Assembly: GCA_965203555.1 (NCBI GenBank)
Contig: CBDBCY010000004.1
Span: 1,504,001-1,568,000 of the forward strand
Origin: Acidimicrobiia bacterium
Lineage (GTDB): Bacteria; Actinomycetota; Acidimicrobiia; Spongiisociales; ZC4RG35
Length of the DNA stretch: 64,000 bases
Direction of reading: 5' to 3'
The notes beneath the pieces are model-generated. The model saw nothing but the letters and a program-made list of their open reading frames with translations. It was not told where the DNA came from and did no database searches. This document shows, one piece after another, positions 1 to 64,000 of the stretch (position 1 is the stretch's first letter; every line of letters starts with the position of its first letter). The translations under genes were made by a program, and so were the position numbers.

Positions 1-932
1 CCCGCTTCGGTGATATCCAATCCGGCTTTTTGGTCGTAAGTGGGATGATCGAAACAGATCTCCACGCCCCCCATCTCCTCCACCAACTCGACAAAGCCCT
101 TGAACTCGATCCGCACGTAATGATCCACTTTCACACCGGTGAAATCCTCGATTACCACCCCCAGAAGTTCCGGTCCGCTCACGCCGCCCCCGCATCCCCA
201 CAGATTGGCGTTTATCCGGCGATGGTCCTTGGTGCACGGATTGGGCAGATACAGGTCCCGTGGAATGGAGACAAGCGCAGGAGGAGAGCCGTCCCCGGGA
301 AAGAGTCCCAGCATGATGGTGTCCGCCAGCTTGCCACTGGCGTCGGCGCCGATCAGCAACACCGCATCAAACATCTCGTCCGGCAGAGCGGGACTGGCCA
401 CATACGGATTGGAAAACGGTTCCGGTTCCTCTTCCGCCACTTCTGCCACATCCTGAGATTGAAGACCGAGTCCCCCCGCGCCCTGGATGAATTCGGGCGG
501 TCTCGCATTCTCATCCCGCAAGGCTGCTCGCCGGGAGGGCGACCGGGAGGCCTCCACGACGGATGGACGCGGGCCGGCCGAGTCGTCCTCCAGCGGTCTT
601 TCGGCATCGTCCTCGAATAGACCATTCCCCGAAGAACTCTTGACGTCCGACCCTTCCCGGGTTGGGTCATCCTTTCCGGGAAGCGGTGGCGGAATCGTGG
701 AGGCCAGTTGCCGGCGGTTGTCGAATTCGGACCGGGAAATCTCCACTTCTCCGACGGTCAGATTCTCCATGGTCTCTCGAGCATCCCCGGTTGAATACCG
801 CTCGCTTTCGGTGAATGTCTCCAAACCGAAGCTCACCAAGGTCAAAACCACCGAGAAAAACCCGATGACCCCCATCCACATCCGTCGCCGTTTCCAGCGC
901 CGCTTCATTCTCGCCTCGTCTTCGATAATCAT
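1..932 (-). CDS. LCP (LytR-CpsA-Psr) family cell-wall ligase, 3' end runs off the window
   Basis: Not in the ORF track because it has no stop in the window. Manual minus-strand translation from ATG 932 (or 908) gives a basic N-terminus plus TM helix (RRWKRRRMWMGVIGFFSVVLTLV), an acidic linker, then the LCP motifs LIGADASGKLADTIML, LVSIPRDLY, RINAN, VDHYVRIEFKGFVELVEEMGGVEIC. Confidence 0.85.
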   Translation of the reverse strand, partial: MIIEDEARMKRRWKRRRMWMGVIGFFSVVLTLVSFGLETFTESERYSTGDARETMENLTVGEVEISRSEFDNRRQLASTIPPPLPGKDDPTREGSDVKSSSGNGLFEDDAERPLEDDSAGPRPSVVEASRSPSRRAALRDENARPPEFIQGAGGLGLQSQDVAEVAEEEPEPFSNPYVASPALPDEMFDAVLLIGADASGKLADTIMLGLFPGDGSPPALVSIPRDLYLPNPCTKDHRRINANLWGCGGGVSGPELLGVVIEDFTGVKVDHYVRIEFKGFVELVEEMGGVEICFDHPTYDQKAGLDITEA

Positions 933-961
933 CCGCGACCAGTCTTTCGAAGAGAAGAGGC

Positions 962-1408
962 TTACCCTGCCCGAGCGGCGGGACCGGCGCCTTTGTGAAA
1001 GACCGTCCCGGTAAAGAGCCCGACAATTCGCCCGTCCTCTCGCTCCACCGTGATTCGGTAGGTAGCCACGGATCGAGATCGGGTGGCGGGGCGCGCCGTG
1101 GCCACCAGACGATCGCCCGCCTTCGCCGATGCGGCCTGGACCAGATGAGTGTCCAGGGCGACGGCCGGGATCCGGGCATTGGAGATCAAAGAGAGTGCAA
1201 TATCAGCAAGCGAATACACCGCGCCGCCGTGAACCAGTCCCATGAAATTGGTGTGGCGGGGTTCGATCCGCAGCGCCACCTTCAGATCCACCGGATCGGG
1301 ATTGATGAGTTCGGCGCCCAGGTGGGCCGCGTACGGATCGCAAGAAAACATCTCCCGGAGGTGAGGGAACTCCCCCACCACCCGGGGTGCGTTGGGCGGC
1401 TCAGACAT
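962..1408 (-). CDS. PaaI-family hotdog-fold thioesterase
   Basis: Motif HTNFMGLVHGGAVYSLAD. The start ATG 1408 (MSEPP) overlaps the stop of the upstream GATase; the longer ORF-track N-terminus is shadow sequence. Confidence 0.88.
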   Translation of the reverse strand: MSEPPNAPRVVGEFPHLREMFSCDPYAAHLGAELINPDPVDLKVALRIEPRHTNFMGLVHGGAVYSLADIALSLISNARIPAVALDTHLVQAASAKAGDRLVATARPATRSRSVATYRITVEREDGRIVGLFTGTVFHKGAGPAARAG

Positions 1409-2117
1409 CCAATCCGGCGATCCACGCATCGAACAACTGATGGGCGCCTTCAATGAAATCATCCTCGGCGTCTTCCATTTCGGAAGCGAACTCCTGCGGA
1501 GTCTTTCCCGCTCGTTCCAGCATCTGGCGAGCGCCGGTGCCGGCCCAGTCGTTGGCTTCCGAATTGTGGGTCTCGGGATGGAACTGGATAGCCAACGCCG
1601 ATCCCTGGACGAAAGCCTGGGGAAAGCGGTCGGAACGAGCGAGCAATTCACTGCCCGGCGGCCTCTCGAAGGTGTCCTGGTGCATGGAGAAGACCCGCCG
1701 TCCGGCCACCTTGGAAACAACGGGATGACGGCGACCCGCCTCGGTCAGTTCCACCGGAACCGCCCCCACCTCCGGACGCTCGGCAAGGTAGGCGCGGCCG
1801 CCCAAGGCTGCCGCCAGGAGTTGGGAGCCCAGGCAGATCCCCAAGACCGGAACCTCCCGGTCGACGGCTTGGCGGGCCAAGGCCATTTCCTCCAAAAGGT
1901 ACGGGTTCTCTTCGGTCTCATAGGCTCCCATGATCCCGCCCATGATCACCAAAGCTCCCACTTCGTCCACCGAGGGCACGGGTTCCCCATCGGCTGTGTT
2001 GATCTCCTCCCAGTCAACCCCGGAACGGTCGAGTCGCTCCCCCAACCTGCCCACCGACCCGCAGGAATGCTTGATTACCACCACTTTGCCCACTTTGGAC
2101 AGTTTACCGGAGGCCAA
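1401..2117 (-). CDS. Class I glutamine amidotransferase (GMP-synthase-like)
   Basis: Nucleophile elbow LGICLGSQ and QFHPE His-Glu pair; start uncertain by about 10 codons. Confidence 0.88.
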   Translation of the reverse strand: MASGKLSKVGKVVVIKHSCGSVGRLGERLDRSGVDWEEINTADGEPVPSVDEVGALVIMGGIMGAYETEENPYLLEEMALARQAVDREVPVLGICLGSQLLAAALGGRAYLAERPEVGAVPVELTEAGRRHPVVSKVAGRRVFSMHQDTFERPPGSELLARSDRFPQAFVQGSALAIQFHPETHNSEANDWAGTGARQMLERAGKTPQEFASEMEDAEDDFIEGAHQLFDAWIAGLDV

Positions 2118-2230
2118 AAGCTAACCTTAAACGTTCGTGCGGGCAGAAGGCCATCTTCCATATTTCTCAGAAAGACCCATAACCATCCCCTTCGTGGCAA
2201 AAAACCACGGTCTCAGCATTTGCCAAGGTC

Positions 2231-4444
2231 ATGCAGGATAATTGCCAGCCGCCAACCCCTCCCCACCGGCTACTGGGACTGACCGATCAGGAGCACGATG
2301 CCATCCGGGACCACTTGGGCCGCGAACCTAGACAGGCCGAACTCGCCGTTTACGGAGGCATGTGGTCGGAGGGTTGCTCCTACAAGTCCTCCACCCCCTA
2401 CCTGCGAAGACTCACCTCGGTCGCCTCATGGGTGGTGGTCGGACCGGGAGATAACGCCGGGGTGATCGACCTGGGAGAAGGGTGGATGCTGGCCCTTCGG
2501 ATCGAAAGTCACAATCATCCCTCCTACGTCGATCCCCACCATGGCGCCGCCACCGGAGTCGCCGGGGTGCTGAGAGACGTGGCGGCCATGGGCGCCCAGC
2601 CGGTAGCCCTGCTGAACCAGATTCGATTCGGGCCCCTCAGCCAGCCGAGGAGCCGGCAGAGGCTGCGGGATGTCGTGGAGGGAATGGCCGGATATGCCCG
2701 GACCGTGGGGGTCCCGATTGTGGGAGGGGAAGTGGCGTTCTCCGAGAGTTACGTGGACAACCCTCTGGTGAACGTGATGTGCGTGGGAACGCTCCGCCAG
2801 GGGGAACTGATCAGAGGGGTCGCCGGCCCGCCGGGCGCCAAGCTGGTGCTTCTGGGAGCGCCCACCGGCGCGGAGGGGATCGGTGGAGTGTCGATCCTTG
2901 CATCCACCGGCGCCCGGCGCTTGGAGTCTTCGCCGGTGACCATCCCGGAGGGCAATCCGGAGTTGGCCGCCGGGGTGCTGGCCGTGTGCCGGGAACTGGC
3001 CAGGAAGGGAGTGGTCGAGGGGATGCAGGACCTGGGGGGCGCAGGATTGGTCAGCGCCGCCGCCGAACCCGCCGCCCGATCCGGAGTCGGCGTCAGTATC
3101 GAGTTGTCCGCCATTCACACCCGCGGAGAAGAGATCGACGCAGCGGGCCTTTTGACCTCCGAGACCCAGGAGAGAATGTTGGCGTTCGTTGATCCTGGCT
3201 CCGTTTCAGAAGTCGTGGAGACCGCCCGGACCATGGGGGTCCACGCCTCGGTGATCGGAGAGGTGACCGCTTCACCGAACCTGCTGGTGACAAACCGGGA
3301 CGAGGTGGTGGCGGAGGCGCCGATCAAGTCCCTTACCGAAGGGGCGGTGGTCGACCATCATCAGATCGGCGAGCCGGGATGGATGGAGAATCTGTGGTCA
3401 AACAGCATCCGGTTCCTTCGCAGACCGGCACTGGGGGCGGTCCTGCTGGAGATCCTCGACGACCCCCGACTGGCCTCCAAACGCTGGATTTACCGGCAGT
3501 ACCCCACCGAGAGCAGGGAGGGCGTGATGGTCGGTCCGGGCCAGAATCATGCTCTTTTGAGAATCCCCGGCACCACCAAGTCGGTGGCGGTGTCCACCGA
3601 CGGAAACGGGCCCCTCTGTTACCTGGACCCGCGCCGCGGAGCGGGAAGACTGGTGTGTGAAGCGGCCCTCAACGTAGCCATATCCGGCGCCAGACCCCGG
3701 GCGGTGGTGGACAATCTCAATTTCGGAAGCCCCGACAGTCCCGACGTAATGTGGCAGTTCCGGGAGACTGTGGAAGGCTTGGCCGAAGCATGTGAGCTGC
3801 TCGGCCTGCCGGTGGTGTCGGGCAACGTGTCCTTCCACAACGAAATCGACGGGTACCCCATCTATCCCACCCCGGTGATCGGAGTGGTGGGAGTGGCGGA
3901 CCCGGCCCCGTCTCACCCACCCGGGATGGACCGGGCGGAGGAAGGCATGGAGTTGTGGTTACTGGGATTGAACAATACGGTCAACCTGGCGGGCAGCTCC
4001 TTTTCCAAAGTCGCTTTCGGTCACCTGGGAGGGCGTCCGGCCGCCGCTGACTTCACCCTCTGCCAGGCAGCAATCGAGACTGCCCTGCAACTGGTGAGCG
4101 AAGGCCTGACCCCGGTCCTGCACGACATTTCCGACGGAGGCCTGGCGCTGGCCGCGGCGGAGATCGCCATCTCTTCGCAGGTCGGAATCAACGTCATCTT
4201 CAAAGACTGGCGAAGCCTGTTCACCGAGGACCCCAACCGACTTCTGGCGGCGGTCCTGCCCAGGGACGTCCCCCGGCTGCTGGAGATCACCTCCCGGCAG
4301 GGCCTGCCCGCCTCTCAGGTCGGAACCTTCGGGGGAAGCGAAGTCTCCCTGGAGAGCGGCGGTGTGCGGGGCGCGGTCAACCTGGCGGTGGCCACCCGCA
4401 CGTGGCGGGACGCCATCGGCCGACGGATGGAGAAAGGGTCCTAA
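2231..4444 (+). CDS. purL: Phosphoribosylformylglycinamidine synthase large subunit (small-type PurL), divergent
   Basis: Motifs ESHNHPS, GAATGV, QDLGGAG, SETQERM, NLNFGSP, VSGNVSF, HDISDGG. The N-terminal motif reads WSEGCSYKS instead of WSEHCxYKS. Confidence 0.85.
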   Translation: MQDNCQPPTPPHRLLGLTDQEHDAIRDHLGREPRQAELAVYGGMWSEGCSYKSSTPYLRRLTSVASWVVVGPGDNAGVIDLGEGWMLALRIESHNHPSYVDPHHGAATGVAGVLRDVAAMGAQPVALLNQIRFGPLSQPRSRQRLRDVVEGMAGYARTVGVPIVGGEVAFSESYVDNPLVNVMCVGTLRQGELIRGVAGPPGAKLVLLGAPTGAEGIGGVSILASTGARRLESSPVTIPEGNPELAAGVLAVCRELARKGVVEGMQDLGGAGLVSAAAEPAARSGVGVSIELSAIHTRGEEIDAAGLLTSETQERMLAFVDPGSVSEVVETARTMGVHASVIGEVTASPNLLVTNRDEVVAEAPIKSLTEGAVVDHHQIGEPGWMENLWSNSIRFLRRPALGAVLLEILDDPRLASKRWIYRQYPTESREGVMVGPGQNHALLRIPGTTKSVAVSTDGNGPLCYLDPRRGAGRLVCEAALNVAISGARPRAVVDNLNFGSPDSPDVMWQFRETVEGLAEACELLGLPVVSGNVSFHNEIDGYPIYPTPVIGVVGVADPAPSHPPGMDRAEEGMELWLLGLNNTVNLAGSSFSKVAFGHLGGRPAAADFTLCQAAIETALQLVSEGLTPVLHDISDGGLALAAAEIAISSQVGINVIFKDWRSLFTEDPNRLLAAVLPRDVPRLLEITSRQGLPASQVGTFGGSEVSLESGGVRGAVNLAVATRTWRDAIGRRMEKGS

Positions 4445-4495
4445 CCCTTTGAAACCGGCCCGCTGAACTGGCGCCTCCCTACCGGAGGCCGGACA

Positions 4496-5257
4496 TCAAG
4501 ACGCGATTCCGCAGTCCTTCAGATAGTTTCCGATCGCATCAGCCAGCAGCCAGGCGTCGGGACTGAGCGCCACGAGCGAGGCACCCGCTTCCGCTCCTGC
4601 CTTGGCGTCCGCCGGTGATGAAACAGCGATCCCATAGGGAACGCCTCTCGCTCGGCATCCTTCAAAGACCTGCCCCACCAGCTCCCAGCGAGACTGTTCG
4701 TCCGCGAGCACGCCGTGGGTCAGTGACAAATCGACCGCACCCACCAGGACGGCATCGATCCCGGGAACGGCGAGAATCTCTGCCAAGTTCGCCAAACCAC
4801 CGCGGGTTTCGATCATGATCACGCACAGGACCTCGTTGTTAGCCATGTCCGTGCTCCACTCCGGTCGCCCCAGAGCGGCTCGCACCGGACCGAAACTCCG
4901 GCTGCCCAAAGGCGGAAAACGACAGGCTGCCACCGCTTCCGCCGCTTCGGCCGGGTTGTCGACCATTGGCACTATGACCCCGGTAGCTCCCGCATCCAGA
5001 ACCCTGCCGATCTCCCACCTATCGGGCCCATTCACCCGGACGATCGAAGGAAGACCGAAGCCATCGATCACCTGTAGAGCCGCGACCAACTGATCGTGAG
5101 CCCAAAGACCGTGCTGAAGATCGACTCCTACCCAGTCGTAGGGATGATGGCAAAACACCTCCGCCACAAACGGGGAAGGGATCATGCACCAGGCGCCGAA
5201 GCAGACATCCCCTCTTTGGAGCCGTTGTTTCAGGCCGTCTCTGGTCTGTTTCGTCAT
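4496..5257 (-). CDS. HpcH/HpaI class II aldolase
   Basis: Motifs DWVGVDLQHG, RVLDAGATGVIVPMV, FPPLGSRSFG, MIET. The ATG at 5257 overlaps the upstream stop (ATGA). Confidence 0.9.
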   Translation of the reverse strand: MTKQTRDGLKQRLQRGDVCFGAWCMIPSPFVAEVFCHHPYDWVGVDLQHGLWAHDQLVAALQVIDGFGLPSIVRVNGPDRWEIGRVLDAGATGVIVPMVDNPAEAAEAVAACRFPPLGSRSFGPVRAALGRPEWSTDMANNEVLCVIMIETRGGLANLAEILAVPGIDAVLVGAVDLSLTHGVLADEQSRWELVGQVFEGCRARGVPYGIAVSSPADAKAGAEAGASLVALSPDAWLLADAIGNYLKDCGIAS

Positions 5258-6225
5258 GCCGGTTGGCCGATGATAGCCAGTAGCCGCCGGCCCTCTTCCA
5301 GGCGATGGATGTTCTCGACGGCCATCTGGGCGCGGCGATCCGCCGTCTCCCGGGTGAGGCCCGCAATGTGTCCGGTCAAGGTCACTTTCGGATGGTTCAG
5401 CAGACCGCTTCCGGGGTCGGGAGGTTCGCTGCCGAATACATCGAGACCGGCCCCGGCCAGAGTTGCATTGGAAAGGGCCTCCAGGAGAGCATTTTCGTCC
5501 ACCAGGGCTCCCCGTGCCATGTTGATAATCCGCGCGCCGGGATGCATGAGGGCGATGCGCCTGCCATCCAGAAGATGACGGGTTCCGGAGTTGAGCGGAA
5601 CGTGAAGCGAAACAAAGTCGGCGCTCTGAAGTTGACTGTCGAGGTGGTCGATGTGACCGGCGAAGGAAAGCACCCGCCCTTCGCCATGCCGGGTTGAGAT
5701 GGGCTCTACGTCGAGGGCGTGAACCTGCATCCCAAACGCATGAGCCCTGACGGCCAAAGCTCTCCCGCTGGCGCCGAAGCCGACAATCAGAAGCAGCTTT
5801 CCACAAAGCTCTCCACCGAACGGTTCCCACATCCTGCCATTGCGCATCAACTCCTCGCTTCGCCGGGGCCGGCGGACCAGCATCAGCATGTGCATGACAG
5901 CACATTCAGCCAAGGCAATCGCGCTCGTCTGGCCGGGGCAATTGGCGACAACCAACCTTTTGGAGGCATAGGCAAGATCGAAGTGATCGAATCCGGTGCC
6001 CAGGATTTGCCATAGTCGAACGTTCCGGGCGGCATCCATCATGGATCTGGTGCCCCAGCCCCCCAGATCCACAACCACATCTGCGTCGGACAACTGTGAT
6101 TCGAGGTCGGCTTCGGAGTTCAGAGTGGTCAATCGATGTTTTGACGGAAGCACCTTTTGGAAAGCCTCCTGCCAGATGGTGAAGCCCCTCACCGGAATGA
6201 AAACAACCCGCAGGCCTGTGGTCAT
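5254..6225 (-). CDS. D-isomer-specific 2-hydroxyacid dehydrogenase
   Basis: Motifs GFGASG, DFVSLHVPLNSGT, INMARGALVDE, GLDVFGSEP, HIAG. Start ATG 6225. Confidence 0.9.
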   Translation of the reverse strand: MTTGLRVVFIPVRGFTIWQEAFQKVLPSKHRLTTLNSEADLESQLSDADVVVDLGGWGTRSMMDAARNVRLWQILGTGFDHFDLAYASKRLVVANCPGQTSAIALAECAVMHMLMLVRRPRRSEELMRNGRMWEPFGGELCGKLLLIVGFGASGRALAVRAHAFGMQVHALDVEPISTRHGEGRVLSFAGHIDHLDSQLQSADFVSLHVPLNSGTRHLLDGRRIALMHPGARIINMARGALVDENALLEALSNATLAGAGLDVFGSEPPDPGSGLLNHPKVTLTGHIAGLTRETADRRAQMAVENIHRLEEGRRLLAIIGQPA

Positions 6226-6254
6226 GACCGGGTTCTCCGACCGCCCAGATCGGT

Positions 6255-7313
6255 CTATCGGTCGTTCTCGGGCCGGGAGACGGCTTCTGCCGTCCCCCGC
6301 CCGGAAGAGGTTCGCTCCCGCATTGCCAGCAGGCGGCGATATTTCTCCCTCTGTTCCTGGGAAACCTGATCGATCGCCACTGCAACCACCAGCAGGGCTC
6401 CATTGGCAACCTGCGCCCATGCCGAATCGAGACCCACGGCGATAATCCCGTTGCGGATGTTGCCGATGAGCACCAAGGCGATCAGAACGCCTCCCAGGGA
6501 TCCCTCCCCCCCGCTGAACGCCACCCCGCCCAGGATGACGGCGGTTATCACTTCGAGTTCAAATCCCACTCCGAAGGTGGGGTTGGCCGTCCCCAACCTG
6601 CTGGCTGCAAGGAGCCCTACCAAGCCGACTATCAGCCCGTTCACCAGGAACAGCCCGATGGTCATCCTCCGTATGTTGATGCCGACTCGCTGCGCGGCGT
6701 CCCGACTGCTTCCCATGGCGTAGATGTGGCGACCGGTCGTGGTGCGGTGCAGGTAGATCCCCACCACTGCGAAGCCCAGGAACAGGAACCAGACCGGAGA
6801 CTGGAGACCGAAGAACCTGGTCCCACCGAGGATCTTGAACTGGTCGGGCACGCCCGTCACCGCGTAGCCGCTGGTCATGAGAACGGCAACTCCCCGCAAC
6901 ACCGCCAGCATTCCCAGTGTGATTATCAAGGGAGAGATCTTGAACCGCCACACCATCAGGCCGTTCAACAGCCCTATGGCGCCCCCCACCGCCATGCCGG
7001 CAAGGATGGCCGGAATCACCCCGATATCGCGAGCCGCCAAGGCTGCGGCTGTGGCGCACACGGCCATCATGGAACCGATGGACAAGTCGATGTTGCCTCC
7101 GATCATCAGAAGACTGGTGCCCAGCGCTCCGATACCGATGAATGCGATTTGAAGTCCAATCACCCGGTAGTTATCGAAGTTGAAGTAGAACGGCGCGGTA
7201 AAACGCAGGAAAATCAGCCAGATGGCCAGAGCGATCAAGAGTCCGATATTGCGGGCCCCGATCCGAGGCAGGAAACGAAGTCTGCGCTTCTCTCCGTTTT
7301 GGGAGGATTTCAT
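6255..7313 (-). CDS. Sugar ABC transporter permease (RbsC-like)
   Basis: Multi-TM protein with IDLSIGS, GRHIYAMG, FELEVITAVILGG. Confidence 0.92.
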   Translation of the reverse strand: MKSSQNGEKRRLRFLPRIGARNIGLLIALAIWLIFLRFTAPFYFNFDNYRVIGLQIAFIGIGALGTSLLMIGGNIDLSIGSMMAVCATAAALAARDIGVIPAILAGMAVGGAIGLLNGLMVWRFKISPLIITLGMLAVLRGVAVLMTSGYAVTGVPDQFKILGGTRFFGLQSPVWFLFLGFAVVGIYLHRTTTGRHIYAMGSSRDAAQRVGINIRRMTIGLFLVNGLIVGLVGLLAASRLGTANPTFGVGFELEVITAVILGGVAFSGGEGSLGGVLIALVLIGNIRNGIIAVGLDSAWAQVANGALLVVAVAIDQVSQEQREKYRRLLAMRERTSSGRGTAEAVSRPENDR

Positions 7314-8122
7314 AGATCCTCCCCGAGATCGTCCATTCCCGTCATGGCGGAGACGATCTCTCTTCGATTGGTCGAGGCCGCCGGCGTATCCAATACCACC
7401 GCACCCAGCCGCAGCACCACGATCCGATCAGCGACCCGGAAGACGTCTTCCAGACTGTGGCTGATCATCACCACCCCGACCCCTTGTTCGGCTACCTTCC
7501 TGATCAGAATCAAAGAAGCCTGGGTTTGGGTTACTCCCAGAGCGGCGGTCGGTTCGTCGAGGATCACCAGTCGGTGGGCCTTTACCAAGGCCCTGGCAAT
7601 CGCCACTGCCTGCCGCTGCCCGCCGGACAGCCTGGCTACCCGGGTGTGCAGGTCAGGGATGGCCGCACCCACCCTTCCGATCAATTCTCCGGCACGGTGG
7701 GCCGATTCCCGTTCGTCTATGAATTTCACCGGTCCTATCTTCAGCCGAACCGGCTCTTGGCCCAACATCACATTGGCAGACGCCGAGAGGGTGTCGCACA
7801 GCGCCAGATCCTGGTATACCGCTTCTATTCCAAGTTGTCTTGCCTGCAGAGTGGTCAGGCCGGCGTAAGACTCACCGCCCACCAGAATCTCTCCTTCATC
7901 CGGGCGATGGACGCCCGTAATGACCTTGATGAGAGTGCTTTTTCCGGCGCCGTTGTCTCCAACCAGGCAAAGCACCTCCCCACCCCGCACTCCCAGGCTG
8001 GCTTGGTCCACCGCTTGGAGCGCCCCGAAGTACTTCGAGACGCTCCGCACTTCCACCACATAGTCGGACTGGCCGCGCCGACCACTATCGCCGATGGTCC
8101 CAGGTTGCATGTCTTGGTTCAA
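7310..8122 (-). CDS. Sugar ABC transporter ATP-binding protein
   Basis: Walker A GDNGAGKS, signature LSGGQ, Walker B ILDEP, ISH. Confidence 0.93.
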   Translation of the reverse strand: MNQDMQPGTIGDSGRRGQSDYVVEVRSVSKYFGALQAVDQASLGVRGGEVLCLVGDNGAGKSTLIKVITGVHRPDEGEILVGGESYAGLTTLQARQLGIEAVYQDLALCDTLSASANVMLGQEPVRLKIGPVKFIDERESAHRAGELIGRVGAAIPDLHTRVARLSGGQRQAVAIARALVKAHRLVILDEPTAALGVTQTQASLILIRKVAEQGVGVVMISHSLEDVFRVADRIVVLRLGAVVLDTPAASTNRREIVSAMTGMDDLGEDL

Positions 8123-8141
8123 TAAACCAGGACTTTAGGGA

Positions 8142-9299
8142 TCAGAGCAGACCGACGTCCGTCTCCGGGTTGAACGGCCGGTTGTGAGGAATCGAATACT
8201 GATCCCATATTTTCGGGTTCATCGGGTCAGCCGTGTCGGCGATGTATTCCTCGACATTGTCGGCATTGACTATCAAGGCCGTCTGGTTTCGCCATATTGG
8301 AATCGATTCACCCTGCAGAGCTGCCGCCATCTCCATGCTGGCCAGGGCGCCGGATGCGCCGAACAGGAAAGAGGCCGATGCCTGCACGATCGACGTTCCT
8401 TTCTTCATTTCGTCCAGCGCGCCGGCAATGGCGTCCACGCCTCCGAGCCAGAAATCGTCGGGGTCGTCCCTGCCGGCCTCAAGAGCGGCCACCTGGGCTC
8501 CCAGCATTCCGTCGTCGTTGAAGCAGAGAATCGCATCCAGATCGGGATGGGCCTGAAGCAGGCTTGCGCCCCCGTCAACCCCTGTCTGGTTGCTAAATGC
8601 CTCGGCCTTTCCAACCAACTCCACGTCGGGAAGCAACTCGGCCATCTTGACTTCCATCGCCAGGGTCCGGGCGGTGAGGGCGGGAATCGAAGTAAGTTCG
8701 AACAACGCCCACTTGCCCTTCCCGCCTTTCTTCTCCTGGAACCATTCGGCCGCCGCCTCGGCAACTCCGAATCCTGCACCCACATTGTCCACTTGGATGA
8801 ATTGAGTAGTGGTGGGGAACCACGAGGTCCAAGTGATAGTAATCAAACCGGCGTCCTGGGCACGCTGACCCCAGTCCTCCCACCCTTCGGGCTGGATGTT
8901 GAAGATAAAGGCACCGTCGAAGTTCTGTGTTATGAAAGCCTCGGCGTCGGTGACCTGTTTCACCCCGTCTCCTCCGGCGTCGAGCACGGTTTCCACGTCC
9001 AGTCCCGTGCCTGCCATCTCCTGGTAGAGGCGGATGGCGTCGATGATCTCATCGTGCACACCGGCCTGCACCCATTGCGAAATCCCGCATCGCCTGCCCG
9101 CCAGCGGCGGTGCGGCGGTGGTGGTGGGCGCCGCCGTGGTAGTGGTAGCAGCCGCCGTGGTAGTGGTAGCGGCTTCCGCGCCGCAGGCGGCGAGACCGAT
9201 TCCCACCGCTCCCAATCCGGCCAGCCGAATAAAATCCCGGCGGCTGACATGAGTCAGATGCTCTCTCGGGTGCTTCTTCGAACTGTTCCTTCCAGACAT
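8142..9299 (-). CDS. Sugar ABC substrate-binding lipoprotein with Tat signal
   Basis: Twin-arginine SRRDFIR, lipobox LAAC, T/A-rich linker, PBP1 motifs VDNVGAG, AILCFNDD, GVD. Confidence 0.88.
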   Translation of the reverse strand: MSGRNSSKKHPREHLTHVSRRDFIRLAGLGAVGIGLAACGAEAATTTTAAATTTTAAPTTTAAPPLAGRRCGISQWVQAGVHDEIIDAIRLYQEMAGTGLDVETVLDAGGDGVKQVTDAEAFITQNFDGAFIFNIQPEGWEDWGQRAQDAGLITITWTSWFPTTTQFIQVDNVGAGFGVAEAAAEWFQEKKGGKGKWALFELTSIPALTARTLAMEVKMAELLPDVELVGKAEAFSNQTGVDGGASLLQAHPDLDAILCFNDDGMLGAQVAALEAGRDDPDDFWLGGVDAIAGALDEMKKGTSIVQASASFLFGASGALASMEMAAALQGESIPIWRNQTALIVNADNVEEYIADTADPMNPKIWDQYSIPHNRPFNPETDVGLL

Positions 9300-9319
9300 C
9301 TGAATCCTCCTGTCCGCTC

Positions 9320-9356
9320 TGATCTAGATATAAGAGATCATATCATTAGATATCTC
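9320..9356. promoter_or_regulatory. Putative operator upstream of the sugar ABC operon
   Basis: AT-rich patch with inverted repeat TGATCT-N9-AGATCA (9320-9340) and AGATATCT, 20-55 bp upstream of the SBP start. Confidence 0.4.
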
Positions 9357-10015
9357 GTCTCCTCCATGAAAATCGCTAAAAAAGATACGCGTCCAATGAC
9401 TGCAGGATCACAGGAGTAACCCCACCGAACTCACCGACCCTGGCGCGCTCCCTCAATCTGCACGTTGGGGAAACCAAAGATCAAACCCGGTCCCTCCCCC
9501 ACAATCCTGCCATGAATCCCGCCCGATACCTTGAAAGTGTCACAGCGGCAGGCCACATTGGAACCAGCACAAACATCGAAGTGGTCCGGATCGCCTCGAT
9601 CATCAACAAGCCTCGACCATCGGCGAACGACCTTCACAACGTTTCGCCAGGTCGAGCAACCAAGCCGGCAACATTCCCCGGTTCGGACGGTCCTGCACTG
9701 CCCGACGTTTCTCGACCGGAAAGGCGGCGGCGGGTCGGGAGGGCAGTCCTAAGAATTAAGGACGCCCGACGGCCATCCGCAATAGACCTACATTTGCAGG
9801 TGCCCCGGTTCAGCCAGACTGATGAGGGGGGATTTGACGAAACTAACGCCGAAGTCGCTGGAATGCCTCTACACGAGTTGCCACTTGTTCCGTGGGCTAG
9901 TTCTGCTGGCTTCAGTAGGCCGCACCTCTGGCCATCTTCCTTTCCATTCGACGAAGCCACCGGAGAACCGCCTCCACGGGTCATGCCCAACTCCTCCGCC
10001 AAAATGGCCCGCCGA

Positions 10016-11617
10016 CTAGAGGCCCATCCATGCCAGCAGAATTCGTATTTGAGACGACCGCTCACCACGGGCCGCGCCAGCAGCTTTCATTCTTGCCGTT
10101 CCTCTCTGCTCGGAACGGACAGCGCGCAGGTGCCGTGAAAGGCACCACACTGTCCAGAGTTTGTCACTGGTCTTTTCAATCATCCCCCTGCTGGCCAGTC
10201 CAGCCAGTTCACCACTTGCTGTCTGAGAGTCACAACCGGTCAAGACGCGGTACTGGGAGCTAGTTAAAGATCTATTGCGACGCAAAAACACCAGGCCGAG
10301 GCGCTGCCGATCACTGAGGCCGGTGGTGTCGAAGGTCGATAGCCATTGCACAGCCGCCGAATCAAGCAGTCCGTGGTTGCGGACAATCACCTTGAAGCTG
10401 TTGACATCATCTCTGATGATCGGTGGTTCCAAGCCAGCCTTCCTGAGAAAGGCAGCAATGGTCAAGAGACCCGAACCTCGGTTTTCGCAGACAGTCCGGC
10501 CCGAACGTGGCACTTCAACATCTTCCAGCATTTTGGCAAGTTGAGCGTTGCGCGAGGAGGTCACCGGTTCGGCAAGTAGCTTCTCACGGTCGACCGCACC
10601 GTGGAGCCCACCGGGGCTCACGACTTCTAGTCGGTCGGGATACAATTCGATTCGGACCTGCGTGCCGTGCGCCAGTGGATGGTAGTCGCGGTGCATGAGG
10701 GCATTCACAATAATCTCACGCACCACTTGTTCGGGATACTCCCAGTGATCCATGCGACCCTCCCCGGTTACGACAGCTCGTCGTTTCAAGTTCCGTCGCA
10801 CAGCGGCCACAGCACCAACCACCATCTCTGGAATGGGACCATCTATAGATTCGTTATCGAGAAAACGGGTCCCGTCGTCAAGTGGCTCACCATTTAAAGT
10901 CGGATAGGCCACGAATGTCACATTGAGTTGGGGAACGAATTGCTGAGGGTAACGTCCCAAAGAGAGAAGACCTGCAAGACTGATTCCAGGATCTCCGTCA
11001 CCGACGGTCACGCCAACCATGCGCAAGATATCTTGGTCATCCGAGTTGCTAACCGCTGGGCCACGGCGGCGCATGCGACGCAACAGGGCAGCGACCAACT
11101 CTCGGTCTAGGTGTTCGTAGGTGGCGTCGGCGACCAAGGTCATATCATTCCGAGGCTGGCCGCGGCCCGACATCAAGACATGAATCTCGTAGCCACTCAA
11201 CCGCCGGTCTCCATCGTGAGTGCGTATGTAAGCACCACCCTCAAGACCTCGGCTCTTCACATAACATGGCTTCTGCGCAGGGGACAACTCCTCCACCAAC
11301 GCTGCCACAACCTGATGACCCTTGATAGTGACGATCTCTATCTCCGGGCGAATCGATGGTTCAAGGTCATCTGCACAAGCGGCCGCTAGATCAGCGGCAA
11401 GCTTCGCGGCATCGACATTCACCGGCTCAAAGGCAGGATCGCTCAACCCGAGCAGCAGCAAACCGCCGCTCGTGTTGGCAAAGGCGGCAATTGAGTTTAT
11501 GGCTTTTTTGGGCAGTCCACCCTCTGCTTGCTTAGCTTCCACGGTCCGATAGTCAGTCCCGATCTCTCTCATTTGCCGCACAGCCGCATAAGCCTGCTTC
11601 TGAAGATCCGTTGTCAT
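10016..11617 (-). CDS. Schlafen/AlbA_2 + HATPase_c_4 + HTH protein (RecG-annotated ATP-binding regulator); C-terminus frameshifted
   Basis: AlbA_2 motifs VEAK and AFANTSGGLLLLG, then REIIVNALMHRDY, VSPGG, SRN, ENRGSG and a C-terminal HTH. A further wHTH continues out of frame to about 9869. Confidence 0.85.
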   Translation of the reverse strand: MTTDLQKQAYAAVRQMREIGTDYRTVEAKQAEGGLPKKAINSIAAFANTSGGLLLLGLSDPAFEPVNVDAAKLAADLAAACADDLEPSIRPEIEIVTIKGHQVVAALVEELSPAQKPCYVKSRGLEGGAYIRTHDGDRRLSGYEIHVLMSGRGQPRNDMTLVADATYEHLDRELVAALLRRMRRRGPAVSNSDDQDILRMVGVTVGDGDPGISLAGLLSLGRYPQQFVPQLNVTFVAYPTLNGEPLDDGTRFLDNESIDGPIPEMVVGAVAAVRRNLKRRAVVTGEGRMDHWEYPEQVVREIIVNALMHRDYHPLAHGTQVRIELYPDRLEVVSPGGLHGAVDREKLLAEPVTSSRNAQLAKMLEDVEVPRSGRTVCENRGSGLLTIAAFLRKAGLEPPIIRDDVNSFKVIVRNHGLLDSAAVQWLSTFDTTGLSDRQRLGLVFLRRNRSLTSSQYRVLTGCDSQTASGELAGLASRGMIEKTSDKLWTVWCLSRHLRAVRSEQRGTARMKAAGAARGERSSQIRILLAWMGL

Positions 11618-11925
11618 CGATCTGTGGGGTTTGGTTTGCTAGCTAACAAAAAGACCAACTCGTTTTCTGTTGAAACAGGCAAAATACTTCCAGTTACCTT
11701 GGCGAATTTGCTAGTAACTCCAAAATTTATAAGGCTACCTTGGTACTATCAAAGACTAGCATAGCAAATTGCAGGCTATTAGCTAGCTCTTAACAAGTCG
11801 ACCCGACTGGTGGCCTTTCGACCATGGAATTTGCGGGTTTCTTAGCCCTGCTTGGATTCCACGTCCTGGTTCACAATCCCTTCCAGGCTACAAGGTCCAA
11901 TGCCTTTGAGTGGGACCAGCCCCTA

Positions 11926-13038
11926 CTAAGGACGAATCTGGGCAATTATCTCCTCAACAGAGAGGCCTTCTAGGCCCAAGCGCTTCAAAGTGCGACCTTC
12001 GGTTATGGCCTTTTGCAAACCAACGGCGGACGCCATGGTCAGCAAGGCCGAGGCCACTGGGGTAGGCACCCCGGCCACCTTTGCCAACTCCACCATCGGC
12101 AGGAGTCCGTAACCGAAGTCCTCGGTGTAGTAGCGATGACCCAGAGAATCGGGGGCCATTATCCGGGCGTTGGCGCTGCCGGTGGAAATCGCTCCCTGTA
12201 TGTCGTCCAGATCTGCGCCGGGGTCCACCGTGCCGATGGCCGACATCTCCTCCATCAGGGACCACAAACGGTAACCAAAGGCGGAGGCCACTGCCAGCCG
12301 CTCTTCGTCCAGGCTCGCCATGACCGACGCCACCCCCGAAGTCATCCCTTCCACATAGAACCGGAAATCCCCACCGGTGGCCTCCACCCAGGCCGCTCCC
12401 AGGATGGCACCGGGAGGATGAAGCACCATGTTCACCTCCGCCAGCCCCACCGCCAGGACATCGGGCTGCCTTATCACTCCGGGATACAGCAGATCCGCCA
12501 GATCCAAAGCTCTTTCTCCACCGCCAAGGCATCCGGCCAGCATCCGGGAGGCGGCCCCGGTTATGTTCACCACCCACTGCCAGCCGCCTTCCGCGGCCTC
12601 GTCCCCGCTCGCCGAGGCCGGGAAGGCTCGTACCGTGTAAGGCAGGGTCGAACACTCGGCCACGGGGGATATCGGCTCCAGCCCGGCATCACCCATCACC
12701 TTCGCCACCTCCAAGGCCCCTCCCAGATGCCCGGGCGCCAGTATCACAGGTATCCCGCAGTAGGCATCCGCCAAGAGTCGGGCGATATGACGGTGAGCAG
12801 TGGAAGGCAGGCAAACCAGGATCCCGGCCGCCCCCACCATCGCCGACGGCAGATCGTCAGTGCAGGTAACGGGCATCACCCCGTCTCCGAACACTCCCCG
12901 GTAGGCAAGCCGGAATCCCGTCGGAGGCCTCTGGAGCACGGTGCGACGCCACCAGATGACATCGAATCCCCGAAGCGTCAGGTCCACGGTGGCGCCCATG
13001 CCCCCCGCTCCCCCTCCCATCACCACTATCCGGGTCAT
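11926..13038 (-). CDS. NAD/NADP octopine/nopaline (opine) dehydrogenase family
   Basis: Rossmann GGGAGG, NMVLHPP, LDEERLAVA, HRYYTEDFGYG. Confidence 0.85.
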   Translation of the reverse strand: MTRIVVMGGGAGGMGATVDLTLRGFDVIWWRRTVLQRPPTGFRLAYRGVFGDGVMPVTCTDDLPSAMVGAAGILVCLPSTAHRHIARLLADAYCGIPVILAPGHLGGALEVAKVMGDAGLEPISPVAECSTLPYTVRAFPASASGDEAAEGGWQWVVNITGAASRMLAGCLGGGERALDLADLLYPGVIRQPDVLAVGLAEVNMVLHPPGAILGAAWVEATGGDFRFYVEGMTSGVASVMASLDEERLAVASAFGYRLWSLMEEMSAIGTVDPGADLDDIQGAISTGSANARIMAPDSLGHRYYTEDFGYGLLPMVELAKVAGVPTPVASALLTMASAVGLQKAITEGRTLKRLGLEGLSVEEIIAQIRP

Positions 13039-13041
13039 GGG

Positions 13042-14232
13042 CTACCCCTCACTCGACAGATCCAGGACTTTCACCTCGGCAACCGAGTACCCTTCCACCT
13101 TGGCCAAGTCGACCTCCACTCCCAGGCCAGGCCCGTCGGGTACCATCACCCGTCCCTCTTCGAAACCGAACGCCCCGGTGATCAGGTCATCGGTGTAGTA
13201 GATGCCGGCGATTTCAGGACGGTCGCTACCTTCGGAACCCGAGACCGGGCAAACACTGGGTAGGACAGCGTTCTCCGCCGCCGCTCCCAGCGCCAGGTTG
13301 GCGGCGTTGCCGATTCCCGTTTCGATCGAGCCGCCGATGTCGCACATCATGCCCAGGCGACGGGCGGTCTCGGCTTGCTGGCGGGCTCGGAAGAGGCCTC
13401 CCGGTTTGGTGACGTAACAAGAAAAGTATTCGGCGGCGCCCAAGTCGACCAGTTCCCATATGTCCTCCACCGTCCACGCCGACTCGTCGGCCATCACCGG
13501 CGTATCGATCCGCTGAGCCACCGCCGCCAATCCTTCCGCCCCCGCTACGGGTTGCTCGCACAGCATGATGTCATACTCCTCCTGGGCCCTGGTCACTCTC
13601 ACCGCTTCCGCAACATGGGAATACCCCTCATTCCCGTCCACTCTGATCTTGACATCGGGACCCACTAGTTCCCGGAGACGCCGCACCAACTCCACATCTC
13701 GAACCGGGTCAAGTCCGGTCTTGCACTTGATGGTCAATGCCCCCTCGGCCACTGCCCGCCCGGCTTCCTCCAAGCAGCGGTCGATGGACATGATTCCCAA
13801 GGAATGCGCCAGTTCGATCCCCTGCCGGTGAGAGCCTCCCAGGAGGGTGGATATCCCCACCCCCATGGCCCGTCCGGCCAAGTCGTAGCAGGCCATGTCG
13901 ATCATGGCCTTGGCATAAGGATGGCCCTTGACGGCTTTGTCCATCCGGGCGTGGACCACCGCGATCTCACGAGGGTCGAGGCCGGCCACGGCCGGAAGCA
14001 AGTGGTTGGCCGCCACTGTCTGCACCGTCTCGGGCGACTCGCCGTAGTAGCGCATCGCCGATCCACCCCAGGTGATCCCGGCCGGCGCTTCCCCCCAACC
14101 TTCCAAGTCCTGGTCGGTCCCCAGGCGCAGTATGGCATGGCGACCGATGGGAGCAGTCATCTTGGACGCCCATGTGTGGTGGCGACGAGTAGGTAAGGCC
14201 ACTATCCAGATGGCGGCGGTGGCGATCCTCAC
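13042..14232 (-). CDS. Enolase-superfamily enzyme (muconate lactonizing enzyme subgroup)
   Basis: Motifs GWGEA, KAMIDMACYDL, KCK, metal ligands DGNE / EQP / ADES, PDGPGLGVE. Confidence 0.9.
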   Translation of the reverse strand: MRIATAAIWIVALPTRRHHTWASKMTAPIGRHAILRLGTDQDLEGWGEAPAGITWGGSAMRYYGESPETVQTVAANHLLPAVAGLDPREIAVVHARMDKAVKGHPYAKAMIDMACYDLAGRAMGVGISTLLGGSHRQGIELAHSLGIMSIDRCLEEAGRAVAEGALTIKCKTGLDPVRDVELVRRLRELVGPDVKIRVDGNEGYSHVAEAVRVTRAQEEYDIMLCEQPVAGAEGLAAVAQRIDTPVMADESAWTVEDIWELVDLGAAEYFSCYVTKPGGLFRARQQAETARRLGMMCDIGGSIETGIGNAANLALGAAAENAVLPSVCPVSGSEGSDRPEIAGIYYTDDLITGAFGFEEGRVMVPDGPGLGVEVDLAKVEGYSVAEVKVLDLSSEG

Positions 14233-15224
14233 GTCTTTTCCGTCTCGTAGAGCTCGATCTCATTGCCGTCGGGATCGGCCACATAGACGGTGAGGCCGTA
14301 AGGTCCGGGTCCCAGGGGACGAACGATCCGGTAACCCGCCGCCGCCACCATCCGCTCGAACTCGGCCACTCCTTCCACCTCGAACGCAAAGTGGTCCACC
14401 TGCCCGCCCTTGCCCGTACCTCCTTCGGTGAGCCCCAAGCCCTGCTCTATTCCGATGAAGCGACGTCCGTCCCGAAAAGGCGTGCGGTTTTTGACCTTGA
14501 GTCCCAGCAGATCGACGTAGAAGCGCTCAGCGGCGTCCAGGTCGGTGGTCTCCAGCAGCACATGTCGTATCCCTTTTACCACCGGTCGTAGGCTCTCTTC
14601 CAACCAGTCGGTGACTTGCCCTGACGTCGTGAGATGGGCCAGGTAGTGCGACCAGACTTCCAGGGCGGATGGTTCCCATCGAGGACGGACCCCGGCGATA
14701 CAGTCGGTTACCGCCACCACGTCGTAGTCCCGCAGGTAAGCCTCCCGCACGGTGGTCTCGACACAGGCGTTCAGCGTCACCCCCGTTATGAACAGGGTCC
14801 GCACCCCCAGCATGCGCAGCAAGGCTTCGAGGCGCGTCTCATAGAAGGCGCCGAACCGGTGCTTTTGCACAACCATGGTCGGATCATCGGCCAGACCCGC
14901 CAATTCCTCCACGATCTCCGCATCCCAGGTCCCCGCCAGGGCCGCCACCCTCGAACGTCGCTCGGTGTGGGATGGAAGGCGCTTCCGCTGCCGGCCCCGG
15001 TCCGGTTGGAGATGGGCCTGGACCGTCCAGACGACCGGGATGCCGGCCCCCTTGAAGGCCGAGACCATTTTGCCCAGGGGCGCATAGACCCTTCGGACCG
15101 GACCGACATCCACTCCCGAATCGCCCAAGGTCCCCTCCGGATGGCAAAAGGCGTTCTGCATGTCGATCACCAGCAACGCCGACGATCCTGCGTCGAGAGC
15201 AGAAAGGCTGGAGACCTCGCTCAT
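14229..15224 (-). CDS. Isochorismatase-family cysteine hydrolase fused to a VOC/glyoxalase domain
   Basis: Triad motifs IDMQNAF, KHRFGAF, GVTLNACVETT; C-terminal VOC motifs RHVLL, AERFY, DHFAF, YVADPDGNEIEL. ATG 15224 overlaps the upstream stop. Confidence 0.88.
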   Translation of the reverse strand: MSEVSSLSALDAGSSALLVIDMQNAFCHPEGTLGDSGVDVGPVRRVYAPLGKMVSAFKGAGIPVVWTVQAHLQPDRGRQRKRLPSHTERRSRVAALAGTWDAEIVEELAGLADDPTMVVQKHRFGAFYETRLEALLRMLGVRTLFITGVTLNACVETTVREAYLRDYDVVAVTDCIAGVRPRWEPSALEVWSHYLAHLTTSGQVTDWLEESLRPVVKGIRHVLLETTDLDAAERFYVDLLGLKVKNRTPFRDGRRFIGIEQGLGLTEGGTGKGGQVDHFAFEVEGVAEFERMVAAAGYRIVRPLGPGPYGLTVYVADPDGNEIELYETEKT

Positions 15225-15415
15225 ACGTCGGTGCGATCCGGACCGAGCACGCCGGCCAGTCCCCAACTTTCCCGCGGAACATCATGAATGATCACATGCA
15301 GAGCATCCGGTCGGGCGTCGGCATGTTCCACCATCGCCTCGGTGATGGCTTTCACCAGTCGACGCTTTTGTTCGACGGTCCTTCCTTCCCACATCTCCAC
15401 CGTAACAACCGGCAC
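15221..15415 (-). CDS. 4-oxalocrotonate tautomerase family protein
   Basis: 64 aa with catalytic Pro-1 (PVVTV), GRTVEQKRRL, WGLAG. Confidence 0.92.
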   Translation of the reverse strand: MPVVTVEMWEGRTVEQKRRLVKAITEAMVEHADARPDALHVIIHDVPRESWGLAGVLGPDRTDV

Positions 15416-15530
15416 GGCGCTGCTCCCTTCTTGGTGCTCGCATCTAAATTTAGGGCAGTTGCAGCCAGCCGTTTCCGATAGCCTTCACAGCATCACTCAA
15501 CCACCCGCTTCCGAGGCCCCCCACCCTTCC

Positions 15531-17306
15531 TTGGCCCCCCACCCTTCCTTCATCTGGGAGATGGTAGTTCTGGGTGACCGGATGGCGGCTTTGTCCCTGG
15601 CGTCCGAAGCTGTGGCGGGTGGTCTTCAACGGGTGCTGGTGCTCTCCCCCTCCGACCCCGGGGTCCACCCCGGCCGTTTCGAGGCGCCGGGAATGACGGT
15701 GCGGTACGAGACTGTGGCCCGGCGCGTCCGCCAGGTACGCGGCCCTCTCCTGGTTGTGGACACCTCCACCGGTCCGGTGACGGCCCGGATGGTGGTGTTG
15801 GATCTGCCCCACCCTCCCCCGGATCGGCGCTCGCCGCGAATTGCCGTCGACCCTTCGGTGTCCCACCGGGTGTTCACCCATCCGACCCAATTGGAAACGG
15901 CCCCCGGGGACGTGGTGGTGACGGGAGAGGGTGACGAGCCGGTGGAGTGGACCCTGCAACTCCTGAACGAGGGAGCGAAGGTGGTCCTGTGCATTCATCA
16001 CACCGAATTCGGCAAGATGTCCTTTCTGGCCAGACGAACCGTCCGGCGCCTCGAGGCCCAGCGGCAGATCACTGTGTTCTGGCAATCCCCGCCGACCCGG
16101 GTCTACGACATCAAGGGTTACCCGATGGTGACCTTCGGCAATCGCCAGACCCCCGATCTGCAGTTCGATCATGTGCTGGTCTCAGGACCCGAAGCGTCCG
16201 CCACCCAACTGCTGGAGGGTTCCGGAGTCGAGGTGGAGAAGGGACCTCTCCCCATTCACCTGCTGGTTCACCGGCATGGAATGGAAGAGGACCCCGAGGG
16301 GGTGGTCACCCTCCCCGCCGACCGGGCCTGGGAAACCACGCGGTCCCGACACTTTGCTTCCCTGCCCTTCCTGCCCCACCGGGAGACTCCGGTCCGGGCC
16401 GGGCAGCGGCTGTTCAACCTGGAAAACCGTTTTTACAACGCCACCATTACCTGGTTCCGGAGGGTTAATCCCGATCTGTGGATCGTCAGAGTGCAGCCCG
16501 ACCAGCGCGATTCCCCTCTGGTGCCCGGACAATACGCCACCCTGGGACTGGGTTACTGGGAACCGAGGGTGGACGGCGCCGAAGACCGGCTGGTAGGCGA
16601 GGAGCGACTGGTGAGAAGGTCCTATTCCATCTCCTCCCGTATCTTCGACTCCAAGGGATACCTGACCGATCCGGCCTACGAGGAGCACCTCGAGTTCTAT
16701 ATCGTGCTGGTCCGACCCAATGTGGACCGTCTTCCGGGTCTGACGCCCAGACTGGCTCTCAAACATGAGGGAGACCGGATCTATTTGGGACCCCGGATGG
16801 CCGGTCGCTACACCCTGGCGGGCGTGACAGACCCCTTTTCCGATGTGCTGTTCCTGGCCACCGGCACTGGGGAGGCGCCCCACAACGCCATGGCCGTGGA
16901 GTTGTTCCGCAAGGGACACCAGGGCCGCGTGATTTCGGTGGTCTCGGTCAGATACGCGGCCGACCTCGGATACGTGGCCCGGCACCGGGCCCTGGAAGAA
17001 CGCTTTCCCAACTACCGCTACCTGCCATTGGTCACCCGCGAGGACGCCCCTGGGACGCTGAGGATGCGCATCCAGCAGTTGATCGCCGAGGACCGGCTCA
17101 CCGAGGAGACCGGCCTGGAACTCGATCCCTCCCGCCTGAAGGTCTTCATGTGCGGCAACCCGGCCATGATCGGGGCACCGGAGTGGCTGGACGATCAACC
17201 GACCTTCAGTGAGACGCTGGGAGTAGCCCAACTGTTGGCGGAGCGGGGATTTACCCTCCCTCGTCATGGCGTCAAATCGAATATTCACTATGAAGAGTAC
17301 TGGTAG
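15531..17306 (+). CDS. Ferredoxin-NADP+ reductase with an N-terminal degenerate TrxB-like oxidoreductase domain
   Basis: C-terminal FNR motifs PGQYATLGL, RRSYSISS, LATGTGEAP, FMCGNPAMI, terminal EEYW. The N-terminal half has eroded Rossmann-like segments. Start uncertain (TTG 15531 or ATG 15561). Confidence 0.75.
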   Translation: MAPHPSFIWEMVVLGDRMAALSLASEAVAGGLQRVLVLSPSDPGVHPGRFEAPGMTVRYETVARRVRQVRGPLLVVDTSTGPVTARMVVLDLPHPPPDRRSPRIAVDPSVSHRVFTHPTQLETAPGDVVVTGEGDEPVEWTLQLLNEGAKVVLCIHHTEFGKMSFLARRTVRRLEAQRQITVFWQSPPTRVYDIKGYPMVTFGNRQTPDLQFDHVLVSGPEASATQLLEGSGVEVEKGPLPIHLLVHRHGMEEDPEGVVTLPADRAWETTRSRHFASLPFLPHRETPVRAGQRLFNLENRFYNATITWFRRVNPDLWIVRVQPDQRDSPLVPGQYATLGLGYWEPRVDGAEDRLVGEERLVRRSYSISSRIFDSKGYLTDPAYEEHLEFYIVLVRPNVDRLPGLTPRLALKHEGDRIYLGPRMAGRYTLAGVTDPFSDVLFLATGTGEAPHNAMAVELFRKGHQGRVISVVSVRYAADLGYVARHRALEERFPNYRYLPLVTREDAPGTLRMRIQQLIAEDRLTEETGLELDPSRLKVFMCGNPAMIGAPEWLDDQPTFSETLGVAQLLAERGFTLPRHGVKSNIHYEEYW

Positions 17307-17315
17307 AAACAGGAC

Positions 17316-18218
17316 ATGACTGTCCGGTGGAGCGAGAAGGGGATCGCGGTGGTGGGAGGAGACCGCCGAGAGCAGGAGATCGCCCGACAGGCCGCAGCCA
17401 CCGGAGCCTCGGTCCGTGCCCACGGGTTCCCGTGGCCCGACCAGGGCATCCGCGGCGTGACACTGTGCGGGAACCCGCTGGAGGCCATGGAAGGCGCCCA
17501 TTACGGCCTTCTTCCCATTCCCGGTATCGCTTCGAACGGCGCTCTCTTCGCACCTGCGGCCCCCCGACCGATCATCCTGGGAGTCGGAGAACTGTATTCA
17601 ATGGCCCCGGGCGCCCACCTGATAATGGGTGAGGCCGACCCTCGCCTGCGGGCTGCCGCGGCCCGGGCCGGGATCCGTATCGCAGAATACGAGAACGACC
17701 GGGAACTGATGCTGCGGCGGGGCCCCGCCATCGTGGAGGGGGCGTTGGGAAAGATCATCGAACTGACCGAGATCACCATTCACAACGCCCGGGTGGGAAT
17801 GGTCGGTCAGGGGACCATCGGGTCGCTCCTCACTCGCACGCTGGTGCTTTTGGGAGCGAACGTGCTGGTGGCCGCCCGAAGTCCCGTCCAGCGGGCGGCG
17901 GCGGAAGCCGTCGGGGCATCCGCCGTGCATCTCGATCAACTTGCCGATCATGCCCACCGGCTGGACATGCTCCTCTCCACCGTCCCCGTCCAAGTGGTGG
18001 GAGAAGAGGTGCTCAGCCGGTTACCGGCGGGCGGTCTGGTGATGGATCTGGCGGCGCCGCCGGGAGGGGTGGACTTGGAGTTGGCCGCCCGGATGGGTCA
18101 CAATACCTGCTGGGCAAGAGGTTTGGGCGACCGGGCGCCGGTGACGGTCGGCGCCTCCCAATGGGAGGGCATCCGAAAGAGAATAGAACAGATCGAAGGG
18201 GCGTCCCATGAAAGCTGA
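17316..18218 (+). CDS. Dipicolinate synthase subunit A (DpsA/SpoVFA)-like NAD(P)-binding protein
   Basis: IAVVGGDRRE N-terminus, VEGA, ITIHNARV, GQGTIG, STVP and DLAAPPGGVD match DpsA motifs (IGGDARQ...DLASKPGGTD) recalled from memory. Confidence 0.78.
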   Translation: MTVRWSEKGIAVVGGDRREQEIARQAAATGASVRAHGFPWPDQGIRGVTLCGNPLEAMEGAHYGLLPIPGIASNGALFAPAAPRPIILGVGELYSMAPGAHLIMGEADPRLRAAAARAGIRIAEYENDRELMLRRGPAIVEGALGKIIELTEITIHNARVGMVGQGTIGSLLTRTLVLLGANVLVAARSPVQRAAAEAVGASAVHLDQLADHAHRLDMLLSTVPVQVVGEEVLSRLPAGGLVMDLAAPPGGVDLELAARMGHNTCWARGLGDRAPVTVGASQWEGIRKRIEQIEGASHES

Positions 18219-19554
18219 TTTGGTAATCCGAAACGCCCGAGTGGTTACCCACACCGGAGAATTCCGGGGAGGGGTCTCCGTTCTTGGGGAACAGATAACG
18301 GCGGTGGGCCGCAACGGAGATTTGCCGCAGGGTCGAAAAGTGATAGACGCCGACGGCCTGGCGCTGATGCCGGGAGTCATCGATCCCCACTGCCACCTGG
18401 GGGTCAATTACCCCTATGACGATGACATGGACACCGAGACGGCCGCCGCCGCCCGGGGCGGGATCACCACCGTGCTGCTGTACATTCGCAACCTGGAGCC
18501 CTCCTACGTTCCCTTTTACCGCGACCGCCGCCGCCGGGGAGAGGCCGTGGCCCGAATCGACTTCGGGTTTCACTTCGGGATCCAACGGGAAGAACACATC
18601 GCCGAGATTCCCCGGATCGCAGAGGAGACCGGCGTGCAGTCCTTCAAGTGCTATTTCGGCTACGAGCAGAAGAACCCGATCGGGATAGTGCCCGCCGACG
18701 ACGGCTGGGTGTACACCGCCATGACCAAGATCCGGGAACTCCCCAAGGGGGTGATCTCGGTCCACTGCGAGAACACCGAGATCGCCCGGTGGATAAAGCG
18801 TTCGGTGCAGGCCACGGGGCGGCAGGACCTGGGCGCCTACACCGAGTCACGGCCGGCTTTCTGCGAGGAGGAGACCATCGCCCGGATGATCTTTCTGGCC
18901 GAACGCACCGGTTGTCCCCTTTACGTGGTGCACACCAGCGTGGCGGCGGGTCCCCCGCTGGCCGCCCGAGCCCGCGCCCGGGGCGTGGACGTAACCATCG
19001 AGACCTGCCCGCACTACCTGGTACGCACCGCCTACGACCCCGATCTCGACATGCGGGCCAAGATCTCCCCGCCGCTTCGGGACGCCCAAGAGCAGGAGGG
19101 CCTGTGGGAGGGAATCTTCGCCGGCCAGGTGGAATCGATCGGCTCGGACCACGTTCCCTTCTTTCCCAAGAAGGGCGAGGACCTGTGGGAAGAAAAACCG
19201 GGAATCGTCTCCTTTCCCTGGGAGTTGGCCCTGCTGATGGAACACGGGGTGCATCGCCGGGGATTGTCCCTCTCCCATCTGGTAAAGCTGAACTCCTACG
19301 GACCGGCGCGCCGGTTCGGCTTCTATCCCCGCAAGGGCGCCATCATTCCCGGCGCGGACGCCGACCTGGTGCTGGTCGACCCCGATCGGGTGGACACGGT
19401 CCGCCACACCGGCAACGGGACCTGCATCTATGAGGGCATGGAACTTCGAGGATGGCCGGTGACGACCGTCAGCCGGGGCCAGGTGGTGTTCGAGAACGGC
19501 GAAGTAGACCCCGACTCCCTCGGTCACGGCCGGTGCGTGACACGGCCCGACTGA
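18208..19554 (+). CDS. Cyclic amidohydrolase (dihydroorotase/dihydropyrimidinase/allantoinase family)
   Basis: Motifs PGVIDPHCH, GGITT, SFK (carbamylated Lys), VHCE, VVHTS, ETCPHYL, KISPPLR, GSDH, GADADLV. Confidence 0.92.
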   Translation: MKADLVIRNARVVTHTGEFRGGVSVLGEQITAVGRNGDLPQGRKVIDADGLALMPGVIDPHCHLGVNYPYDDDMDTETAAAARGGITTVLLYIRNLEPSYVPFYRDRRRRGEAVARIDFGFHFGIQREEHIAEIPRIAEETGVQSFKCYFGYEQKNPIGIVPADDGWVYTAMTKIRELPKGVISVHCENTEIARWIKRSVQATGRQDLGAYTESRPAFCEEETIARMIFLAERTGCPLYVVHTSVAAGPPLAARARARGVDVTIETCPHYLVRTAYDPDLDMRAKISPPLRDAQEQEGLWEGIFAGQVESIGSDHVPFFPKKGEDLWEEKPGIVSFPWELALLMEHGVHRRGLSLSHLVKLNSYGPARRFGFYPRKGAIIPGADADLVLVDPDRVDTVRHTGNGTCIYEGMELRGWPVTTVSRGQVVFENGEVDPDSLGHGRCVTRPD

Positions 19555-19630
19555 GCAGGTTGCAGGAAGTCGGTATCCGGCGCAATAGCATGTCCGGTGA
19601 CGAATCGAGGTCGAGGTAAAGGAACAGCCG

Positions 19631-20224
19631 ATGAGAATCCTGGTGGTGTGGGCGCATCCTTTGGCCGACAGCTACTCGGCGGCCCTCAAGGACCGGGCGG
19701 TGGCCGCCTTGGAGAGGGCCGGCAACGACATCGATCTGCTGGATCTCTACGCCGAAGAATTCGACCCGGTCCTGTCTGCCCAGGAACGCCGGGACTATCA
19801 CGAGATCGGACCCAATCTGGCCAATATCGGCCCCTACGTGGAACAGCTGCGGGCCGCCGAGGGCCTGCTGCTGGTCTTTCCCACCTGGAGCTTCGGCTTC
19901 CCGGCCATCCTCAACGGATGGCTGCAGCGGGTGTGGGTGCCCGGGGTGGGATTCGGGCTGAGAGAAGGGGGAGGACCCATTATCACGGGGATACTCGGCA
20001 TCCGCCGGGTGGCGGCGGTCACCACCACCGGATCGCCCTGGTGGTACGTGAAGGCGGTGGGCAACCCCGCCAGGAAGGTGATCAAGCGGGGACACCGGGT
20101 CATGTTCGCCAAGGGCTGCCGGGTGAAGTGGCTCGACCTCAACAACATGAACAATGACTCCCCGAACAAGCGACGCAAGTTCCTGGCGAAAGTGGAACGC
20201 ACTCTCCCGGCCTTTTTCTCCTGA
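19631..20224 (+). CDS. NAD(P)H:quinone oxidoreductase, flavodoxin-like fold
   Basis: Motifs AHPLADSYS, DLYAEEFDP, FPTWSFGFPAILNGWLQRV. Confidence 0.9.
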   Translation: MRILVVWAHPLADSYSAALKDRAVAALERAGNDIDLLDLYAEEFDPVLSAQERRDYHEIGPNLANIGPYVEQLRAAEGLLLVFPTWSFGFPAILNGWLQRVWVPGVGFGLREGGGPIITGILGIRRVAAVTTTGSPWWYVKAVGNPARKVIKRGHRVMFAKGCRVKWLDLNNMNNDSPNKRRKFLAKVERTLPAFFS

Positions 20225-20239
20225 TAGGCCGACGGGAGG

Positions 20240-20489
20240 CTTATAAGCAAATGCGCCATCTATAGAGAAAACGCTATAACAGCAACAAAACCCGATAAAC
20301 AGAAAAACGCGTCAAAAGGGAGAAACTTCCCGACCTTATAGGCAAATGTTCCATCTATAGAGAAAACGCTATAACAGCAACAAAACCCTATAAACAGAAA
20401 AACGCGTCAAAAAGGGAGAGATCCCCGACCTATAGGCAAATGTTCCATCTATAGAGAAAACGCTATAGTAGCAACAAAACCCTATAAAC
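20240..20489. repeat. AT-rich tandem repeat, about 2.6 copies of a 94-95 bp unit
   Basis: Units begin at about 20241, 20336 and 20430. The core GCAAATG..CCATCTATAGAGAAAACGCTATA..AGCAACAAAACCC.ATAAAC is present three times. Confidence 0.95.
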
Positions 20490-20532
20490 GCACGCTCTCC
20501 AATAATCCGACAATTCCAAAGCACCCTTTGAA

Positions 20533-21708
20533 GTGGACCCTGGCAGGAATCCCTACAGCCCCGGCGCAGGCACCCGGCCTCGTGCCCTCGTAGGCAGACA
20601 AGCCGAACTCGAGCAATTCGAGATCGCGGCGCGACGACTGGGAGCAGGTTATTCGGACCGGAGCCTGCTGCTCAGCGGATTGCGGGGCGTGGGCAAAACT
20701 GTCCTGCTCAACGAGTTCTGCAGCATCGCCCAGCGGCACAAATGGGTTTACCAGCAAATCGAGGCGACCAGCGTTTTGGATCTGCCCCGCATCGTGGCTG
20801 ACCGAATCCGGATCGCTCTGCTGCAACTATCGGCCGGTCATCGCCTGGCAGACCGGGCCCGCCGCGCTCTGAGTGTGTTGAAATCGTTCAGAATGCGCTG
20901 GAATCTGCCGGAGGGTGGGGACATGGAAGTCGGCATCGATCCTACTCCCGGTCGCGCCGACACGGGAGTCCTTCAGGAAGATCTCGCCGATCTCTTCATC
21001 GAGGTGGGGGAGTACGCCCGTGAACGGAAAGTGGGTGTCCTCATCACCATCGATGAAGCCCAATACCTGAGACCGGACCAGCTTCGGCCTCTCGTCATGG
21101 GCCTCCACAAGGTAAGCCAGAGCCAATTGCCCTTCATGGTGGTGGGCGCAGGACTGCCTTCACTTCCCGCCTTGGTGGGCAAGTCGCGATCATACGCTGA
21201 GCGGCTGTTCACCTTCATCACCATCAATGGCCTCCCAGCCGAGGAAGCCATGGCGGCTCTCACCGTCCCCGCAGAGGAACAGGGGGTGAAGTGGCAGGTG
21301 GATGCCTTGGATCGGATCGTGGAGGAGGCCGCCGGGTATCCCTACTTTCTCCAGGAGTTCGGCAAACAGGCCTGGAACTTTGCAGCGGGGCCTAGCCAAA
21401 TCACACTGCAGGATGCCCAGTACTCCATCCCGATAGCAGTTCAAGCCCTCAACATGGGTTTCTTCAGCGTCCGGTTCGATCGTACCACCAAAGCCGAGCG
21501 AGCTTATCTGGCGGCCATGGCCTCTCTCGGACCTGGCCCGTATTCAACGCGAGAGGTTGCGTCACGGATGGGCAAATCCACATCCGGGGTCAGCACACAG
21601 CGCAATTCCATGATCGTCAAAGGTCTCTGCTACTCCCCCCGCCGCGGCGCCATTGCCTTCACCGTGCCCATGTTCGATCAGTTCATCCGTCGGCGGATGT
21701 CCCTGTGA
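20533..21708 (+). CDS. AAA+ ATPase (AAA_16/Orc1-Cdc6-like) with C-terminal winged helix
   Basis: NPYSPGAG..P..LVGR, Walker A GLRGVGKT, Walker B ITIDEAQ, SYAERLF, GYPYFLQ, and C-terminal wHTH ending FTVPMF. Confidence 0.88.
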   Translation: MDPGRNPYSPGAGTRPRALVGRQAELEQFEIAARRLGAGYSDRSLLLSGLRGVGKTVLLNEFCSIAQRHKWVYQQIEATSVLDLPRIVADRIRIALLQLSAGHRLADRARRALSVLKSFRMRWNLPEGGDMEVGIDPTPGRADTGVLQEDLADLFIEVGEYARERKVGVLITIDEAQYLRPDQLRPLVMGLHKVSQSQLPFMVVGAGLPSLPALVGKSRSYAERLFTFITINGLPAEEAMAALTVPAEEQGVKWQVDALDRIVEEAAGYPYFLQEFGKQAWNFAAGPSQITLQDAQYSIPIAVQALNMGFFSVRFDRTTKAERAYLAAMASLGPGPYSTREVASRMGKSTSGVSTQRNSMIVKGLCYSPRRGAIAFTVPMFDQFIRRRMSL

Positions 21709-21771
21709 CATGTCCGCATATCCACATAGAATCAGCCACTAAATCCTGAACAGGCAAAGGAGGCGGCCCCG

Positions 21772-22845
21772 GTGGCCCAAGAACGCACACTGCTGGCGCA
21801 CCTGGTGCCGAGGATCACCAGCCGGGTAGAGGATGCGGCCACAGATGCGCTTGCCTTCATTCTGAACAGGTCAAAGGTTTGTCGCGGCGCACTGGACGGC
21901 CTCCTTCGGGCGGACAACTTCGAGATTGGACCCCTCACCAGGTTCGAAACACAGGTGACTTACAAGGACGGATCCCGTCCCGACATGGTTGGTTACGACC
22001 GCAGCGGCGCCAAACGGTTGCTGGTTGAGTCGAAGTTCTGGGCGAGTCTTCAGCAGGGCCAGGCCAGTGGTTACTTCGGGCAACTGAAGGAAGATGGGCC
22101 CGGAGTCCTGCTGTTCATCGCCCCGGACAGCAGAATCGAGACGCTGTGGGCCGAGATCAGGCGTCAAATGGAGGGTGGCGAGAAAAGAGTGCGGCTACGA
22201 GACCTCGAAGTTCCGGGGCGGACCCGAAGAGCCAGAGTCGAGGGTTCGGACAAACAACTGATGTTGACAAGTTGGACCCTATTGCTGGACAGTATGGCCA
22301 CCGCCGTTGCCGATGACACGACGGTTGCGTCAGACATCCAGCAGCTTCGCGGCCTGGCCAAGCACCAGGATGAGGAAGCTTTCCTCCCAATCCATCTAAA
22401 GGAATTCGGATTGGCGCTACCGCGTCGGATCCGGGGGCTGAATCGGCTGATAGACGATGTGATTGATGCTCACGGAGTAAGGCAAGGATGGATAACCGTC
22501 AAAGGCTTCAGAGCTGCTCCACAGAGGGAAGGCTACGGACGATATTTCGCCTTTACCGACGTTCCGGGAGATCTGTTCCTGGGGATCAACTACAAGCTGT
22601 GGGCAACAAGCGGAGATACCCCGTTGTGGCTCCGAATCAGTTCAAAAGTCCCTGTGAACCGTGAGAGGATGCTCGACAGGATGCCTTCGCTCTCCGAACA
22701 CATAAGTCCGGGCAGTTTTACCGTGCCTATCCATTTGAGACTCGGAGTGGAGTACCAAACCGTCGTGAGCGATGTTGTCCGGCTGGTAAAGCAATTCGCC
22801 GGTATGGTCGACAAGCCCTGTGGTCGACGCCAGCCTTTCACCTAA
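21772..22845 (+). CDS. PD-(D/E)XK nuclease-superfamily protein
   Basis: EDAAT helix, RPDMVG...LVESKF...GQ..GY catalytic pattern. Confidence 0.7.
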   Translation: MAQERTLLAHLVPRITSRVEDAATDALAFILNRSKVCRGALDGLLRADNFEIGPLTRFETQVTYKDGSRPDMVGYDRSGAKRLLVESKFWASLQQGQASGYFGQLKEDGPGVLLFIAPDSRIETLWAEIRRQMEGGEKRVRLRDLEVPGRTRRARVEGSDKQLMLTSWTLLLDSMATAVADDTTVASDIQQLRGLAKHQDEEAFLPIHLKEFGLALPRRIRGLNRLIDDVIDAHGVRQGWITVKGFRAAPQREGYGRYFAFTDVPGDLFLGINYKLWATSGDTPLWLRISSKVPVNRERMLDRMPSLSEHISPGSFTVPIHLRLGVEYQTVVSDVVRLVKQFAGMVDKPCGRRQPFT

Positions 22846-23953
22846 TCGTGATCAATTGGCGGTTGTCGTTCACATCCGACAGCAGCTTGGCGCCTCGGGC
22901 GGTTACCTCCACCATGTCCTTGAGTTGCAGCCCGAAGCCGTGGCCGGTGTCGTAGATCAGAGGTTCCACACCGAACACCATTCCCTCTTCCAGCACCTGG
23001 TCGTGACGAGGACTGATGTAGGGATGCTCGTGCAGGGAGAGTCCTATGCCATGTCCGACGAATGAAAAGAGCGGCAGGCCGAGCGGACCGCACACGGCCT
23101 CGAATCGGTCCCACACCGACCGGCTGGAGACCCCTGGTCGGATGGCCTCCAGCAGGACATCGCGGCACTCCACCAGATTGGCCCATATCTCTGTCGCAAT
23201 CGGAGGCGGTGTCCCTACCACGGCCGTGCGGCACACCCCGGCGTGGTAGCCCTCCGCCACCGCGAAGATCTCCACCCGGCACACGTCACCGTCCTGCAGA
23301 ACCCGTTCGGTGGGACCCACATTGGCCAACTGGCTGCGGGGACCGGTGGCCACGATCATCAGTTCGAAGTCCTCGGCGCCGCCCCGGTAGATACCGTCGG
23401 TGAGGGCGGCGGCGATATCCATCTCGGTGTCCCCAGCCTTCACGGATCGAAGCGCCCCGCCGATGGAGGCGTCGGAGATTCTCGACAAGCGGGCCAGCAG
23501 TTGCAACTCCTGCGCCGTCTTGATCTGTCGTCGGATACCCAGCCACCGGTCGGCGGCCACCCACTCCACGCCGGCGGTCGCTTTTCGGAGGCGAGCAAAG
23601 TCCGCCGCCGGGAGAAAGCCCGGTTCCACGCCCAACCGACCTCGACCCAGACCCAGGCGCTCCAACAGTCCGGCCAGGCAGACCATGGGATCATCGCCGA
23701 ACTCGTCCCACACCGCCACCTCGGCCGCCCCGGTCCTCTGCCGGACCATCGCCTCCTCCACCCCGACGCACATCACGGCCGGATCACCGCCGGCGGGCAG
23801 CACCACTGCCGCGTGCCGCCACCGCATCAGCGGTTGGGAAGGCACCACGAATCCCGCCAGGTAGGCGAAGTTCTCGGGCGAGGAGACCACCAACCCGTCC
23901 CAACCCTGCTCCTCCAAGGCGGCGCGCAGACGGACGACGACCTGTTCTCGCAT
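22838..23953 (-). CDS. M24 (Xaa-Pro peptidase/creatinase-fold) protein
   Basis: Creatinase_N domain (ENFAYLAGF), RQIKT..E, GHGIGLSLHEHP, VEP. Start ATG 23953 follows an AAGGA SD; alternative 24019. Confidence 0.88.
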   Translation of the reverse strand: MREQVVVRLRAALEEQGWDGLVVSSPENFAYLAGFVVPSQPLMRWRHAAVVLPAGGDPAVMCVGVEEAMVRQRTGAAEVAVWDEFGDDPMVCLAGLLERLGLGRGRLGVEPGFLPAADFARLRKATAGVEWVAADRWLGIRRQIKTAQELQLLARLSRISDASIGGALRSVKAGDTEMDIAAALTDGIYRGGAEDFELMIVATGPRSQLANVGPTERVLQDGDVCRVEIFAVAEGYHAGVCRTAVVGTPPPIATEIWANLVECRDVLLEAIRPGVSSRSVWDRFEAVCGPLGLPLFSFVGHGIGLSLHEHPYISPRHDQVLEEGMVFGVEPLIYDTGHGFGLQLKDMVEVTARGAKLLSDVNDNRQLITIR

Positions 23954-24066
23954 GTCACGATTCCTTCGGAAGGCTCGACCGAAGGCTAACAATCCCCGGC
24001 GAGTTGGAGGACCGGTCATTGCGGTATCGTTGACTCCTGAGGTATCCGAAGGAGCATGCCCAAAGA

Positions 24067-24972
24067 ATGGACCAGTATTCCACCATCTCCGTGCGAGGAC
24101 CGGCGCTTCGGTTCGAAACCCTGTTCGATGCCGATTTCTCCGACCCGGGCGAGGGACTCGAACTGCATCCCGACTTGGCGAAGGTATATGGTGGCCCGCT
24201 GCGGCTTCGCCCGGCAGGCAATGGTCTCCCGCTGCTCTCCATGAACTTCGTGACCGCCCACGACGGCAGGGTGGCTTTCAATCATCCCGATCACCGGGGG
24301 GGAGGCCCGATCTCGGGGTTCGACGACAACGACGTCTGGCTGATGGGACTGCTTCGCGCCCGCGCCGACGCGGTGGTGGTGGGGGAGGGGACGCTTCGCG
24401 CCGAACCCAGCCACATCAACACTCCAGAGGACATCTACCCCGAGGATTCGGAGGCTTTCGCCGCCCTCCGCCGCCATGAGAACCGCTCCGAGTTACCCAT
24501 CTTCTCGTACATCACTTTCGCGGGGAACCTCCCGCCGGAGTCTCGGGCTTTTTCAATGGAGGATGCTCACATAGTGGTCGCCACCACCACGGTCGGCGCT
24601 CGTCACATCCGTGAATCCATTAGCCCGGCGGGCAGATTGGACATCCTCGAATTCGGAGACGACGGCGTCGACCTGGAGAGGTATGCCCGCATCATGGCCG
24701 GAGACTACGGGGTGAACTTTCTGCTGTGCGAGGGCGGGGCCACGCTGTACGGGGCGTTGCTCCGGGCCGGAATCGTCGACGAGCCCTTCATTACCCGTTC
24801 ACCGCTGGTAGTCGGCGAGAACTTCGACAACCCCCGTCCCAGCTTGGTGGAAGGAACCGGTTGGCTCCCCGACGACGCCCCGAGGATGCAGATCCTGTCG
24901 GTTCGCAAAGCCGGTGACTACCTGTACATGCGCTACCGGGCCACCTACCCGACTCGGAATATGAGCGGATAG
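24067..24972 (+). CDS. RibD C-terminal / dihydrofolate-reductase-like protein
   Basis: Motifs NFVTAHDG, LRARADAVVVGEGTLR, LLCEGGATL. Confidence 0.88.
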   Translation: MDQYSTISVRGPALRFETLFDADFSDPGEGLELHPDLAKVYGGPLRLRPAGNGLPLLSMNFVTAHDGRVAFNHPDHRGGGPISGFDDNDVWLMGLLRARADAVVVGEGTLRAEPSHINTPEDIYPEDSEAFAALRRHENRSELPIFSYITFAGNLPPESRAFSMEDAHIVVATTTVGARHIRESISPAGRLDILEFGDDGVDLERYARIMAGDYGVNFLLCEGGATLYGALLRAGIVDEPFITRSPLVVGENFDNPRPSLVEGTGWLPDDAPRMQILSVRKAGDYLYMRYRATYPTRNMSG

Positions 24973-25019
24973 GTGGACAGGTTTGGTAAAGGTCGCGAAA
25001 TAAAGGGGGCGGCAAGGTG

Positions 25020-25049
25020 TTGACTTCTGTCACCGAGGCGGTGCATATT
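25020..25049 (+). promoter_or_regulatory. Putative sigma70-type promoter for the deaminase-ABC operon
   Basis: TTGACT-N18-CATATT; a TGAC-N4-GTCA inverted repeat overlaps the -35 box. Confidence 0.5.
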
Positions 25050-25327
25050 GATGGAGTCGAAACACCTCCCGGTCCGTACCGACGTCGCCCGGACCGCGCA
25101 AGAGCCCCCCTCGGCGGGCAAGAGGTCATATTTCTCTTCGGATCGCGTCCCCTCGGCGGGACCGACGAACCGCGTTCCGAACTGCGGTGGTGGCGGCGGG
25201 GGAGGGGCCCAACGGGCGAGCAGGATCGGGTTTGTTTTCGCGGGATAGGGAGTGATTTCGCGATTCACCGCCGCGGGCGGCGCCCGCTCGACTGCCCTCC
25301 CCGCACCCGGACACATCGCAAAAGGCC

Positions 25328-26782
25328 GTGACTCCTCCCATTTCCTCAACACTTGTCGAACACCTGGAGTTCGTTATCACCTGCGATCAGAGCAACCGGG
25401 TGATCAGTGACGGGGCCGTGCTGATCGAGGGCGATCGGATCGCCGACGTGGGAACCGCCGCCGAGGTAAACGAACGGCTGGACAGGCAAGACCCCAACCG
25501 GCCGGTAAACCGGATGAGCGGACGGAGGCTGGGACTGACCCCCGGATTCGTGGATTCACATGTGCATCTGTCCGAGACCCTGTCCCGGGCGGTGTTCCCC
25601 GATATGATCGACACCCGCACCTGGGTGTTTCACTGGGCCAAGCCCTTCTACGCCCATGTCAGCGTCGAAGACGAGAGGGTGGGGTCGCTGCTGGGAACCG
25701 CCGAGATGCTCCGGGGAGGGACCACCTGCTTTCTGGACATGGGCGCCCAGAACGACCCGGCGCCGGTGGCCGCCGCCGTGGAGCAGACCGGTATCAGAGG
25801 CATCACCGGCCGTCACGCCGCCGACGTAAAGCCAAAACAAATCCCTCCGGGTTGGTCCCCTGAGATGGTGGACCACCACTTTTTCCCCAACGCTGATGTC
25901 GCCCTGGAGGCCCTGGCGGACACGGTGCTGACCTGGAACGGCGCCGCCGGAGGGCGGCTGGGAGTGTGGGTGAACATCGAGGGCAAAGAGCCCTGCAGCC
26001 TGGACCTTCACGTCGGCGCCCGGGAACTGGCCGCCCGGATGGGAGTGGGGACCACCTACCATCTGGCCACCTCCCTGCCGGAGGCTCGAATCTCCCAGCG
26101 CAGGCATGGCAGTTGGCCGGTCACCCGAGTGGCCCGGGCGGGCGGACTGGGCGACAACCTGGTGCTTGCCCATGCCGTGGCCGTATCTGCAGAAGAGGTC
26201 CAATTGCTCTCCGCCCATGGGGCCAAGGTTGCTTTCTGTCCCTCCACCTCCCTAAAGCTGGCCAAGGGCGCCACCTCCATCGGCAAGTACCCGGAGATGA
26301 TGGAGGCCGCAGTGACGGTGGGACTGGGAACCGACGGCGTCTCGGCGGCCGGCAATCTCAACCTCCACCGTCAGATCCACCTGGCCGCAGGTCTGTTCAA
26401 GGATGCGCGGATGGACGCCTCCCTGGTGGGAGCGACGCAGGCGTTGCGCATGGCCACTATCGACGGCGCCACGGCGCTGGGCATGGAATCCGAGATAGGG
26501 TCACTGGAGGTGGGCAAGAAGGCCGATCTGGTGTTGTGGGACCTGGATCACCCCGAATGGGTGCCGTACGGTGACCCTGTGTCGGCACTGGTGTGGTCGG
26601 CGACGACCGCCTCCGTGCACCAGACCTGGGTGGACGGTCGTCCCTGCTACCGGGACGGCCGGGTGGTGGGCGTGGACGAAAGCACTCTCCACCTGGAGGC
26701 CCGCCGACGGGCCGCAGACATCCGGAACCGGGCCGGTCTCGTACGAGAGGACATTCCATTGACTACCTCTCTCTACCAGTGA
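25328..26782 (+). CDS. Amidohydrolase (MTA/SAH deaminase, AtzA-like family)
   Basis: Motifs PGFVDSHVH, GGTTC, LAHAV, CPSTSLKL, GLGTDG, GSLEVGKKAD. Confidence 0.9.
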   Translation: MTPPISSTLVEHLEFVITCDQSNRVISDGAVLIEGDRIADVGTAAEVNERLDRQDPNRPVNRMSGRRLGLTPGFVDSHVHLSETLSRAVFPDMIDTRTWVFHWAKPFYAHVSVEDERVGSLLGTAEMLRGGTTCFLDMGAQNDPAPVAAAVEQTGIRGITGRHAADVKPKQIPPGWSPEMVDHHFFPNADVALEALADTVLTWNGAAGGRLGVWVNIEGKEPCSLDLHVGARELAARMGVGTTYHLATSLPEARISQRRHGSWPVTRVARAGGLGDNLVLAHAVAVSAEEVQLLSAHGAKVAFCPSTSLKLAKGATSIGKYPEMMEAAVTVGLGTDGVSAAGNLNLHRQIHLAAGLFKDARMDASLVGATQALRMATIDGATALGMESEIGSLEVGKKADLVLWDLDHPEWVPYGDPVSALVWSATTASVHQTWVDGRPCYRDGRVVGVDESTLHLEARRRAADIRNRAGLVREDIPLTTSLYQ

Positions 26783-27993
26783 CGGCCACCATCATCCACC
26801 CCCGGCATTTGGCTGCGGATGATCGACCTTCCCTGGTCGGGCCGGTGAAAGTACCCGGACATGAAGGGCCGCAGGTGGTTTCTTTGGAGCGAGGTCTCAT
26901 CAGCAAGGTAAACCACGCCCCTGGTTCTGATCACCGAGCGGCAGAACCGACCTATCTGGCCCTCCCCTCCTTTGCCGAGCCTCATCTGCATCCCGACCGC
27001 GCCTATGTGGGCGCGCCGCGGCCTCCCCGTTCCCTGGATGACGCCATCGAACTGGGGACCCGCCCGGAAGGCTACGTGGTGGAAACAGCCGGGGAGCGCG
27101 CCCACCGTCTCTTCTCAACCCTGGCTGTCAACGGCGCCACCCGGGCCCGCGGCCACGTCGGGCACCTGCCCGCTCACATCGCCCCGCCTCGCTGGCCGGT
27201 GATGTCCCAGGTCCGCGCGGAGTTGGCTGATCGCATCGAGATCGAACTGGTGGCCTTTGCGGTGGAGGGCGCCCTGGCCGATGCCGAGGAGTTGCAACGA
27301 CTCCGCCATGATCTCGCCGCCGGCAGATACCAACTTGTGGGAGGATCGCCGAATCACGATACGCATCCCCGCCGGGCGGTCAGCGCCATCATGAAACTCG
27401 CATCCGATTCGGGAGTGGACGTCGACGTTCACATAGACGAGACGCTTGACCCCGCCCGTCTTCTCATGGACTTCGCCCTCGGAGAGGTGGAACGTCACAA
27501 CCTGGAAGGACGGGTTTCCTTCAGTCACGCCTGTCTGCTGAGCGCTCTGCCGGAGCAGCAGACCCGGGCGCTGGCCCGGCGGATCGCCGGACTGGGAATA
27601 ACCGTCAACTCCATGCCCCGCACCAATCTCATCCTCCACGAATACGGCAATCACTCTGCCCGCCGGGCGCTGGCACCCATCAACCTGCTCATCGAGGAGG
27701 GAGTGCATGTGCGGTTGGGCGTGGACAATGTCGACGACACTTTCTGCCCCTTCCCCACCGCCGACCTCCTGGAGATCGGGTACCTCGCCAGACTGGCGGG
27801 TCACTTCTACGATGACGCCCGACTTATCGCTTCCCTCAGCGACGGCCGGTCGACCCTGCGGATCGGGGAAAGCGCGGATGTCACCTTTGTGAAGGCGAAT
27901 ACCCTCAATGAGGCTCTTTCTCTTCGGCCCGAACGGGTTACCATGAGGGCAGGCGTAGTGGTCGCCTCGGGCCAACAACTGAAACACGGATAG
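26779..27993 (+). CDS. Cytosine/creatinine deaminase-like amidohydrolase
   Basis: Motifs EPHLHPD, DVHIDE, SHAC, PRTN, GVDNVDD..CP. GTG 26779 overlaps the upstream stop. Confidence 0.85.
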   Translation: MTATIIHPRHLAADDRPSLVGPVKVPGHEGPQVVSLERGLISKVNHAPGSDHRAAEPTYLALPSFAEPHLHPDRAYVGAPRPPRSLDDAIELGTRPEGYVVETAGERAHRLFSTLAVNGATRARGHVGHLPAHIAPPRWPVMSQVRAELADRIEIELVAFAVEGALADAEELQRLRHDLAAGRYQLVGGSPNHDTHPRRAVSAIMKLASDSGVDVDVHIDETLDPARLLMDFALGEVERHNLEGRVSFSHACLLSALPEQQTRALARRIAGLGITVNSMPRTNLILHEYGNHSARRALAPINLLIEEGVHVRLGVDNVDDTFCPFPTADLLEIGYLARLAGHFYDDARLIASLSDGRSTLRIGESADVTFVKANTLNEALSLRPERVTMRAGVVVASGQQLKHG

Positions 27994-28002
27994 GGCCGGA
28001 CT

Positions 28003-28752
28003 ATTTCCATCGCTAACTCTGACTATTCCACCCTTATAACCTTCGACAGGGTCAGCAAGACTTTCCCCGACGGGACCCATGCGGTGGATGACGTGTCCCT
28101 CTCGGTGAAACCCGGCCAGTTCGTGACAGTGGTCGGTCCCTCCGGCTGCGGGAAGTCCACGCTGCTGCGAATGGGCTCCGGCCTCCTGCCGGTAAGTTCG
28201 GGCGAGGTACGCCGATCCGACGGGACCCTGGGATATGTTTTTCAGGACGCCACCCTCCTGCCATGGAGAACCGTGCAAAAGAACGTGGAGTTGTTCTGCG
28301 AGCTACGCGGATTCGATCGACGCGACCGACGCCAGAGAGCGGAGGACGCCATCGAACTGGTGGGATTGAGTGGGTTCAAGAAGCATTATCCCGCCGCCTT
28401 GTCGGGGGGGATGAAGATGAGAGTCTCCCTGGCCAGGTCACTTACCCTGGATCCTCCCTTGTTCTTCTTCGATGAGCCTTTCGGCGCCCTGGATGAGATA
28501 ACCCGGGAATACCTCAACACCGAATTGCTCCGCATATTCGCCCACGAGGGGTTCGGAGCGGTATTCATCACCCACAACCTGTACGAGGCGGTTTTCCTGT
28601 CCACCGACGTACTGGTGATGTCTTCCCGGCCGGGCCGCATCCTCAAGTCTTTCGAGGTCCCTTTCCCATACCCACGCGACCTGGACCTGCGCTTCGATCC
28701 GGCCTTCGCAGAGTTGACCGGCGAGGTCTCGGAAGTACTGAGGGACGAATAG
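28003..28752 (+). CDS. NitT/TauT-type ABC transporter ATP-binding protein
   Basis: Motifs GPSGCGKS, LSGGM, FFDEP, ITH. The conserved N-terminal strand ITFDRVSKTF lies upstream of the first canonical start (GTG 28084), so ATT 28003 is proposed as start. Confidence 0.9.
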   Translation: MSIANSDYSTLITFDRVSKTFPDGTHAVDDVSLSVKPGQFVTVVGPSGCGKSTLLRMGSGLLPVSSGEVRRSDGTLGYVFQDATLLPWRTVQKNVELFCELRGFDRRDRRQRAEDAIELVGLSGFKKHYPAALSGGMKMRVSLARSLTLDPPLFFFDEPFGALDEITREYLNTELLRIFAHEGFGAVFITHNLYEAVFLSTDVLVMSSRPGRILKSFEVPFPYPRDLDLRFDPAFAELTGEVSEVLRDE

Positions 28753-29559
28753 ATGACCACCGCCCGGCACTCTCCCTCCCGTCTCCGCTCCTCCACCTAC
28801 CGGCTACTCGCCCCGGTGGTGGTATTCATGGCGGTGGTGGGCATTTGGTATGCCATCAGTCTGAGCCTTGACCCTGATCGGCAGTTCCTGCTTCCCGCTC
28901 CGCATGAGGTCGTCGATGTCGGCTTTGTCAATCAGAACAATCTGTTCCAGGTACTGGAGGGGCTGCTGTGGACGGTGGCGGTTTCCATGACGGGTTTGAT
29001 CATCGCCATCGTGCTCGGGATGACCTCCGCCATCATGATGAGTCAGGCCAAGTGGATAGAGACCTCCTTCTATCCCTACGCGGTGATCATTCAGACCGTG
29101 CCGATTCTGGCCATCGTTCCCCTGGTTGGTCTCTGGCTCGGATTCGGGTTCACCAGCCGGGTGGTCGTGTGTGTGATCATTTCCATCTTCCCGATCATCA
29201 CCAACACTCTGTTCGGTCTGCAATCGGTCCCCGCCTCGTTTCACGACCTCTTCACCCTGCACCGGGCAAACCGGCTGACCCGTCTGTTCAAGCTGCAGTT
29301 CCCCAATGCCCTTCCAGCCATTTTCACCGGGTTCCGCATTTCCGCCGGCCTGTCGGTGATCGGCGCCATAGTGGGCGAATTTTTCTTCCGAAAAGGAATA
29401 CCCGGATTGGGGAGACTGCTCGATCTCTACCGGGCGAGATTGCTCACCGAGCAACTCTTCACCGCCCTGGTGTTCTCGTCCCTGTTGGGCATCCTAGTCT
29501 TTTGGGGATTCGGATTCCTGGGCAGGTTGGCGGTGGGCAAGTGGCACGAAACCACCTGA
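28753..29559 (+). CDS. NitT/TauT-type ABC transporter permease
   Basis: Motifs LPAP, QTVPILAIVP, PNALPAIFTG, GAIVGEF, GLG; six TM segments. Confidence 0.92.
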   Translation: MTTARHSPSRLRSSTYRLLAPVVVFMAVVGIWYAISLSLDPDRQFLLPAPHEVVDVGFVNQNNLFQVLEGLLWTVAVSMTGLIIAIVLGMTSAIMMSQAKWIETSFYPYAVIIQTVPILAIVPLVGLWLGFGFTSRVVVCVIISIFPIITNTLFGLQSVPASFHDLFTLHRANRLTRLFKLQFPNALPAIFTGFRISAGLSVIGAIVGEFFFRKGIPGLGRLLDLYRARLLTEQLFTALVFSSLLGILVFWGFGFLGRLAVGKWHETT

Positions 29560-29637
29560 ATCCAGTGTCGGACAACCTCACATCACCCTCAAGAAAGCTA
29601 TGGAGATGACACGTTGTAAGGAAAGGAGAACCATCCA

Positions 29638-31896
29638 ATGAAAACAATGAAGGTACCGAGGTGGCTGGCCGCCTTGGCTGTGCTGGCCCTGGTGGTCGCG
29701 GCATGCGGCGACGGCGATGACGACGCCGCTCCGGAGACCACGGCCGCGCCTACGGAAACAACCGCTGCCGCTCCGGAGACCACGGCCGCGCCTACGGAAA
29801 CAACCGAGGCTGCCATGCCGGATGTGTCTCTGGCTGAGGTTTGTCCCTCCACGATCGTGGTGCAGACCGACTGGTTCCCCGAGGCCGAGCACTCGGAGTT
29901 GTACCAGTTGGCCGGCCCCGGCGGTGTGATCGATTCCACCAACGGGACCTACACCAACGAGATCGGCGACACGGGCGTGATGCTGGAGGTCCGGGCCGGC
30001 GGCCCCTACATCGGCTTCCAGAACGACATCTCGCTGCTCTACCAGGACTCCTCGATCCACTTGGCGTACACCAACACCGACGAGCAGGTGAGACTGTTCG
30101 CCACCCAACCCACCCTCGGTATCGTCGCCCCTCGCGACAAGAACCCACAAATCGTGATGTGGGACCCGGCCTTGTACTCGTTCGACAGCTTTGCGGACAT
30201 CGGCGCGTCGGGCGCCACGCTTCTCTACTTCGAGGGCGCCACTTACATCGACTTCCTGTTGGGTAAAGGCTGGGTCACCGAAGACCAGATCGACGCCTCC
30301 TACGACGGGTCCCCCGCCCGGTTCATCGCCGAAGGCAACCTGGTCCAGCAGGGATTCGCCTCCGCCGAGCCCTACCAGTACGTGCACGAGTTCGAGGACT
30401 GGGGCAAGCCGGTCGACTTCATGCTGATCCACGACTCCGGTCTGGAGATGTACCCGCAGTTGCTGGCCTCCAAGCCCGACATCATCGAGGAATACCGGGA
30501 ATGTTGGGAACTGTTCGTGCCCATGGTGCAGCAGGCCCAGGTGGACTACGCCGCCGACCCGGCCGCCACCAACGCCCAGATCGTCGAGATCGTGGCCGCG
30601 CTCGACAGCTTCTGGACCTACAGCCCCGGAGTGGCGCAGTACTCCCACGACGCCCAACTCGAGCTCGGGCTGATCGGCAACGGACCCAACGACACCATCG
30701 GCGACTTCGACATGGACCGTGTGAACGCGGTGATTGCGCTGCTCGACCCGATCTACAGCCCGCAGGGACTGGAGACCTACGACCCGAACGTGACCGCCAC
30801 CGACATCGTCACCAACGAATTCATCGATCCCAGCATCGGACTCCCCTCGATGGACATGGACATGACCATGGCCTCTCTGGCTGATGTGTGCCCGAGCACG
30901 ATCGTCGTGCAGACCGACTGGTTCCCCGAGGCCGAGCACTCGGAGTTGTACCAGTTGGCCGGCCCCGGCGGTGTGATCGATTCCACCAACGGGACCTACA
31001 CCAACGAGATCGGCGACACGGGCGTGATGCTGGAGGTCCGGGCCGGCGGCCCCTACATCGGCTTCCAGAACGACATCTCGCTGCTCTACCAGGACTCCTC
31101 GATCCACTTGGCGTACACCAACACCGACGAGCAGGTGAGACTGTTCGCCACCCAACCCACCCTCGGTATCGTGGCGCCTCGCGACAAGAACCCACAAATC
31201 GTGATGTGGGACCCTGAGGTCTACTCCTTTGAGTCCTTCGCTGATATCGGCGCGTCGGGCGCCACGCTTCTCTACTTCGAGGGCGCCACTTACATCGACT
31301 TCCTGTTGGGTAAAGGCTGGGTCACCGAAGACCAGATCGACGCCTCCTATGACGGGTCTCCCGCCCGGTTCATCGCCGAGGGCAACCTGGTCCAGCAGGG
31401 ATTCGCCTCCGCCGAGCCCTACCAGTACGTGCACGAGTTCGAGGACTGGGGCAAGCCGGTCGACTTCATGCTGATCCACGACTCCGGTCTGGAGATGTAC
31501 CCGCAGTTGCTGGCCTCCAAGCCCGACATCATCGAGGGATACCGGGAATGTTGGGAACTGTTCGTGCCCATGGTGCAGCAGGCCCAGGTGGACTACGCCG
31601 CCGACCCGGCCGCCACCAACGCCCAGATCGTCGAGATCGTGGCCGCGCTGGAGAGCTTCTGGACCTACAGCCCCGGAGTGGCGCAGTACTCTCACGACGC
31701 CCAACTCGAGCTCGGGTTGGTCAGCAACGGTCCCAACGACACCATCGGCGACTTCGACATGGACCGTGTGAACGCGGTGATTGCGCTGCTCGACCCGATC
31801 TACAGCCCGCAGGGACTGGAGACCTACGATCCGAACGTGACCGCCACCGACATCGTCACCAACGAATTCATCGATCCCAGCATCGGACTGCCGTAG
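29638..31896 (+). CDS. ABC substrate-binding lipoprotein (NMT1/THI5-like) with two tandem binding domains
   Basis: Lipobox VAAC, PETTAA linker, and QTDWFPEAEH...GGP domain present twice; strong SD (AAGGAG). Confidence 0.88.
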   Translation: MKTMKVPRWLAALAVLALVVAACGDGDDDAAPETTAAPTETTAAAPETTAAPTETTEAAMPDVSLAEVCPSTIVVQTDWFPEAEHSELYQLAGPGGVIDSTNGTYTNEIGDTGVMLEVRAGGPYIGFQNDISLLYQDSSIHLAYTNTDEQVRLFATQPTLGIVAPRDKNPQIVMWDPALYSFDSFADIGASGATLLYFEGATYIDFLLGKGWVTEDQIDASYDGSPARFIAEGNLVQQGFASAEPYQYVHEFEDWGKPVDFMLIHDSGLEMYPQLLASKPDIIEEYRECWELFVPMVQQAQVDYAADPAATNAQIVEIVAALDSFWTYSPGVAQYSHDAQLELGLIGNGPNDTIGDFDMDRVNAVIALLDPIYSPQGLETYDPNVTATDIVTNEFIDPSIGLPSMDMDMTMASLADVCPSTIVVQTDWFPEAEHSELYQLAGPGGVIDSTNGTYTNEIGDTGVMLEVRAGGPYIGFQNDISLLYQDSSIHLAYTNTDEQVRLFATQPTLGIVAPRDKNPQIVMWDPEVYSFESFADIGASGATLLYFEGATYIDFLLGKGWVTEDQIDASYDGSPARFIAEGNLVQQGFASAEPYQYVHEFEDWGKPVDFMLIHDSGLEMYPQLLASKPDIIEGYRECWELFVPMVQQAQVDYAADPAATNAQIVEIVAALESFWTYSPGVAQYSHDAQLELGLVSNGPNDTIGDFDMDRVNAVIALLDPIYSPQGLETYDPNVTATDIVTNEFIDPSIGLP
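29725..29806. repeat. 42-bp tandem repeat x2 in the lipoprotein linker
   Basis: GCCGCTCCGGAGACCACGGCCGCGCCTACGGAAACAACCG at 29725 and 29767. Confidence 0.9.
29827..31893. repeat. Intragenic direct repeat, 2 x 1020 bp, period 1047 bp
   Basis: 29827-30846 and 30874-31893 are nearly identical at the nucleotide level. Confidence 0.97.
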
Positions 31897-31920
31897 CCGG
31901 GAACGAGAGACCGCATGCAG

Positions 31921-31956
31921 AGAAGGGGCTCCATCCGGAGCCCCTTCTTCTTGGTT
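31921..31956. terminator. Intrinsic terminator between convergent genes
   Basis: 12-bp perfect stem AGAAGGGGCTCC-atcc-GGAGCCCCTTCT followed by TCTTGGTT. Confidence 0.8.
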
Positions 31957-31981
31957 CAACAGGTTTCAGACAGCGGCTGGA

Positions 31982-32761
31982 TCAACCGTTCCTCGAGTCA
32001 CGCCAGGCCACCCACTCCTCCAAAGCAGTGAGGTCGTAGTCAGGGCCGACCGTCGGGACCACCAGGAACGTGGTACCGGTGGCAACGTAATCGTCTCCCA
32101 TCGCGACCGCAGAACCCTCCACGTTGCATGATCTCTCGATGCTGTCCGGATCCCTCTCCTCCACCTCGCACCACCGGTCGATAACCGAGTTCTTGTGCGC
32201 CATGGTGTCGGGACTTCCGAACCCGTGCCAGATATCGGCGTGCCGGGCTGTCAACCTGAGGGTCTTCTTCTCTCCCATCCCTCCTATCAGAATGGGGATC
32301 CTGCGGGTCGGCAGCGGATTGAGCTTCTTCAACCGGGCTTCGATTCTGGGAAGGGCGGCGGCGAGGTCGGCGAGGCGGCTTCCCGCCGTGCCGAACCGGT
32401 ATCCGTAGGAGTCATAGTCCCAACGGAACCAACCCGACCCGATGCCCAGAATCAGGCGGCCTCCCGAAATGTGGTCCACGGTGCGGGCCATGTCAGCCAA
32501 CAGATCCGGGTTCCGGTACGAGTTGCAGGTGACAAGCGCCCCGATCTCCACCCGGGAAGTGGACTCCCCCCATGCGCCGAGCATCGTCCAGCATTCGAAG
32601 TGCTTTCCCCTGGCGTCGCCGTACAGTGGAAAAAAGTGGTCCCAGTTGAAGACCACATCGGCGCCGATCTCCTCCGCTCTCTGCGCCGCCGAGCGGATCG
32701 CCGAATATTCAGCATGCTGGGGCTGTAACTGCAGGCCGATTCTGACCGGATATTTGCTCAT
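31982..32761 (-). CDS. LLM-class F420-dependent oxidoreductase
   Basis: Motifs WDHFFPL, ECWT, YRNPDLLADMARTVDHISGGRLILGIGSGW, IGGMGEKKTL. Confidence 0.92.
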   Translation of the reverse strand: MSKYPVRIGLQLQPQHAEYSAIRSAAQRAEEIGADVVFNWDHFFPLYGDARGKHFECWTMLGAWGESTSRVEIGALVTCNSYRNPDLLADMARTVDHISGGRLILGIGSGWFRWDYDSYGYRFGTAGSRLADLAAALPRIEARLKKLNPLPTRRIPILIGGMGEKKTLRLTARHADIWHGFGSPDTMAHKNSVIDRWCEVEERDPDSIERSCNVEGSAVAMGDDYVATGTTFLVVPTVGPDYDLTALEEWVAWRDSRNG

Positions 32762-32803
32762 ATTTCTCCTCTTGGTTCTGGTTACCCGTACCCTAATCGA
32801 CCG

Positions 32804-33937
32804 TCAGCCAAGGTTCTCCGCAGTGTTGTGAGCAAGGGTGTCCACCACCTGGATCAGAGCCTCCTCCTGGCTGGCGCCACTGTGAAGCGCCCGGCGAAAC
32901 ACCCATAACTGTTGCTCCGCGGATGTGCCGTTCATCACTATCTGGCGTATGTGCCGGAGCTCGTTCACACACCTCAATTCCTCGGCCTCCGGCATCAACA
33001 CCTCGATCAGCTCCTCCACCAACTCCGAGAAGGGAACCAGGCTGCGCCTTCCCAGGTCCAGGAGTGAACCCGTGGAGCCGTACCGTTGGGCCAGCCACAC
33101 GTTCTCCTCCAACAAAAACGGCAGATACGACCGCCACTTCTGGTTCTTGGTCTTCAACCGGTAGAGCATCCTGAGCAGGCATACGTACACGGTGGCCACC
33201 GCTATCGCATCATCGATCCTGGTGCAGATGTCGGTGACCCGCATCTCCAGTGTGGGATAGTTGCTGCTGGGTCTGATGTCCCACCACACCTCACTGGGGC
33301 TCTGGATGACACCCGCCCCGATCAGCACGTCGACGTGGCGTTGATATTCGCTCCAACCTTCAAACAGTTCCGGGTGGCGGGTGCGCGGCATCCCATGGCC
33401 GACATACAGGCGATAGCACTTCAGCCCGGTGTCCTTTCCTCCCCAAAAAGGCGAAGAGGTACTCAAGGCCAGCAGGTGAGCCAGAAAGTAGGAGACCTGA
33501 CCCATCAGATCGATTCTCAGATCCCGGTCCTCTATCCCCACATGGACATGCATCCCGCAGATCAACATCCGACGGGCCAGGGACTGCACCCTTCCTTCCA
33601 GCATCAAGTACCGTTCTCCGACTGATACTTTCTGCTCCCACCACTGGGCGAAGGGATGAGTGGAAGCGGCGATCACACCCATGCCGTATTCACCGGCCAC
33701 CTCGATCACGGTTCGACGCAGGTAGCGAAGATCCTCCCCCACTGCCTGGATAGAGGAATAGGGCCTGGTGCTCACCTCGATCTGGGACCGCAGGATCTCG
33801 TGGGTCACGCGTTCTCCCAGGAGTTCATGGCATCTTTCGAACATGTCCGGATCGGGATCTGAAATCAGGTTCCTTGTCTGCGGATCGATCAGCATGTACT
33901 CCTCTTCGATCCCCACCGTAAACGAGGGCCTGTCCAT
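32804..33937 (-). CDS. ybdK: Carboxylate-amine ligase / glutamate-cysteine ligase 2, copy 2
   Basis: Motifs TVGIEEE, STHPF, GMHVHVG, STSSPFW, WWDIRPS, TLEMRVTD. Confidence 0.92.
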   Translation of the reverse strand: MDRPSFTVGIEEEYMLIDPQTRNLISDPDPDMFERCHELLGERVTHEILRSQIEVSTRPYSSIQAVGEDLRYLRRTVIEVAGEYGMGVIAASTHPFAQWWEQKVSVGERYLMLEGRVQSLARRMLICGMHVHVGIEDRDLRIDLMGQVSYFLAHLLALSTSSPFWGGKDTGLKCYRLYVGHGMPRTRHPELFEGWSEYQRHVDVLIGAGVIQSPSEVWWDIRPSSNYPTLEMRVTDICTRIDDAIAVATVYVCLLRMLYRLKTKNQKWRSYLPFLLEENVWLAQRYGSTGSLLDLGRRSLVPFSELVEELIEVLMPEAEELRCVNELRHIRQIVMNGTSAEQQLWVFRRALHSGASQEEALIQVVDTLAHNTAENLG

Positions 33938-34050
33938 GGCGTCGCTCCTTTCCTGATGCTTGTTAGCTGTGGAGAATATTCCCTGTCGGCCTCACAAACT
34001 CTCTGTAAGGCTCTTTAGTTTGGTACGCTCGGCGGCCGGGGAGAAGGCGG

Positions 34051-35190
34051 CTAGGCCAGGTTGGCAGCGGTGTTGGCGGCCAGCAGATCCACCACCTGTA
34101 GCAAGGCTTCCTGTTCAGTGGCCCCCCGGTTGAGGGCTCGCTGGAAGGCCCACAACTGATGTTCCGCCGAAGTCCCGTCCATCACAATGCGGCGGACATG
34201 CCGCAATTCGTTGACGCATCCCATCTCGTCAGCCTCCGGCGTCAGCAATTCGATCATCTCCTCCACCAGTTCCGAGAACGGGACCAGGCGCCTCTGGCCG
34301 AAGTCGATAAGCGATCCGGTCGAGCCGTATCGTTCGGCGCGCCAGACGTTCTCTTCCAGGAGGAACGTGGCGTAGGAGCGCCACTTCTGGTTGTCCGTTC
34401 GCAGTCGGAACAACATACTGAGCAGGCAAACATAAACCGCTGCCACCGCCAGGGCATCCTCGATCTTGGTGCACACGTCGGTGACTCGCATCTCCAAGGT
34501 GGGATAGCGGGCACTGGGACGTATATCCCACCAGATCTTGGTGGCGTCTTCGATGATGCCCAACCCGACCAGAACATCGACATGGCGCTGATAAGCGTTC
34601 CAACTGTCGAATACCTCCGGAAGCCCGGTCCGCGGCAGGGTGTGGAAGACATTGAGACGGTAGCTCTTCAAACCCGTGTCCTTCCCCGCCCAGAAGGGAG
34701 AAGAGGTGGAAAGTGCCAGTAGATGGGCCATGAAGTAGCTGACCTGTCCCATCAGGTCGATCCGCGTCTCCGGATCCTCGATTCCGACGTGAACGTGCAT
34801 TCCGCTGGTCACCAGGCGATGAGCGACAGCTTGCATGTCTCCGGTCAGCATCCGATAACGCTCGTCTGCCACCACCTGTTGTTCCCACCACTGAGCAAAG
34901 GGGTGAGTGGAAGAGGCGATTACCGCCATCCCGTATTCCCGGGCGGTGTTCACGACCGTTCTGCGAAGACGGCGAAGGTCCTCCCCCAGTTCGGAAAGGG
35001 TGTGACACGGCTTGGTGCTGATCTCGATCTGGGAGCGCAACAGCTCATGGGTAACCCGCTCTCCCAACAGTTCCCTGCACCTATCGAACATTGCCGGGTC
35101 GGGATCGGAAATCAAGTTTCTCGTCTCGGGATCGACCAGCATGAACTCCTCTTCGATTCCCATTGTGAATGAAGGTCGTTGTAGGGTCAT
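34051..35190 (-). CDS. ybdK: Carboxylate-amine ligase / glutamate-cysteine ligase 2, copy 1
   Basis: Same GCS2 motifs; ATG 35190 follows a GGAGG SD. Confidence 0.92.
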   Translation of the reverse strand: MTLQRPSFTMGIEEEFMLVDPETRNLISDPDPAMFDRCRELLGERVTHELLRSQIEISTKPCHTLSELGEDLRRLRRTVVNTAREYGMAVIASSTHPFAQWWEQQVVADERYRMLTGDMQAVAHRLVTSGMHVHVGIEDPETRIDLMGQVSYFMAHLLALSTSSPFWAGKDTGLKSYRLNVFHTLPRTGLPEVFDSWNAYQRHVDVLVGLGIIEDATKIWWDIRPSARYPTLEMRVTDVCTKIEDALAVAAVYVCLLSMLFRLRTDNQKWRSYATFLLEENVWRAERYGSTGSLIDFGQRRLVPFSELVEEMIELLTPEADEMGCVNELRHVRRIVMDGTSAEHQLWAFQRALNRGATEQEALLQVVDLLAANTAANLA

Positions 35191-35328
35191 ATTGCCCTCC
35201 TGGGTCTCAATGCCAGTGAGCATATCGGGTCCACCCGGTCATCGGGATGAACAAAGTGCTTTCCCGGGGTGAATTGCGTGAGAGTCACCCTATCGGGGCG
35301 CATTCGGGTCAGGTTTAGAATCTCGGGC

Positions 35329-36258
35329 GTGATCCCGTATCTTGACAAAGCCGCCCTGGCGAAGCTGGCCCCCTATGGCCGGCTGGCCGAACACCTCTAC
35401 CAGAGCCACCTCGACCCCAAGGCCCATATCCGCAGGGTGGTGTATTCCCCGCCCCACGCCCAGCAGGTATTCATGGGACTCCCTGCCTGGCAACCGGGGG
35501 AGTCGTTGGGAGTAAAGCTCGTGACTGTCTTTCCCGAAAACCCGAGCACCAGGGGGATACCCTCCGTCCAGGCGGTCTACGTACTGTTCGACGGAAGCAA
35601 CGGCACACCCCTGGCGATCATGGACGGCACCGAACTCACCTATCGGAAGACCTCGGCCGATTCCGCCCTCGGCTCCCGCCTGCTGTCCAGGCCGGACAGC
35701 CGCACCCTGCTGATGGTGGGCGCCGGCGGCTTGGCGCCCCACTTGATTGCCGCTCACCGGGAGGTCCGGCCTTCCCTGGACCGGGTGCTGATCTGGAACC
35801 GTACCCGGTCGAAGGCCGCCGCGTTGGCTGCCGCGCTGGGTGCGGAGGTCGCCGATGACCTGAATGAGGCAATTGCGGTGGCTGACATCATCTCCACCGC
35901 CACCATGGCGCCCGAACCGTTGATCCCCGGAGACCTGCTCAGCCCGGGTACCCATCTTGATCTGGTGGGTGCTTTTCTCCCCCACTGCCGGGAGGTTGAC
36001 GACGAGGTCATCCGTCGCGCCGCCATCTTCGTGGACTCCAGGGACGCGGCGGTTGAAGAGTGCGGCGACCTGGTGATCCCGCTGGAATCCGGTCTGATCG
36101 CCGAACACGACATCCGGGCCGATCTCTTCCAACTGTGTCAGGGAGATCATCCGGGCCGACAGTACCCGACCCAGATCACTCTATTCGAAAACGGAGGCGG
36201 CGGTCACCTCGACCTGATGACAGCCACTTTCATCCTTCAGCAGAGCAAAGACTTCTGA
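35329..36258 (+). CDS. Ornithine cyclodeaminase/mu-crystallin family
   Basis: Motifs GVKLVTVFPEN, LTYRKTSA, GAGGLA, WNRT, HLDLVGAF..E.D. Start GTG 35329 is the likely one. Confidence 0.9.
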   Translation: MIPYLDKAALAKLAPYGRLAEHLYQSHLDPKAHIRRVVYSPPHAQQVFMGLPAWQPGESLGVKLVTVFPENPSTRGIPSVQAVYVLFDGSNGTPLAIMDGTELTYRKTSADSALGSRLLSRPDSRTLLMVGAGGLAPHLIAAHREVRPSLDRVLIWNRTRSKAAALAAALGAEVADDLNEAIAVADIISTATMAPEPLIPGDLLSPGTHLDLVGAFLPHCREVDDEVIRRAAIFVDSRDAAVEECGDLVIPLESGLIAEHDIRADLFQLCQGDHPGRQYPTQITLFENGGGGHLDLMTATFILQQSKDF

Positions 36259-36294
36259 AAGGACCTCGGGGGTCCGTTCAACCAGCGCAAGGCT

Positions 36295-36339
36295 TCACGC
36301 GGTCGCCAGATGGAGATCGGCTTCGTCGTCGGTGGTCAC
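36295..36339 (-). pseudogene. Probable HEPN toxin remnant
   Basis: GTG overlaps the MNT stop (GTGA) and reads MTTDDEADLHLATA*, resembling a HEPN first helix, then stops. Confidence 0.35.
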
Positions 36340-36731
36340 AGCACCCTGACGGCATCCCGGCGGACGCTGCGGTAGAAGGTAGTATCCCAGGATCGCATCT
36401 GCTCGGTGGCACCCCGGCGAAGTGAGATCATGTCCTGGGTGATGTACTCGAAACGCCTTATCAGTGCCTCTCGCAGTTCGGGCAGGTATCTCCACCTCTT
36501 GGGACGAGGATCGTCATCATCCGACAGCAGTATCAGGAGATCCAGATCCGAATCCGCCCTCCAGTCCCCCCTCGCCCTGGATCCGAACATCCACACCTCT
36601 TCCAACTGCTCCCCGTAAACTTCCTTCGCCACCCGGGCCACGCTCCGGGCCGCTGACAGGGCGGCCTCGGCCGTCGGCCAAGGGTCGGTTCCCTCGGCGG
36701 GGGGCGCCTCAGTCACACCTGGCAGGACCAT
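36336..36731 (-). CDS. Minimal nucleotidyltransferase (MNT) domain protein
   Basis: MFGSRARGDWRADSDLDLL (GS-x10-DxD motif). Confidence 0.88.
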   Translation of the reverse strand: MVLPGVTEAPPAEGTDPWPTAEAALSAARSVARVAKEVYGEQLEEVWMFGSRARGDWRADSDLDLLILLSDDDDPRPKRWRYLPELREALIRRFEYITQDMISLRRGATEQMRSWDTTFYRSVRRDAVRVL

Positions 36732-36840
36732 ACATCTCTTGAGAATACAAGCGGCGCCGGCTTCTCTCCGAGAGAGCGCCGGGCCACCTGGTCGGCTGCT
36801 ATGTCCGACCGTCGACGCCCCGTGTCCTCCCGGGGAGGTT

Positions 36841-37503
36841 TCATGGCGGGTAGCCCGGAACGTCCTCTGTTCCCGGCAGAGTTGCATCCACGGTCTCCTC
36901 ACCGGCCCGGCGGCGGGACCGCTCCGCCTCCTCCCTCACCCAGCAGCCGTCAACGTGATCATTGACCAATCCCATGGCCTGCATGAAGGCATAGCAGGTG
37001 GTGGGACCCACGAATGTCCAGCCCCGACGACGGAGATCTTTGGCCAGGGAGGTGGAAGCCTCGGTGGTGGCCGGAGGGACAGCCCGCAGAGGAGGCGATT
37101 CGAAGTCCGCCCACTGCCAGAAATAGGCGGCCAGCGACCCGTGGGAGGCCGCCAACTGCAAGGCGCGGGCCGCATTGTTGATGGTCGAACGAATCTTTCC
37201 CCGATGTCGGATGATCCCGGCGTCGGTCACCAGCCGGTCGACGTCCTTCCGGCCGAACTGCGCCACCAACTCCGGGTCGAACCCCCCGAATGCCTTCCGG
37301 AAGTTGTCTCTTTTGCGCAGCACCGTCAGCCAGGAGAGACCGGCCTGGAAGCCCTCCAGACAGATCTTCTCAAAAAGCCGATGGTCATCAACCGTCCCAA
37401 AGCCCCACTCCCGATCGTGATAGCGGCGGTATTCGGCAGGATCGAGCCCCCACCAGCATCGGGTCTCCCCATCAGGACCCCGTACCAGTAAACCGGCGTC
37501 CAT
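36841..37503 (-). CDS. tag: DNA-3-methyladenine glycosylase I
   Basis: Motifs RCWW, YHDREWG, LEGFQAGLSW, IIRHRGKI, FVGPTTCYAFMQAMGLVNDH...C. Confidence 0.95.
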   Translation of the reverse strand: MDAGLLVRGPDGETRCWWGLDPAEYRRYHDREWGFGTVDDHRLFEKICLEGFQAGLSWLTVLRKRDNFRKAFGGFDPELVAQFGRKDVDRLVTDAGIIRHRGKIRSTINNAARALQLAASHGSLAAYFWQWADFESPPLRAVPPATTEASTSLAKDLRRRGWTFVGPTTCYAFMQAMGLVNDHVDGCWVREEAERSRRRAGEETVDATLPGTEDVPGYPP

Positions 37504-37534
37504 CCCGACCGGGCGCCTATCGGTGGAAGATGCT

Positions 37535-39271
37535 TTAGGCGCTTACCGTCACGTCTATGGTGTGATAACCGGTGGCCCCGTCGGGAGCGGGAGGCCGGCG
37601 GACATCGGTCTGAGTGACGCCTTCGCCGTCGGTGGCCCGCACCTGGAGTTTGTACTGGCCGGGCGCCGGATCCCAGGCCATTTGCCACTGTCTCCAAGAG
37701 TTGTCGGAGATCTCGGTGGACAACTCGGCGTCGACCCACGGTCCGTTGCCGATCTTCACCTCCACCCGGTCGATCCCCCGGTCGGGCGCCCAAGCCACAC
37801 CCGCGATCGCCCGTGGACCGGCCGCGATCCGACCTTCCCGGGGAGTGTCGATCCGAGACTGGGTCTTGACCGGCGCCTGCTTGGCCCATCCCCTCGGTAT
37901 CCAATAGGCGTCAAACCCGTCCCAGGTGGTCAACTCCAGTTCTGACAGCCATTTGGTTGCCGACACGTAGCCGTACAGCCCGGCAACCACCAGGCGCACC
38001 GGAAAACCGTGCTCGATGGGAAGGGGTTCGTCGTTCATGCCCACCGCCACCAGAGCATCACGTCCGTCGTAGGGGATGGTGGAAGGGAAACCGACCGTGA
38101 AGCCGTCCACCGAACGTCCCACGATCTGCTCAGCCTCCGGAAGGAGTCCGGCCTCGTCCAGAATCAGGCTGAGCGGCACGCCCAGCCACTTGGCGTGACC
38201 GACCAGTGATCCTCCCACCGAGTTGGAAACACAGGACAGCGTCACGTAGCGTTCCACGAACGGTCGTGTCAACAACTCCTCGAAGTTGATCTCGTAGGGA
38301 TTCTCCACCAGACCGGTCACCTTCAGAGTCCACTCCTCCAGGTTCACCTGCGGAGGCGTGAGAGCGGTGTCGATCAGGTAGAAGTCCTCGTTGGGGGTGA
38401 TAATGGGACTGATCCCCGGCACGTCCAGGGAGTGTCCGGCGGGAAGCGGACCGGCGCCCTCCACTGCCGGACCCGTGGTGGTGGTAGTCGCCTCGGCGGT
38501 GGTAGTGGTCGCTTCCGCCGCCGTGGTTCCGGCGCCGGTGGTGGAGGGGCCGGCTGTGGTAGAGGTAGTGGAAGGACTGGTGGCAGCCGTAGTCTCGGTC
38601 ACCTGCGGGAGCACCACCGTTTCCCGGCCCGCCAGGGCCTGCTTGGTGCGCTCCAACATGAAACGACCCCCGGCCGCCATCGCCACTCCCAAGCCAAGAA
38701 CGGCTCCGGCGCCCACCAGGAATCTTCGACGCGTAACATCGTCCGGCGCCTCCGTCTCTTCGACCACTTCCCCCACCGCAACCCGGTCATCTCCAGGGTC
38801 GGACAATGCCGCTTGTTCGGCTCTCGGGGCAGGCCCGCCGACCTGGCGGTAGAGAATTCTCAGGGCGGCCAGCGCCACCGCGGCAGCCACCACCGCGCTG
38901 ATGACGGCGATAAACCAACTGACCCCCGGCTCCCTGCTCAGAGAGAAGGCGCCCAACAGGCCGAACAGCCCGAACACCCCCACGGCCACCGCCCAACGAC
39001 GGGCCGCCCATATTCCCACCAGTGCCCCCAACACGATGGTCACTACCACCATTCCGATGATCAGCGCCAACTTGTCGTATATACCGAACACCGCAATGGC
39101 GAAATCCTTGACCGGAGGGGGCACGTAATCGATAGCCAAACCCCCTACCGCTTCAGTGAGAGAGATGGAGACCGGGGATATTCCGGCTATGAGTTCACCG
39201 GTGGCAAGCGCCAGCGCCGCCGCCAGCGCCCCGGCTATCCCATAGCGAGCACGAGATGAAGAAAAACGCAT
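37535..39271 (-). CDS. Membrane-anchored molybdopterin oxidoreductase (sulfite oxidase family)
   Basis: N-terminal TMs, internal TRRRFL, Thr-rich linker, FYLID, TLSCVSN (Mo-Cys), HGFPVRL..GLYG..ATKW. Confidence 0.9.
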   Translation of the reverse strand: MRFSSSRARYGIAGALAAALALATGELIAGISPVSISLTEAVGGLAIDYVPPPVKDFAIAVFGIYDKLALIIGMVVVTIVLGALVGIWAARRWAVAVGVFGLFGLLGAFSLSREPGVSWFIAVISAVVAAAVALAALRILYRQVGGPAPRAEQAALSDPGDDRVAVGEVVEETEAPDDVTRRRFLVGAGAVLGLGVAMAAGGRFMLERTKQALAGRETVVLPQVTETTAATSPSTTSTTAGPSTTGAGTTAAEATTTTAEATTTTTGPAVEGAGPLPAGHSLDVPGISPIITPNEDFYLIDTALTPPQVNLEEWTLKVTGLVENPYEINFEELLTRPFVERYVTLSCVSNSVGGSLVGHAKWLGVPLSLILDEAGLLPEAEQIVGRSVDGFTVGFPSTIPYDGRDALVAVGMNDEPLPIEHGFPVRLVVAGLYGYVSATKWLSELELTTWDGFDAYWIPRGWAKQAPVKTQSRIDTPREGRIAAGPRAIAGVAWAPDRGIDRVEVKIGNGPWVDAELSTEISDNSWRQWQMAWDPAPGQYKLQVRATDGEGVTQTDVRRPPAPDGATGYHTIDVTVSA

Positions 39272-39355
39272 TTTCTCAGAATACCTCCAACCGGAAGATA
39301 AAACTTCGCGATAATCCGGACAATGCCCCGTTGAGACGGCCGCCGGACGGTGGGG

Positions 39356-40207
39356 TCAAGCGGCCGGAACTTCTCCCGGATCAGGACCGGTCACTACGAG
39401 GCGATCCGGGTTACCGGACCAGTCGCTCCACGAACCCTCGTAGAGAAGCCCGGAGAAACCCGCTACTTCCATGGCCAGCAGGTTATGACATGCTGTGACG
39501 CCGCTCCCACAGTATGCGACGGTGGGCTCGGAGTCCTCCACTCCCAACCGGCGGAAGCGCCGCTTCAGATCTTCATCAGACAGGAACACCCCTTCTGAGG
39601 TCAGATTCTTCCCGAAGAAGGCGCTGAAAGCAGTGGGAATGTGGCCGGCCCGTGGGTCAATGGTCTCGTTCTCGCCGCGGTAACGGTCCTCCGAGCGGGC
39701 GTCCAGGATCAAGCTGCGGCCCAAGAGGTTGTGCACCTGTTCTCCATCCACCCGCCCGGTCCACCCGCCCGGCGGCGGATACTCCATGGTGGTGACTGCC
39801 GGAAGTTCCGCGGTTTCCGGTAATCCGGCTTTCCGCCAGGCAGGAAAACCTCCGTCCAGCACCAAAGCCGACCGATGTCCCACTGAGCTCAGCATCCACC
39901 ACAATCGGGCGGCGATCGCCCCACCTGAAGAGTCATAGGCCACTACGGTGTGATCGGGTCCGATCCCCATTCGCCCCAGAGTGCGTGCGAAAACCCCCGG
40001 GGACGGCAACGGATGACGCCCCGGACCTTCGGGTCCGCTCAAATCGGTGTCCAGATCAACAAACCGTGCGCCGGGAAGATGGGAACGCCCGTATTCAGCC
40101 TTTCCCTGCTCAGGATCAGCCAGGTACCACCGGACATCACATATCACCAATGAAGGGTCCGACAGCCGTCCCGCCAATTCCTCCACCGTCATCAAAGCCA
40201 CGGGCAT
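39356..40207 (-). CDS. Tandem-rhodanese sulfurtransferase (SseA/MST-like)
   Basis: Motifs HLPGARF, GRHPLP, LDGG, GHIP, YCGSGVTA, YEGSWSDW. Confidence 0.92.
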   Translation of the reverse strand: MPVALMTVEELAGRLSDPSLVICDVRWYLADPEQGKAEYGRSHLPGARFVDLDTDLSGPEGPGRHPLPSPGVFARTLGRMGIGPDHTVVAYDSSGGAIAARLWWMLSSVGHRSALVLDGGFPAWRKAGLPETAELPAVTTMEYPPPGGWTGRVDGEQVHNLLGRSLILDARSEDRYRGENETIDPRAGHIPTAFSAFFGKNLTSEGVFLSDEDLKRRFRRLGVEDSEPTVAYCGSGVTACHNLLAMEVAGFSGLLYEGSWSDWSGNPDRLVVTGPDPGEVPAA

Positions 40208-40219
40208 GACCTCCGGAGA

Positions 40220-40687
40220 TCAGGGTCCTTGCGGGTCTTGACCGCGAGGACCCGCATCCTCCTCCGCGGTATCGGCCCTCGCATTGGTTGAGTGCGGTTC
40301 GGCGCCGGAGTCCTGCCGGCCTTCACCCCTTTCCTCCAAGCGGCTGCGCAGTTCGGCTGCCCATTCCGAGAACATGGTGGCGATTGCGGCCACCGCCGTC
40401 TTGGTGGTTCTTTGAACCTGCTGTTTCACTGCCGGGTCCTTGAGGGTGTTGCCGGCGCCCGCCACCATGTGGGTTAGGGCGCCTCCCAGAGTGCGAAGGG
40501 CCCGCGTTACCTCGTCCCGGGAGGGTCCTTCCGCCGCTGCATCCTGGTAGCTTGAGCGAAAGCTGCTGCGGAGAGAATCGAACTCCTCGCCGGTACCCTG
40601 CCATCCGGACCCGTTCTCGCCGGCCCCCTGACCTCGACCGGCATCATTATCGGGTGTCTCGCCTTGGCCATCCGGCGAATTGCCCAT
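40220..40687 (-). CDS. Hypothetical protein with amphipathic helices
   Basis: Fills the gap between the exonuclease and the sulfurtransferase; coding-like codon usage from ATG 40687. Confidence 0.6.
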   Translation of the reverse strand: MGNSPDGQGETPDNDAGRGQGAGENGSGWQGTGEEFDSLRSSFRSSYQDAAAEGPSRDEVTRALRTLGGALTHMVAGAGNTLKDPAVKQQVQRTTKTAVAAIATMFSEWAAELRSRLEERGEGRQDSGAEPHSTNARADTAEEDAGPRGQDPQGP

Positions 40688-40699
40688 ACCATTTTTGGA

Positions 40700-41572
40700 A
40701 TGTTCGTTCATCTGCTTGATGGTACCTACGAGTTGTTCCGGGCCTACTTCGGGTTTCCTTCCCGCAAGGCGCCCGATGGGCGGGAGGTCGGAGCGGTATA
40801 CGGGTTGTTGAACACGACCCTTTCCCTTCTGCGGGATCCCCGGTTGACCCATATCGCGGCGGCTACCGACACCGTGATAGAGAGTTTTAGAAATGACATG
40901 TACCACGGCTACAAGACGGGCGTCGGGGTTCCCGAAGATCTCATGGGACAGTTCGGACTCGCCGAGCGGGCCTTCCGCGCGCTGGGAGTGACCGTGTGGG
41001 GAATGATCGAATTCGAAGCCGACGACGCCATGGCCACCGGCGCCCATCGCTTTTCTTCCCATGCCGACCGAGTGATCCTGGTGAGTCCTGACAAGGACCT
41101 GACCCAGTGCGTAGCCGGGCGCCGGGTGGTTACATTCGACCGGCGCCAGAACCGGATGCTGGACGCCGACGGAGTGGTGGCGAAATTCGGTGTGTCGCCG
41201 GCCTCCATCCCCGACTATCTGGCGCTGGTGGGAGATTCGGCCGACGGGATCCCCGGAATTCCGACGTGGGGCGCCAAGTCCTCTTCAGTGGTGCTGGCGC
41301 ATTACCGTCACCTGGAGTTCATACCGCCCGATCCCGCCAAGTGGGAGGTGAAGGTGCGGGGCGCGGCGCGTCTGTCCGCCAACCTGAACGAGCGGCAGGA
41401 GGAAGCCCTCCTGTTCCGGGAACTGACCACCCTTCGCCGCGATGCTCCCATCTCCCGCTCCGTGGAGGAGATTGCCTGGCGGGGAGTCAACCGCGCCGAA
41501 TACGATGCTCTGTGTTCGGAGTTGGGGTTTCGCAATCCCCCATCGGTACACCGCTGGGACCAGGAACCCTGA
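40700..41572 (+). CDS. Stand-alone 5'-3' exonuclease / flap endonuclease
   Basis: Motifs LLDG, SFRN..Y..YK, EADD, SPDKDL, LVGDSADGIPG..WGAK. Confidence 0.93.
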   Translation: MFVHLLDGTYELFRAYFGFPSRKAPDGREVGAVYGLLNTTLSLLRDPRLTHIAAATDTVIESFRNDMYHGYKTGVGVPEDLMGQFGLAERAFRALGVTVWGMIEFEADDAMATGAHRFSSHADRVILVSPDKDLTQCVAGRRVVTFDRRQNRMLDADGVVAKFGVSPASIPDYLALVGDSADGIPGIPTWGAKSSSVVLAHYRHLEFIPPDPAKWEVKVRGAARLSANLNERQEEALLFRELTTLRRDAPISRSVEEIAWRGVNRAEYDALCSELGFRNPPSVHRWDQEP

Positions 41573-41580
41573 GAGTTCGG

Positions 41581-42390
41581 TCAGTTACCGGTGAAACGGG
41601 GCGATCGGCGCTCCATGAACGCCGCCACCGCCTCATTGAGATCATCGGACTCCAAAAAAGCGGTGTTCCACAGTGCCACGTAGTCCAGCGCTTCGCCCAC
41701 CGACCGGCCCTGCTCGGCGGCGAGCACGGCCTTGGCTCCCTGCACGGCCAGCGGGGAGTTGGAAGCGATCTGCCCAGCCCACTCCGCGGCGCCGACCAGC
41801 AGGGCTTTCCGATCGGGGTACACCTGGTTGACCAGTCCCATCTGTTCGGCCCGGGCGGCGTCGATGTCCTTGCCGGTGTACACCAACTCGGCCACATGGC
41901 CCGCAGAAACCAACCTGGGCAACCGCTCCAGCGTTCCCATGTCAGCCACCATCGCCATCCGGGTCTCTCGCACCGAGAACAGCGCGTCGGAGGCTGCCAG
42001 GCGAATATCGCAGGCGGTTATCAGGTCCATGCCTGCTCCGAGGCACCACCCGTGCACGGCCGCGATCACCGGAACCGCACATGATTCCAACGAGGAAAAG
42101 GTCTTCTGCAACTCCTTGAGGCGCAGGAACAGGGCTCGCTTGACCGCGGCGGGGGAACCGTGGGTGGGGGCCAAATCTCCCAGCATTGTCAGGTCGATAC
42201 CCACCGTGAACGCCCGACCGCGGCCGGTCACAATTATCACTCGAACCTCCGAACGAGCGCTCAACTCTTCCACCGCCCGGGGCAGGTCCTCCCATAGGTC
42301 CGGTGAAAAGGCATTCATTTTGTGGGGACGATTCAGCCACAGCCAGCCGACGTTCCCCTCCGTTTCGATTTCAATGTGCTTGTAACTCAC
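41581..42390 (-). CDS. Enoyl-CoA hydratase/isomerase
   Basis: Motifs LNRPHKMNA, FTVGIDL, PVIAAVHGWCLGAG, ACDIR. Start GTG 42390. Confidence 0.92.
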   Translation of the reverse strand: MSYKHIEIETEGNVGWLWLNRPHKMNAFSPDLWEDLPRAVEELSARSEVRVIIVTGRGRAFTVGIDLTMLGDLAPTHGSPAAVKRALFLRLKELQKTFSSLESCAVPVIAAVHGWCLGAGMDLITACDIRLAASDALFSVRETRMAMVADMGTLERLPRLVSAGHVAELVYTGKDIDAARAEQMGLVNQVYPDRKALLVGAAEWAGQIASNSPLAVQGAKAVLAAEQGRSVGEALDYVALWNTAFLESDDLNEAVAAFMERRSPRFTGN

Positions 42391-42436
42391 AGCCACAAGG
42401 ATATAGACGCCAGGGAAGCTAGCCTTCCAAGCGTCG

Positions 42437-44035
42437 ATGCCAGTCCTCCCCACCAAAATCGACCGGTCGTCCCCGGACTTTCGATCCAACCGGGAGGCAA
42501 TGCTGACCGGGTTGTCCGAATTCGAGCAGCTAATGGCCAAAGCCCGGGAAGGGGGAGGACCCAAGTACGTGAGACGCCATCTGGCTCGGGGGAAACTTTT
42601 GGCCCGCCAGCGAATCGAAATGCTTCTGGACAGAGACTCTCCGTTCCTGGAGTTGTCGACCCTGGCTTGCTGGGGTACCGACAAGAAGTTGGGGGCGAAC
42701 CTGGTGACGGGGATCGGAGTGGTGGAAGGAGTGGAGTGCGTGATCTCCGCCAACGATCCCACCAGCCAGGCGGGATCCATGCACCGGACCGGCGTCGTGA
42801 AGGGCATGCGCGCCCAGGACATCGCCCGGGCCAACCGGTTGCCGCTGATCAGCCTGGTGGAGTCCGGCGGGGCGGTCCTTCCCGAGCAGGCCGAGGTGTT
42901 CGTGCGGGCGGGCGCGACTTTTCGCAACCTCACCCAACTTTCCCAGCTGGGCATCCCCACCATCGCGTTGGTGTTCGGCAATTCCACGGCCGGCGGCGCC
43001 TATCTGCCGGGGATGGCCGACTACGCGGTGATGGTAAAGGAGCGCGCCAAGGTGTTTTTGGGAGGACCACCGCTGGTGAAGATGGCCACCGGAGAGGAAT
43101 CCACCGACGAGGACCTGGGCGGAGCGGAGATGCACTCCCGGGTGTCGGGGCTGTCGGACTACTTCGCCGTCGACGAACTGGACGCCTTGCGAATCGGACG
43201 GGAGATCGTAGCCCATCTCAACTGGCGCAAGCAAGGCTATGGGCCGACCCATCCGGTTACCGAGCCGGAACACGACCCTGAGGATCTGTTGGGAATCATC
43301 CCCCAGGACCTGCGGATTCCTTTCGATATGCGAGAGGTCTTGGGCAGGGTCCTGGACGGCTCGGTGTTCGACGAGTACAAGGCTTTGTACGGCCCCTCGA
43401 TCGTGACCGGCTGGGGGTCGGTACACGGATTCGCGGTGGGGGTGGTGGCCAATCAGCAGGGGGTGATCTTCTCGGAGGAAGCCCACAAGGCCACCGAGTT
43501 CATCATGCTGTGCAACCGCTACGACGTCCCCATCATCTTCATCCACAACACCACCGGCTACATGGTGGGCCGCGATTACGAGCAGCGGGGGATCATCAAG
43601 GACGGGGCCAAGATGATCAACGCGGTGGCCAACTCCACCGTCCCCCACATTTCACTGCTGGCAGGGGTCTCCTACGGGGCGGGAAACTACGGGATGTCGG
43701 GAAGAGCATACGATCCTCGCTTCATGTTCGGTTGGCCCAATCACAAGATCGCGGTGATGGGACCCAAGCAACTGGCCGGGGTAATGTCCATTATCCGCCG
43801 GGCAGCCGCCGAGAGCCGGGGAGAACCCTACGACGACGATCTCGACGCTGCCGTCAGAGCCAAGATCGAGAACCAGATCTCGGCCGAAGAACTAGCCTAT
43901 TTCGCCACTTCCCGCATCTGGGACGACGGGTTGGTCGACCCCCGGGATACCCGCACCGTGCTGGGAATTGTTCTCTCTGCTGTCCACTCGGGGCCGGTGC
44001 AGGGTACCAGTTCCTTCGGCGTGTTCCGAATGTGA
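42437..44035 (+). CDS. Acyl-CoA carboxylase carboxyltransferase (beta) subunit, MCC/geranyl-CoA carboxylase-like
   Basis: Motifs RGKLLARQRI, VESGGA.LP, GNSTAGGAY, FLGGPPLV, SYGAGNYGM, WDDG, GVFRM. Confidence 0.93.
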   Translation: MPVLPTKIDRSSPDFRSNREAMLTGLSEFEQLMAKAREGGGPKYVRRHLARGKLLARQRIEMLLDRDSPFLELSTLACWGTDKKLGANLVTGIGVVEGVECVISANDPTSQAGSMHRTGVVKGMRAQDIARANRLPLISLVESGGAVLPEQAEVFVRAGATFRNLTQLSQLGIPTIALVFGNSTAGGAYLPGMADYAVMVKERAKVFLGGPPLVKMATGEESTDEDLGGAEMHSRVSGLSDYFAVDELDALRIGREIVAHLNWRKQGYGPTHPVTEPEHDPEDLLGIIPQDLRIPFDMREVLGRVLDGSVFDEYKALYGPSIVTGWGSVHGFAVGVVANQQGVIFSEEAHKATEFIMLCNRYDVPIIFIHNTTGYMVGRDYEQRGIIKDGAKMINAVANSTVPHISLLAGVSYGAGNYGMSGRAYDPRFMFGWPNHKIAVMGPKQLAGVMSIIRRAAAESRGEPYDDDLDAAVRAKIENQISAEELAYFATSRIWDDGLVDPRDTRTVLGIVLSAVHSGPVQGTSSFGVFRM

Positions 44036-44427
44036 AGCCCCAACGGCTCCTCCAATGAGGATTCATTCTCCCGCGGGTTCGGTGAACCCAGAAGGGAACT
44101 CGGCATCTTTGTCACAGTCAAATCACATAGTGTGCTTATCAACAACCACCGTTCCTCGGGCAGGGTTCCACCCAAGCAACGGGATCACCACAGGCGGAAC
44201 AACACATCCGGCAAGGTTCCACCGGATACAACCGTCTTCACATTGCCGGAAACGGCTTCTCCAACCCGGGGTGGCCACGGCAGGCGTCAGCTTGCCCCCG
44301 CCTCGTTCCGACCCGGCATGGCGGCGGTGGGGGTGGGCCCGTAAGGGCTGATTCGCGGATAAGGCGAGGACGAACCCGAATTCTCCGCCTGGGAGGCCGA
44401 GGACTGTTAAAATTTGCTTATCTGACG

Positions 44428-46638
44428 TTGAATATTTTTCCACTGACGGCATGGAACCTCGCCGACAAGAGACGACTGGCCGGACTTGTCGGAGTTGCAG
44501 TGGTGTTGTTCGTCCTTGCCGGCTGCGGAGCGGTTGAAGAACAGAGCGCTCCCATCTCCGATGCTTCTCCCGCCACCGGCCCCGAAGGCGGGTTCGCAGG
44601 GACCGTGCGCATCGGCGCCGCTTTGAGCGAAACCGGCAAATTCGCGGTGGAGGGCCGCGACTCCCGGCAGGGGTACGACACATGGGTGAAGTGGGTGAAT
44701 GAACAATATGGCGGCATCAGGATCGACGGGAAACGCTACGCGGCGGAGATCATCTACTACGACGACGAGTCGGACGCCGATACCGCCGCCAACCTGGTGC
44801 AGAAACTCATCGACGACGACCGGGTCGACTTTCTGCTCGGTCCCTACTCGAGCGGTCTCACCACCGGCGCCAGCGCCATCGCCGAGGCGAACAACGTGAT
44901 CATGGTGGAGGGAAACGGGACCTCGGACACCATGTTCGAGCGCGGCTTCCGCAACCTGTTCCTGGTGGCCACGATCGCCAGCGACTACACGAAGTCGGGG
45001 ATCGAGTTGTTGGCCGGCCAAGGAGCGCGCCGCGCGGTGATCGCCTACGAGGACACCTCCTTTCCCACCTCCGTGGCAAACGGAGCGATCCGTCACCTCG
45101 AAGACAACGGCATAGAAGTCCTGGCGGTGGAAACCTACCCAAAGGACATACAGGATGTCTCGGCCATAATGACCAAGTTCCGGGATCTGGCGCCGGACAT
45201 CTTCGTGGGGGGAGGCCACTACAACGATGCGGTGCTGTTCGTGAACTCGGCCAAGGAACTGGGATTCGCCCCCCAGGGCATGCTGATCACCGTGGGTCCG
45301 TCCAACCCCAAGCTGGTCGAGGAACTGGGGGAGGATGTGAACGGCGTGCTGGGGCCCACCCAGTGGGAGCCGGTCATGGCCTACCAGGGTCCCTACTTCG
45401 GGTCGGCTTCCGACTTCGCCGCCTATTACGAGAGCCTGTGGGGAGAACCCCCTGTTTACCAGGCGGCCAGCGCCACCGCATCCGCCCTGGCTTTGCACCT
45501 CGCCATCGAGGCGGCCGACACCACCGACACCGATAAGGTGCGAGAGGCCCTCTATGCCCTGCAGGCCGACACTTTCTATGGCCCCATCTCCTTCGATGAC
45601 CGGGGCGTCAACACCGCCAAGCCGATGGGCACTGTCCAGGTGCAGGACGGTCAGATCCTGGTGGTGGCTCCCGCTGCCGCGGCAGTTGCCGAATACTCCC
45701 TTCCGACTGCGGGGACACTGCACCGCGGCACAGGATCCTTCGGCATGGACCGGTTGGCACAGGCCCTGATCAACGGCATCGCCCTGGGCGGCATGTACAC
45801 GATCCTGGTGCTGGGATTCTCCGTTATCTGGGGCGTGATGGGGGTGATCAACTTCGCCCACGGCGAGTTCGTGATGATCGGCGCCTACCTGGCTTGGCTG
45901 GCCAGCGAGATCTGGGGGGTGGACCCCTTTGCCTCGGCGCTTCTCGTCTTCGTGGTGATGCTGGCCTTGGGCTACGCCACGCAACGTCTGGTGGTGAACC
46001 CGATACTCGACCGCTCCCACCTGGTGTCGCTGCTGGTGATGTTCGGCGTGGCGATCATGTTGCAAAACGCCATGAAGCTCGTCTTCTCCGCCGACTTCCG
46101 CCGCACTGACACCGCCTTTGGAGGCGCCTGGGAACTGGCCGACGGAGTCACCGTGCCAGTGACCCGGTTTTGGATACTGCTCGTGGCCCTGGCTGTGGCG
46201 GCCGCCTTGACGCTGTTCCTGATGCACACCCGCCTCGGCAAGAGCATCAGGGCCGCTGCCCAGAATCGTGAGGCGGCCCGTATCGTCGGCATCGACGTCT
46301 CCAGAGTGTACGCGGTGACCTTTGCGATCTGCATCGGCATCACCGGCCTGGCAGGCGCCCTGATCAGCCCGGTGCTGGCCATCCAGCCATTCCAAGGCCC
46401 GCCGCTCACTCTCAAGGCCTTCGCCATCACCGCCATGGCAGGCCTTGGTTCGGTGCGGGGCGCCTTGGGCGGAGCGATGCTGCTGGGGATAGTGGAAGCC
46501 GGGCTCGCCATCTACATTCCCAGGATCGGCACCAACCTGGCGGTGGTGGCCTCCTTCGTGTTCCTGGTAGCGGCCCTGGTGTTGCGCCCCCAGGGTATCT
46601 TCCGGGGGCTGAGACCGGTGGACGCCACGGCATCATGA
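44428..46638 (+). CDS. Branched-chain-amino-acid-type ABC substrate-binding lipoprotein fused to LivH-like permease
   Basis: Lipobox LAGC and PBP1 domain (YYDDES, LLGPYSS), then in frame MDRLAQALING...INFAHGEF...TRLGKSIRA permease. Confidence 0.85.
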   Translation: MNIFPLTAWNLADKRRLAGLVGVAVVLFVLAGCGAVEEQSAPISDASPATGPEGGFAGTVRIGAALSETGKFAVEGRDSRQGYDTWVKWVNEQYGGIRIDGKRYAAEIIYYDDESDADTAANLVQKLIDDDRVDFLLGPYSSGLTTGASAIAEANNVIMVEGNGTSDTMFERGFRNLFLVATIASDYTKSGIELLAGQGARRAVIAYEDTSFPTSVANGAIRHLEDNGIEVLAVETYPKDIQDVSAIMTKFRDLAPDIFVGGGHYNDAVLFVNSAKELGFAPQGMLITVGPSNPKLVEELGEDVNGVLGPTQWEPVMAYQGPYFGSASDFAAYYESLWGEPPVYQAASATASALALHLAIEAADTTDTDKVREALYALQADTFYGPISFDDRGVNTAKPMGTVQVQDGQILVVAPAAAAVAEYSLPTAGTLHRGTGSFGMDRLAQALINGIALGGMYTILVLGFSVIWGVMGVINFAHGEFVMIGAYLAWLASEIWGVDPFASALLVFVVMLALGYATQRLVVNPILDRSHLVSLLVMFGVAIMLQNAMKLVFSADFRRTDTAFGGAWELADGVTVPVTRFWILLVALAVAAALTLFLMHTRLGKSIRAAAQNREAARIVGIDVSRVYAVTFAICIGITGLAGALISPVLAIQPFQGPPLTLKAFAITAMAGLGSVRGALGGAMLLGIVEAGLAIYIPRIGTNLAVVASFVFLVAALVLRPQGIFRGLRPVDATAS

Positions 46639-46668
46639 CTCAGACAGGCCTGAGAAAGAAGAGTCCTC

Positions 46669-47718
46669 ATGAATAGAGGCCCAATGACCGCCATCCACGA
46701 CAGGGGCGCCCAGCACTGTCGTCTGCGTCAGGCAGGCTGGGCCTTTTCGTCGATGGCGGTCGCCCTCCTTGTGGTGTTGCCGCTTTTGCCGACTGTAACC
46801 AACGCTACCCTTTTCACCCTCACGCTGATGCTGACCACCGTAGGGGTGGCCGTGAATTGGAATCTCACCGGCGGATTCACCGGCTACGTTGACTTCGGAC
46901 ACGCGGTGTGGTTCGGGATCGGCGCCTACACCACGGCCATATTCATGTCCCTGCAAAGCAACGGCCCGCAGATCGGCTGGTCGCCCATCCCCGCCATCGG
47001 GTTGGGCGCCTTGGTGGCCGGCATCCTGGCGGCGGCTATCGGCAGAGCGACCATGAGGCTCAAAGGACCTTACTTCTCGATCGCCATGCTGGGGACGTTC
47101 GTCGCCATGCGGGAGATCGTGCGGGTGTCGGGCATCACCGGCGGAGGGGTGGGACTCACACTGCCTCCCTACCTCAACCGATCGCTCTTCTACTACATAC
47201 AACTGGTGCTGGTGGTAGCGCTGGTGGCATTCACCTGGTGGCTGCGCCGGACCCGCTTCGGCGCTGGTCTGGTGGCGATCCGAGAAGACGAGATCGGTGC
47301 CGAGATGCGGGGTATCGACACCACCAGTCTCAAAGTCAGCGTATTCTGTTTCGCGGGCTTTTCCACCGGGTTGTTCGGAGGACTGTGGGCCTACCAGAAC
47401 ACCTTCGTCGATCCTGACATCGCCTTCGTGGAGGTGCGCACGATTGACGCGGTGATCAGCACGATGCTCGGGGGACTGGGCACTGTCGCCGGACCGGTGG
47501 TCGGCGCGGTGGTGCTGTACTGGCTGCGGGAGGTACTGTGGGCGAACCTTCTGGACTATCACCTGCTGACCCAGGGCGCCCTGTTGATCGTGATCGTCCT
47601 GTTCATACCGCGTGGTCTGGTGGGACTGGTTGATCGGCGAGGGACCTCGGTCACCGCCATGTGGAGACGCTGGGTGGGAAGCAAGACCACGCCCGTTGAG
47701 CGGGAGGACGACCCGTGA
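46669..47718 (+). CDS. LivM-like ABC permease
   Basis: Motifs WNLTGGFTGYVDFGH, RLKGPYFSI, AIREDE, LGGLGT..GP. Confidence 0.92.
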   Translation: MNRGPMTAIHDRGAQHCRLRQAGWAFSSMAVALLVVLPLLPTVTNATLFTLTLMLTTVGVAVNWNLTGGFTGYVDFGHAVWFGIGAYTTAIFMSLQSNGPQIGWSPIPAIGLGALVAGILAAAIGRATMRLKGPYFSIAMLGTFVAMREIVRVSGITGGGVGLTLPPYLNRSLFYYIQLVLVVALVAFTWWLRRTRFGAGLVAIREDEIGAEMRGIDTTSLKVSVFCFAGFSTGLFGGLWAYQNTFVDPDIAFVEVRTIDAVISTMLGGLGTVAGPVVGAVVLYWLREVLWANLLDYHLLTQGALLIVIVLFIPRGLVGLVDRRGTSVTAMWRRWVGSKTTPVEREDDP

Positions 47719-48473
47719 CGGCTTTGCTGCAAGCGCGAGGAGTGGTCAAGCGTTTCGGAGGGCTGACCGCCGTCGACGGAGTGGACATCAGCGTGGGGGA
47801 AGGTGAGATGGTGGGTCTCATCGGGCCGAACGGCAGTGGCAAGACCACTCTGTTTGACTGCCTGAGCAGAGTGACGGACATGGACGAGGGCTCTATCAGT
47901 TTCAATGGAACCGATATCACCGGCCACCGCCCCCATCAGGTGGCCCGCCTCGGTATGTCCCGCACCTTCCAACTGATCCGCGTCTACCGGGAGCTCACGG
48001 TCTCCGAAAACATGGAATTGAGCATCCAATGGGGCGAACTGGGTCTGAAACGGCTGTTCACCGGGACCGACCCGGGCACGCGGCGCCAGGTCGAGTCCCT
48101 GCTGGAGTTCCTGCTGCTGGCCCGGTTGCGAGGGGAGCGGGCCGGTGCCCTCTCGGGAGGCCAGCGGCGTCTTCTGGAGATAGGCATGGCTTTGATGAGC
48201 GACCCGAAACTGGTGCTGTTGGACGAGGCCACCTCCGGGGTGAATCCGACCCTGGTAGCCGACATCGCCGATCGCCTGCGGGAGGTGAACCAAGCCGACG
48301 GGGTGGCGTTTCTGCTGGTCGAGCACAACGTGCAGTTCGTTGCCGACCTCTGTCAAAGGGTGGTGGTGCTGGATCAGGGCGCCAAGCTGGCCGAAGGCAC
48401 TCCCCACGAGATCATGCACGACCCGGCGGTGATCGAAGCCTATTTCGGCGCCGAGGCAGGGGACCCGACATGA
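47715..48473 (+). CDS. LivG-like ABC ATPase
   Basis: Motifs GPNGSGKT, RTFQ, LSGGQ, LLDE, VEH, VIEAYFG. Confidence 0.93.
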   Translation: MTALLQARGVVKRFGGLTAVDGVDISVGEGEMVGLIGPNGSGKTTLFDCLSRVTDMDEGSISFNGTDITGHRPHQVARLGMSRTFQLIRVYRELTVSENMELSIQWGELGLKRLFTGTDPGTRRQVESLLEFLLLARLRGERAGALSGGQRRLLEIGMALMSDPKLVLLDEATSGVNPTLVADIADRLREVNQADGVAFLLVEHNVQFVADLCQRVVVLDQGAKLAEGTPHEIMHDPAVIEAYFGAEAGDPT

Positions 48474-49207
48474 CCCCGGAGGATCGGCCGCTGCTCGAAC
48501 TGCGCAACGTCTGCGCCGGATATTACCCGGGCCATGACATCATCTCGGACATAAACCTGGAAGTAACCCAGGGCGAGATCGTGTGCGTGATCGGACCCAA
48601 CGGCGCCGGAAAGTCCACTGTATTCAAGGCAATCTACGGCTTGGCCCGGGTGAGTTCCGGCCACGTGCTGTGTGGCGGGCAGGACATCACCCATGTCGCT
48701 GCGGAGGACATGTTGCGTACCGCAGGGATAGCGATGGTGCCCCAGTTACGCAGCGTTTTCGCACAGATGACAGTGTATGAGAACCTCGAGTTGGGCATGT
48801 TCGTGGAAAGAGACAAAAAGCGAATCCGGAAGAGAATCGACTACGTGTTCGGGCTGTTCCCCCGGCTCGCCGAACGGTCCGCACAAGCCGCCGGCACCAT
48901 GTCAGGAGGGGAGCAAAGGATGCTGGAGATCGGGCGGTCTCTGATGCATGAGCCCCGTCTGGTGCTGATGGACGAGCCGTCTGCGGGATTGGCCCCGATC
49001 GTCACTCATCAGGTGTTCGAGTCTGTCCGCAGACTCAACCGGGAGATCGGTCTCACGGTGTTGATGATAGAACAGAACGCCCGCCAGGGACTCGAGACGA
49101 GCGATCGGGCCTATGTGTTGGAAATGGGACGCAACTCCTACCAGGGACCGGCCGAGGATCTGCTCGCCAGCCCGCAGGTGCGCAGGGCGTTCCTGGGCGC
49201 CCGCTGA
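48470..49207 (+). CDS. LivF-like ABC ATPase
   Basis: Motifs GPNGAGKS, FPRLAER, MSGGEQ, MDEPS, IEQN. ATG 48470 overlaps the upstream stop. Confidence 0.93.
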   Translation: MTPEDRPLLELRNVCAGYYPGHDIISDINLEVTQGEIVCVIGPNGAGKSTVFKAIYGLARVSSGHVLCGGQDITHVAAEDMLRTAGIAMVPQLRSVFAQMTVYENLELGMFVERDKKRIRKRIDYVFGLFPRLAERSAQAAGTMSGGEQRMLEIGRSLMHEPRLVLMDEPSAGLAPIVTHQVFESVRRLNREIGLTVLMIEQNARQGLETSDRAYVLEMGRNSYQGPAEDLLASPQVRRAFLGAR

Positions 49208-49286
49208 CATAACACCCGGTCCACAGAAATGGATCGCGGTGTTTGCTCCCCACTCACCGCGGTCCCGGTTGTCTCCTGCCTCGCGC

Positions 49287-50489
49287 CTAGTAGAAGCTGG
49301 ACTTCTCAGCGTAAATGTGATCAGGCAATTTGTAGCTGATCCCCGCTTCATCGTATGCGGAAACCTCGAGCAGTCCCGTGAAGTAGGTGTATGGATTGTT
49401 GAAGAGCCTGGGAAAGCTCTTACCCATCAGCCGGCGAAGCCGACCCAGATTCCGGAAATTCAACAGCACCCCGAAGGAAGACTGCTTCGGATACCTCAGT
49501 TCGTCGGCAAGGGCATCGCCGATGAGTGCCCGGGAAATCTTGTAGGCATAGTTGGTGAGCTTCACGCGGGCATCGTGACCCGGTATGCCCGCAACATAGG
49601 GTGCGGAAGCGATCAGAGAATTGGACATCGCAATGGACTCGAGGCTGATGGGCGGTTCGCACATAACCCCTATCTTGAACACTCGCAAAGCGTCCTCCTC
49701 GGTCTGGAACAAAATGGTCTCGGGGATGCCCATCAAATATCCCATGTAGCGCCAAACGGCCATGAAGCTCTCTCGTTCTTCACCGTCGAAGGTGGCGCCC
49801 AATCCTTTCATGTGCCTGAGCAGCCTGGCCGAGAAGGCCGTTATGGAGTATCCCATGTGCGCTGAACTGAGTGGAACACCCCAGGCCTGCGAGTCCCAGT
49901 CCTCCGACGTTTTGAGAAGGTGCCGGACCTGGGCATGAATGATCCGGACCCGGACGGAGAGTTTCAGGCCGTCTCCGTCCCTGTCCAATCCGCCGGGGAG
50001 GAAAGACTCGACCATGTGCCGGTTGTTCTGTTTCAGACGCCTCACACCCTGGTCCCGCAGGCGTCCGGTAATGAAAAAGGACTTGCTGATATTTGTGGTG
50101 AAACCCTCCACCAGGACACCGCCCACGAAACCCACCAGAACCACTCTCGAATTCCTGTGGAACATCCGGATGCCAGGCTGAAACGCGGCAAAGTCCATCC
50201 AATCCGGTGGCGTATCCAGCTTTCGAAAGAAACGCACCAAGGTGGCAGGTGCGTCCTTGAGAATGTTCTCATCCCCGTCCATACCCGCTTCAATGAGGCG
50301 ATGGGCGTCCTTGGCAGGCATGGCGGCAAGGTCATCCACCATCACGTCAGCTTCGGGATCACCGATCTGTGTATGCCACACGTATCTGTCCGCCATTTCC
50401 GGATCCACCAGCCGCGCCTTTTGGTAACCCTCCTCGTAGTCGGACGGGATAGATGCAGGCGGCTCGAGTCCGTTCCCCTTGGCGTCCAT
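49287..50489 (-). CDS. MpaB / latex-clearing-protein-like heme oxygenase (DUF2236)
   Basis: Motifs GDPEAD, PPDWMD, TG.L, RRLKQN, RVRIIHAQVR (heme-His), WG.P, WRYMGYLMGIP. Start ATG 50489. Confidence 0.82.
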   Translation of the reverse strand: MDAKGNGLEPPASIPSDYEEGYQKARLVDPEMADRYVWHTQIGDPEADVMVDDLAAMPAKDAHRLIEAGMDGDENILKDAPATLVRFFRKLDTPPDWMDFAAFQPGIRMFHRNSRVVLVGFVGGVLVEGFTTNISKSFFITGRLRDQGVRRLKQNNRHMVESFLPGGLDRDGDGLKLSVRVRIIHAQVRHLLKTSEDWDSQAWGVPLSSAHMGYSITAFSARLLRHMKGLGATFDGEERESFMAVWRYMGYLMGIPETILFQTEEDALRVFKIGVMCEPPISLESIAMSNSLIASAPYVAGIPGHDARVKLTNYAYKISRALIGDALADELRYPKQSSFGVLLNFRNLGRLRRLMGKSFPRLFNNPYTYFTGLLEVSAYDEAGISYKLPDHIYAEKSSFY

Positions 50490-50496
50490 ATGCAGG

Positions 50497-52695
50497 TTAA
50501 TCCTCTGCTTCCACACGCAGATCCGGCAACCATCCGAGCCAGGACGGCAGATACCAGTTACGGGCCCCCAGCACCTCCATACTGGCCGGAACCAGCACCG
50601 ATCGCACGAGGGTCGCATCAAGCAGTACCGCCACGGCCAAGCCGAATCCGACCAACTGATTCACCACCGTTTCACCCGCCGCGAATCCGCCGAACACCGC
50701 AACCATGATCAGGGCGGCGCCGGTGATCATTGCTCCCGTGGAACGAAGTCCGTAGGCAACCGCCTGGGCGTTGTTTCCGGTCTCGTCGTAATGTTCCCGA
50801 ATGCGGCTCAGCAGGAACACGTGATAGTCCATAGATAGACCGAACAGGATGCTGAACAGGAACAGGGGTATCCATGCGTCGATAACCTCGGCTTGCTGGA
50901 ACCCGAAAAGGTCGGCCCCGATTCCTTTCTGGAATACCAAAACCAGCAGCCCGTATGTGGCGCCAACCGAGAGCAGGTTCATGATGATGGCCTTGATCGG
51001 GATGGCGATCGATCTGAAAACCAGCATCAGCAGGATGAAGCTGAGACCGAGAACGAAGGCAAAGACGATGGGAGTGTATACATCGACAATGCCGTAGAAG
51101 TCAGTGGCGGCAGCGGTCGCACCGCCCACATATACCTCGGCTTCAACGCCATCAAAGGCCTGGGGAATGTATTCTTCCCGGATCCGGGTCAGCCGCTCCG
51201 TAGCCAGGCGGCTGTTCGGCTCGCCCGGGAAGGCGAGCGCCAGCAGAGCCAGGTCGCCTTCAGGATTGACTTCAAGCTGGGGCGGAAGGGGAAAGTCGGG
51301 GTCGTTCTGCAGAAGTTGCACCAAATGGAGACCGGCCTGTTGTACCTGGGGATCGGCGATGTTGGCGTCGACGACGATCTCCGCCGGGCTCAGTACGCCG
51401 GCGGGGCTGACCTCCCCAACCGAAAATTGCTCTTCGAACACCAGGAAGGTCTCCTTGGTCTTGGATTTGTCCGGGAAGGTGTTGACGTCATTCAGCCCGG
51501 TATGGATGTCGAAGTAAAAGTACGACAGGACAACCAGGGGAACGCTGGTAAGGAGGATGCTGACAACGGGCGCCCTGGTAACGACTTTGGTGATCTTCTC
51601 CCAGAACCCGTGCTCGTTGGTCTGGGGATTCCGGAGCGAGAACCTCTTCAGGAAGGGAACGGGCAGCAGACCCACCTTCGGGCCCAGCAGGGCAAGGACA
51701 GCCGGTAAGAGGGTGAGAGTTGCCGCCAGAGCAGTAATAACCACCAAAATGGCCCCCAGACCCAGCGATCGGAAGAACGAGACGGGAACGATCAGCATGC
51801 CGAAAAGGGCCAGCACCACCGTGGTGCCGCTGAACAGCACCGTCCGGCCGGCGGTGTCCCCCGTCTTTACGACCGCGTCCTTCACCTGCAGACCTCGATC
51901 AAGTTCCTCCCTGAACCGGGAGACGATCAACAACGAATAGTCGATGCCCACCGCAAGGCCGATCATGGTGATCATCATGGTCACGAAAAAGATCAGCTCA
52001 AAGAATTGGCCGATGATTCCCACCGCCCCCAACGCCAGCACAATGGCCACCACGGCCAATCCCAGCGGCAACATGGTGGCGACGACCGAACCGAACAGCG
52101 TAAGCAGGATGATCAGGGCGACGGGAACACCGAACCTCTCTCCCTTTTCCAGGTCTTCGGCGCTCAACTCGTTGTTTTCGAAGGCTACGCTGGCGTCTCC
52201 ACCGATCAGTACCCGGAAACCATCGACGGTGTCCGCTTCTTCCACAACGTGAATGACATCTTCAACGTTCTCCGTGGCCTCCTTGTACTCTCCGGCCAGA
52301 ACAAAGCTCATGATGGTGGTCCTGCGATCTGGAGACACCAGCAACGACTCGTTGGTCAAGTAGTAGTGAGATCCGGACTCCACGGTGTCGGGTCCCAATG
52401 CTGTGATCTGGTCATGGAGGGATTCAACCCTCGCCTGGAACCGGGCGTCGTCGACAGTCAAGGACGGAGACTGCACCAGGACCAGTTCGGTAAGCGGTTT
52501 GGGCCCCCGCAGCCGCTCCTCCAGCAATGCGGCAGCCTGCTCTGATTCGTAGCCGGCGCCCAGCCTGAACTCGGTGGTAGTGGCGCTTGGGAGAAGGGTC
52601 TGCACAAGTCCCAAGCCGATGGCAATAACCACCACCCAGACACCAATGGTTGCCCAAGGTCTACGGACAGCTAATCGCGCCAATCTTGCTGTCAC
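50497..52695 (-). CDS. MMPL family lipid transporter
   Basis: Motifs GLAVGIDYSL..VSRFREE, FGLSMDYHVFLLSRIRE, DATLVR..LVPA, NWYLP. GTG 52695 follows an AGGAG SD. Confidence 0.93.
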   Translation of the reverse strand: MTARLARLAVRRPWATIGVWVVVIAIGLGLVQTLLPSATTTEFRLGAGYESEQAAALLEERLRGPKPLTELVLVQSPSLTVDDARFQARVESLHDQITALGPDTVESGSHYYLTNESLLVSPDRRTTIMSFVLAGEYKEATENVEDVIHVVEEADTVDGFRVLIGGDASVAFENNELSAEDLEKGERFGVPVALIILLTLFGSVVATMLPLGLAVVAIVLALGAVGIIGQFFELIFFVTMMITMIGLAVGIDYSLLIVSRFREELDRGLQVKDAVVKTGDTAGRTVLFSGTTVVLALFGMLIVPVSFFRSLGLGAILVVITALAATLTLLPAVLALLGPKVGLLPVPFLKRFSLRNPQTNEHGFWEKITKVVTRAPVVSILLTSVPLVVLSYFYFDIHTGLNDVNTFPDKSKTKETFLVFEEQFSVGEVSPAGVLSPAEIVVDANIADPQVQQAGLHLVQLLQNDPDFPLPPQLEVNPEGDLALLALAFPGEPNSRLATERLTRIREEYIPQAFDGVEAEVYVGGATAAATDFYGIVDVYTPIVFAFVLGLSFILLMLVFRSIAIPIKAIIMNLLSVGATYGLLVLVFQKGIGADLFGFQQAEVIDAWIPLFLFSILFGLSMDYHVFLLSRIREHYDETGNNAQAVAYGLRSTGAMITGAALIMVAVFGGFAAGETVVNQLVGFGLAVAVLLDATLVRSVLVPASMEVLGARNWYLPSWLGWLPDLRVEAED

Positions 52696-52862
52696 ACCTG
52701 CTCCTTCCTCGACAACCCTAGAGTTCCCAGCGATACCCGTCCAATGCCTGCCAGGCAGTGTAGCGAAAGTGTGAAAAGTCATCCTTCCCACGACAACCCC
52801 GTGGGCTCTTTGGACTGTGCGTTTTGCAAGCCGGTGGGAATGGTTCGAGCCGATGGGAACCG

Positions 52863-53906
52863 CTACTGAATCTGAAGGTCCGTTTCGGCCCTGTCGGGAG
52901 GCCATACCACTCGCCGCTCGCCATTCTGCCATTGCACCGTCACCACCCGGTGACCCACCTGCAGACCGGTGACCGGATCAAGCCGAAATGCCCCGAACAG
53001 GGTATTGGCAGCCAGTCGTCGGGCGTCGGCCATCAGGATCTCATCTTCCACAGCCCCGGTTCTTCGCACGCATTCCGACCAGACCAGCGCCGCTGCCAGG
53101 GCCTGGGCGGCGGGGTACGGAGGAGTATCACCTGTCTGAAGGCGGTAGGCCTCCACGAACCAATTTGCATCGGGTCCGACAGTGGACCGAGGGGCGGTCT
53201 GCGGCGTCCACTGCGCCGGACCGATCAGACCCTCCCGGTGGCTTCCCAAAGCCTCCAACACCTCGTCCACCCCGGCCGAGACCGCCAGAACTGCTCTCCA
53301 CCGGCGACGATCTGTGGCCTGCACTATCTCCAACTCGTCGTCGAAGGACCCGACCACCGCCAGCACCTCGGCGCCCGGGAGGCGGGACAAGGATTCTCTC
53401 CCGCGCCCGGGAGGAAAGACAACCTGGGTGGCGGACATCCCAAGACCTGCCGCGGCTACCATCGCTCCCCCGCCCACCTCCCCGGAAAAGCCTCTTCCGG
53501 TATGAAGCACCACCAACGACGAGGCGTCGGGATCGGCCGATCGGATGGCTGCCAGCCCACCTTCAAGATACGACGCGGCGGGCGCCGGGATGTTCACCAC
53601 ATTCTCGAACTCCGGCACGGCCAGTCGAGCGGTCGCCCCACCACCGTTCCACACCAAACGTGAAGCCGCCCGCGCCACCGCCAGAGCCGGTCCTCTCCCG
53701 TAAGGTCCGAACAGCACATCAGGTTGAGACGCCTCTGCCCGAAGCGCCGCCGAAACCGGATCGGGATGGGCGTCGTACAACTCGAGATCCACCGACTTCG
53801 GTTCAGCGACCTGATCGGCCCAGAGCCCCAACGCCTTTCCAGCCACTCGGCCATAAATTGCCAGGGGACCGGTAAGAGGAGTAACCATGGCGGCCCGAAC
53901 CGGCAT
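52863..53906 (-). CDS. Periplasmic-binding-protein type 1 fold (Leu/Ile/Val-like), no evident signal peptide
   Basis: Motifs PLTGPLA..G, LFGPYG, PPYPAAQA, TLFGAFRLD, VQWQNG..VVWP. Confidence 0.75.
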   Translation of the reverse strand: MPVRAAMVTPLTGPLAIYGRVAGKALGLWADQVAEPKSVDLELYDAHPDPVSAALRAEASQPDVLFGPYGRGPALAVARAASRLVWNGGGATARLAVPEFENVVNIPAPAASYLEGGLAAIRSADPDASSLVVLHTGRGFSGEVGGGAMVAAAGLGMSATQVVFPPGRGRESLSRLPGAEVLAVVGSFDDELEIVQATDRRRWRAVLAVSAGVDEVLEALGSHREGLIGPAQWTPQTAPRSTVGPDANWFVEAYRLQTGDTPPYPAAQALAAALVWSECVRRTGAVEDEILMADARRLAANTLFGAFRLDPVTGLQVGHRVVTVQWQNGERRVVWPPDRAETDLQIQ

Positions 53907-54272
53907 CAACAACAGACCTCCGAAATCACACCCGATTGTCTCTGGCTCAAATTGCCGCAGGCGGCGGGAAAAGAACCCGAGAGCCCCGGCCATCCGACCA
54001 GACTCAAGAGCATCCAGCCGACCGGCAGGAACATCCTCGCGGCTACCCTCTCTCCCCGTGACCATCCAGGACGAAAGTCACGGCTCGGTGTCGAAGCACT
54101 GCTCCCGGGCATCATCCCGGCGGCAGGTCTCAAACAGAGTCCCCGTCCGAGCGGGACCGCCAAACCGTCCGAACATCCATGTCTGCGGCATTCTCGCGTT
54201 GCGGGCGAGCCGCGCGAAACCCCCCGGCTCAGCCGGCCGGGATGCCAAAAGGCTGCTCCACATCAAGGTCGA

Positions 54273-54614
54273 TCACTGCCGGGGAACCACGGCGCCGGCG
54301 GATTGTGCGTACCGTGCACGGCCCTCCACGGGCTCAAGGGACAATCTCAGCCCCAAGGCAGCGGCGACCTTCAAAAGCGTGGTCAGGGTGGGGTTGCCGT
54401 CTTCAGACAACGCCTCGTAGAGGTTGCCCCGATTCAGCCCGGTGTCGCGGGCAAGGGCACTCATGTTCTGCTTCCGGGCGACATGCCTCAGGGCCGCTCG
54501 TATCACGGTCCCGTCCCCAGGGTCCTCATCCGAAGCAGCCCTGAGAAGCCCTCGGACATCCTCCTCTGTTCTTATATAGTCTGCCGCGTCGAACTTTCGA
54601 TATTCCTCAGACAT
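54273..54614 (-). CDS. Addiction-module antidote (HI1420-like HTH antitoxin)
   Basis: Motifs FDAADY, MSALARDTGLNRGNLYEALSEDGNPTL. TAATG coupling to the toxin gene. Confidence 0.92.
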   Translation of the reverse strand: MSEEYRKFDAADYIRTEEDVRGLLRAASDEDPGDGTVIRAALRHVARKQNMSALARDTGLNRGNLYEALSEDGNPTLTTLLKVAAALGLRLSLEPVEGRARYAQSAGAVVPRQ

Positions 54615-54910
54615 TAGCTCCTCCATTCCGTCGCCATTCTCTTGGCCCGTCGGATGTCTCTCCGCTGGCTGTCCTTGTCGCCACCGCACAGCAGAACGAT
54701 CAGTTCAGCACTGTTCGTGATGAAATAGATCCGGTATCCAGGCCCGTGCTGAATTCTCATCTCGGACACGCCGCCGCCAACCGGTCTCACGTCTCCCAGA
54801 TGCCCATCCTCGGCTGCCAGCAGCCTGACGACGATGCGGCTCACCGCCTGGCGGTCCCGCAGCCTGCCCAACCACCGGTCGAACGTCGCGCTTCGCAGGA
54901 TCGTGAACAT
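54614..54910 (-). CDS. Addiction-module killer (HI1419-like RelE/HigB toxin)
   Basis: Motifs FDRWL..LRD, GDVRPVGGGVSEMRI..GPGYRIY, LLCGGDKDSQ..DI. Confidence 0.93.
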   Translation of the reverse strand: MFTILRSATFDRWLGRLRDRQAVSRIVVRLLAAEDGHLGDVRPVGGGVSEMRIQHGPGYRIYFITNSAELIVLLCGGDKDSQRRDIRRAKRMATEWRS

Positions 54911-54916
54911 GGCAGC

Positions 54917-54936
54917 ATTGTACGATATACCGTACA
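54917..54936 (-). promoter_or_regulatory. TA operator palindrome and -10 box (probable leaderless mRNA)
   Basis: TGTACG-N6-CGTACA (54919-54936) overlaps a minus-strand TACAAT located 6 nt before the toxin ATG. Confidence 0.7.
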
Positions 54937-55126
54937 GCATGTGAAGGGGATTTGGGGCATGACGCGGTCAGACCAGGGGTGGTAGAGGCGTGAGAGAGGC
55001 TTGCTGAAGTCCTGTCATAATCCTGCGTGCTGCCCGATGGGATTACGGGCTGCTCAGCCACAAATCAAAGGCGGTTCTGTCAACTGTCAATTTGAGGCAC
55101 ACTTACCCAGACCCACCGGCCCGGCA

Positions 55127-56398
55127 TCAGTTCAAGCCGTCGCTACAACTCAGAACAGGACAATCCAGCCGCCCCACCACCCTCACCGGCAGGCGTTTTA
55201 TGCCGTGGATGAAGTTGGACTGCAGTCGCTCGGCCGGGCCGGTCAGACGAAGATCCGGCAGGCGCGGCAGCAGTTCCTCCATCGCCACTTTTACCTGCAA
55301 CCGTCCCAGAGCCGCTCCCAGGCAGAAATGCGGGCCGCCCTTGCCGAAACTGACCTGCGGGTTGGGATGGCGTTCGATGTCGAACCGGTAGGGATCGTCG
55401 AACACTTCCTCGTCGAAGTTGGCCGAAATGTACCAGATGGTCACCTTATCGCCTTCCCGGATAAGCTGGCCTCCCAGTTCCACGTCTCGGGTGGCGGTGC
55501 GGCGGAAGTGGTAGATGGGAGTGGCCCAGCGGATGATCTCCTCCACCGCCCGGTCCATTGAGCCGGGACGTCCCTCCAAAAGCTTCTCCACCTGGTCGGG
55601 ACGTTCCATCAGCGCCAGCACCCCCTGGCTGATGGAATGGCGCGACGCCTCCTGCCCGGCGATCATCAGCACCGCGAAGAAGTTGTTGAATTCGGCGTCG
55701 GTAAGAGGCTCGCCTCCCGGTTCGGCCTGCAACACTCGGCTGATCATGTCGTCGCCGGGCCGGGCGCGACGCTCGGCCGCCAACTCGGCCGCGTACTGAA
55801 AGGCTTCCAGGCCCGCCGGACTGCCGAAGGGAGCGAAACGACAATTCGGATCCGACCGATCCTCCCAGTACTCGGGATCGGAGTCGCCCACCAGCATCCG
55901 ATCGGTCCACTCGATCAGGCGGTCGGACATCCGGCGAGGAATTCCCATGTGCTCGCAGAGCCACAGCACCGGGATCTGCTTGGAGATCGCCTCCACCAGG
56001 TCGAACTCGCCCCGGGCCAGCACCTCTGCCAGCACTTCGGCGGTCATCAACCGGAAGGCGTTCTCGTAGGCTTTTACCACCCTGGGGGTGAACCCCCGTG
56101 ACAGAAGCCGCCTGATTCGGCTGTGCGCGGGAGGATCGAGATCCATCATGGACCGCCGAGCCGCCAACTCTTCGGGAGTCATCTCCTCGAGAGTGGACCC
56201 CTGCGCCGAGGAGAAGGTCCGCCAGTCACCGCTGACCGAGGCCAGGTCCCGGTAGCGCACCACCGCCCAGAAGCCGGCCCTCCCGTCGGCCTCGTCGTGC
56301 CAGGACACGGGAGCGTTGTGGCGCAGATAGCGGAAGACTTCGTGGGGTACCTCGCGCGCATACAACTTCGGATCCTGAATATCCACATCTACCCGCAT
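55127..56398 (-). CDS. Cytochrome P450 (CYP125/124/142-like)
   Basis: Motifs GFWAV, DPPAHSRIR, EEIIRWATP..HFRRTA, SANFDE, FGKGGPHFCLG. Confidence 0.93.
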   Translation of the reverse strand: MRVDVDIQDPKLYAREVPHEVFRYLRHNAPVSWHDEADGRAGFWAVVRYRDLASVSGDWRTFSSAQGSTLEEMTPEELAARRSMMDLDPPAHSRIRRLLSRGFTPRVVKAYENAFRLMTAEVLAEVLARGEFDLVEAISKQIPVLWLCEHMGIPRRMSDRLIEWTDRMLVGDSDPEYWEDRSDPNCRFAPFGSPAGLEAFQYAAELAAERRARPGDDMISRVLQAEPGGEPLTDAEFNNFFAVLMIAGQEASRHSISQGVLALMERPDQVEKLLEGRPGSMDRAVEEIIRWATPIYHFRRTATRDVELGGQLIREGDKVTIWYISANFDEEVFDDPYRFDIERHPNPQVSFGKGGPHFCLGAALGRLQVKVAMEELLPRLPDLRLTGPAERLQSNFIHGIKRLPVRVVGRLDCPVLSCSDGLN

Positions 56399-56499
56399 AT
56401 CGCATCCGCCACCGGTGAGGTCATTCCCTTACGCCCCCGCCTCTCCGGCGAAGTGTAGGATTCGAGCTTTGCAGTCGTCGCTCGAACCGGGAGCCAAAC

Positions 56500-57312
56500 A
56501 TCATCTCACCGTCAGGCTTTCTCTTCCCGCAAAGCCCCACCGGGAGGGCTTCGATCCTCCCCGCCCCGCCCTGGCACTATTCGGGAGAAATGCTGACCGT
56601 CGAATACCGCACCGATCCCCGGAACGTCCGAGAGGTACTGCCACCTCCGCTGGAACCTGCAACCGATGATCCCGGTGCGGTGGCCCTGATCTGGGCGGAG
56701 TGGCAATCCTGTTCGGATTCGGGCGAAGAACTCCTGGACCCGGTCCGCTCCCAGTACCGCGAGTGCTTCCTGGTGGTGCGGTGCCGGTACGAAAACCGCA
56801 CATGGTCCCGCTGTGTCTACATCTGGGTGGACACCGACTTCTCGATGGCGCGCGGCCACCACCAGGGATATCCCAAGCGACTGGGGGAGATCCACATGAC
56901 CCGCCCGGTCTCGGTGGGAAGGGCCGGCCCCCGCCTGGAACCCGGTGGTGTGTTCGGCGCCACTCTGTCCTCTCAAGGGAGGCGGTTGGCCGAGGCCCGA
57001 CTCGCTCTCACCGACCCCTGCGACCATGCCGGCTTCGTCAACGCCCTGCCGATGCTGCACTCTCGGCGCTTTCCCGCCATAGAGTCGGACGGGACCGCCT
57101 CCATGGACGAACTGGTAACCATGCGGGGGTACGATGTTGAGACCACCGACGGATGGAAAGGCGACGCCGAACTGTCACTGTTCCCCTCTCCCGCCGAGGA
57201 GCATCACCGCCTCGTTCCCCGGGAGATAATCGCTGGATACTGGCGACGGGTGGGCATGTCCTGGAAGGGAGGAACCACCCTCCACCGGCCCCCTCCCCCA
57301 CCACTCGCCTAG
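56500..57312 (+). CDS. Acetoacetate decarboxylase-like (MppR/Sbi00515-type) protein
   Basis: PAPPWHYSG, SQYRECF, YIWVD, QGYPK (Schiff-base Lys). The conserved N-terminus precedes ATG 56590, so ATC 56500 is proposed as start. Confidence 0.82.
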   Translation: MISPSGFLFPQSPTGRASILPAPPWHYSGEMLTVEYRTDPRNVREVLPPPLEPATDDPGAVALIWAEWQSCSDSGEELLDPVRSQYRECFLVVRCRYENRTWSRCVYIWVDTDFSMARGHHQGYPKRLGEIHMTRPVSVGRAGPRLEPGGVFGATLSSQGRRLAEARLALTDPCDHAGFVNALPMLHSRRFPAIESDGTASMDELVTMRGYDVETTDGWKGDAELSLFPSPAEEHHRLVPREIIAGYWRRVGMSWKGGTTLHRPPPPPLA

Positions 57313-57317
57313 AACCC

Positions 57318-57830
57318 GTGACCCAGGACGTCCGAGACCGCCTGTCCATCCGCCGACTCGACGCCGACCACTGCGCCCGGGCGGTGGAGGTGATCAACAT
57401 CGCCGCCCGGTGGTACCGGGAGTTCCTTCCGCCCGAGGAACTGCACGACCCGGAGATGGACGAGGCGGAGTGGTCGGCCGAGGGCCGGCGCATGACCTGG
57501 TGGGGAGCCTTGATCGACAACACCCTGGTGGGGGTAATGGGAAGCGAGCCGATCGGTGAAGTGGTCCTGCTCCGCCACGCATATATCCTGCCCCGATACC
57601 AGCGGTCGGGCGTGGCTTCGGCGCTGATCGAGCACATCGAAAATGGGCTTGTGGGCATAGAGCGGATCATCGTGGGTACCTATGCCGCCAATTACCGGGC
57701 GCGGGGCGCCTTGGAGAAGGCCGGATACGTTCTCTCGGCCGATTCCGAGGCGGTATTGCGGGCCTTCTACGACATTCCCGAGGACCGACTGCTCACCTCC
57801 ATCACCTACGAAAAGACACTGAGCGACTGA
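57318..57830 (+). CDS. GNAT-family acetyltransferase
   Basis: Acetyl-CoA motif HAYILPRYQRSGVAS and ANYRA...LEKAGY. Confidence 0.85.
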   Translation: MTQDVRDRLSIRRLDADHCARAVEVINIAARWYREFLPPEELHDPEMDEAEWSAEGRRMTWWGALIDNTLVGVMGSEPIGEVVLLRHAYILPRYQRSGVASALIEHIENGLVGIERIIVGTYAANYRARGALEKAGYVLSADSEAVLRAFYDIPEDRLLTSITYEKTLSD

Positions 57831-58018
57831 CTCCGGCTCCGCCCCTGTTTCTTCCGCTGCTAAGCGGAGTCCACGGCGGAGGATCTGATCGGCGCGAGTG
57901 CTGGACCGTCGCGCAGAACGGACCGCCCGGCCCATGTGGGATGGGTTTTGCGGCCGAGACAGTCGCCCGATGGTAGAATGACCGTCGTTGGGGTGCGAAC
58001 ACAGAGGAGGATCAGGAC

Positions 58019-58375
58019 ATGGGCGTTTTCAACTGGCCCATCCGGCTGGACAGCATGGACGGCCAACGGTCGCTGGAGATAGAGGCGATGGTGGACACCG
58101 GCGCCAGCTACACCATCGTACCCGCCCATCTGCTGAAGGACCTGGGCGTGTCGCCCATGGACGAGATCAGCCTGGTGCTGGCCGACGGGCGGCCCGTGGA
58201 ATATGACATCGGAGAGGCACGCGCCACCATCAACGGGAGGAGCATTCCCACCCTGGTGGTCTTCGGAGAGAACAACGCCCGCGCCCTGCTGGGAGCGTAC
58301 ACACTGGAAGGGCTACGCTTGGCGGTGGACCCGATCCACGGCAGGCTGATCCCAGCCACCACCGCCTGGGCGTAG
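58019..58375 (+). CDS. Retropepsin-like clan AA aspartic protease (single domain)
   Basis: Motifs VDTGASYT, LADGR, ALLGAYTLE; GAGGAGG SD. Confidence 0.88.
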   Translation: MGVFNWPIRLDSMDGQRSLEIEAMVDTGASYTIVPAHLLKDLGVSPMDEISLVLADGRPVEYDIGEARATINGRSIPTLVVFGENNARALLGAYTLEGLRLAVDPIHGRLIPATTAWA

Positions 58376-58704
58376 GCGCCAGGAGAAACAGAACGCCCTT
58401 GCCTCGTCTTCAACGGCGGCTTCTACCCGGGAGCCGGCCCCAACAACTCCACAGCGTTCCCGACATAATCGGTCGCGATGATGGGGTAGCTATCCGCTCG
58501 TCCCGGGCTCCTTGGTGGCGGGTATGGTGATTCAATCTCGAAGCGCTCCGGATCAGAAGCCGCGAACCGCTGGGCAACGCGGTTAATCTGGAACAGCAAC
58601 AAAGCAGAGCGCGGGCCGGGGATGGGAGCGGTTCTTGCCATCCTGCGGGTGCTTTGAACAGTAAGGAAGTTGCCAACCCGAAACTCGGGAAGGAGTCTTG
58701 ACTG

Positions 58705-59781
58705 ATGGTCAACCCGAATGCGGAACTCGGGAGCGCCCCATTGCCTTCCCCGTTTCCCGAGGGCTGGTACTTCGTAGCAAGCCGTGAGGTCGTGCTGAAG
58801 GCCAAGCTCATCGAGAAAATCTGGATGGGAGAGGACATCGTCATCTGGTGTGACGAGAACGGGAGTGTCTGTGTGGCCGAGGCCATTTGCCCGCACCTCG
58901 GCTCCGACCTGAGACCCTCCGCTGGCGGCCGCGTATGCGACGGCCGACTCGTCTGTCCCTTTCATGGCTTCGAGTTCGACACGTCCGGCGAATGCGTCGC
59001 AACGCCCTACGCAAAACCGCCCCGGTCGGCGTGGTTACGAGTGTTCGAGACCCAGGAGGTCGCCGGACTGATCTTCGCTTGGTGGGGGATAGAGGGACGG
59101 GCGCCGCAATGGACTCTGCCCACCGATTCGGCCGACCAAGCCGGTTGGAGCCGGCTTGAGATAAGCACCATGCGCTTTCCCGGCCATCCCCAGGAGACAA
59201 CGGAGAACTCCGTGGACTTGGGCCACCTGCGCTACGTCCATGGCTATGGCAGCGTGAAGCGCCCCGAACGAGCCTCGGTAAAGGGGCCCCGTTTCGAGAG
59301 CAATTTCGACTTCAGAAGAACCCAGCAGATAGCCGGACTTGTAAAGTTGACCTTCGACGTCTCCGCTCGCACCAGTATCTTTGGGCTGGGCTACTCGTTT
59401 GTCGAGATTCGAGAGCACTCGGTCGGAATGGACATGCGCCTGTGGGTACTGGCCACACCGGTGGACGGCACCCTGATCGACCTTTCGCTGGTTTCGCAGG
59501 TCCGAGAGATTCGCCAGCCGAAGCGCTGGACTGTAGGAATGGGGTTTCTTCCGGTGAGGTTACGCGCTCCGATAGTGAACAAGTTCATGGCCGCTCTCCA
59601 ACGGCACGACGTTCGACAGGATTTGATCATCTGGAGAAGCAAGCGGTATCTGCCCCGCCCACGCCTCTGCCGTTCCGACGGCGAGGTGATGACATATAGA
59701 CGCTATTGCGCCCAGTTCTATCCCGACTCAGAGAATTCAGCGACTCCGGTCCATGTCAAAACTGGGGGTACTGGACGATGA
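58705..59781 (+). CDS. Rieske non-heme iron oxygenase (KshA/Neverland-like)
   Basis: FPEGWY, Rieske CPHLG...CPFHG, iron site ENSVDLGHLRYVH, QDLIIW..K.Y. Confidence 0.9.
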   Translation: MVNPNAELGSAPLPSPFPEGWYFVASREVVLKAKLIEKIWMGEDIVIWCDENGSVCVAEAICPHLGSDLRPSAGGRVCDGRLVCPFHGFEFDTSGECVATPYAKPPRSAWLRVFETQEVAGLIFAWWGIEGRAPQWTLPTDSADQAGWSRLEISTMRFPGHPQETTENSVDLGHLRYVHGYGSVKRPERASVKGPRFESNFDFRRTQQIAGLVKLTFDVSARTSIFGLGYSFVEIREHSVGMDMRLWVLATPVDGTLIDLSLVSQVREIRQPKRWTVGMGFLPVRLRAPIVNKFMAALQRHDVRQDLIIWRSKRYLPRPRLCRSDGEVMTYRRYCAQFYPDSENSATPVHVKTGGTGR

Positions 59782-59832
59782 ACGTTCAGCCCGGCTGCGA
59801 GTACCTCGGGGCAACCCCCTGAGCTATCGAAA

Positions 59833-62316
59833 ATGAGAGAATATGCCATGAGCAGGACACTCGATTGGCTACGCCGGATGATCACCTGTTACCCGTGGGT
59901 CACTATCGGGGTCCTCCTCTTGGTCACGGTTGCCCTGGGCGCAGGGTCGACCTACCGCGCAGAGCCTCCGGAGACCTCCGAAACTCTTCCCCGGGGAAGC
60001 GCCGTCGCCAAAGCCCTGGATGAGATTGAACAACTCTTCGGGGACTCCGGCGAGGCCCACGTTGCGACGCTCATCTTCCGCGGAGAGGCGCTCACGCCCG
60101 AGGGACTCTCGCAGATGGACAGCCTGATTGGCGACATCCTCACCGATGCGAGCGTCGCAGCATTGCTAGCGCCCACTGAATCTGTCTTCGCTCCTTCATT
60201 GCTGGTCAAGTTCGCACTCGGGATAGACGCCTTCGAGTCGGTCACACAAGCAGAGATCGATTCCGTCCGCAACGTCCCGGGGACCGGGGAGGCGCTCGAC
60301 GCCATGACTGGAACCGACACGGACGGGACGCTGATCGCCATTGCCACCGTCAATCTGGTGGACACTAACGACGAGCGAATCAATGCCGCCTCGCGGAAGA
60401 TCCACGATTTTGCAGAAGAAGCCGCCGGCCCCCTGCAGGTGAGCAGTATTTCGCCGGTGGTGATTGAGGATGAGTACAAAAAAGCTACCGAGGAGGGGAT
60501 GGCGCCACTGGTAGGAGTGGCGTTCCTGTTGATTACGGCCCTGATTCTGGTCTTCATGCGCACGGTCTCAGATATGCTGCTCACGCTGGGAGGACTGTTC
60601 CTGTCGATTATCTGGATCACCGGGACGGAAGGATGGCTCGGGCCGAACGCGCTGGGTCTTATCGGCCCTCCGAATTCCCTCACCACCATGGTGCCGATCA
60701 TCCTGATAGGCCTCACGGTGGACTATGCGATCCAGATCATCTCGCACTACCGCGAGCAGCGTCTTGCCGGCCTGCAAGTGATGGGTGCTGTCCAAACGGG
60801 ACTGCGACACGTCACGATGCCGCTTACACTTGCCGCCGTCACCACGATTGTGAGCCTGCTGGTTAGCCTGTTCTCCCCAATCGGAATAGTCAACGACTTC
60901 GGCGTAATCGCGGGGATGGGTGTGGGGATGAGCCTGCTGGTGATGCTGACCCTGATTCCGGCTGGACGGACGATCATCGACCGCAGGCGGGCGGCGCGGG
61001 GCAAGTTGAACGATCCCCACCCAATCTCCAACGCCCTGCCTGGCGTAAGCCGGATGGCGGGATTGCTGGGAAAAAGCGTTACCCGAAGACCCACGCCCTA
61101 CATCGTCGGTGTGCTCATAGTGACAGTCGGACTCGGATTCGCGGCCACCGATCTCGAGTCGGAATTCAGCATCCGGGACATCCTCCCGAGAGGTGGAGGG
61201 ATACTGCAGGATATGAACACACTCGATGCGGCTGTCGGAGGTTCAACGGAGATGTACAGCGTTCTGGTGAAAGCCGAAGCCACGGAAACTCGCACGCTTC
61301 TCAACCTACGCGACCTCACAGCCGCCTTTGAGAGTCCAACACTCCGCCCAGGAGCGGCTTCAGGACCGATCCAGACATCGTATGACTTGGTTGTATACGA
61401 CTGGACCAACGACAGTGGGGAACCGGGGGACAAATACGACCCCGAGCTGGCAGCGCTACTCCGGGAAGCCTCTGCCGGGGTGGGAATTGATGCACAAATG
61501 ATGCAGGAGTTGCTTGACAGGATCGAAGCGATGGATCCCGTCTTGGGGAGCATGCTGGTCAACGATCCCTATGGTGTCGATGCCATGCTGATCCAATTCC
61601 CTGCTTTTGCAGGCGCTAACGAGCAGGCGAGGAAAACCCAGCAAGAGCTTGAGGAACTCTGGTTAGGTGACGACGACGCCCTGACGGCGACTTCCTCCAG
61701 CATCATTTCCTTTACCGTTACCGACGCCATTACAGAGCAACAGAGCGAGGCCATCAGCACCACCATCGCGGCAGCTTTAACTGTGCTCGCGCTCTTCTTT
61801 TGGGTGACGGTTCGCCAGCCGGCGCTGGGATTCATTGCTGTGTTCCCGATATTGCTCGTACTCATATCGGTGCTGGGCACTATGGCGCTGCTGGATATCC
61901 CTTATACAATCATCACGTCTATCATCACGGCGCTCTCGATCGGAATCGGGGTTGATTACACCATTCATGTGATCCACCGCTATCGCGAGGAGTACTCACT
62001 AGCGCGCAACCCGGAGCAGGCCGCAATCCGGACGCTCTCTGTCACAGGTTCGGCACTGCTGGGTTCTGCCTTGACGACAGCGCTCGGGCTCGGAGTGCTG
62101 GTGTTCTCGCCATTGGCCGCATCCCAGCAGTTCGCCATTACTGCCGCCATTACGATCGCATACTCGCTGATAGTCTCCCTCGTGTTGGTGCCTCCCGCCA
62201 TGACGGTCTGGGGCGCCTACCAGAATGTGCGACTGCGTTCGAGGATGCAACGCTGGGAGAGCGAGCTTGACGAGCTTGACGAGACGCTCGATGCCGTGTA
62301 TGAGCGTTACGAATAG
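59833..62316 (+). CDS. MMPL/RND family transporter
   Basis: Two TM repeats with GLTVDYAIQI..HYRE and GIGVDYTIHVIHRYREE. Confidence 0.9.
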   Translation: MREYAMSRTLDWLRRMITCYPWVTIGVLLLVTVALGAGSTYRAEPPETSETLPRGSAVAKALDEIEQLFGDSGEAHVATLIFRGEALTPEGLSQMDSLIGDILTDASVAALLAPTESVFAPSLLVKFALGIDAFESVTQAEIDSVRNVPGTGEALDAMTGTDTDGTLIAIATVNLVDTNDERINAASRKIHDFAEEAAGPLQVSSISPVVIEDEYKKATEEGMAPLVGVAFLLITALILVFMRTVSDMLLTLGGLFLSIIWITGTEGWLGPNALGLIGPPNSLTTMVPIILIGLTVDYAIQIISHYREQRLAGLQVMGAVQTGLRHVTMPLTLAAVTTIVSLLVSLFSPIGIVNDFGVIAGMGVGMSLLVMLTLIPAGRTIIDRRRAARGKLNDPHPISNALPGVSRMAGLLGKSVTRRPTPYIVGVLIVTVGLGFAATDLESEFSIRDILPRGGGILQDMNTLDAAVGGSTEMYSVLVKAEATETRTLLNLRDLTAAFESPTLRPGAASGPIQTSYDLVVYDWTNDSGEPGDKYDPELAALLREASAGVGIDAQMMQELLDRIEAMDPVLGSMLVNDPYGVDAMLIQFPAFAGANEQARKTQQELEELWLGDDDALTATSSSIISFTVTDAITEQQSEAISTTIAAALTVLALFFWVTVRQPALGFIAVFPILLVLISVLGTMALLDIPYTIITSIITALSIGIGVDYTIHVIHRYREEYSLARNPEQAAIRTLSVTGSALLGSALTTALGLGVLVFSPLAASQQFAITAAITIAYSLIVSLVLVPPAMTVWGAYQNVRLRSRMQRWESELDELDETLDAVYERYE

Positions 62317-62495
62317 GAACACCTTCGCTTTTGTATACCCAGCGAGGAGGCTGGCGCAGTACGCTTGCGGACCTGGTCATACGAGGCTTTAGAGCACACC
62401 GCCCCATTGACCACCTCTGTGACAGGTTGGCCCATGTCTTTAGGGTGATAGTTGCCCTCCACCTCAATAGTATGGAGAAAATCGAGCAAGGCGCG

Positions 62496-64000
62496 TCAGG
62501 CGGGTAACTCGTGCCTTTGCTCTGCGATGTGAAAGTTTAGTTTCTTGCTCGGTTTCATGGACGGCAACGGGCTGAACTTGAGCTTGTAATTGGAGGGGGC
62601 CACCTCCAGTGTGAAATAGCGCGCCACCATGAGCACATTGACGGTCAGTTGCAGTTCCATCCACCGGGATCCCAGGCATTTGTGGGTACCCAGCCCGTAC
62701 GGCGCGTACCCGGGGCTATGGTGCTCAAGACGCGGAGGCAGATATCGATCGATGTCGAATTTGAAGGGATCCGGAAAGACGTCCTCCATATAGTGGGCGG
62801 CTGTCTGTGCTATGAGAATCCGTGATCCCACCGGCAATTCATATCCCCCGACCAGACAGGTGTTCATGACGTTTCGCATGGACATCGGAACGATCGGATA
62901 TATGCGTAGGGATTCCATCATGAGGCGGTGAGTGACGTCAATATTGGACGGTTTGAAATCCCGGCCATCCGGATCGCCCCTGTCGAATAACGCGTCAGCC
63001 TCTCGCTGGACTCCGGTCTGTAAATCCGGCTGTGACGCCATGGCGTATAACGCGAAGCTGACAGCATCGCCAAGGTACACGCTGGCGATCAGCGCCGCTG
63101 AAAAGGCGAATCGCAGATTCGACTCCGGAACGAACTGCGGGTCGCTGGCATGCAGGCTCAGAAAGTCATCGGCAAGATCCCGCGCGCGCCCGGCCCGTTG
63201 AGCAGGTGTGTGCCCGCCTTGGACCCGTTCCAGCAACGTCTCGACGGCTTTCGCCCGGCGTCTCATCCCCGGAGTTTTCAGCATGAACTTGGGCAAGATC
63301 TTCACGATATGAGTGTTGAGCGCTCTCTCCTTGTACGTCATCAGGTCGTCGATGATGTCCTGAGAATCGACACTGACTGAAAGCGGCGAGATCTGGGCGT
63401 TAACCAGTCGCCTGCACATGCCGGTCGCAGGGTAGGAGTCTCCGACCTTCCAAGTCGCCATATGGTTGCGCGTATAACCATAGAGTTGGTCCAACTGACC
63501 CGCCAGCCTCCTGCGAGAATACGCCGGCGCCATGGACTTGCGGAGCCGGAAGTGATCGGCGCCGTCCAGGGAAGGCAGTACTCCGTTTGCGCCATAGACC
63601 TTCTCGAAGTCACTGAAGTAATCCTTGGCTCTCAGGTACATGCGCCCGCGCCGATGCACCCACTGATTCATCTCGGGCCCGGCCAGGAAGATCATGGGAT
63701 CGGCGAACGGGGGGCGGAGTTCGAACACCGGACCGTACTCTTTCGCCAAATCCGCGAAGAGTGCGGGGACGTTGCCGTTGCGAATATGCGGACTGAGCAG
63801 CAGCTTGCGCAGGGGAACAACCGGAATCTTCTTGGTCAGGGCGGAACGTCGAAGCATCGGTCCGGCCAGGTTGTGGGAGACCGCGGCGGCGATCGACCGT
63901 CCGAGCAGATCCATGTTGCAGATGAACTCGATGCGCTTTTCCGCCTCGTCGTCGAGTGGAAACATGAAGCGAAAGACGTCGCAGGTGTTGACCAGACAGA
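62496..64000 (-). CDS. Cytochrome P450 with N-terminal extension, 5' end off the window
   Basis: ESLR (ExxR), DPFKFDIDRY, YGLGTHKCLG. The frame stays open upstream of ATG 63965 to the window edge. Confidence 0.88.
   Translation of the reverse strand, partial: CLVNTCDVFRFMFPLDDEAEKRIEFICNMDLLGRSIAAAVSHNLAGPMLRRSALTKKIPVVPLRKLLLSPHIRNGNVPALFADLAKEYGPVFELRPPFADPMIFLAGPEMNQWVHRRGRMYLRAKDYFSDFEKVYGANGVLPSLDGADHFRLRKSMAPAYSRRRLAGQLDQLYGYTRNHMATWKVGDSYPATGMCRRLVNAQISPLSVSVDSQDIIDDLMTYKERALNTHIVKILPKFMLKTPGMRRRAKAVETLLERVQGGHTPAQRAGRARDLADDFLSLHASDPQFVPESNLRFAFSAALIASVYLGDAVSFALYAMASQPDLQTGVQREADALFDRGDPDGRDFKPSNIDVTHRLMMESLRIYPIVPMSMRNVMNTCLVGGYELPVGSRILIAQTAAHYMEDVFPDPFKFDIDRYLPPRLEHHSPGYAPYGLGTHKCLGSRWMELQLTVNVLMVARYFTLEVAPSNYKLKFSPLPSMKPSKKLNFHIAEQRHELPA

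Follow-up and report, generated by a model that had tools for sequence, protein, structure and literature searches.

About ten enzyme genes and an ABC importer, found together in an Acidimicrobiia genome, recur as a set across several bacterial phyla, and the route they would encode is most likely undescribed so far. We lean, with moderate confidence, towards reading the cluster as a single catabolic set that deals with an imported heterocycle rich in nitrogen. The likeliest compound is a pyrimidine-type ring with amino substituents, either single or fused, which has a carboxylate beside a ring nitrogen or gives rise to one. The genes lie at 11926–31896 of the window, the 64,000-nucleotide stretch of DNA analyzed here. 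Pfam and NCBIfam profile matches agree that the genes named in the original prediction are real, lie where they had been placed, and were nearly all named correctly. They are listed below with two further open reading frames (window coordinates, strand, product and, in brackets, its basis).

11926–13038, minus: opine dehydrogenase-like NAD(P) oxidoreductase, 370 aa (Pfam Octopine_DH, 129 bits)
13042–14232, minus: MLE-subgroup enolase-superfamily enzyme, 396 aa (Pfam MR_MLE_N and MR_MLE_C)
14229–15224, minus: isochorismatase-family cysteine amidohydrolase fused to a VOC (glyoxalase-fold) domain (Pfam Isochorismatase and Glyoxalase)
15221–15415, minus: 4-oxalocrotonate tautomerase (4-OT) family protein, 64 aa (open reading frame and translation)
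15561–17306, plus, start inferred: Pyr_redox_3-like domain fused to an FNR-type NAD-binding domain, ~581 aa (NAD_binding_1, C-terminal)
17316–18218, plus: DpsA/DpaA-like NAD(P)-binding dehydrogenase, 300 aa (Pfam DpaA_N and Rossmann-domain matches)
18208–19554, plus: cyclic amidohydrolase, hydantoinase/dihydropyrimidinase/allantoinase-like, 448 aa (TIGR02033)
19631–20224, plus: Flavodoxin_2 NAD(P)H oxidoreductase, 197 aa (Pfam Flavodoxin_2, 99 bits)
20533–21708, plus: AAA_16 ATPase, 391 aa (Pfam AAA_16)
21772–22845, plus: 357-aa open reading frame (no Pfam match)
22838–24019, minus: M24 creatinase/prolidase-fold hydrolase with altered metal site, 393 aa (Pfam Peptidase_M24 and Creatinase_N)
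24067–24972, plus: RibD_C-family reductase, 301 aa (Pfam RibD_C, 53 bits)
25328–26782, plus: TRZ/ATZ-type amidohydrolase without the HxxE glutamate, 484 aa (Amidohydro_1, 171 bits)
26779–27993, plus, start inferred from a 4-nt overlap: cytosine deaminase/AtzC-like amidohydrolase, ~404 aa (NCBIfam cytosine-deaminase-like models, all below cut-off)
27994–29559, plus: ABC ATPase and permease, taurine/nitrate/sulfonate type (ABC_tran, BPD_transp_1)
29638–31896, plus: lipoprotein solute-binding protein with two near-identical 349-aa repeats (translation)

With the DpsA-like gene as anchor, we fetched 80 loci from Actinomycetota, Alpha- and Betaproteobacteria, Bacteroidota and Acidobacteriota. Core counts were restricted to the 45 loci flanked by 8 kb or more on each side and express how often other genes accompany DpsA, not the reverse. 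The opine dehydrogenase (ODH) gene is present in all 45 and 4-OT in 44, followed by the VOC domain (42), MLE (41), M24 (37), the isochorismatase–VOC fusion (34), the hydantoinase-like enzyme (33), the TRZ/ATZ enzyme (30) and the second amidohydrolase (25). The co-occurrence in other genomes and across phyla on which the original prediction hinged was found, with all eight core genes together in 26 of the 45 loci, and in 14 of 33 outside close relatives. Orthologues are 45–77% identical in Actinomycetota, Alpha- and Betaproteobacteria and a Saprospiraceae MAG; the hydantoinase-like and TRZ/ATZ proteins are the most conserved of the set (60–77% across phyla; 60–68% for TRZ/ATZ). That the same orthologues are found together again in other phyla suggests an association beyond chance. 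Carriers that can be cultured include Pseudarthrobacter sp. P1, Shinella sp. HZN7, Aminobacter spp. and Amycolatopsis jejuensis. Four genomes have no M24 and TRZ/ATZ within the fetched flank; in each of them, single, neighboring orthologues of the two are located either a short way beyond the flank or on a different contig. Gene order is shuffled between loci, yet some pairs are fixed: among loci having both members, the DpsA-like and hydantoinase-like genes adjoin in 48 of 49, the former almost always directly upstream, and 4-OT adjoins isochorismatase/VOC in 42 of 45. Adjacency is also seen for MLE and ODH (40/52), ODH and DpsA (47/67) and the two amidohydrolases (22/29).

The FNR fusion, the flavodoxin-fold reductase and the RibD_C reductase, which had been counted in the pathway, lie outside this conserved core; each occurs in 13 of the 80 loci, all close Acidimicrobiia relatives. 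The fusion likely starts at 15561, because the frame opening at 15288 overlaps the 4-OT gene, and its nearest Atlas clusters carry Pyr_redox_3 and NAD_binding_1 (score 0.92). The original interpretation as a whole is partly supported: the co-occurrence is borne out and no known pathway was found to match, while this trio is not part of the core. The AAA_16 ATPase and the 357-aa frame, which sit between the flavodoxin-fold gene and M24, had not been listed. This stretch has a G+C content of 0.58 against ~0.64, its genes occur in 8 and 4 of the 80 loci, respectively, and the pair gave no PADLOC match; it is probably an insertion outside the conserved set.

The surroundings of the homologous loci include NMT1 ABC importers and genes for aldehyde dehydrogenase, 2-oxoacid dehydrogenase E1/E2, RidA and CobW, with GntR/FCD regulators in all five annotated loci; in the window, no regulator gene adjoins the cluster. 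The predicted catabolic role, uptake and breakdown, is well supported by the importer and by these regulator, aldehyde dehydrogenase and 2-oxoacid dehydrogenase genes. Proteobacterial and acidobacterial loci also hold a derived form of the cluster, which retains DpsA and 4-OT, in most cases together with VOC and frequently with ODH, MLE or M24, and in which xanthine-dehydrogenase-family hydroxylases and TctC/MFS transport replace the hydantoinase, isochorismatase and amidohydrolases. The existence of this form indicates that the two halves of the cluster can work apart, and the lower half may have a different ring type as its target.

Tight coupling of the four minus-strand genes, as originally described, is seen in 4-nt overlaps at 15221–15224 and 14229–14232 and a 3-nt gap at 13039–13041. 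The 4-OT protein has Pro directly after the initiator (Pro-1) and Arg-11. The isochorismatase domain is closest to RutB and biuret hydrolase, with the Asp-Lys-Cys triad aligned, and it matches the N-carbamoylsarcosine amidase-related structure 3eef at 2e-16. The MLE active site (KxK, Asp, Glu, Asp and a second Lys) is kept in 58 homologues, and the best solved relatives are 2p88, of N-succinyl amino acid racemase type, and muconate cycloisomerases, all at ~1e-38. Among solved structures, the ODH is best matched by 1bg6, an N-(1-D-carboxyethyl)-L-norvaline dehydrogenase (E = 7.6e-35). On the plus strand, the DpsA-like protein conserves GxGxxG, has 2rir and 3d4o as solved relatives, and scores 188 bits with NF006162 (cut-off 261) and 169 with a second curated model (cut-off 320). 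The hydantoinase-like gene overlaps it by 11 nt; its product scores 293 bits with the dihydropyrimidinase model TIGR02033 (cut-off 393) and aligns with 1gkp (E = 7e-61) at HxH, the carbamylated Lys, two His and Asp.

Altered catalytic residues, which had been predicted for several members, are found in the M24 and TRZ/ATZ enzymes; the hydantoinase, the isochorismatase triad, MLE and the second amidohydrolase are intact. The M24 metal-ligand positions read E,G,H,E,K instead of D,D,H,E,E. This pattern is shared by 36 of 46 cluster homologues, and since the other 10 have a canonical metal site, the M24 member is not uniform across clusters. The TRZ/ATZ enzyme, whose solved relative is AtzA (4v1x, 4e-41) and for which all NCBIfam equivalogs fall below cut-off, has HxxT/S in place of HxxE (T in 23, S in 15 and Q in 1 of 39 homologues), and profile–profile alignment places this position at the Glu of its neighbor's H-x-D-E. 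That neighbor has invariant HxH, HxDE, His and Asp and matches CodA (1.6e-21) and AtzC (6nbo, 3e-15). Of the two proposed deaminases, therefore, the CodA/AtzC-like one has a full deaminase site, whereas the label may be wrong for the TRZ/ATZ member, which lacks the deaminase Glu.

The importer had been called NMT1-like. The ATPase and permease are indeed present, nearest to the NCBIfam models TauB/NtrCD and SaoP/NtrB; the ATPase frame is open from 27994, with its first ATG/GTG/TTG start at 28084 or later. The window's binding protein, however, has no Pfam NMT1 match, and shows only a distant alignment (26% over 247 aa, pairwise E = 2e-7) to its NMT1-family counterpart from a homologous cluster. 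Its repeats (29809–30852 and 30856–31893) are 96% identical as protein; in the DNA, the first 300 nt of the two copies match at 97% with a spacing of 1047 nt. In a homologous cluster, the binding protein has as its closest relatives 4nmy and ThiY (3ix1), which binds aminopyrimidines. From the enzyme families and this ThiY-like protein we infer that a modified nucleobase or pyridine-type compound, the substrate class originally suggested, would fit.

The claim that this is not a recognized known pathway stood up: no curated NCBIfam model reaches its cut-off for the cluster proteins, the PGAP product names given to a copy on a Shinella plasmid are generic, and a literature search returned no characterized pathway with this gene set. 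Because every curated equivalog is below cut-off, each step proposed here is a family-level analogy, with the chemistry of DpaA, RutB, hydantoinases, creatinase/ectoine hydrolase, MLE-subgroup racemases and opine dehydrogenases carried over from established family knowledge. The ThiY/NMT1-like binding protein and the taurine/nitrate-type ABC system would import the compound, and the two amidohydrolase-superfamily enzymes would swap exocyclic amino or alkylamino groups for oxo groups; the TRZ/ATZ-like enzyme, with Thr/Ser for the catalytic Glu, may perform another hydrolytic step. The DpsA-like dehydrogenase would then saturate or desaturate the ring beside the N–C–carboxylate center, a step comparable to that of DpaA on dihydrodipicolinate. 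The resulting cyclic ureide could be opened by the hydantoinase-like enzyme, and the RutB-like domain would release the carbamoyl nitrogen as ammonia and CO2; the substrate of RutB itself is a ureidoacrylate. 4-OT, encoded directly upstream of isochorismatase–VOC, and the fused VOC domain may shift the enamine/imine or enol/keto product, and the MLE-type enzyme would take the α-proton of the carboxylate, in an epimerization or an elimination/cycloisomerization. The metal-site-altered M24 enzyme is a candidate for cutting an amidine or ring amide, cleavages known from creatinase and ectoine hydrolase. Finally, oxidation by the ODH-like enzyme would turn whatever secondary amine or imino acid is left into an amine and a 2-oxo acid. 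The flavin monooxygenase–FNR fusion, the NAD(P)H flavodoxin-fold reductase and the RibD_C reductase would be additions of the Acidimicrobiia lineage.

Other readings give different weight to the same genes. An unlikely one is that the cluster handles five-membered cyclic guanidines or hydantoins (such as substituted creatinines or glycation hydroimidazolones) by a route of creatinine type, in which the CodA-like deaminase would yield a hydantoin, the hydantoinase would open it, the isochorismatase-type enzyme, likened to N-carbamoylsarcosine amidase, would free an N-substituted amino acid, and ODH would cleave that acid, with M24 as a creatinase on the open-chain guanidino form. A cytosine-deaminase-like enzyme, a cyclic amidohydrolase, an isochorismatase-family amidase with a match to 3eef and an M24/Creatinase_N protein with a lost metal site are four families that match both known creatinine routes, and the window's nearest relatives are MAGs from sponges and corals. 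Yet the ATP-dependent N-methylhydantoinase and sarcosine oxidase are missing among the conserved members, the isochorismatase domain resembles the carbamoylsarcosine amidase relative less closely than it does RutB and biuret hydrolase, and DpsA, 4-OT, VOC and MLE are left without a role. We give an equally low probability to the view that the compound degraded is a conjugated amino acid and not a free heterocycle. It could be an opine or imino-diacid, or else an amino acid with a ureido or guanidino linkage, perhaps as the lactam or hydantoin; ODH, an MLE epimerase and the M24 hydrolase would be central, and the ureide enzymes would trim a side group only. The most constant members, ODH, 4-OT, VOC and DpsA, point this way, as does the ODH's being nearest to a true bacterial opine dehydrogenase; characterized MLE, M24, ODH and DpaA family members all act at an N–Cα–carboxylate center, and the GntR/FCD regulators of homologous loci belong to a type that mostly senses carboxylates. 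However, the top conservation of the hydantoinase and TRZ/ATZ enzymes implies a central rather than a trimming role for them, and the importer is ThiY/NMT1-like, not of opine or peptide type.

It is more doubtful still that the cluster is a mosaic of unrelated operons, an imino-acid module and a ureide/aminohydrolase module merely side by side. The derived form has one module without the other, and the window's genes fall into at least four transcription units on both strands; against this, the modules stay together despite rearrangement in three phyla, and two pairs straddle the supposed modules: isochorismatase and VOC, fused in 34 of 45 loci, and DpsA and hydantoinase, neighbors in 48 of 49. 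We regard dipicolinate catabolism as very improbable, with the DpsA-like enzyme running the dipicolinate synthase step in reverse and the cluster a form of the Alcaligenes faecalis JQ135 dip cluster. DpaA is the nearest characterized family of the DpsA-like protein, and in one locus from Acidobacteriota, DpsA is paired with genes of the DHDPS and DapB families. The accessible text of PMC11472048 also describes dip clusters as regulated by a GntR/FadR protein and widespread in Proteobacteria, with the DipR operator GTATAC in all cluster types. In a weak test, 14 loci were scanned; both the GntR and the DpsA gene were located in six of them, and none of the six has GTATAC between the two (the window has no GntR gene). 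Moreover, a compound with one nitrogen and no ureide would leave two amidohydrolases, the hydantoinase and the RutB-like amidase idle, and a DipD-like monooxygenase is not conserved in the set. Least probable of all is a biosynthetic cluster for an N-heterocyclic or opine-type product, although DpaA and opine dehydrogenases are best known for reactions in the synthetic direction: the cluster includes an importer and its lipoprotein binding protein, hydrolases predominate, homologous loci carry aldehyde and 2-oxoacid dehydrogenases, and the conserved set contains neither a ligase or synthetase nor an exporter.

The reading that we prefer, catabolism of an imported pyrimidine-type ring, has partial parallels in several known systems. 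The DpsA-like protein shares DpaA_N and Rossmann domains with dipicolinate synthase DpaAB of endospore formers, but it falls below both curated cut-offs, its gene does not adjoin one for the DpaB flavoprotein, and its context is catabolic; to our knowledge, from general taxonomy, the cluster hosts are not endospore formers. In pterin/lumazine cluster I of Cupriavidus sp. LA-1 (PMC12391406), as the accessible text describes it, an aminopyrimidine-type fused ring is likewise deaminated first, a CobW-like GTP-binding protein lies beside a zinc amidohydrolase, and the spread is multi-phylum. That route, according to the same text, leads to xanthine through a molybdenum lumazine dehydrogenase, an Amidohydro_2 isomerase and a UbiD/UbiX decarboxylase, all absent from the window's cluster; conversely, cluster I has no DpsA, 4-OT, ODH or MLE in that text, where tautomerase, dipicolinate and hydantoinase have no mention. 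With the s-triazine pathway (AtzA/TrzN, AtzC, biuret hydrolase) the cluster shares a TRZ/ATZ member and relatives of AtzC and biuret hydrolase, but it lacks cyanuric acid hydrolase and allophanate hydrolase, scores 85 bits with the biuret hydrolase model NF050097 (cut-off 370), and has carbon-skeleton enzymes that a triazine would not need.

The route through creatinine, N-methylhydantoin and N-carbamoylsarcosine, taken with creatinase, has four superfamilies in common with the cluster (CodA-like deaminase, ring-opening amidohydrolase, isochorismatase-type carbamoyl amidase and metal-free M24 hydrolase), the M24 likeness being drawn at superfamily level. The cluster differs in having no ATP-dependent HyuAB or sarcosine oxidase and in its extra DpsA, 4-OT, VOC, MLE and ODH. 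Compared with the Rut pathway (RutA–G, E. coli), the isochorismatase domain is nearest to RutB, and 4-OT may by analogy take the place of RutC for an enamine/imine product; the RutB model TIGR03614, however, gives 95 bits against a cut-off of 378, the conserved set is without a RutA-type ring-opening monooxygenase, RutD, RutG or RutR, and ring opening would presumably be hydrolytic, through the hydantoinase-like enzyme. The cluster can also be likened to nicotinate fermentation in Eubacterium barkeri, with its hydroxylate–reduce–hydrolyze logic, and to the reductive pyrimidine pathway (PydA–C). Unlike the latter, it has a DpaA-like reductase rather than a flavin/Fe–S dihydropyrimidine dehydrogenase, a sub-cut-off TIGR02033 score, no β-ureidopropionase and six further enzymes; like it, it couples a pyridine-nucleotide reductase to a cyclic amidohydrolase, as the pairing of DpsA with the hydantoinase indicates, with decarbamoylation following.

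Scanning the long ORFs against Pfam and NCBIfam, together with inspection of short ORFs, located the genes named in the original prediction where it had placed them, with small corrections. The window is GC-rich (~0.62), and its host genome spans 3.4 Mb in four contigs at 95% completeness. The genes are as follows.

Genes of the cluster and its surroundings (window positions, strand where assigned, product)
11926-13038, minus: opine dehydrogenase-like protein (ODH; Pfam Octopine_DH)
13042-14232, minus: MLE-subgroup enolase-superfamily enzyme (MLE)
14229-15224, minus: isochorismatase-VOC fusion (Iso-VOC)
15221-15415, minus: 4-oxalocrotonate tautomerase family protein (4-OT), 64 aa, with Pro after the initiator and Arg-11
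ORF from 15288, probable start 15561, plus: fusion with a C-terminal FNR-type NAD-binding domain (FNR fusion)
17316-18218, plus: DpsA/DpaA-like protein (DpsA)
18208-19554, plus: hydantoinase/dihydropyrimidinase/allantoinase-like amidohydrolase (hydantoinase), 11-nt overlap with DpsA
19631-20224, plus: Flavodoxin_2 protein
20533-22845: AAA_16 ATPase (391 aa) and a 357-aa ORF without a family match, in a lower-GC stretch (0.58)
22838-24019, minus: M24 protein with a Creatinase_N domain (M24)
24067-24972: RibD_C reductase
25328-26782: TRZ/ATZ-type amidohydrolase (TRZ/ATZ)
~26779-27993: cytosine-deaminase-like amidohydrolase (second amidohydrolase), 4-nt overlap with the TRZ/ATZ gene
up to 31896: ABC ATPase, permease and lipoprotein binding protein
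31982-32761: luciferase-like ORF, outside the cluster

The four minus-strand genes from 4-OT to ODH lie close together, neighbours overlapping by 4 nt or standing 3 nt apart, and the plus-strand run of FNR fusion, DpsA, hydantoinase and Flavodoxin_2 diverges from them. The FNR fusion probably starts at 15561, because the ORF opening at 15288 overlaps the 4-OT gene. The Octopine_DH domain scores 129.1 bits against a Pfam cut-off of 30, which places ODH in that family, and its match to 1bg6 (E 7.6e-35 over residues 5-364) suggests a relative of a characterised opine dehydrogenase.

Relatives of the DpsA-like protein at 60% identity or more are very many, and 1582 of 8000 scored candidates have E ≤0.001. 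An alignment of 20 of them served for a scan of one genome per prokaryote species, in which 279 stretches matched and 169 of them encode a relative. The best 80 of these 169 loci were retrieved together with flanks of up to 10 kb, and partners were detected by tblastn of the window proteins (coverage ≥0.5, E <1e-10). Many of the 80 loci are short contigs, and we also give the counts for the 45 well-flanked loci, which extend 8 kb or more to either side of DpsA. All partner counts are conditional on the presence of DpsA, the anchor of the search.

Partners of DpsA among the best 80 of 169 loci, and in the 45 well-flanked loci among them
4-OT: 68 of 80; 44 of 45
ODH: 66 of 80; 45 of 45
VOC domain: 42 of 45
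MLE: 53 of 80; 41 of 45
M24: 49 of 80; 37 of 45
hydantoinase: 48 of 80; 33 of 45
Iso-VOC: 44 of 80; 34 of 45
TRZ/ATZ: 38 of 80; 30 of 45
ABC ATPase: 36 of 80; 28 of 45
second amidohydrolase: 31 of 80; 25 of 45

The same partners thus occur together in other genomes, in agreement with the idea that these genes form one set: the complete eight (4-OT, VOC, ODH, MLE, M24, hydantoinase, Iso-VOC and TRZ/ATZ) are found in 26 of the 45 well-flanked loci drawn from the best 80 of 169, and in 14 of the 33 that lie outside the close relatives of the window. In Pseudarthrobacter sp. P1, two Actinomadura genomes and Pandoraea terrae, M24 and TRZ/ATZ are absent from the fetched flank. A whole-genome search of those four revealed one M24 and one TRZ/ATZ orthologue in each (53-57% and 63-67% identity, respectively), side by side. 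The pair lies at the extreme edge of the locus in Pseudarthrobacter sp. P1, a few to ~14 kb off by coordinates in the Actinomadura genomes, assuming the same contig, and on another contig in Pandoraea terrae.

The distribution of the cluster is patchy. Even sampling of the phylum gave 400 other Actinomycetota genomes (the unpublished G120 included), of which 7 have a DpsA-like gene (E ≤1e-40); in the window's own family, 0 of 3 sampled genomes have one. The closest relatives of the window among the best 80 of 169 loci are Acidimicrobiia MAGs, several of them sponge- or coral-derived. Fourteen alphaproteobacterial megaplasmids also carry the cluster (10 from Aminobacter, 3 from Shinella and 1 from Phyllobacterium). 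In Shinella sp. HZN7, pShin-03 holds the whole set together with a GntR regulator, RidA, a CobW-type GTPase and an NMT1 ABC importer, and the PGAP product names of this cluster are all generic.

Gene order varies by lineage, and several pairs remain adjacent among the best 80 of 169 loci. DpsA and hydantoinase are neighbours in 48 of the 49 loci that have both, 4-OT and Iso-VOC in 42 of 45, ODH and DpsA in 47 of 67, MLE and ODH in 40 of 52, and the two amidohydrolases in 22 of 29. The common actinobacterial order is 4-OT, Iso-VOC, MLE, ODH, DpsA, hydantoinase, all on one strand; relative to it, the window's lineage has the first four genes inverted and the FNR fusion inserted. A complex prediction for hydantoinase with DpsA scored 0.25, below the mark of 0.32, a value that speaks neither for nor against binding, and a search for longer, fused forms of DpsA, which is of weak evidential value, found none. 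In proteobacterial clusters a conserved 227-aa protein is encoded between the hydantoinase and 4-OT genes (16225-16908 in the pShin-03 locus, L081, and in 9 further loci); it has no Pfam match, does not resemble the flavodoxin-fold protein of the window, and is absent from the window.

The remaining ORFs were annotated in five distant loci, and the ORFs of all loci were clustered all-against-all and filtered by Pfam matches, clusters made of opposite-strand shadow ORFs being disregarded. GntR/FCD regulators occur in all five annotated loci, aldehyde dehydrogenase and NMT1 binding proteins in three of five each, and an SDR with a xylose-isomerase-like TIM barrel, 2-oxoacid dehydrogenase E1/E2 and CobW in two of five each. 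Some Burkholderiales and Alphaproteobacteria and two Acidobacteriota loci (L039, L044, L060 and others) carry another form of the cluster, in which DpsA and 4-OT are retained and VOC is mostly present as a stand-alone protein; the alphaproteobacterial and acidobacterial loci also have ODH and often MLE and M24. These loci are without the hydantoinase, the isochorismatase domain and the amidohydrolases, and have xanthine-dehydrogenase-family hydroxylases with TctC or MFS transport in their place. In the DpsA tree (quick maximum likelihood, SH-aLRT support only, midpoint root) they make up two well-supported clades nested within a proteobacterial clade shared with full-set lineages. We read this form as a derived variant of the cluster, in which hydroxylation would substitute for deamination in installing ring oxo groups, and we take the DpsA/4-OT/VOC core to be able to serve another ring. 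The acidobacterial locus L044 additionally encodes a DHDPS-family protein, DapB, two ODH genes, the 5-oxoprolinase PxpABC and a luciferase-like monooxygenase.

Other genes are restricted to the window's lineage. The FNR fusion, Flavodoxin_2 and RibD_C genes are each found in 13 of the best 80 of 169 loci, all of them close Acidimicrobiia relatives. The fusion belongs to an architecture family of ~580 aa with Pyr_redox_3 and NAD_binding_1 that is commonest in Actinomycetota (Atlas 0.92, 180 shared features), and may add a hydroxylation or reduction suiting a modified substrate. The gene list of the original prediction held for its named members and left out the two ORFs at 20533-22845. Because the AAA_16 ATPase recurs in only 8 and the 357-aa ORF in only 4 of the best 80 of 169 loci, the two look like an insertion; a mobile insertion is one possible reading and a regulator pair another, and PADLOC gave no match for either ORF. 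Upstream, the region's lowest GC (0.55) is found at 10016-11617 (minus), which encodes a 533-aa Schlafen AlbA_2 and HATPase_c_4 protein with weak PADLOC matches to Argonaute-associated models. Downstream of the binding protein, 31982-36258 encodes a 259-aa luciferase-like monooxygenase, a pair of GCS2 carboxylate-amine ligases and a protein of the ornithine cyclodeaminase/mu-crystallin type. In all five Acidimicrobiia relatives searched, an orthologue of the last (81-90% identity) is encoded 15-18 kb downstream of DpsA. This block is at least syntenic with the cluster and may be part of the pathway. Farther along, a Peripla_BP_6 binding domain and an ABC permease domain of the branched-chain type share a single 736-aa ORF (44428-46638). 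The molybdopterin-binding domain of xanthine dehydrogenase/CO dehydrogenase-family large subunits is matched ten times across the whole host genome (G000, 3.4 Mb).

Several members had been predicted to have altered catalytic residues, and this holds for M24 and TRZ/ATZ, in which the changes are conserved; the hydantoinase, isochorismatase, MLE and second amidohydrolase are intact. The alignment columns compared are those taken to be metal ligands or catalytic residues in these families. Alignment to 1gkp shows that the hydantoinase retains HxH, the carbamylated Lys, two His and the Asp, and alignment to RutB shows the Asp-Lys-Cys triad in the isochorismatase domain. In MLE, the motifs IKCKTG, RVDGN, CEQP, MADES and TKPGG are conserved in 58 homologues; KxK, the D/E/D metal ligands and the second Lys of the MLE subgroup are kept, and the muconate cycloisomerase subfamily model scores 192.7, below its cut-off of 334.95. 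DpsA has a conserved GxGxxG, and ODH a conserved His and an HRY..ED block. M24 aligned to the prolidases 4ege and 5cdl has E, G, H, E, K at the metal-ligand positions in place of D, D, H, E, E, so that the window protein is predicted to lack the M24B dinuclear site. Among 46 M24 homologues in the cluster, 36 have E, G, H, E, K and 10 the canonical residues. The claim of two deaminases fits the second amidohydrolase, which keeps HxH, H-x-D-E, His and Asp, the full motif set of subtype-III deaminases. It may be wrong for TRZ/ATZ (25328-26782), which is predicted not to be an ordinary deaminase and departs from the HxH, HxxE, His, Asp set: its HxxE Glu is replaced by Thr in 23, Ser in 15 and Gln in 1 of 39 homologues. 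In a profile-profile alignment this Thr/Ser column falls on the Glu of the neighbour's H-x-D-E, and an invariant Glu lies four residues beyond the HxxT/S position.

The predicted NMT1-like ABC importer is borne out for its ABC genes; the binding protein has no Pfam match, to NMT1 or otherwise, and shows only a distant alignment to the NMT1 family. This alignment pairs one repeat of the protein with the NMT1-family protein of the homologous Pseudarthrobacter sp. P1 cluster (26% over 247 residues, pairwise E 2e-7). Among solved structures, that NMT1-family protein is nearest to 4nmy and to ThiY 3ix1, which binds aminopyrimidines. The lipoprotein (29638-31896) contains two tandem 349-aa repeats of 96% protein identity, the first 300 nt of which are 97% identical at a spacing of 1047 nt, and a Pro/Thr/Ala-rich linker with a 21-nt period follows the signal peptide. 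Pieces detected by tblastn suggest that the second repeat is also present in the close relatives L004 and L013, and that more distant loci have a single copy. When the sequence of one repeat was searched against solved structures, no match had an E below 1, and the predicted structure of the repeat (mean pLDDT 50.6 from an 8-row alignment) was too poor for a fold search. The ABC ATPase likely has a non-canonical start, since its frame is open from 27994, immediately past the stop of the upstream gene, its N-terminal part is conserved in relatives, and ATG, GTG and TTG are all missing before 28084; ATT, ATC and ATA codons lie at 28003, 28009 and 28036.

By analogy, the fixed gene pairs suggest the logic of a pathway. 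In the reductive pyrimidine pathway and in nicotinate fermentation the ring is reduced and then opened, an order echoed by DpsA directly upstream of a putative cyclic-ureide hydrolase. RutB and RutC act where ureidoacrylate gives an enamine that requires tautomerisation, and we liken this step to the position of 4-OT directly upstream of Iso-VOC, in which a RutB-like ureido-amidase is joined to a VOC domain of the isomerase type. Characterised members of the MLE, M24B, ODH and DpaA families all act at an N-C(alpha)-carboxylate centre, and carboxylates are the usual ligands of GntR/FCD regulators. The fixed pairs, this common centre and carboxylate sensing by GntR/FCD regulators led us to propose nine steps, each of which is an analogy because all curated equivalog models score well below their cut-offs. 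An amino-substituted pyrimidine-type ring, with a carboxylate present or generated, would be taken up (step 1), its amino groups exchanged for oxo groups (step 2), and the ring (de)saturated by DpsA (step 3) and opened hydrolytically (step 4). Decarbamoylation (step 5), tautomerisation (step 6) and alpha-proton chemistry via MLE (step 7) would follow, the altered M24 would cleave an amidine or ring amide (step 8), and ODH would oxidise what is left, a secondary amine or an imino acid, yielding a 2-oxo acid and an amine (step 9). In other genomes the products would pass on to aldehyde and 2-oxoacid dehydrogenases.

We lean slightly toward this scheme as a general account of the breakdown of a pyrimidine-type ring. 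The predicted substrate class, a modified nucleobase or pyridine-type compound, is plausible, and possible candidates are fused purine- or pteridine-like rings, orotate-like acids, ectoine-like cyclic amidines and base-amino-acid conjugates. A more specific proposal is tentative, and we consider it somewhat improbable: a widespread, unrecognised hydrolytic-reductive route for aminopyrimidine-type rings with three new features, in which a DpaA-type dehydrogenase would have been recruited to ready the ring for a hydantoinase-like enzyme, TRZ/ATZ without its Glu and M24 without its dinuclear site would carry out new hydrolysis, and the last nitrogen would leave via NAD(P)-dependent ODH acting on an imino acid. 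Possible substrates of such a route are pteridines or purines among fused rings, or a base-amino-acid conjugate.

If the set degrades one compound, it would constitute a new catabolic pathway, carried by soil Actinomycetota, rhizobial megaplasmids, Burkholderiales and sponge- or coral-associated Acidimicrobiia. It would also provide first physiological roles for families that are now mislabelled or generic in annotation pipelines: "dipicolinate synthase subunit DpsA" in non-spore-forming bacteria, a bacterial opine dehydrogenase beyond the Agrobacterium context, and the M24 subfamily with E, G, H, E, K and the TRZ/ATZ subfamily with HxxT/S. Culturable carriers include Pseudarthrobacter sp. P1, Shinella sp. 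HZN7, Aminobacter spp., Amycolatopsis jejuensis, Leucobacter zeae and Pandoraea terrae. Since several carriers are culturable isolates with complete genomes, the pathway question is directly testable.

Full-text literature searches found no paper that combines these enzyme families. In line with the original prediction, the cluster is distinct from Rut, Pyd and allantoin catabolism. The RutB equivalog TIGR03614 scores 95.4 bits against a cut-off of 377.95, and RutA, RutC, RutD, RutG and RutR are not among the families conserved across the best 80 of 169 loci. For Pyd, the dihydropyrimidinase model TIGR02033 gives 293.4 bits (cut-off 393.25), and the set holds no DPD-type or nitrilase/M20-type (beta-ureidopropionase) gene. 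The allantoinase models are likewise under their cut-offs (TIGR03178, 276.9 versus 357.85; NF004839, 288 versus 631). With creatinine degradation the cluster shares family-level relatives only, and HyuAB, creatininase and sarcosine oxidase are absent from the window's cluster and from the conserved families. For s-triazine degradation, the biuret hydrolase model NF050097 reaches 85.3 against 370, and no AtzD- or AtzF-type gene is present.

The DpsA-like protein itself falls below the DpsA equivalogs (NF006162, 188.4 versus 261; TIGR02853, 168.6 versus 319.65), and no DpaB-type gene is adjacent to it. The dip cluster for dipicolinate is GntR/FadR-regulated, and the accessible portion of its description covers only DipD and DipR among its proteins (PMC11472048). 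Both the GntR and the DpsA gene were located in 6 of the 14 loci scanned, and in these six the DipR operator GTATAC does not occur between the two genes; the window itself lacks a GntR gene. The one-nitrogen substrate of dip misfits the predicted cluster chemistry, and a dip-type reading of the cluster seems unlikely. The pterin/lumazine route of Cupriavidus sp. LA-1, as far as the accessible portion of its description extends, relies on three enzymes, namely a molybdenum lumazine dehydrogenase, an isomerase of the Amidohydro_2 family and a decarboxylase of the UbiD/UbiX type (PMC12391406). Its cluster I is a different gene set, and none of the three is encoded in the window's cluster. The Rut, Pyd, allantoin, creatinine and s-triazine systems each have one to four families in common with the cluster and each fails on its own defining features, and the conclusion that the window carries an undescribed, conserved catabolic gene set is well supported.
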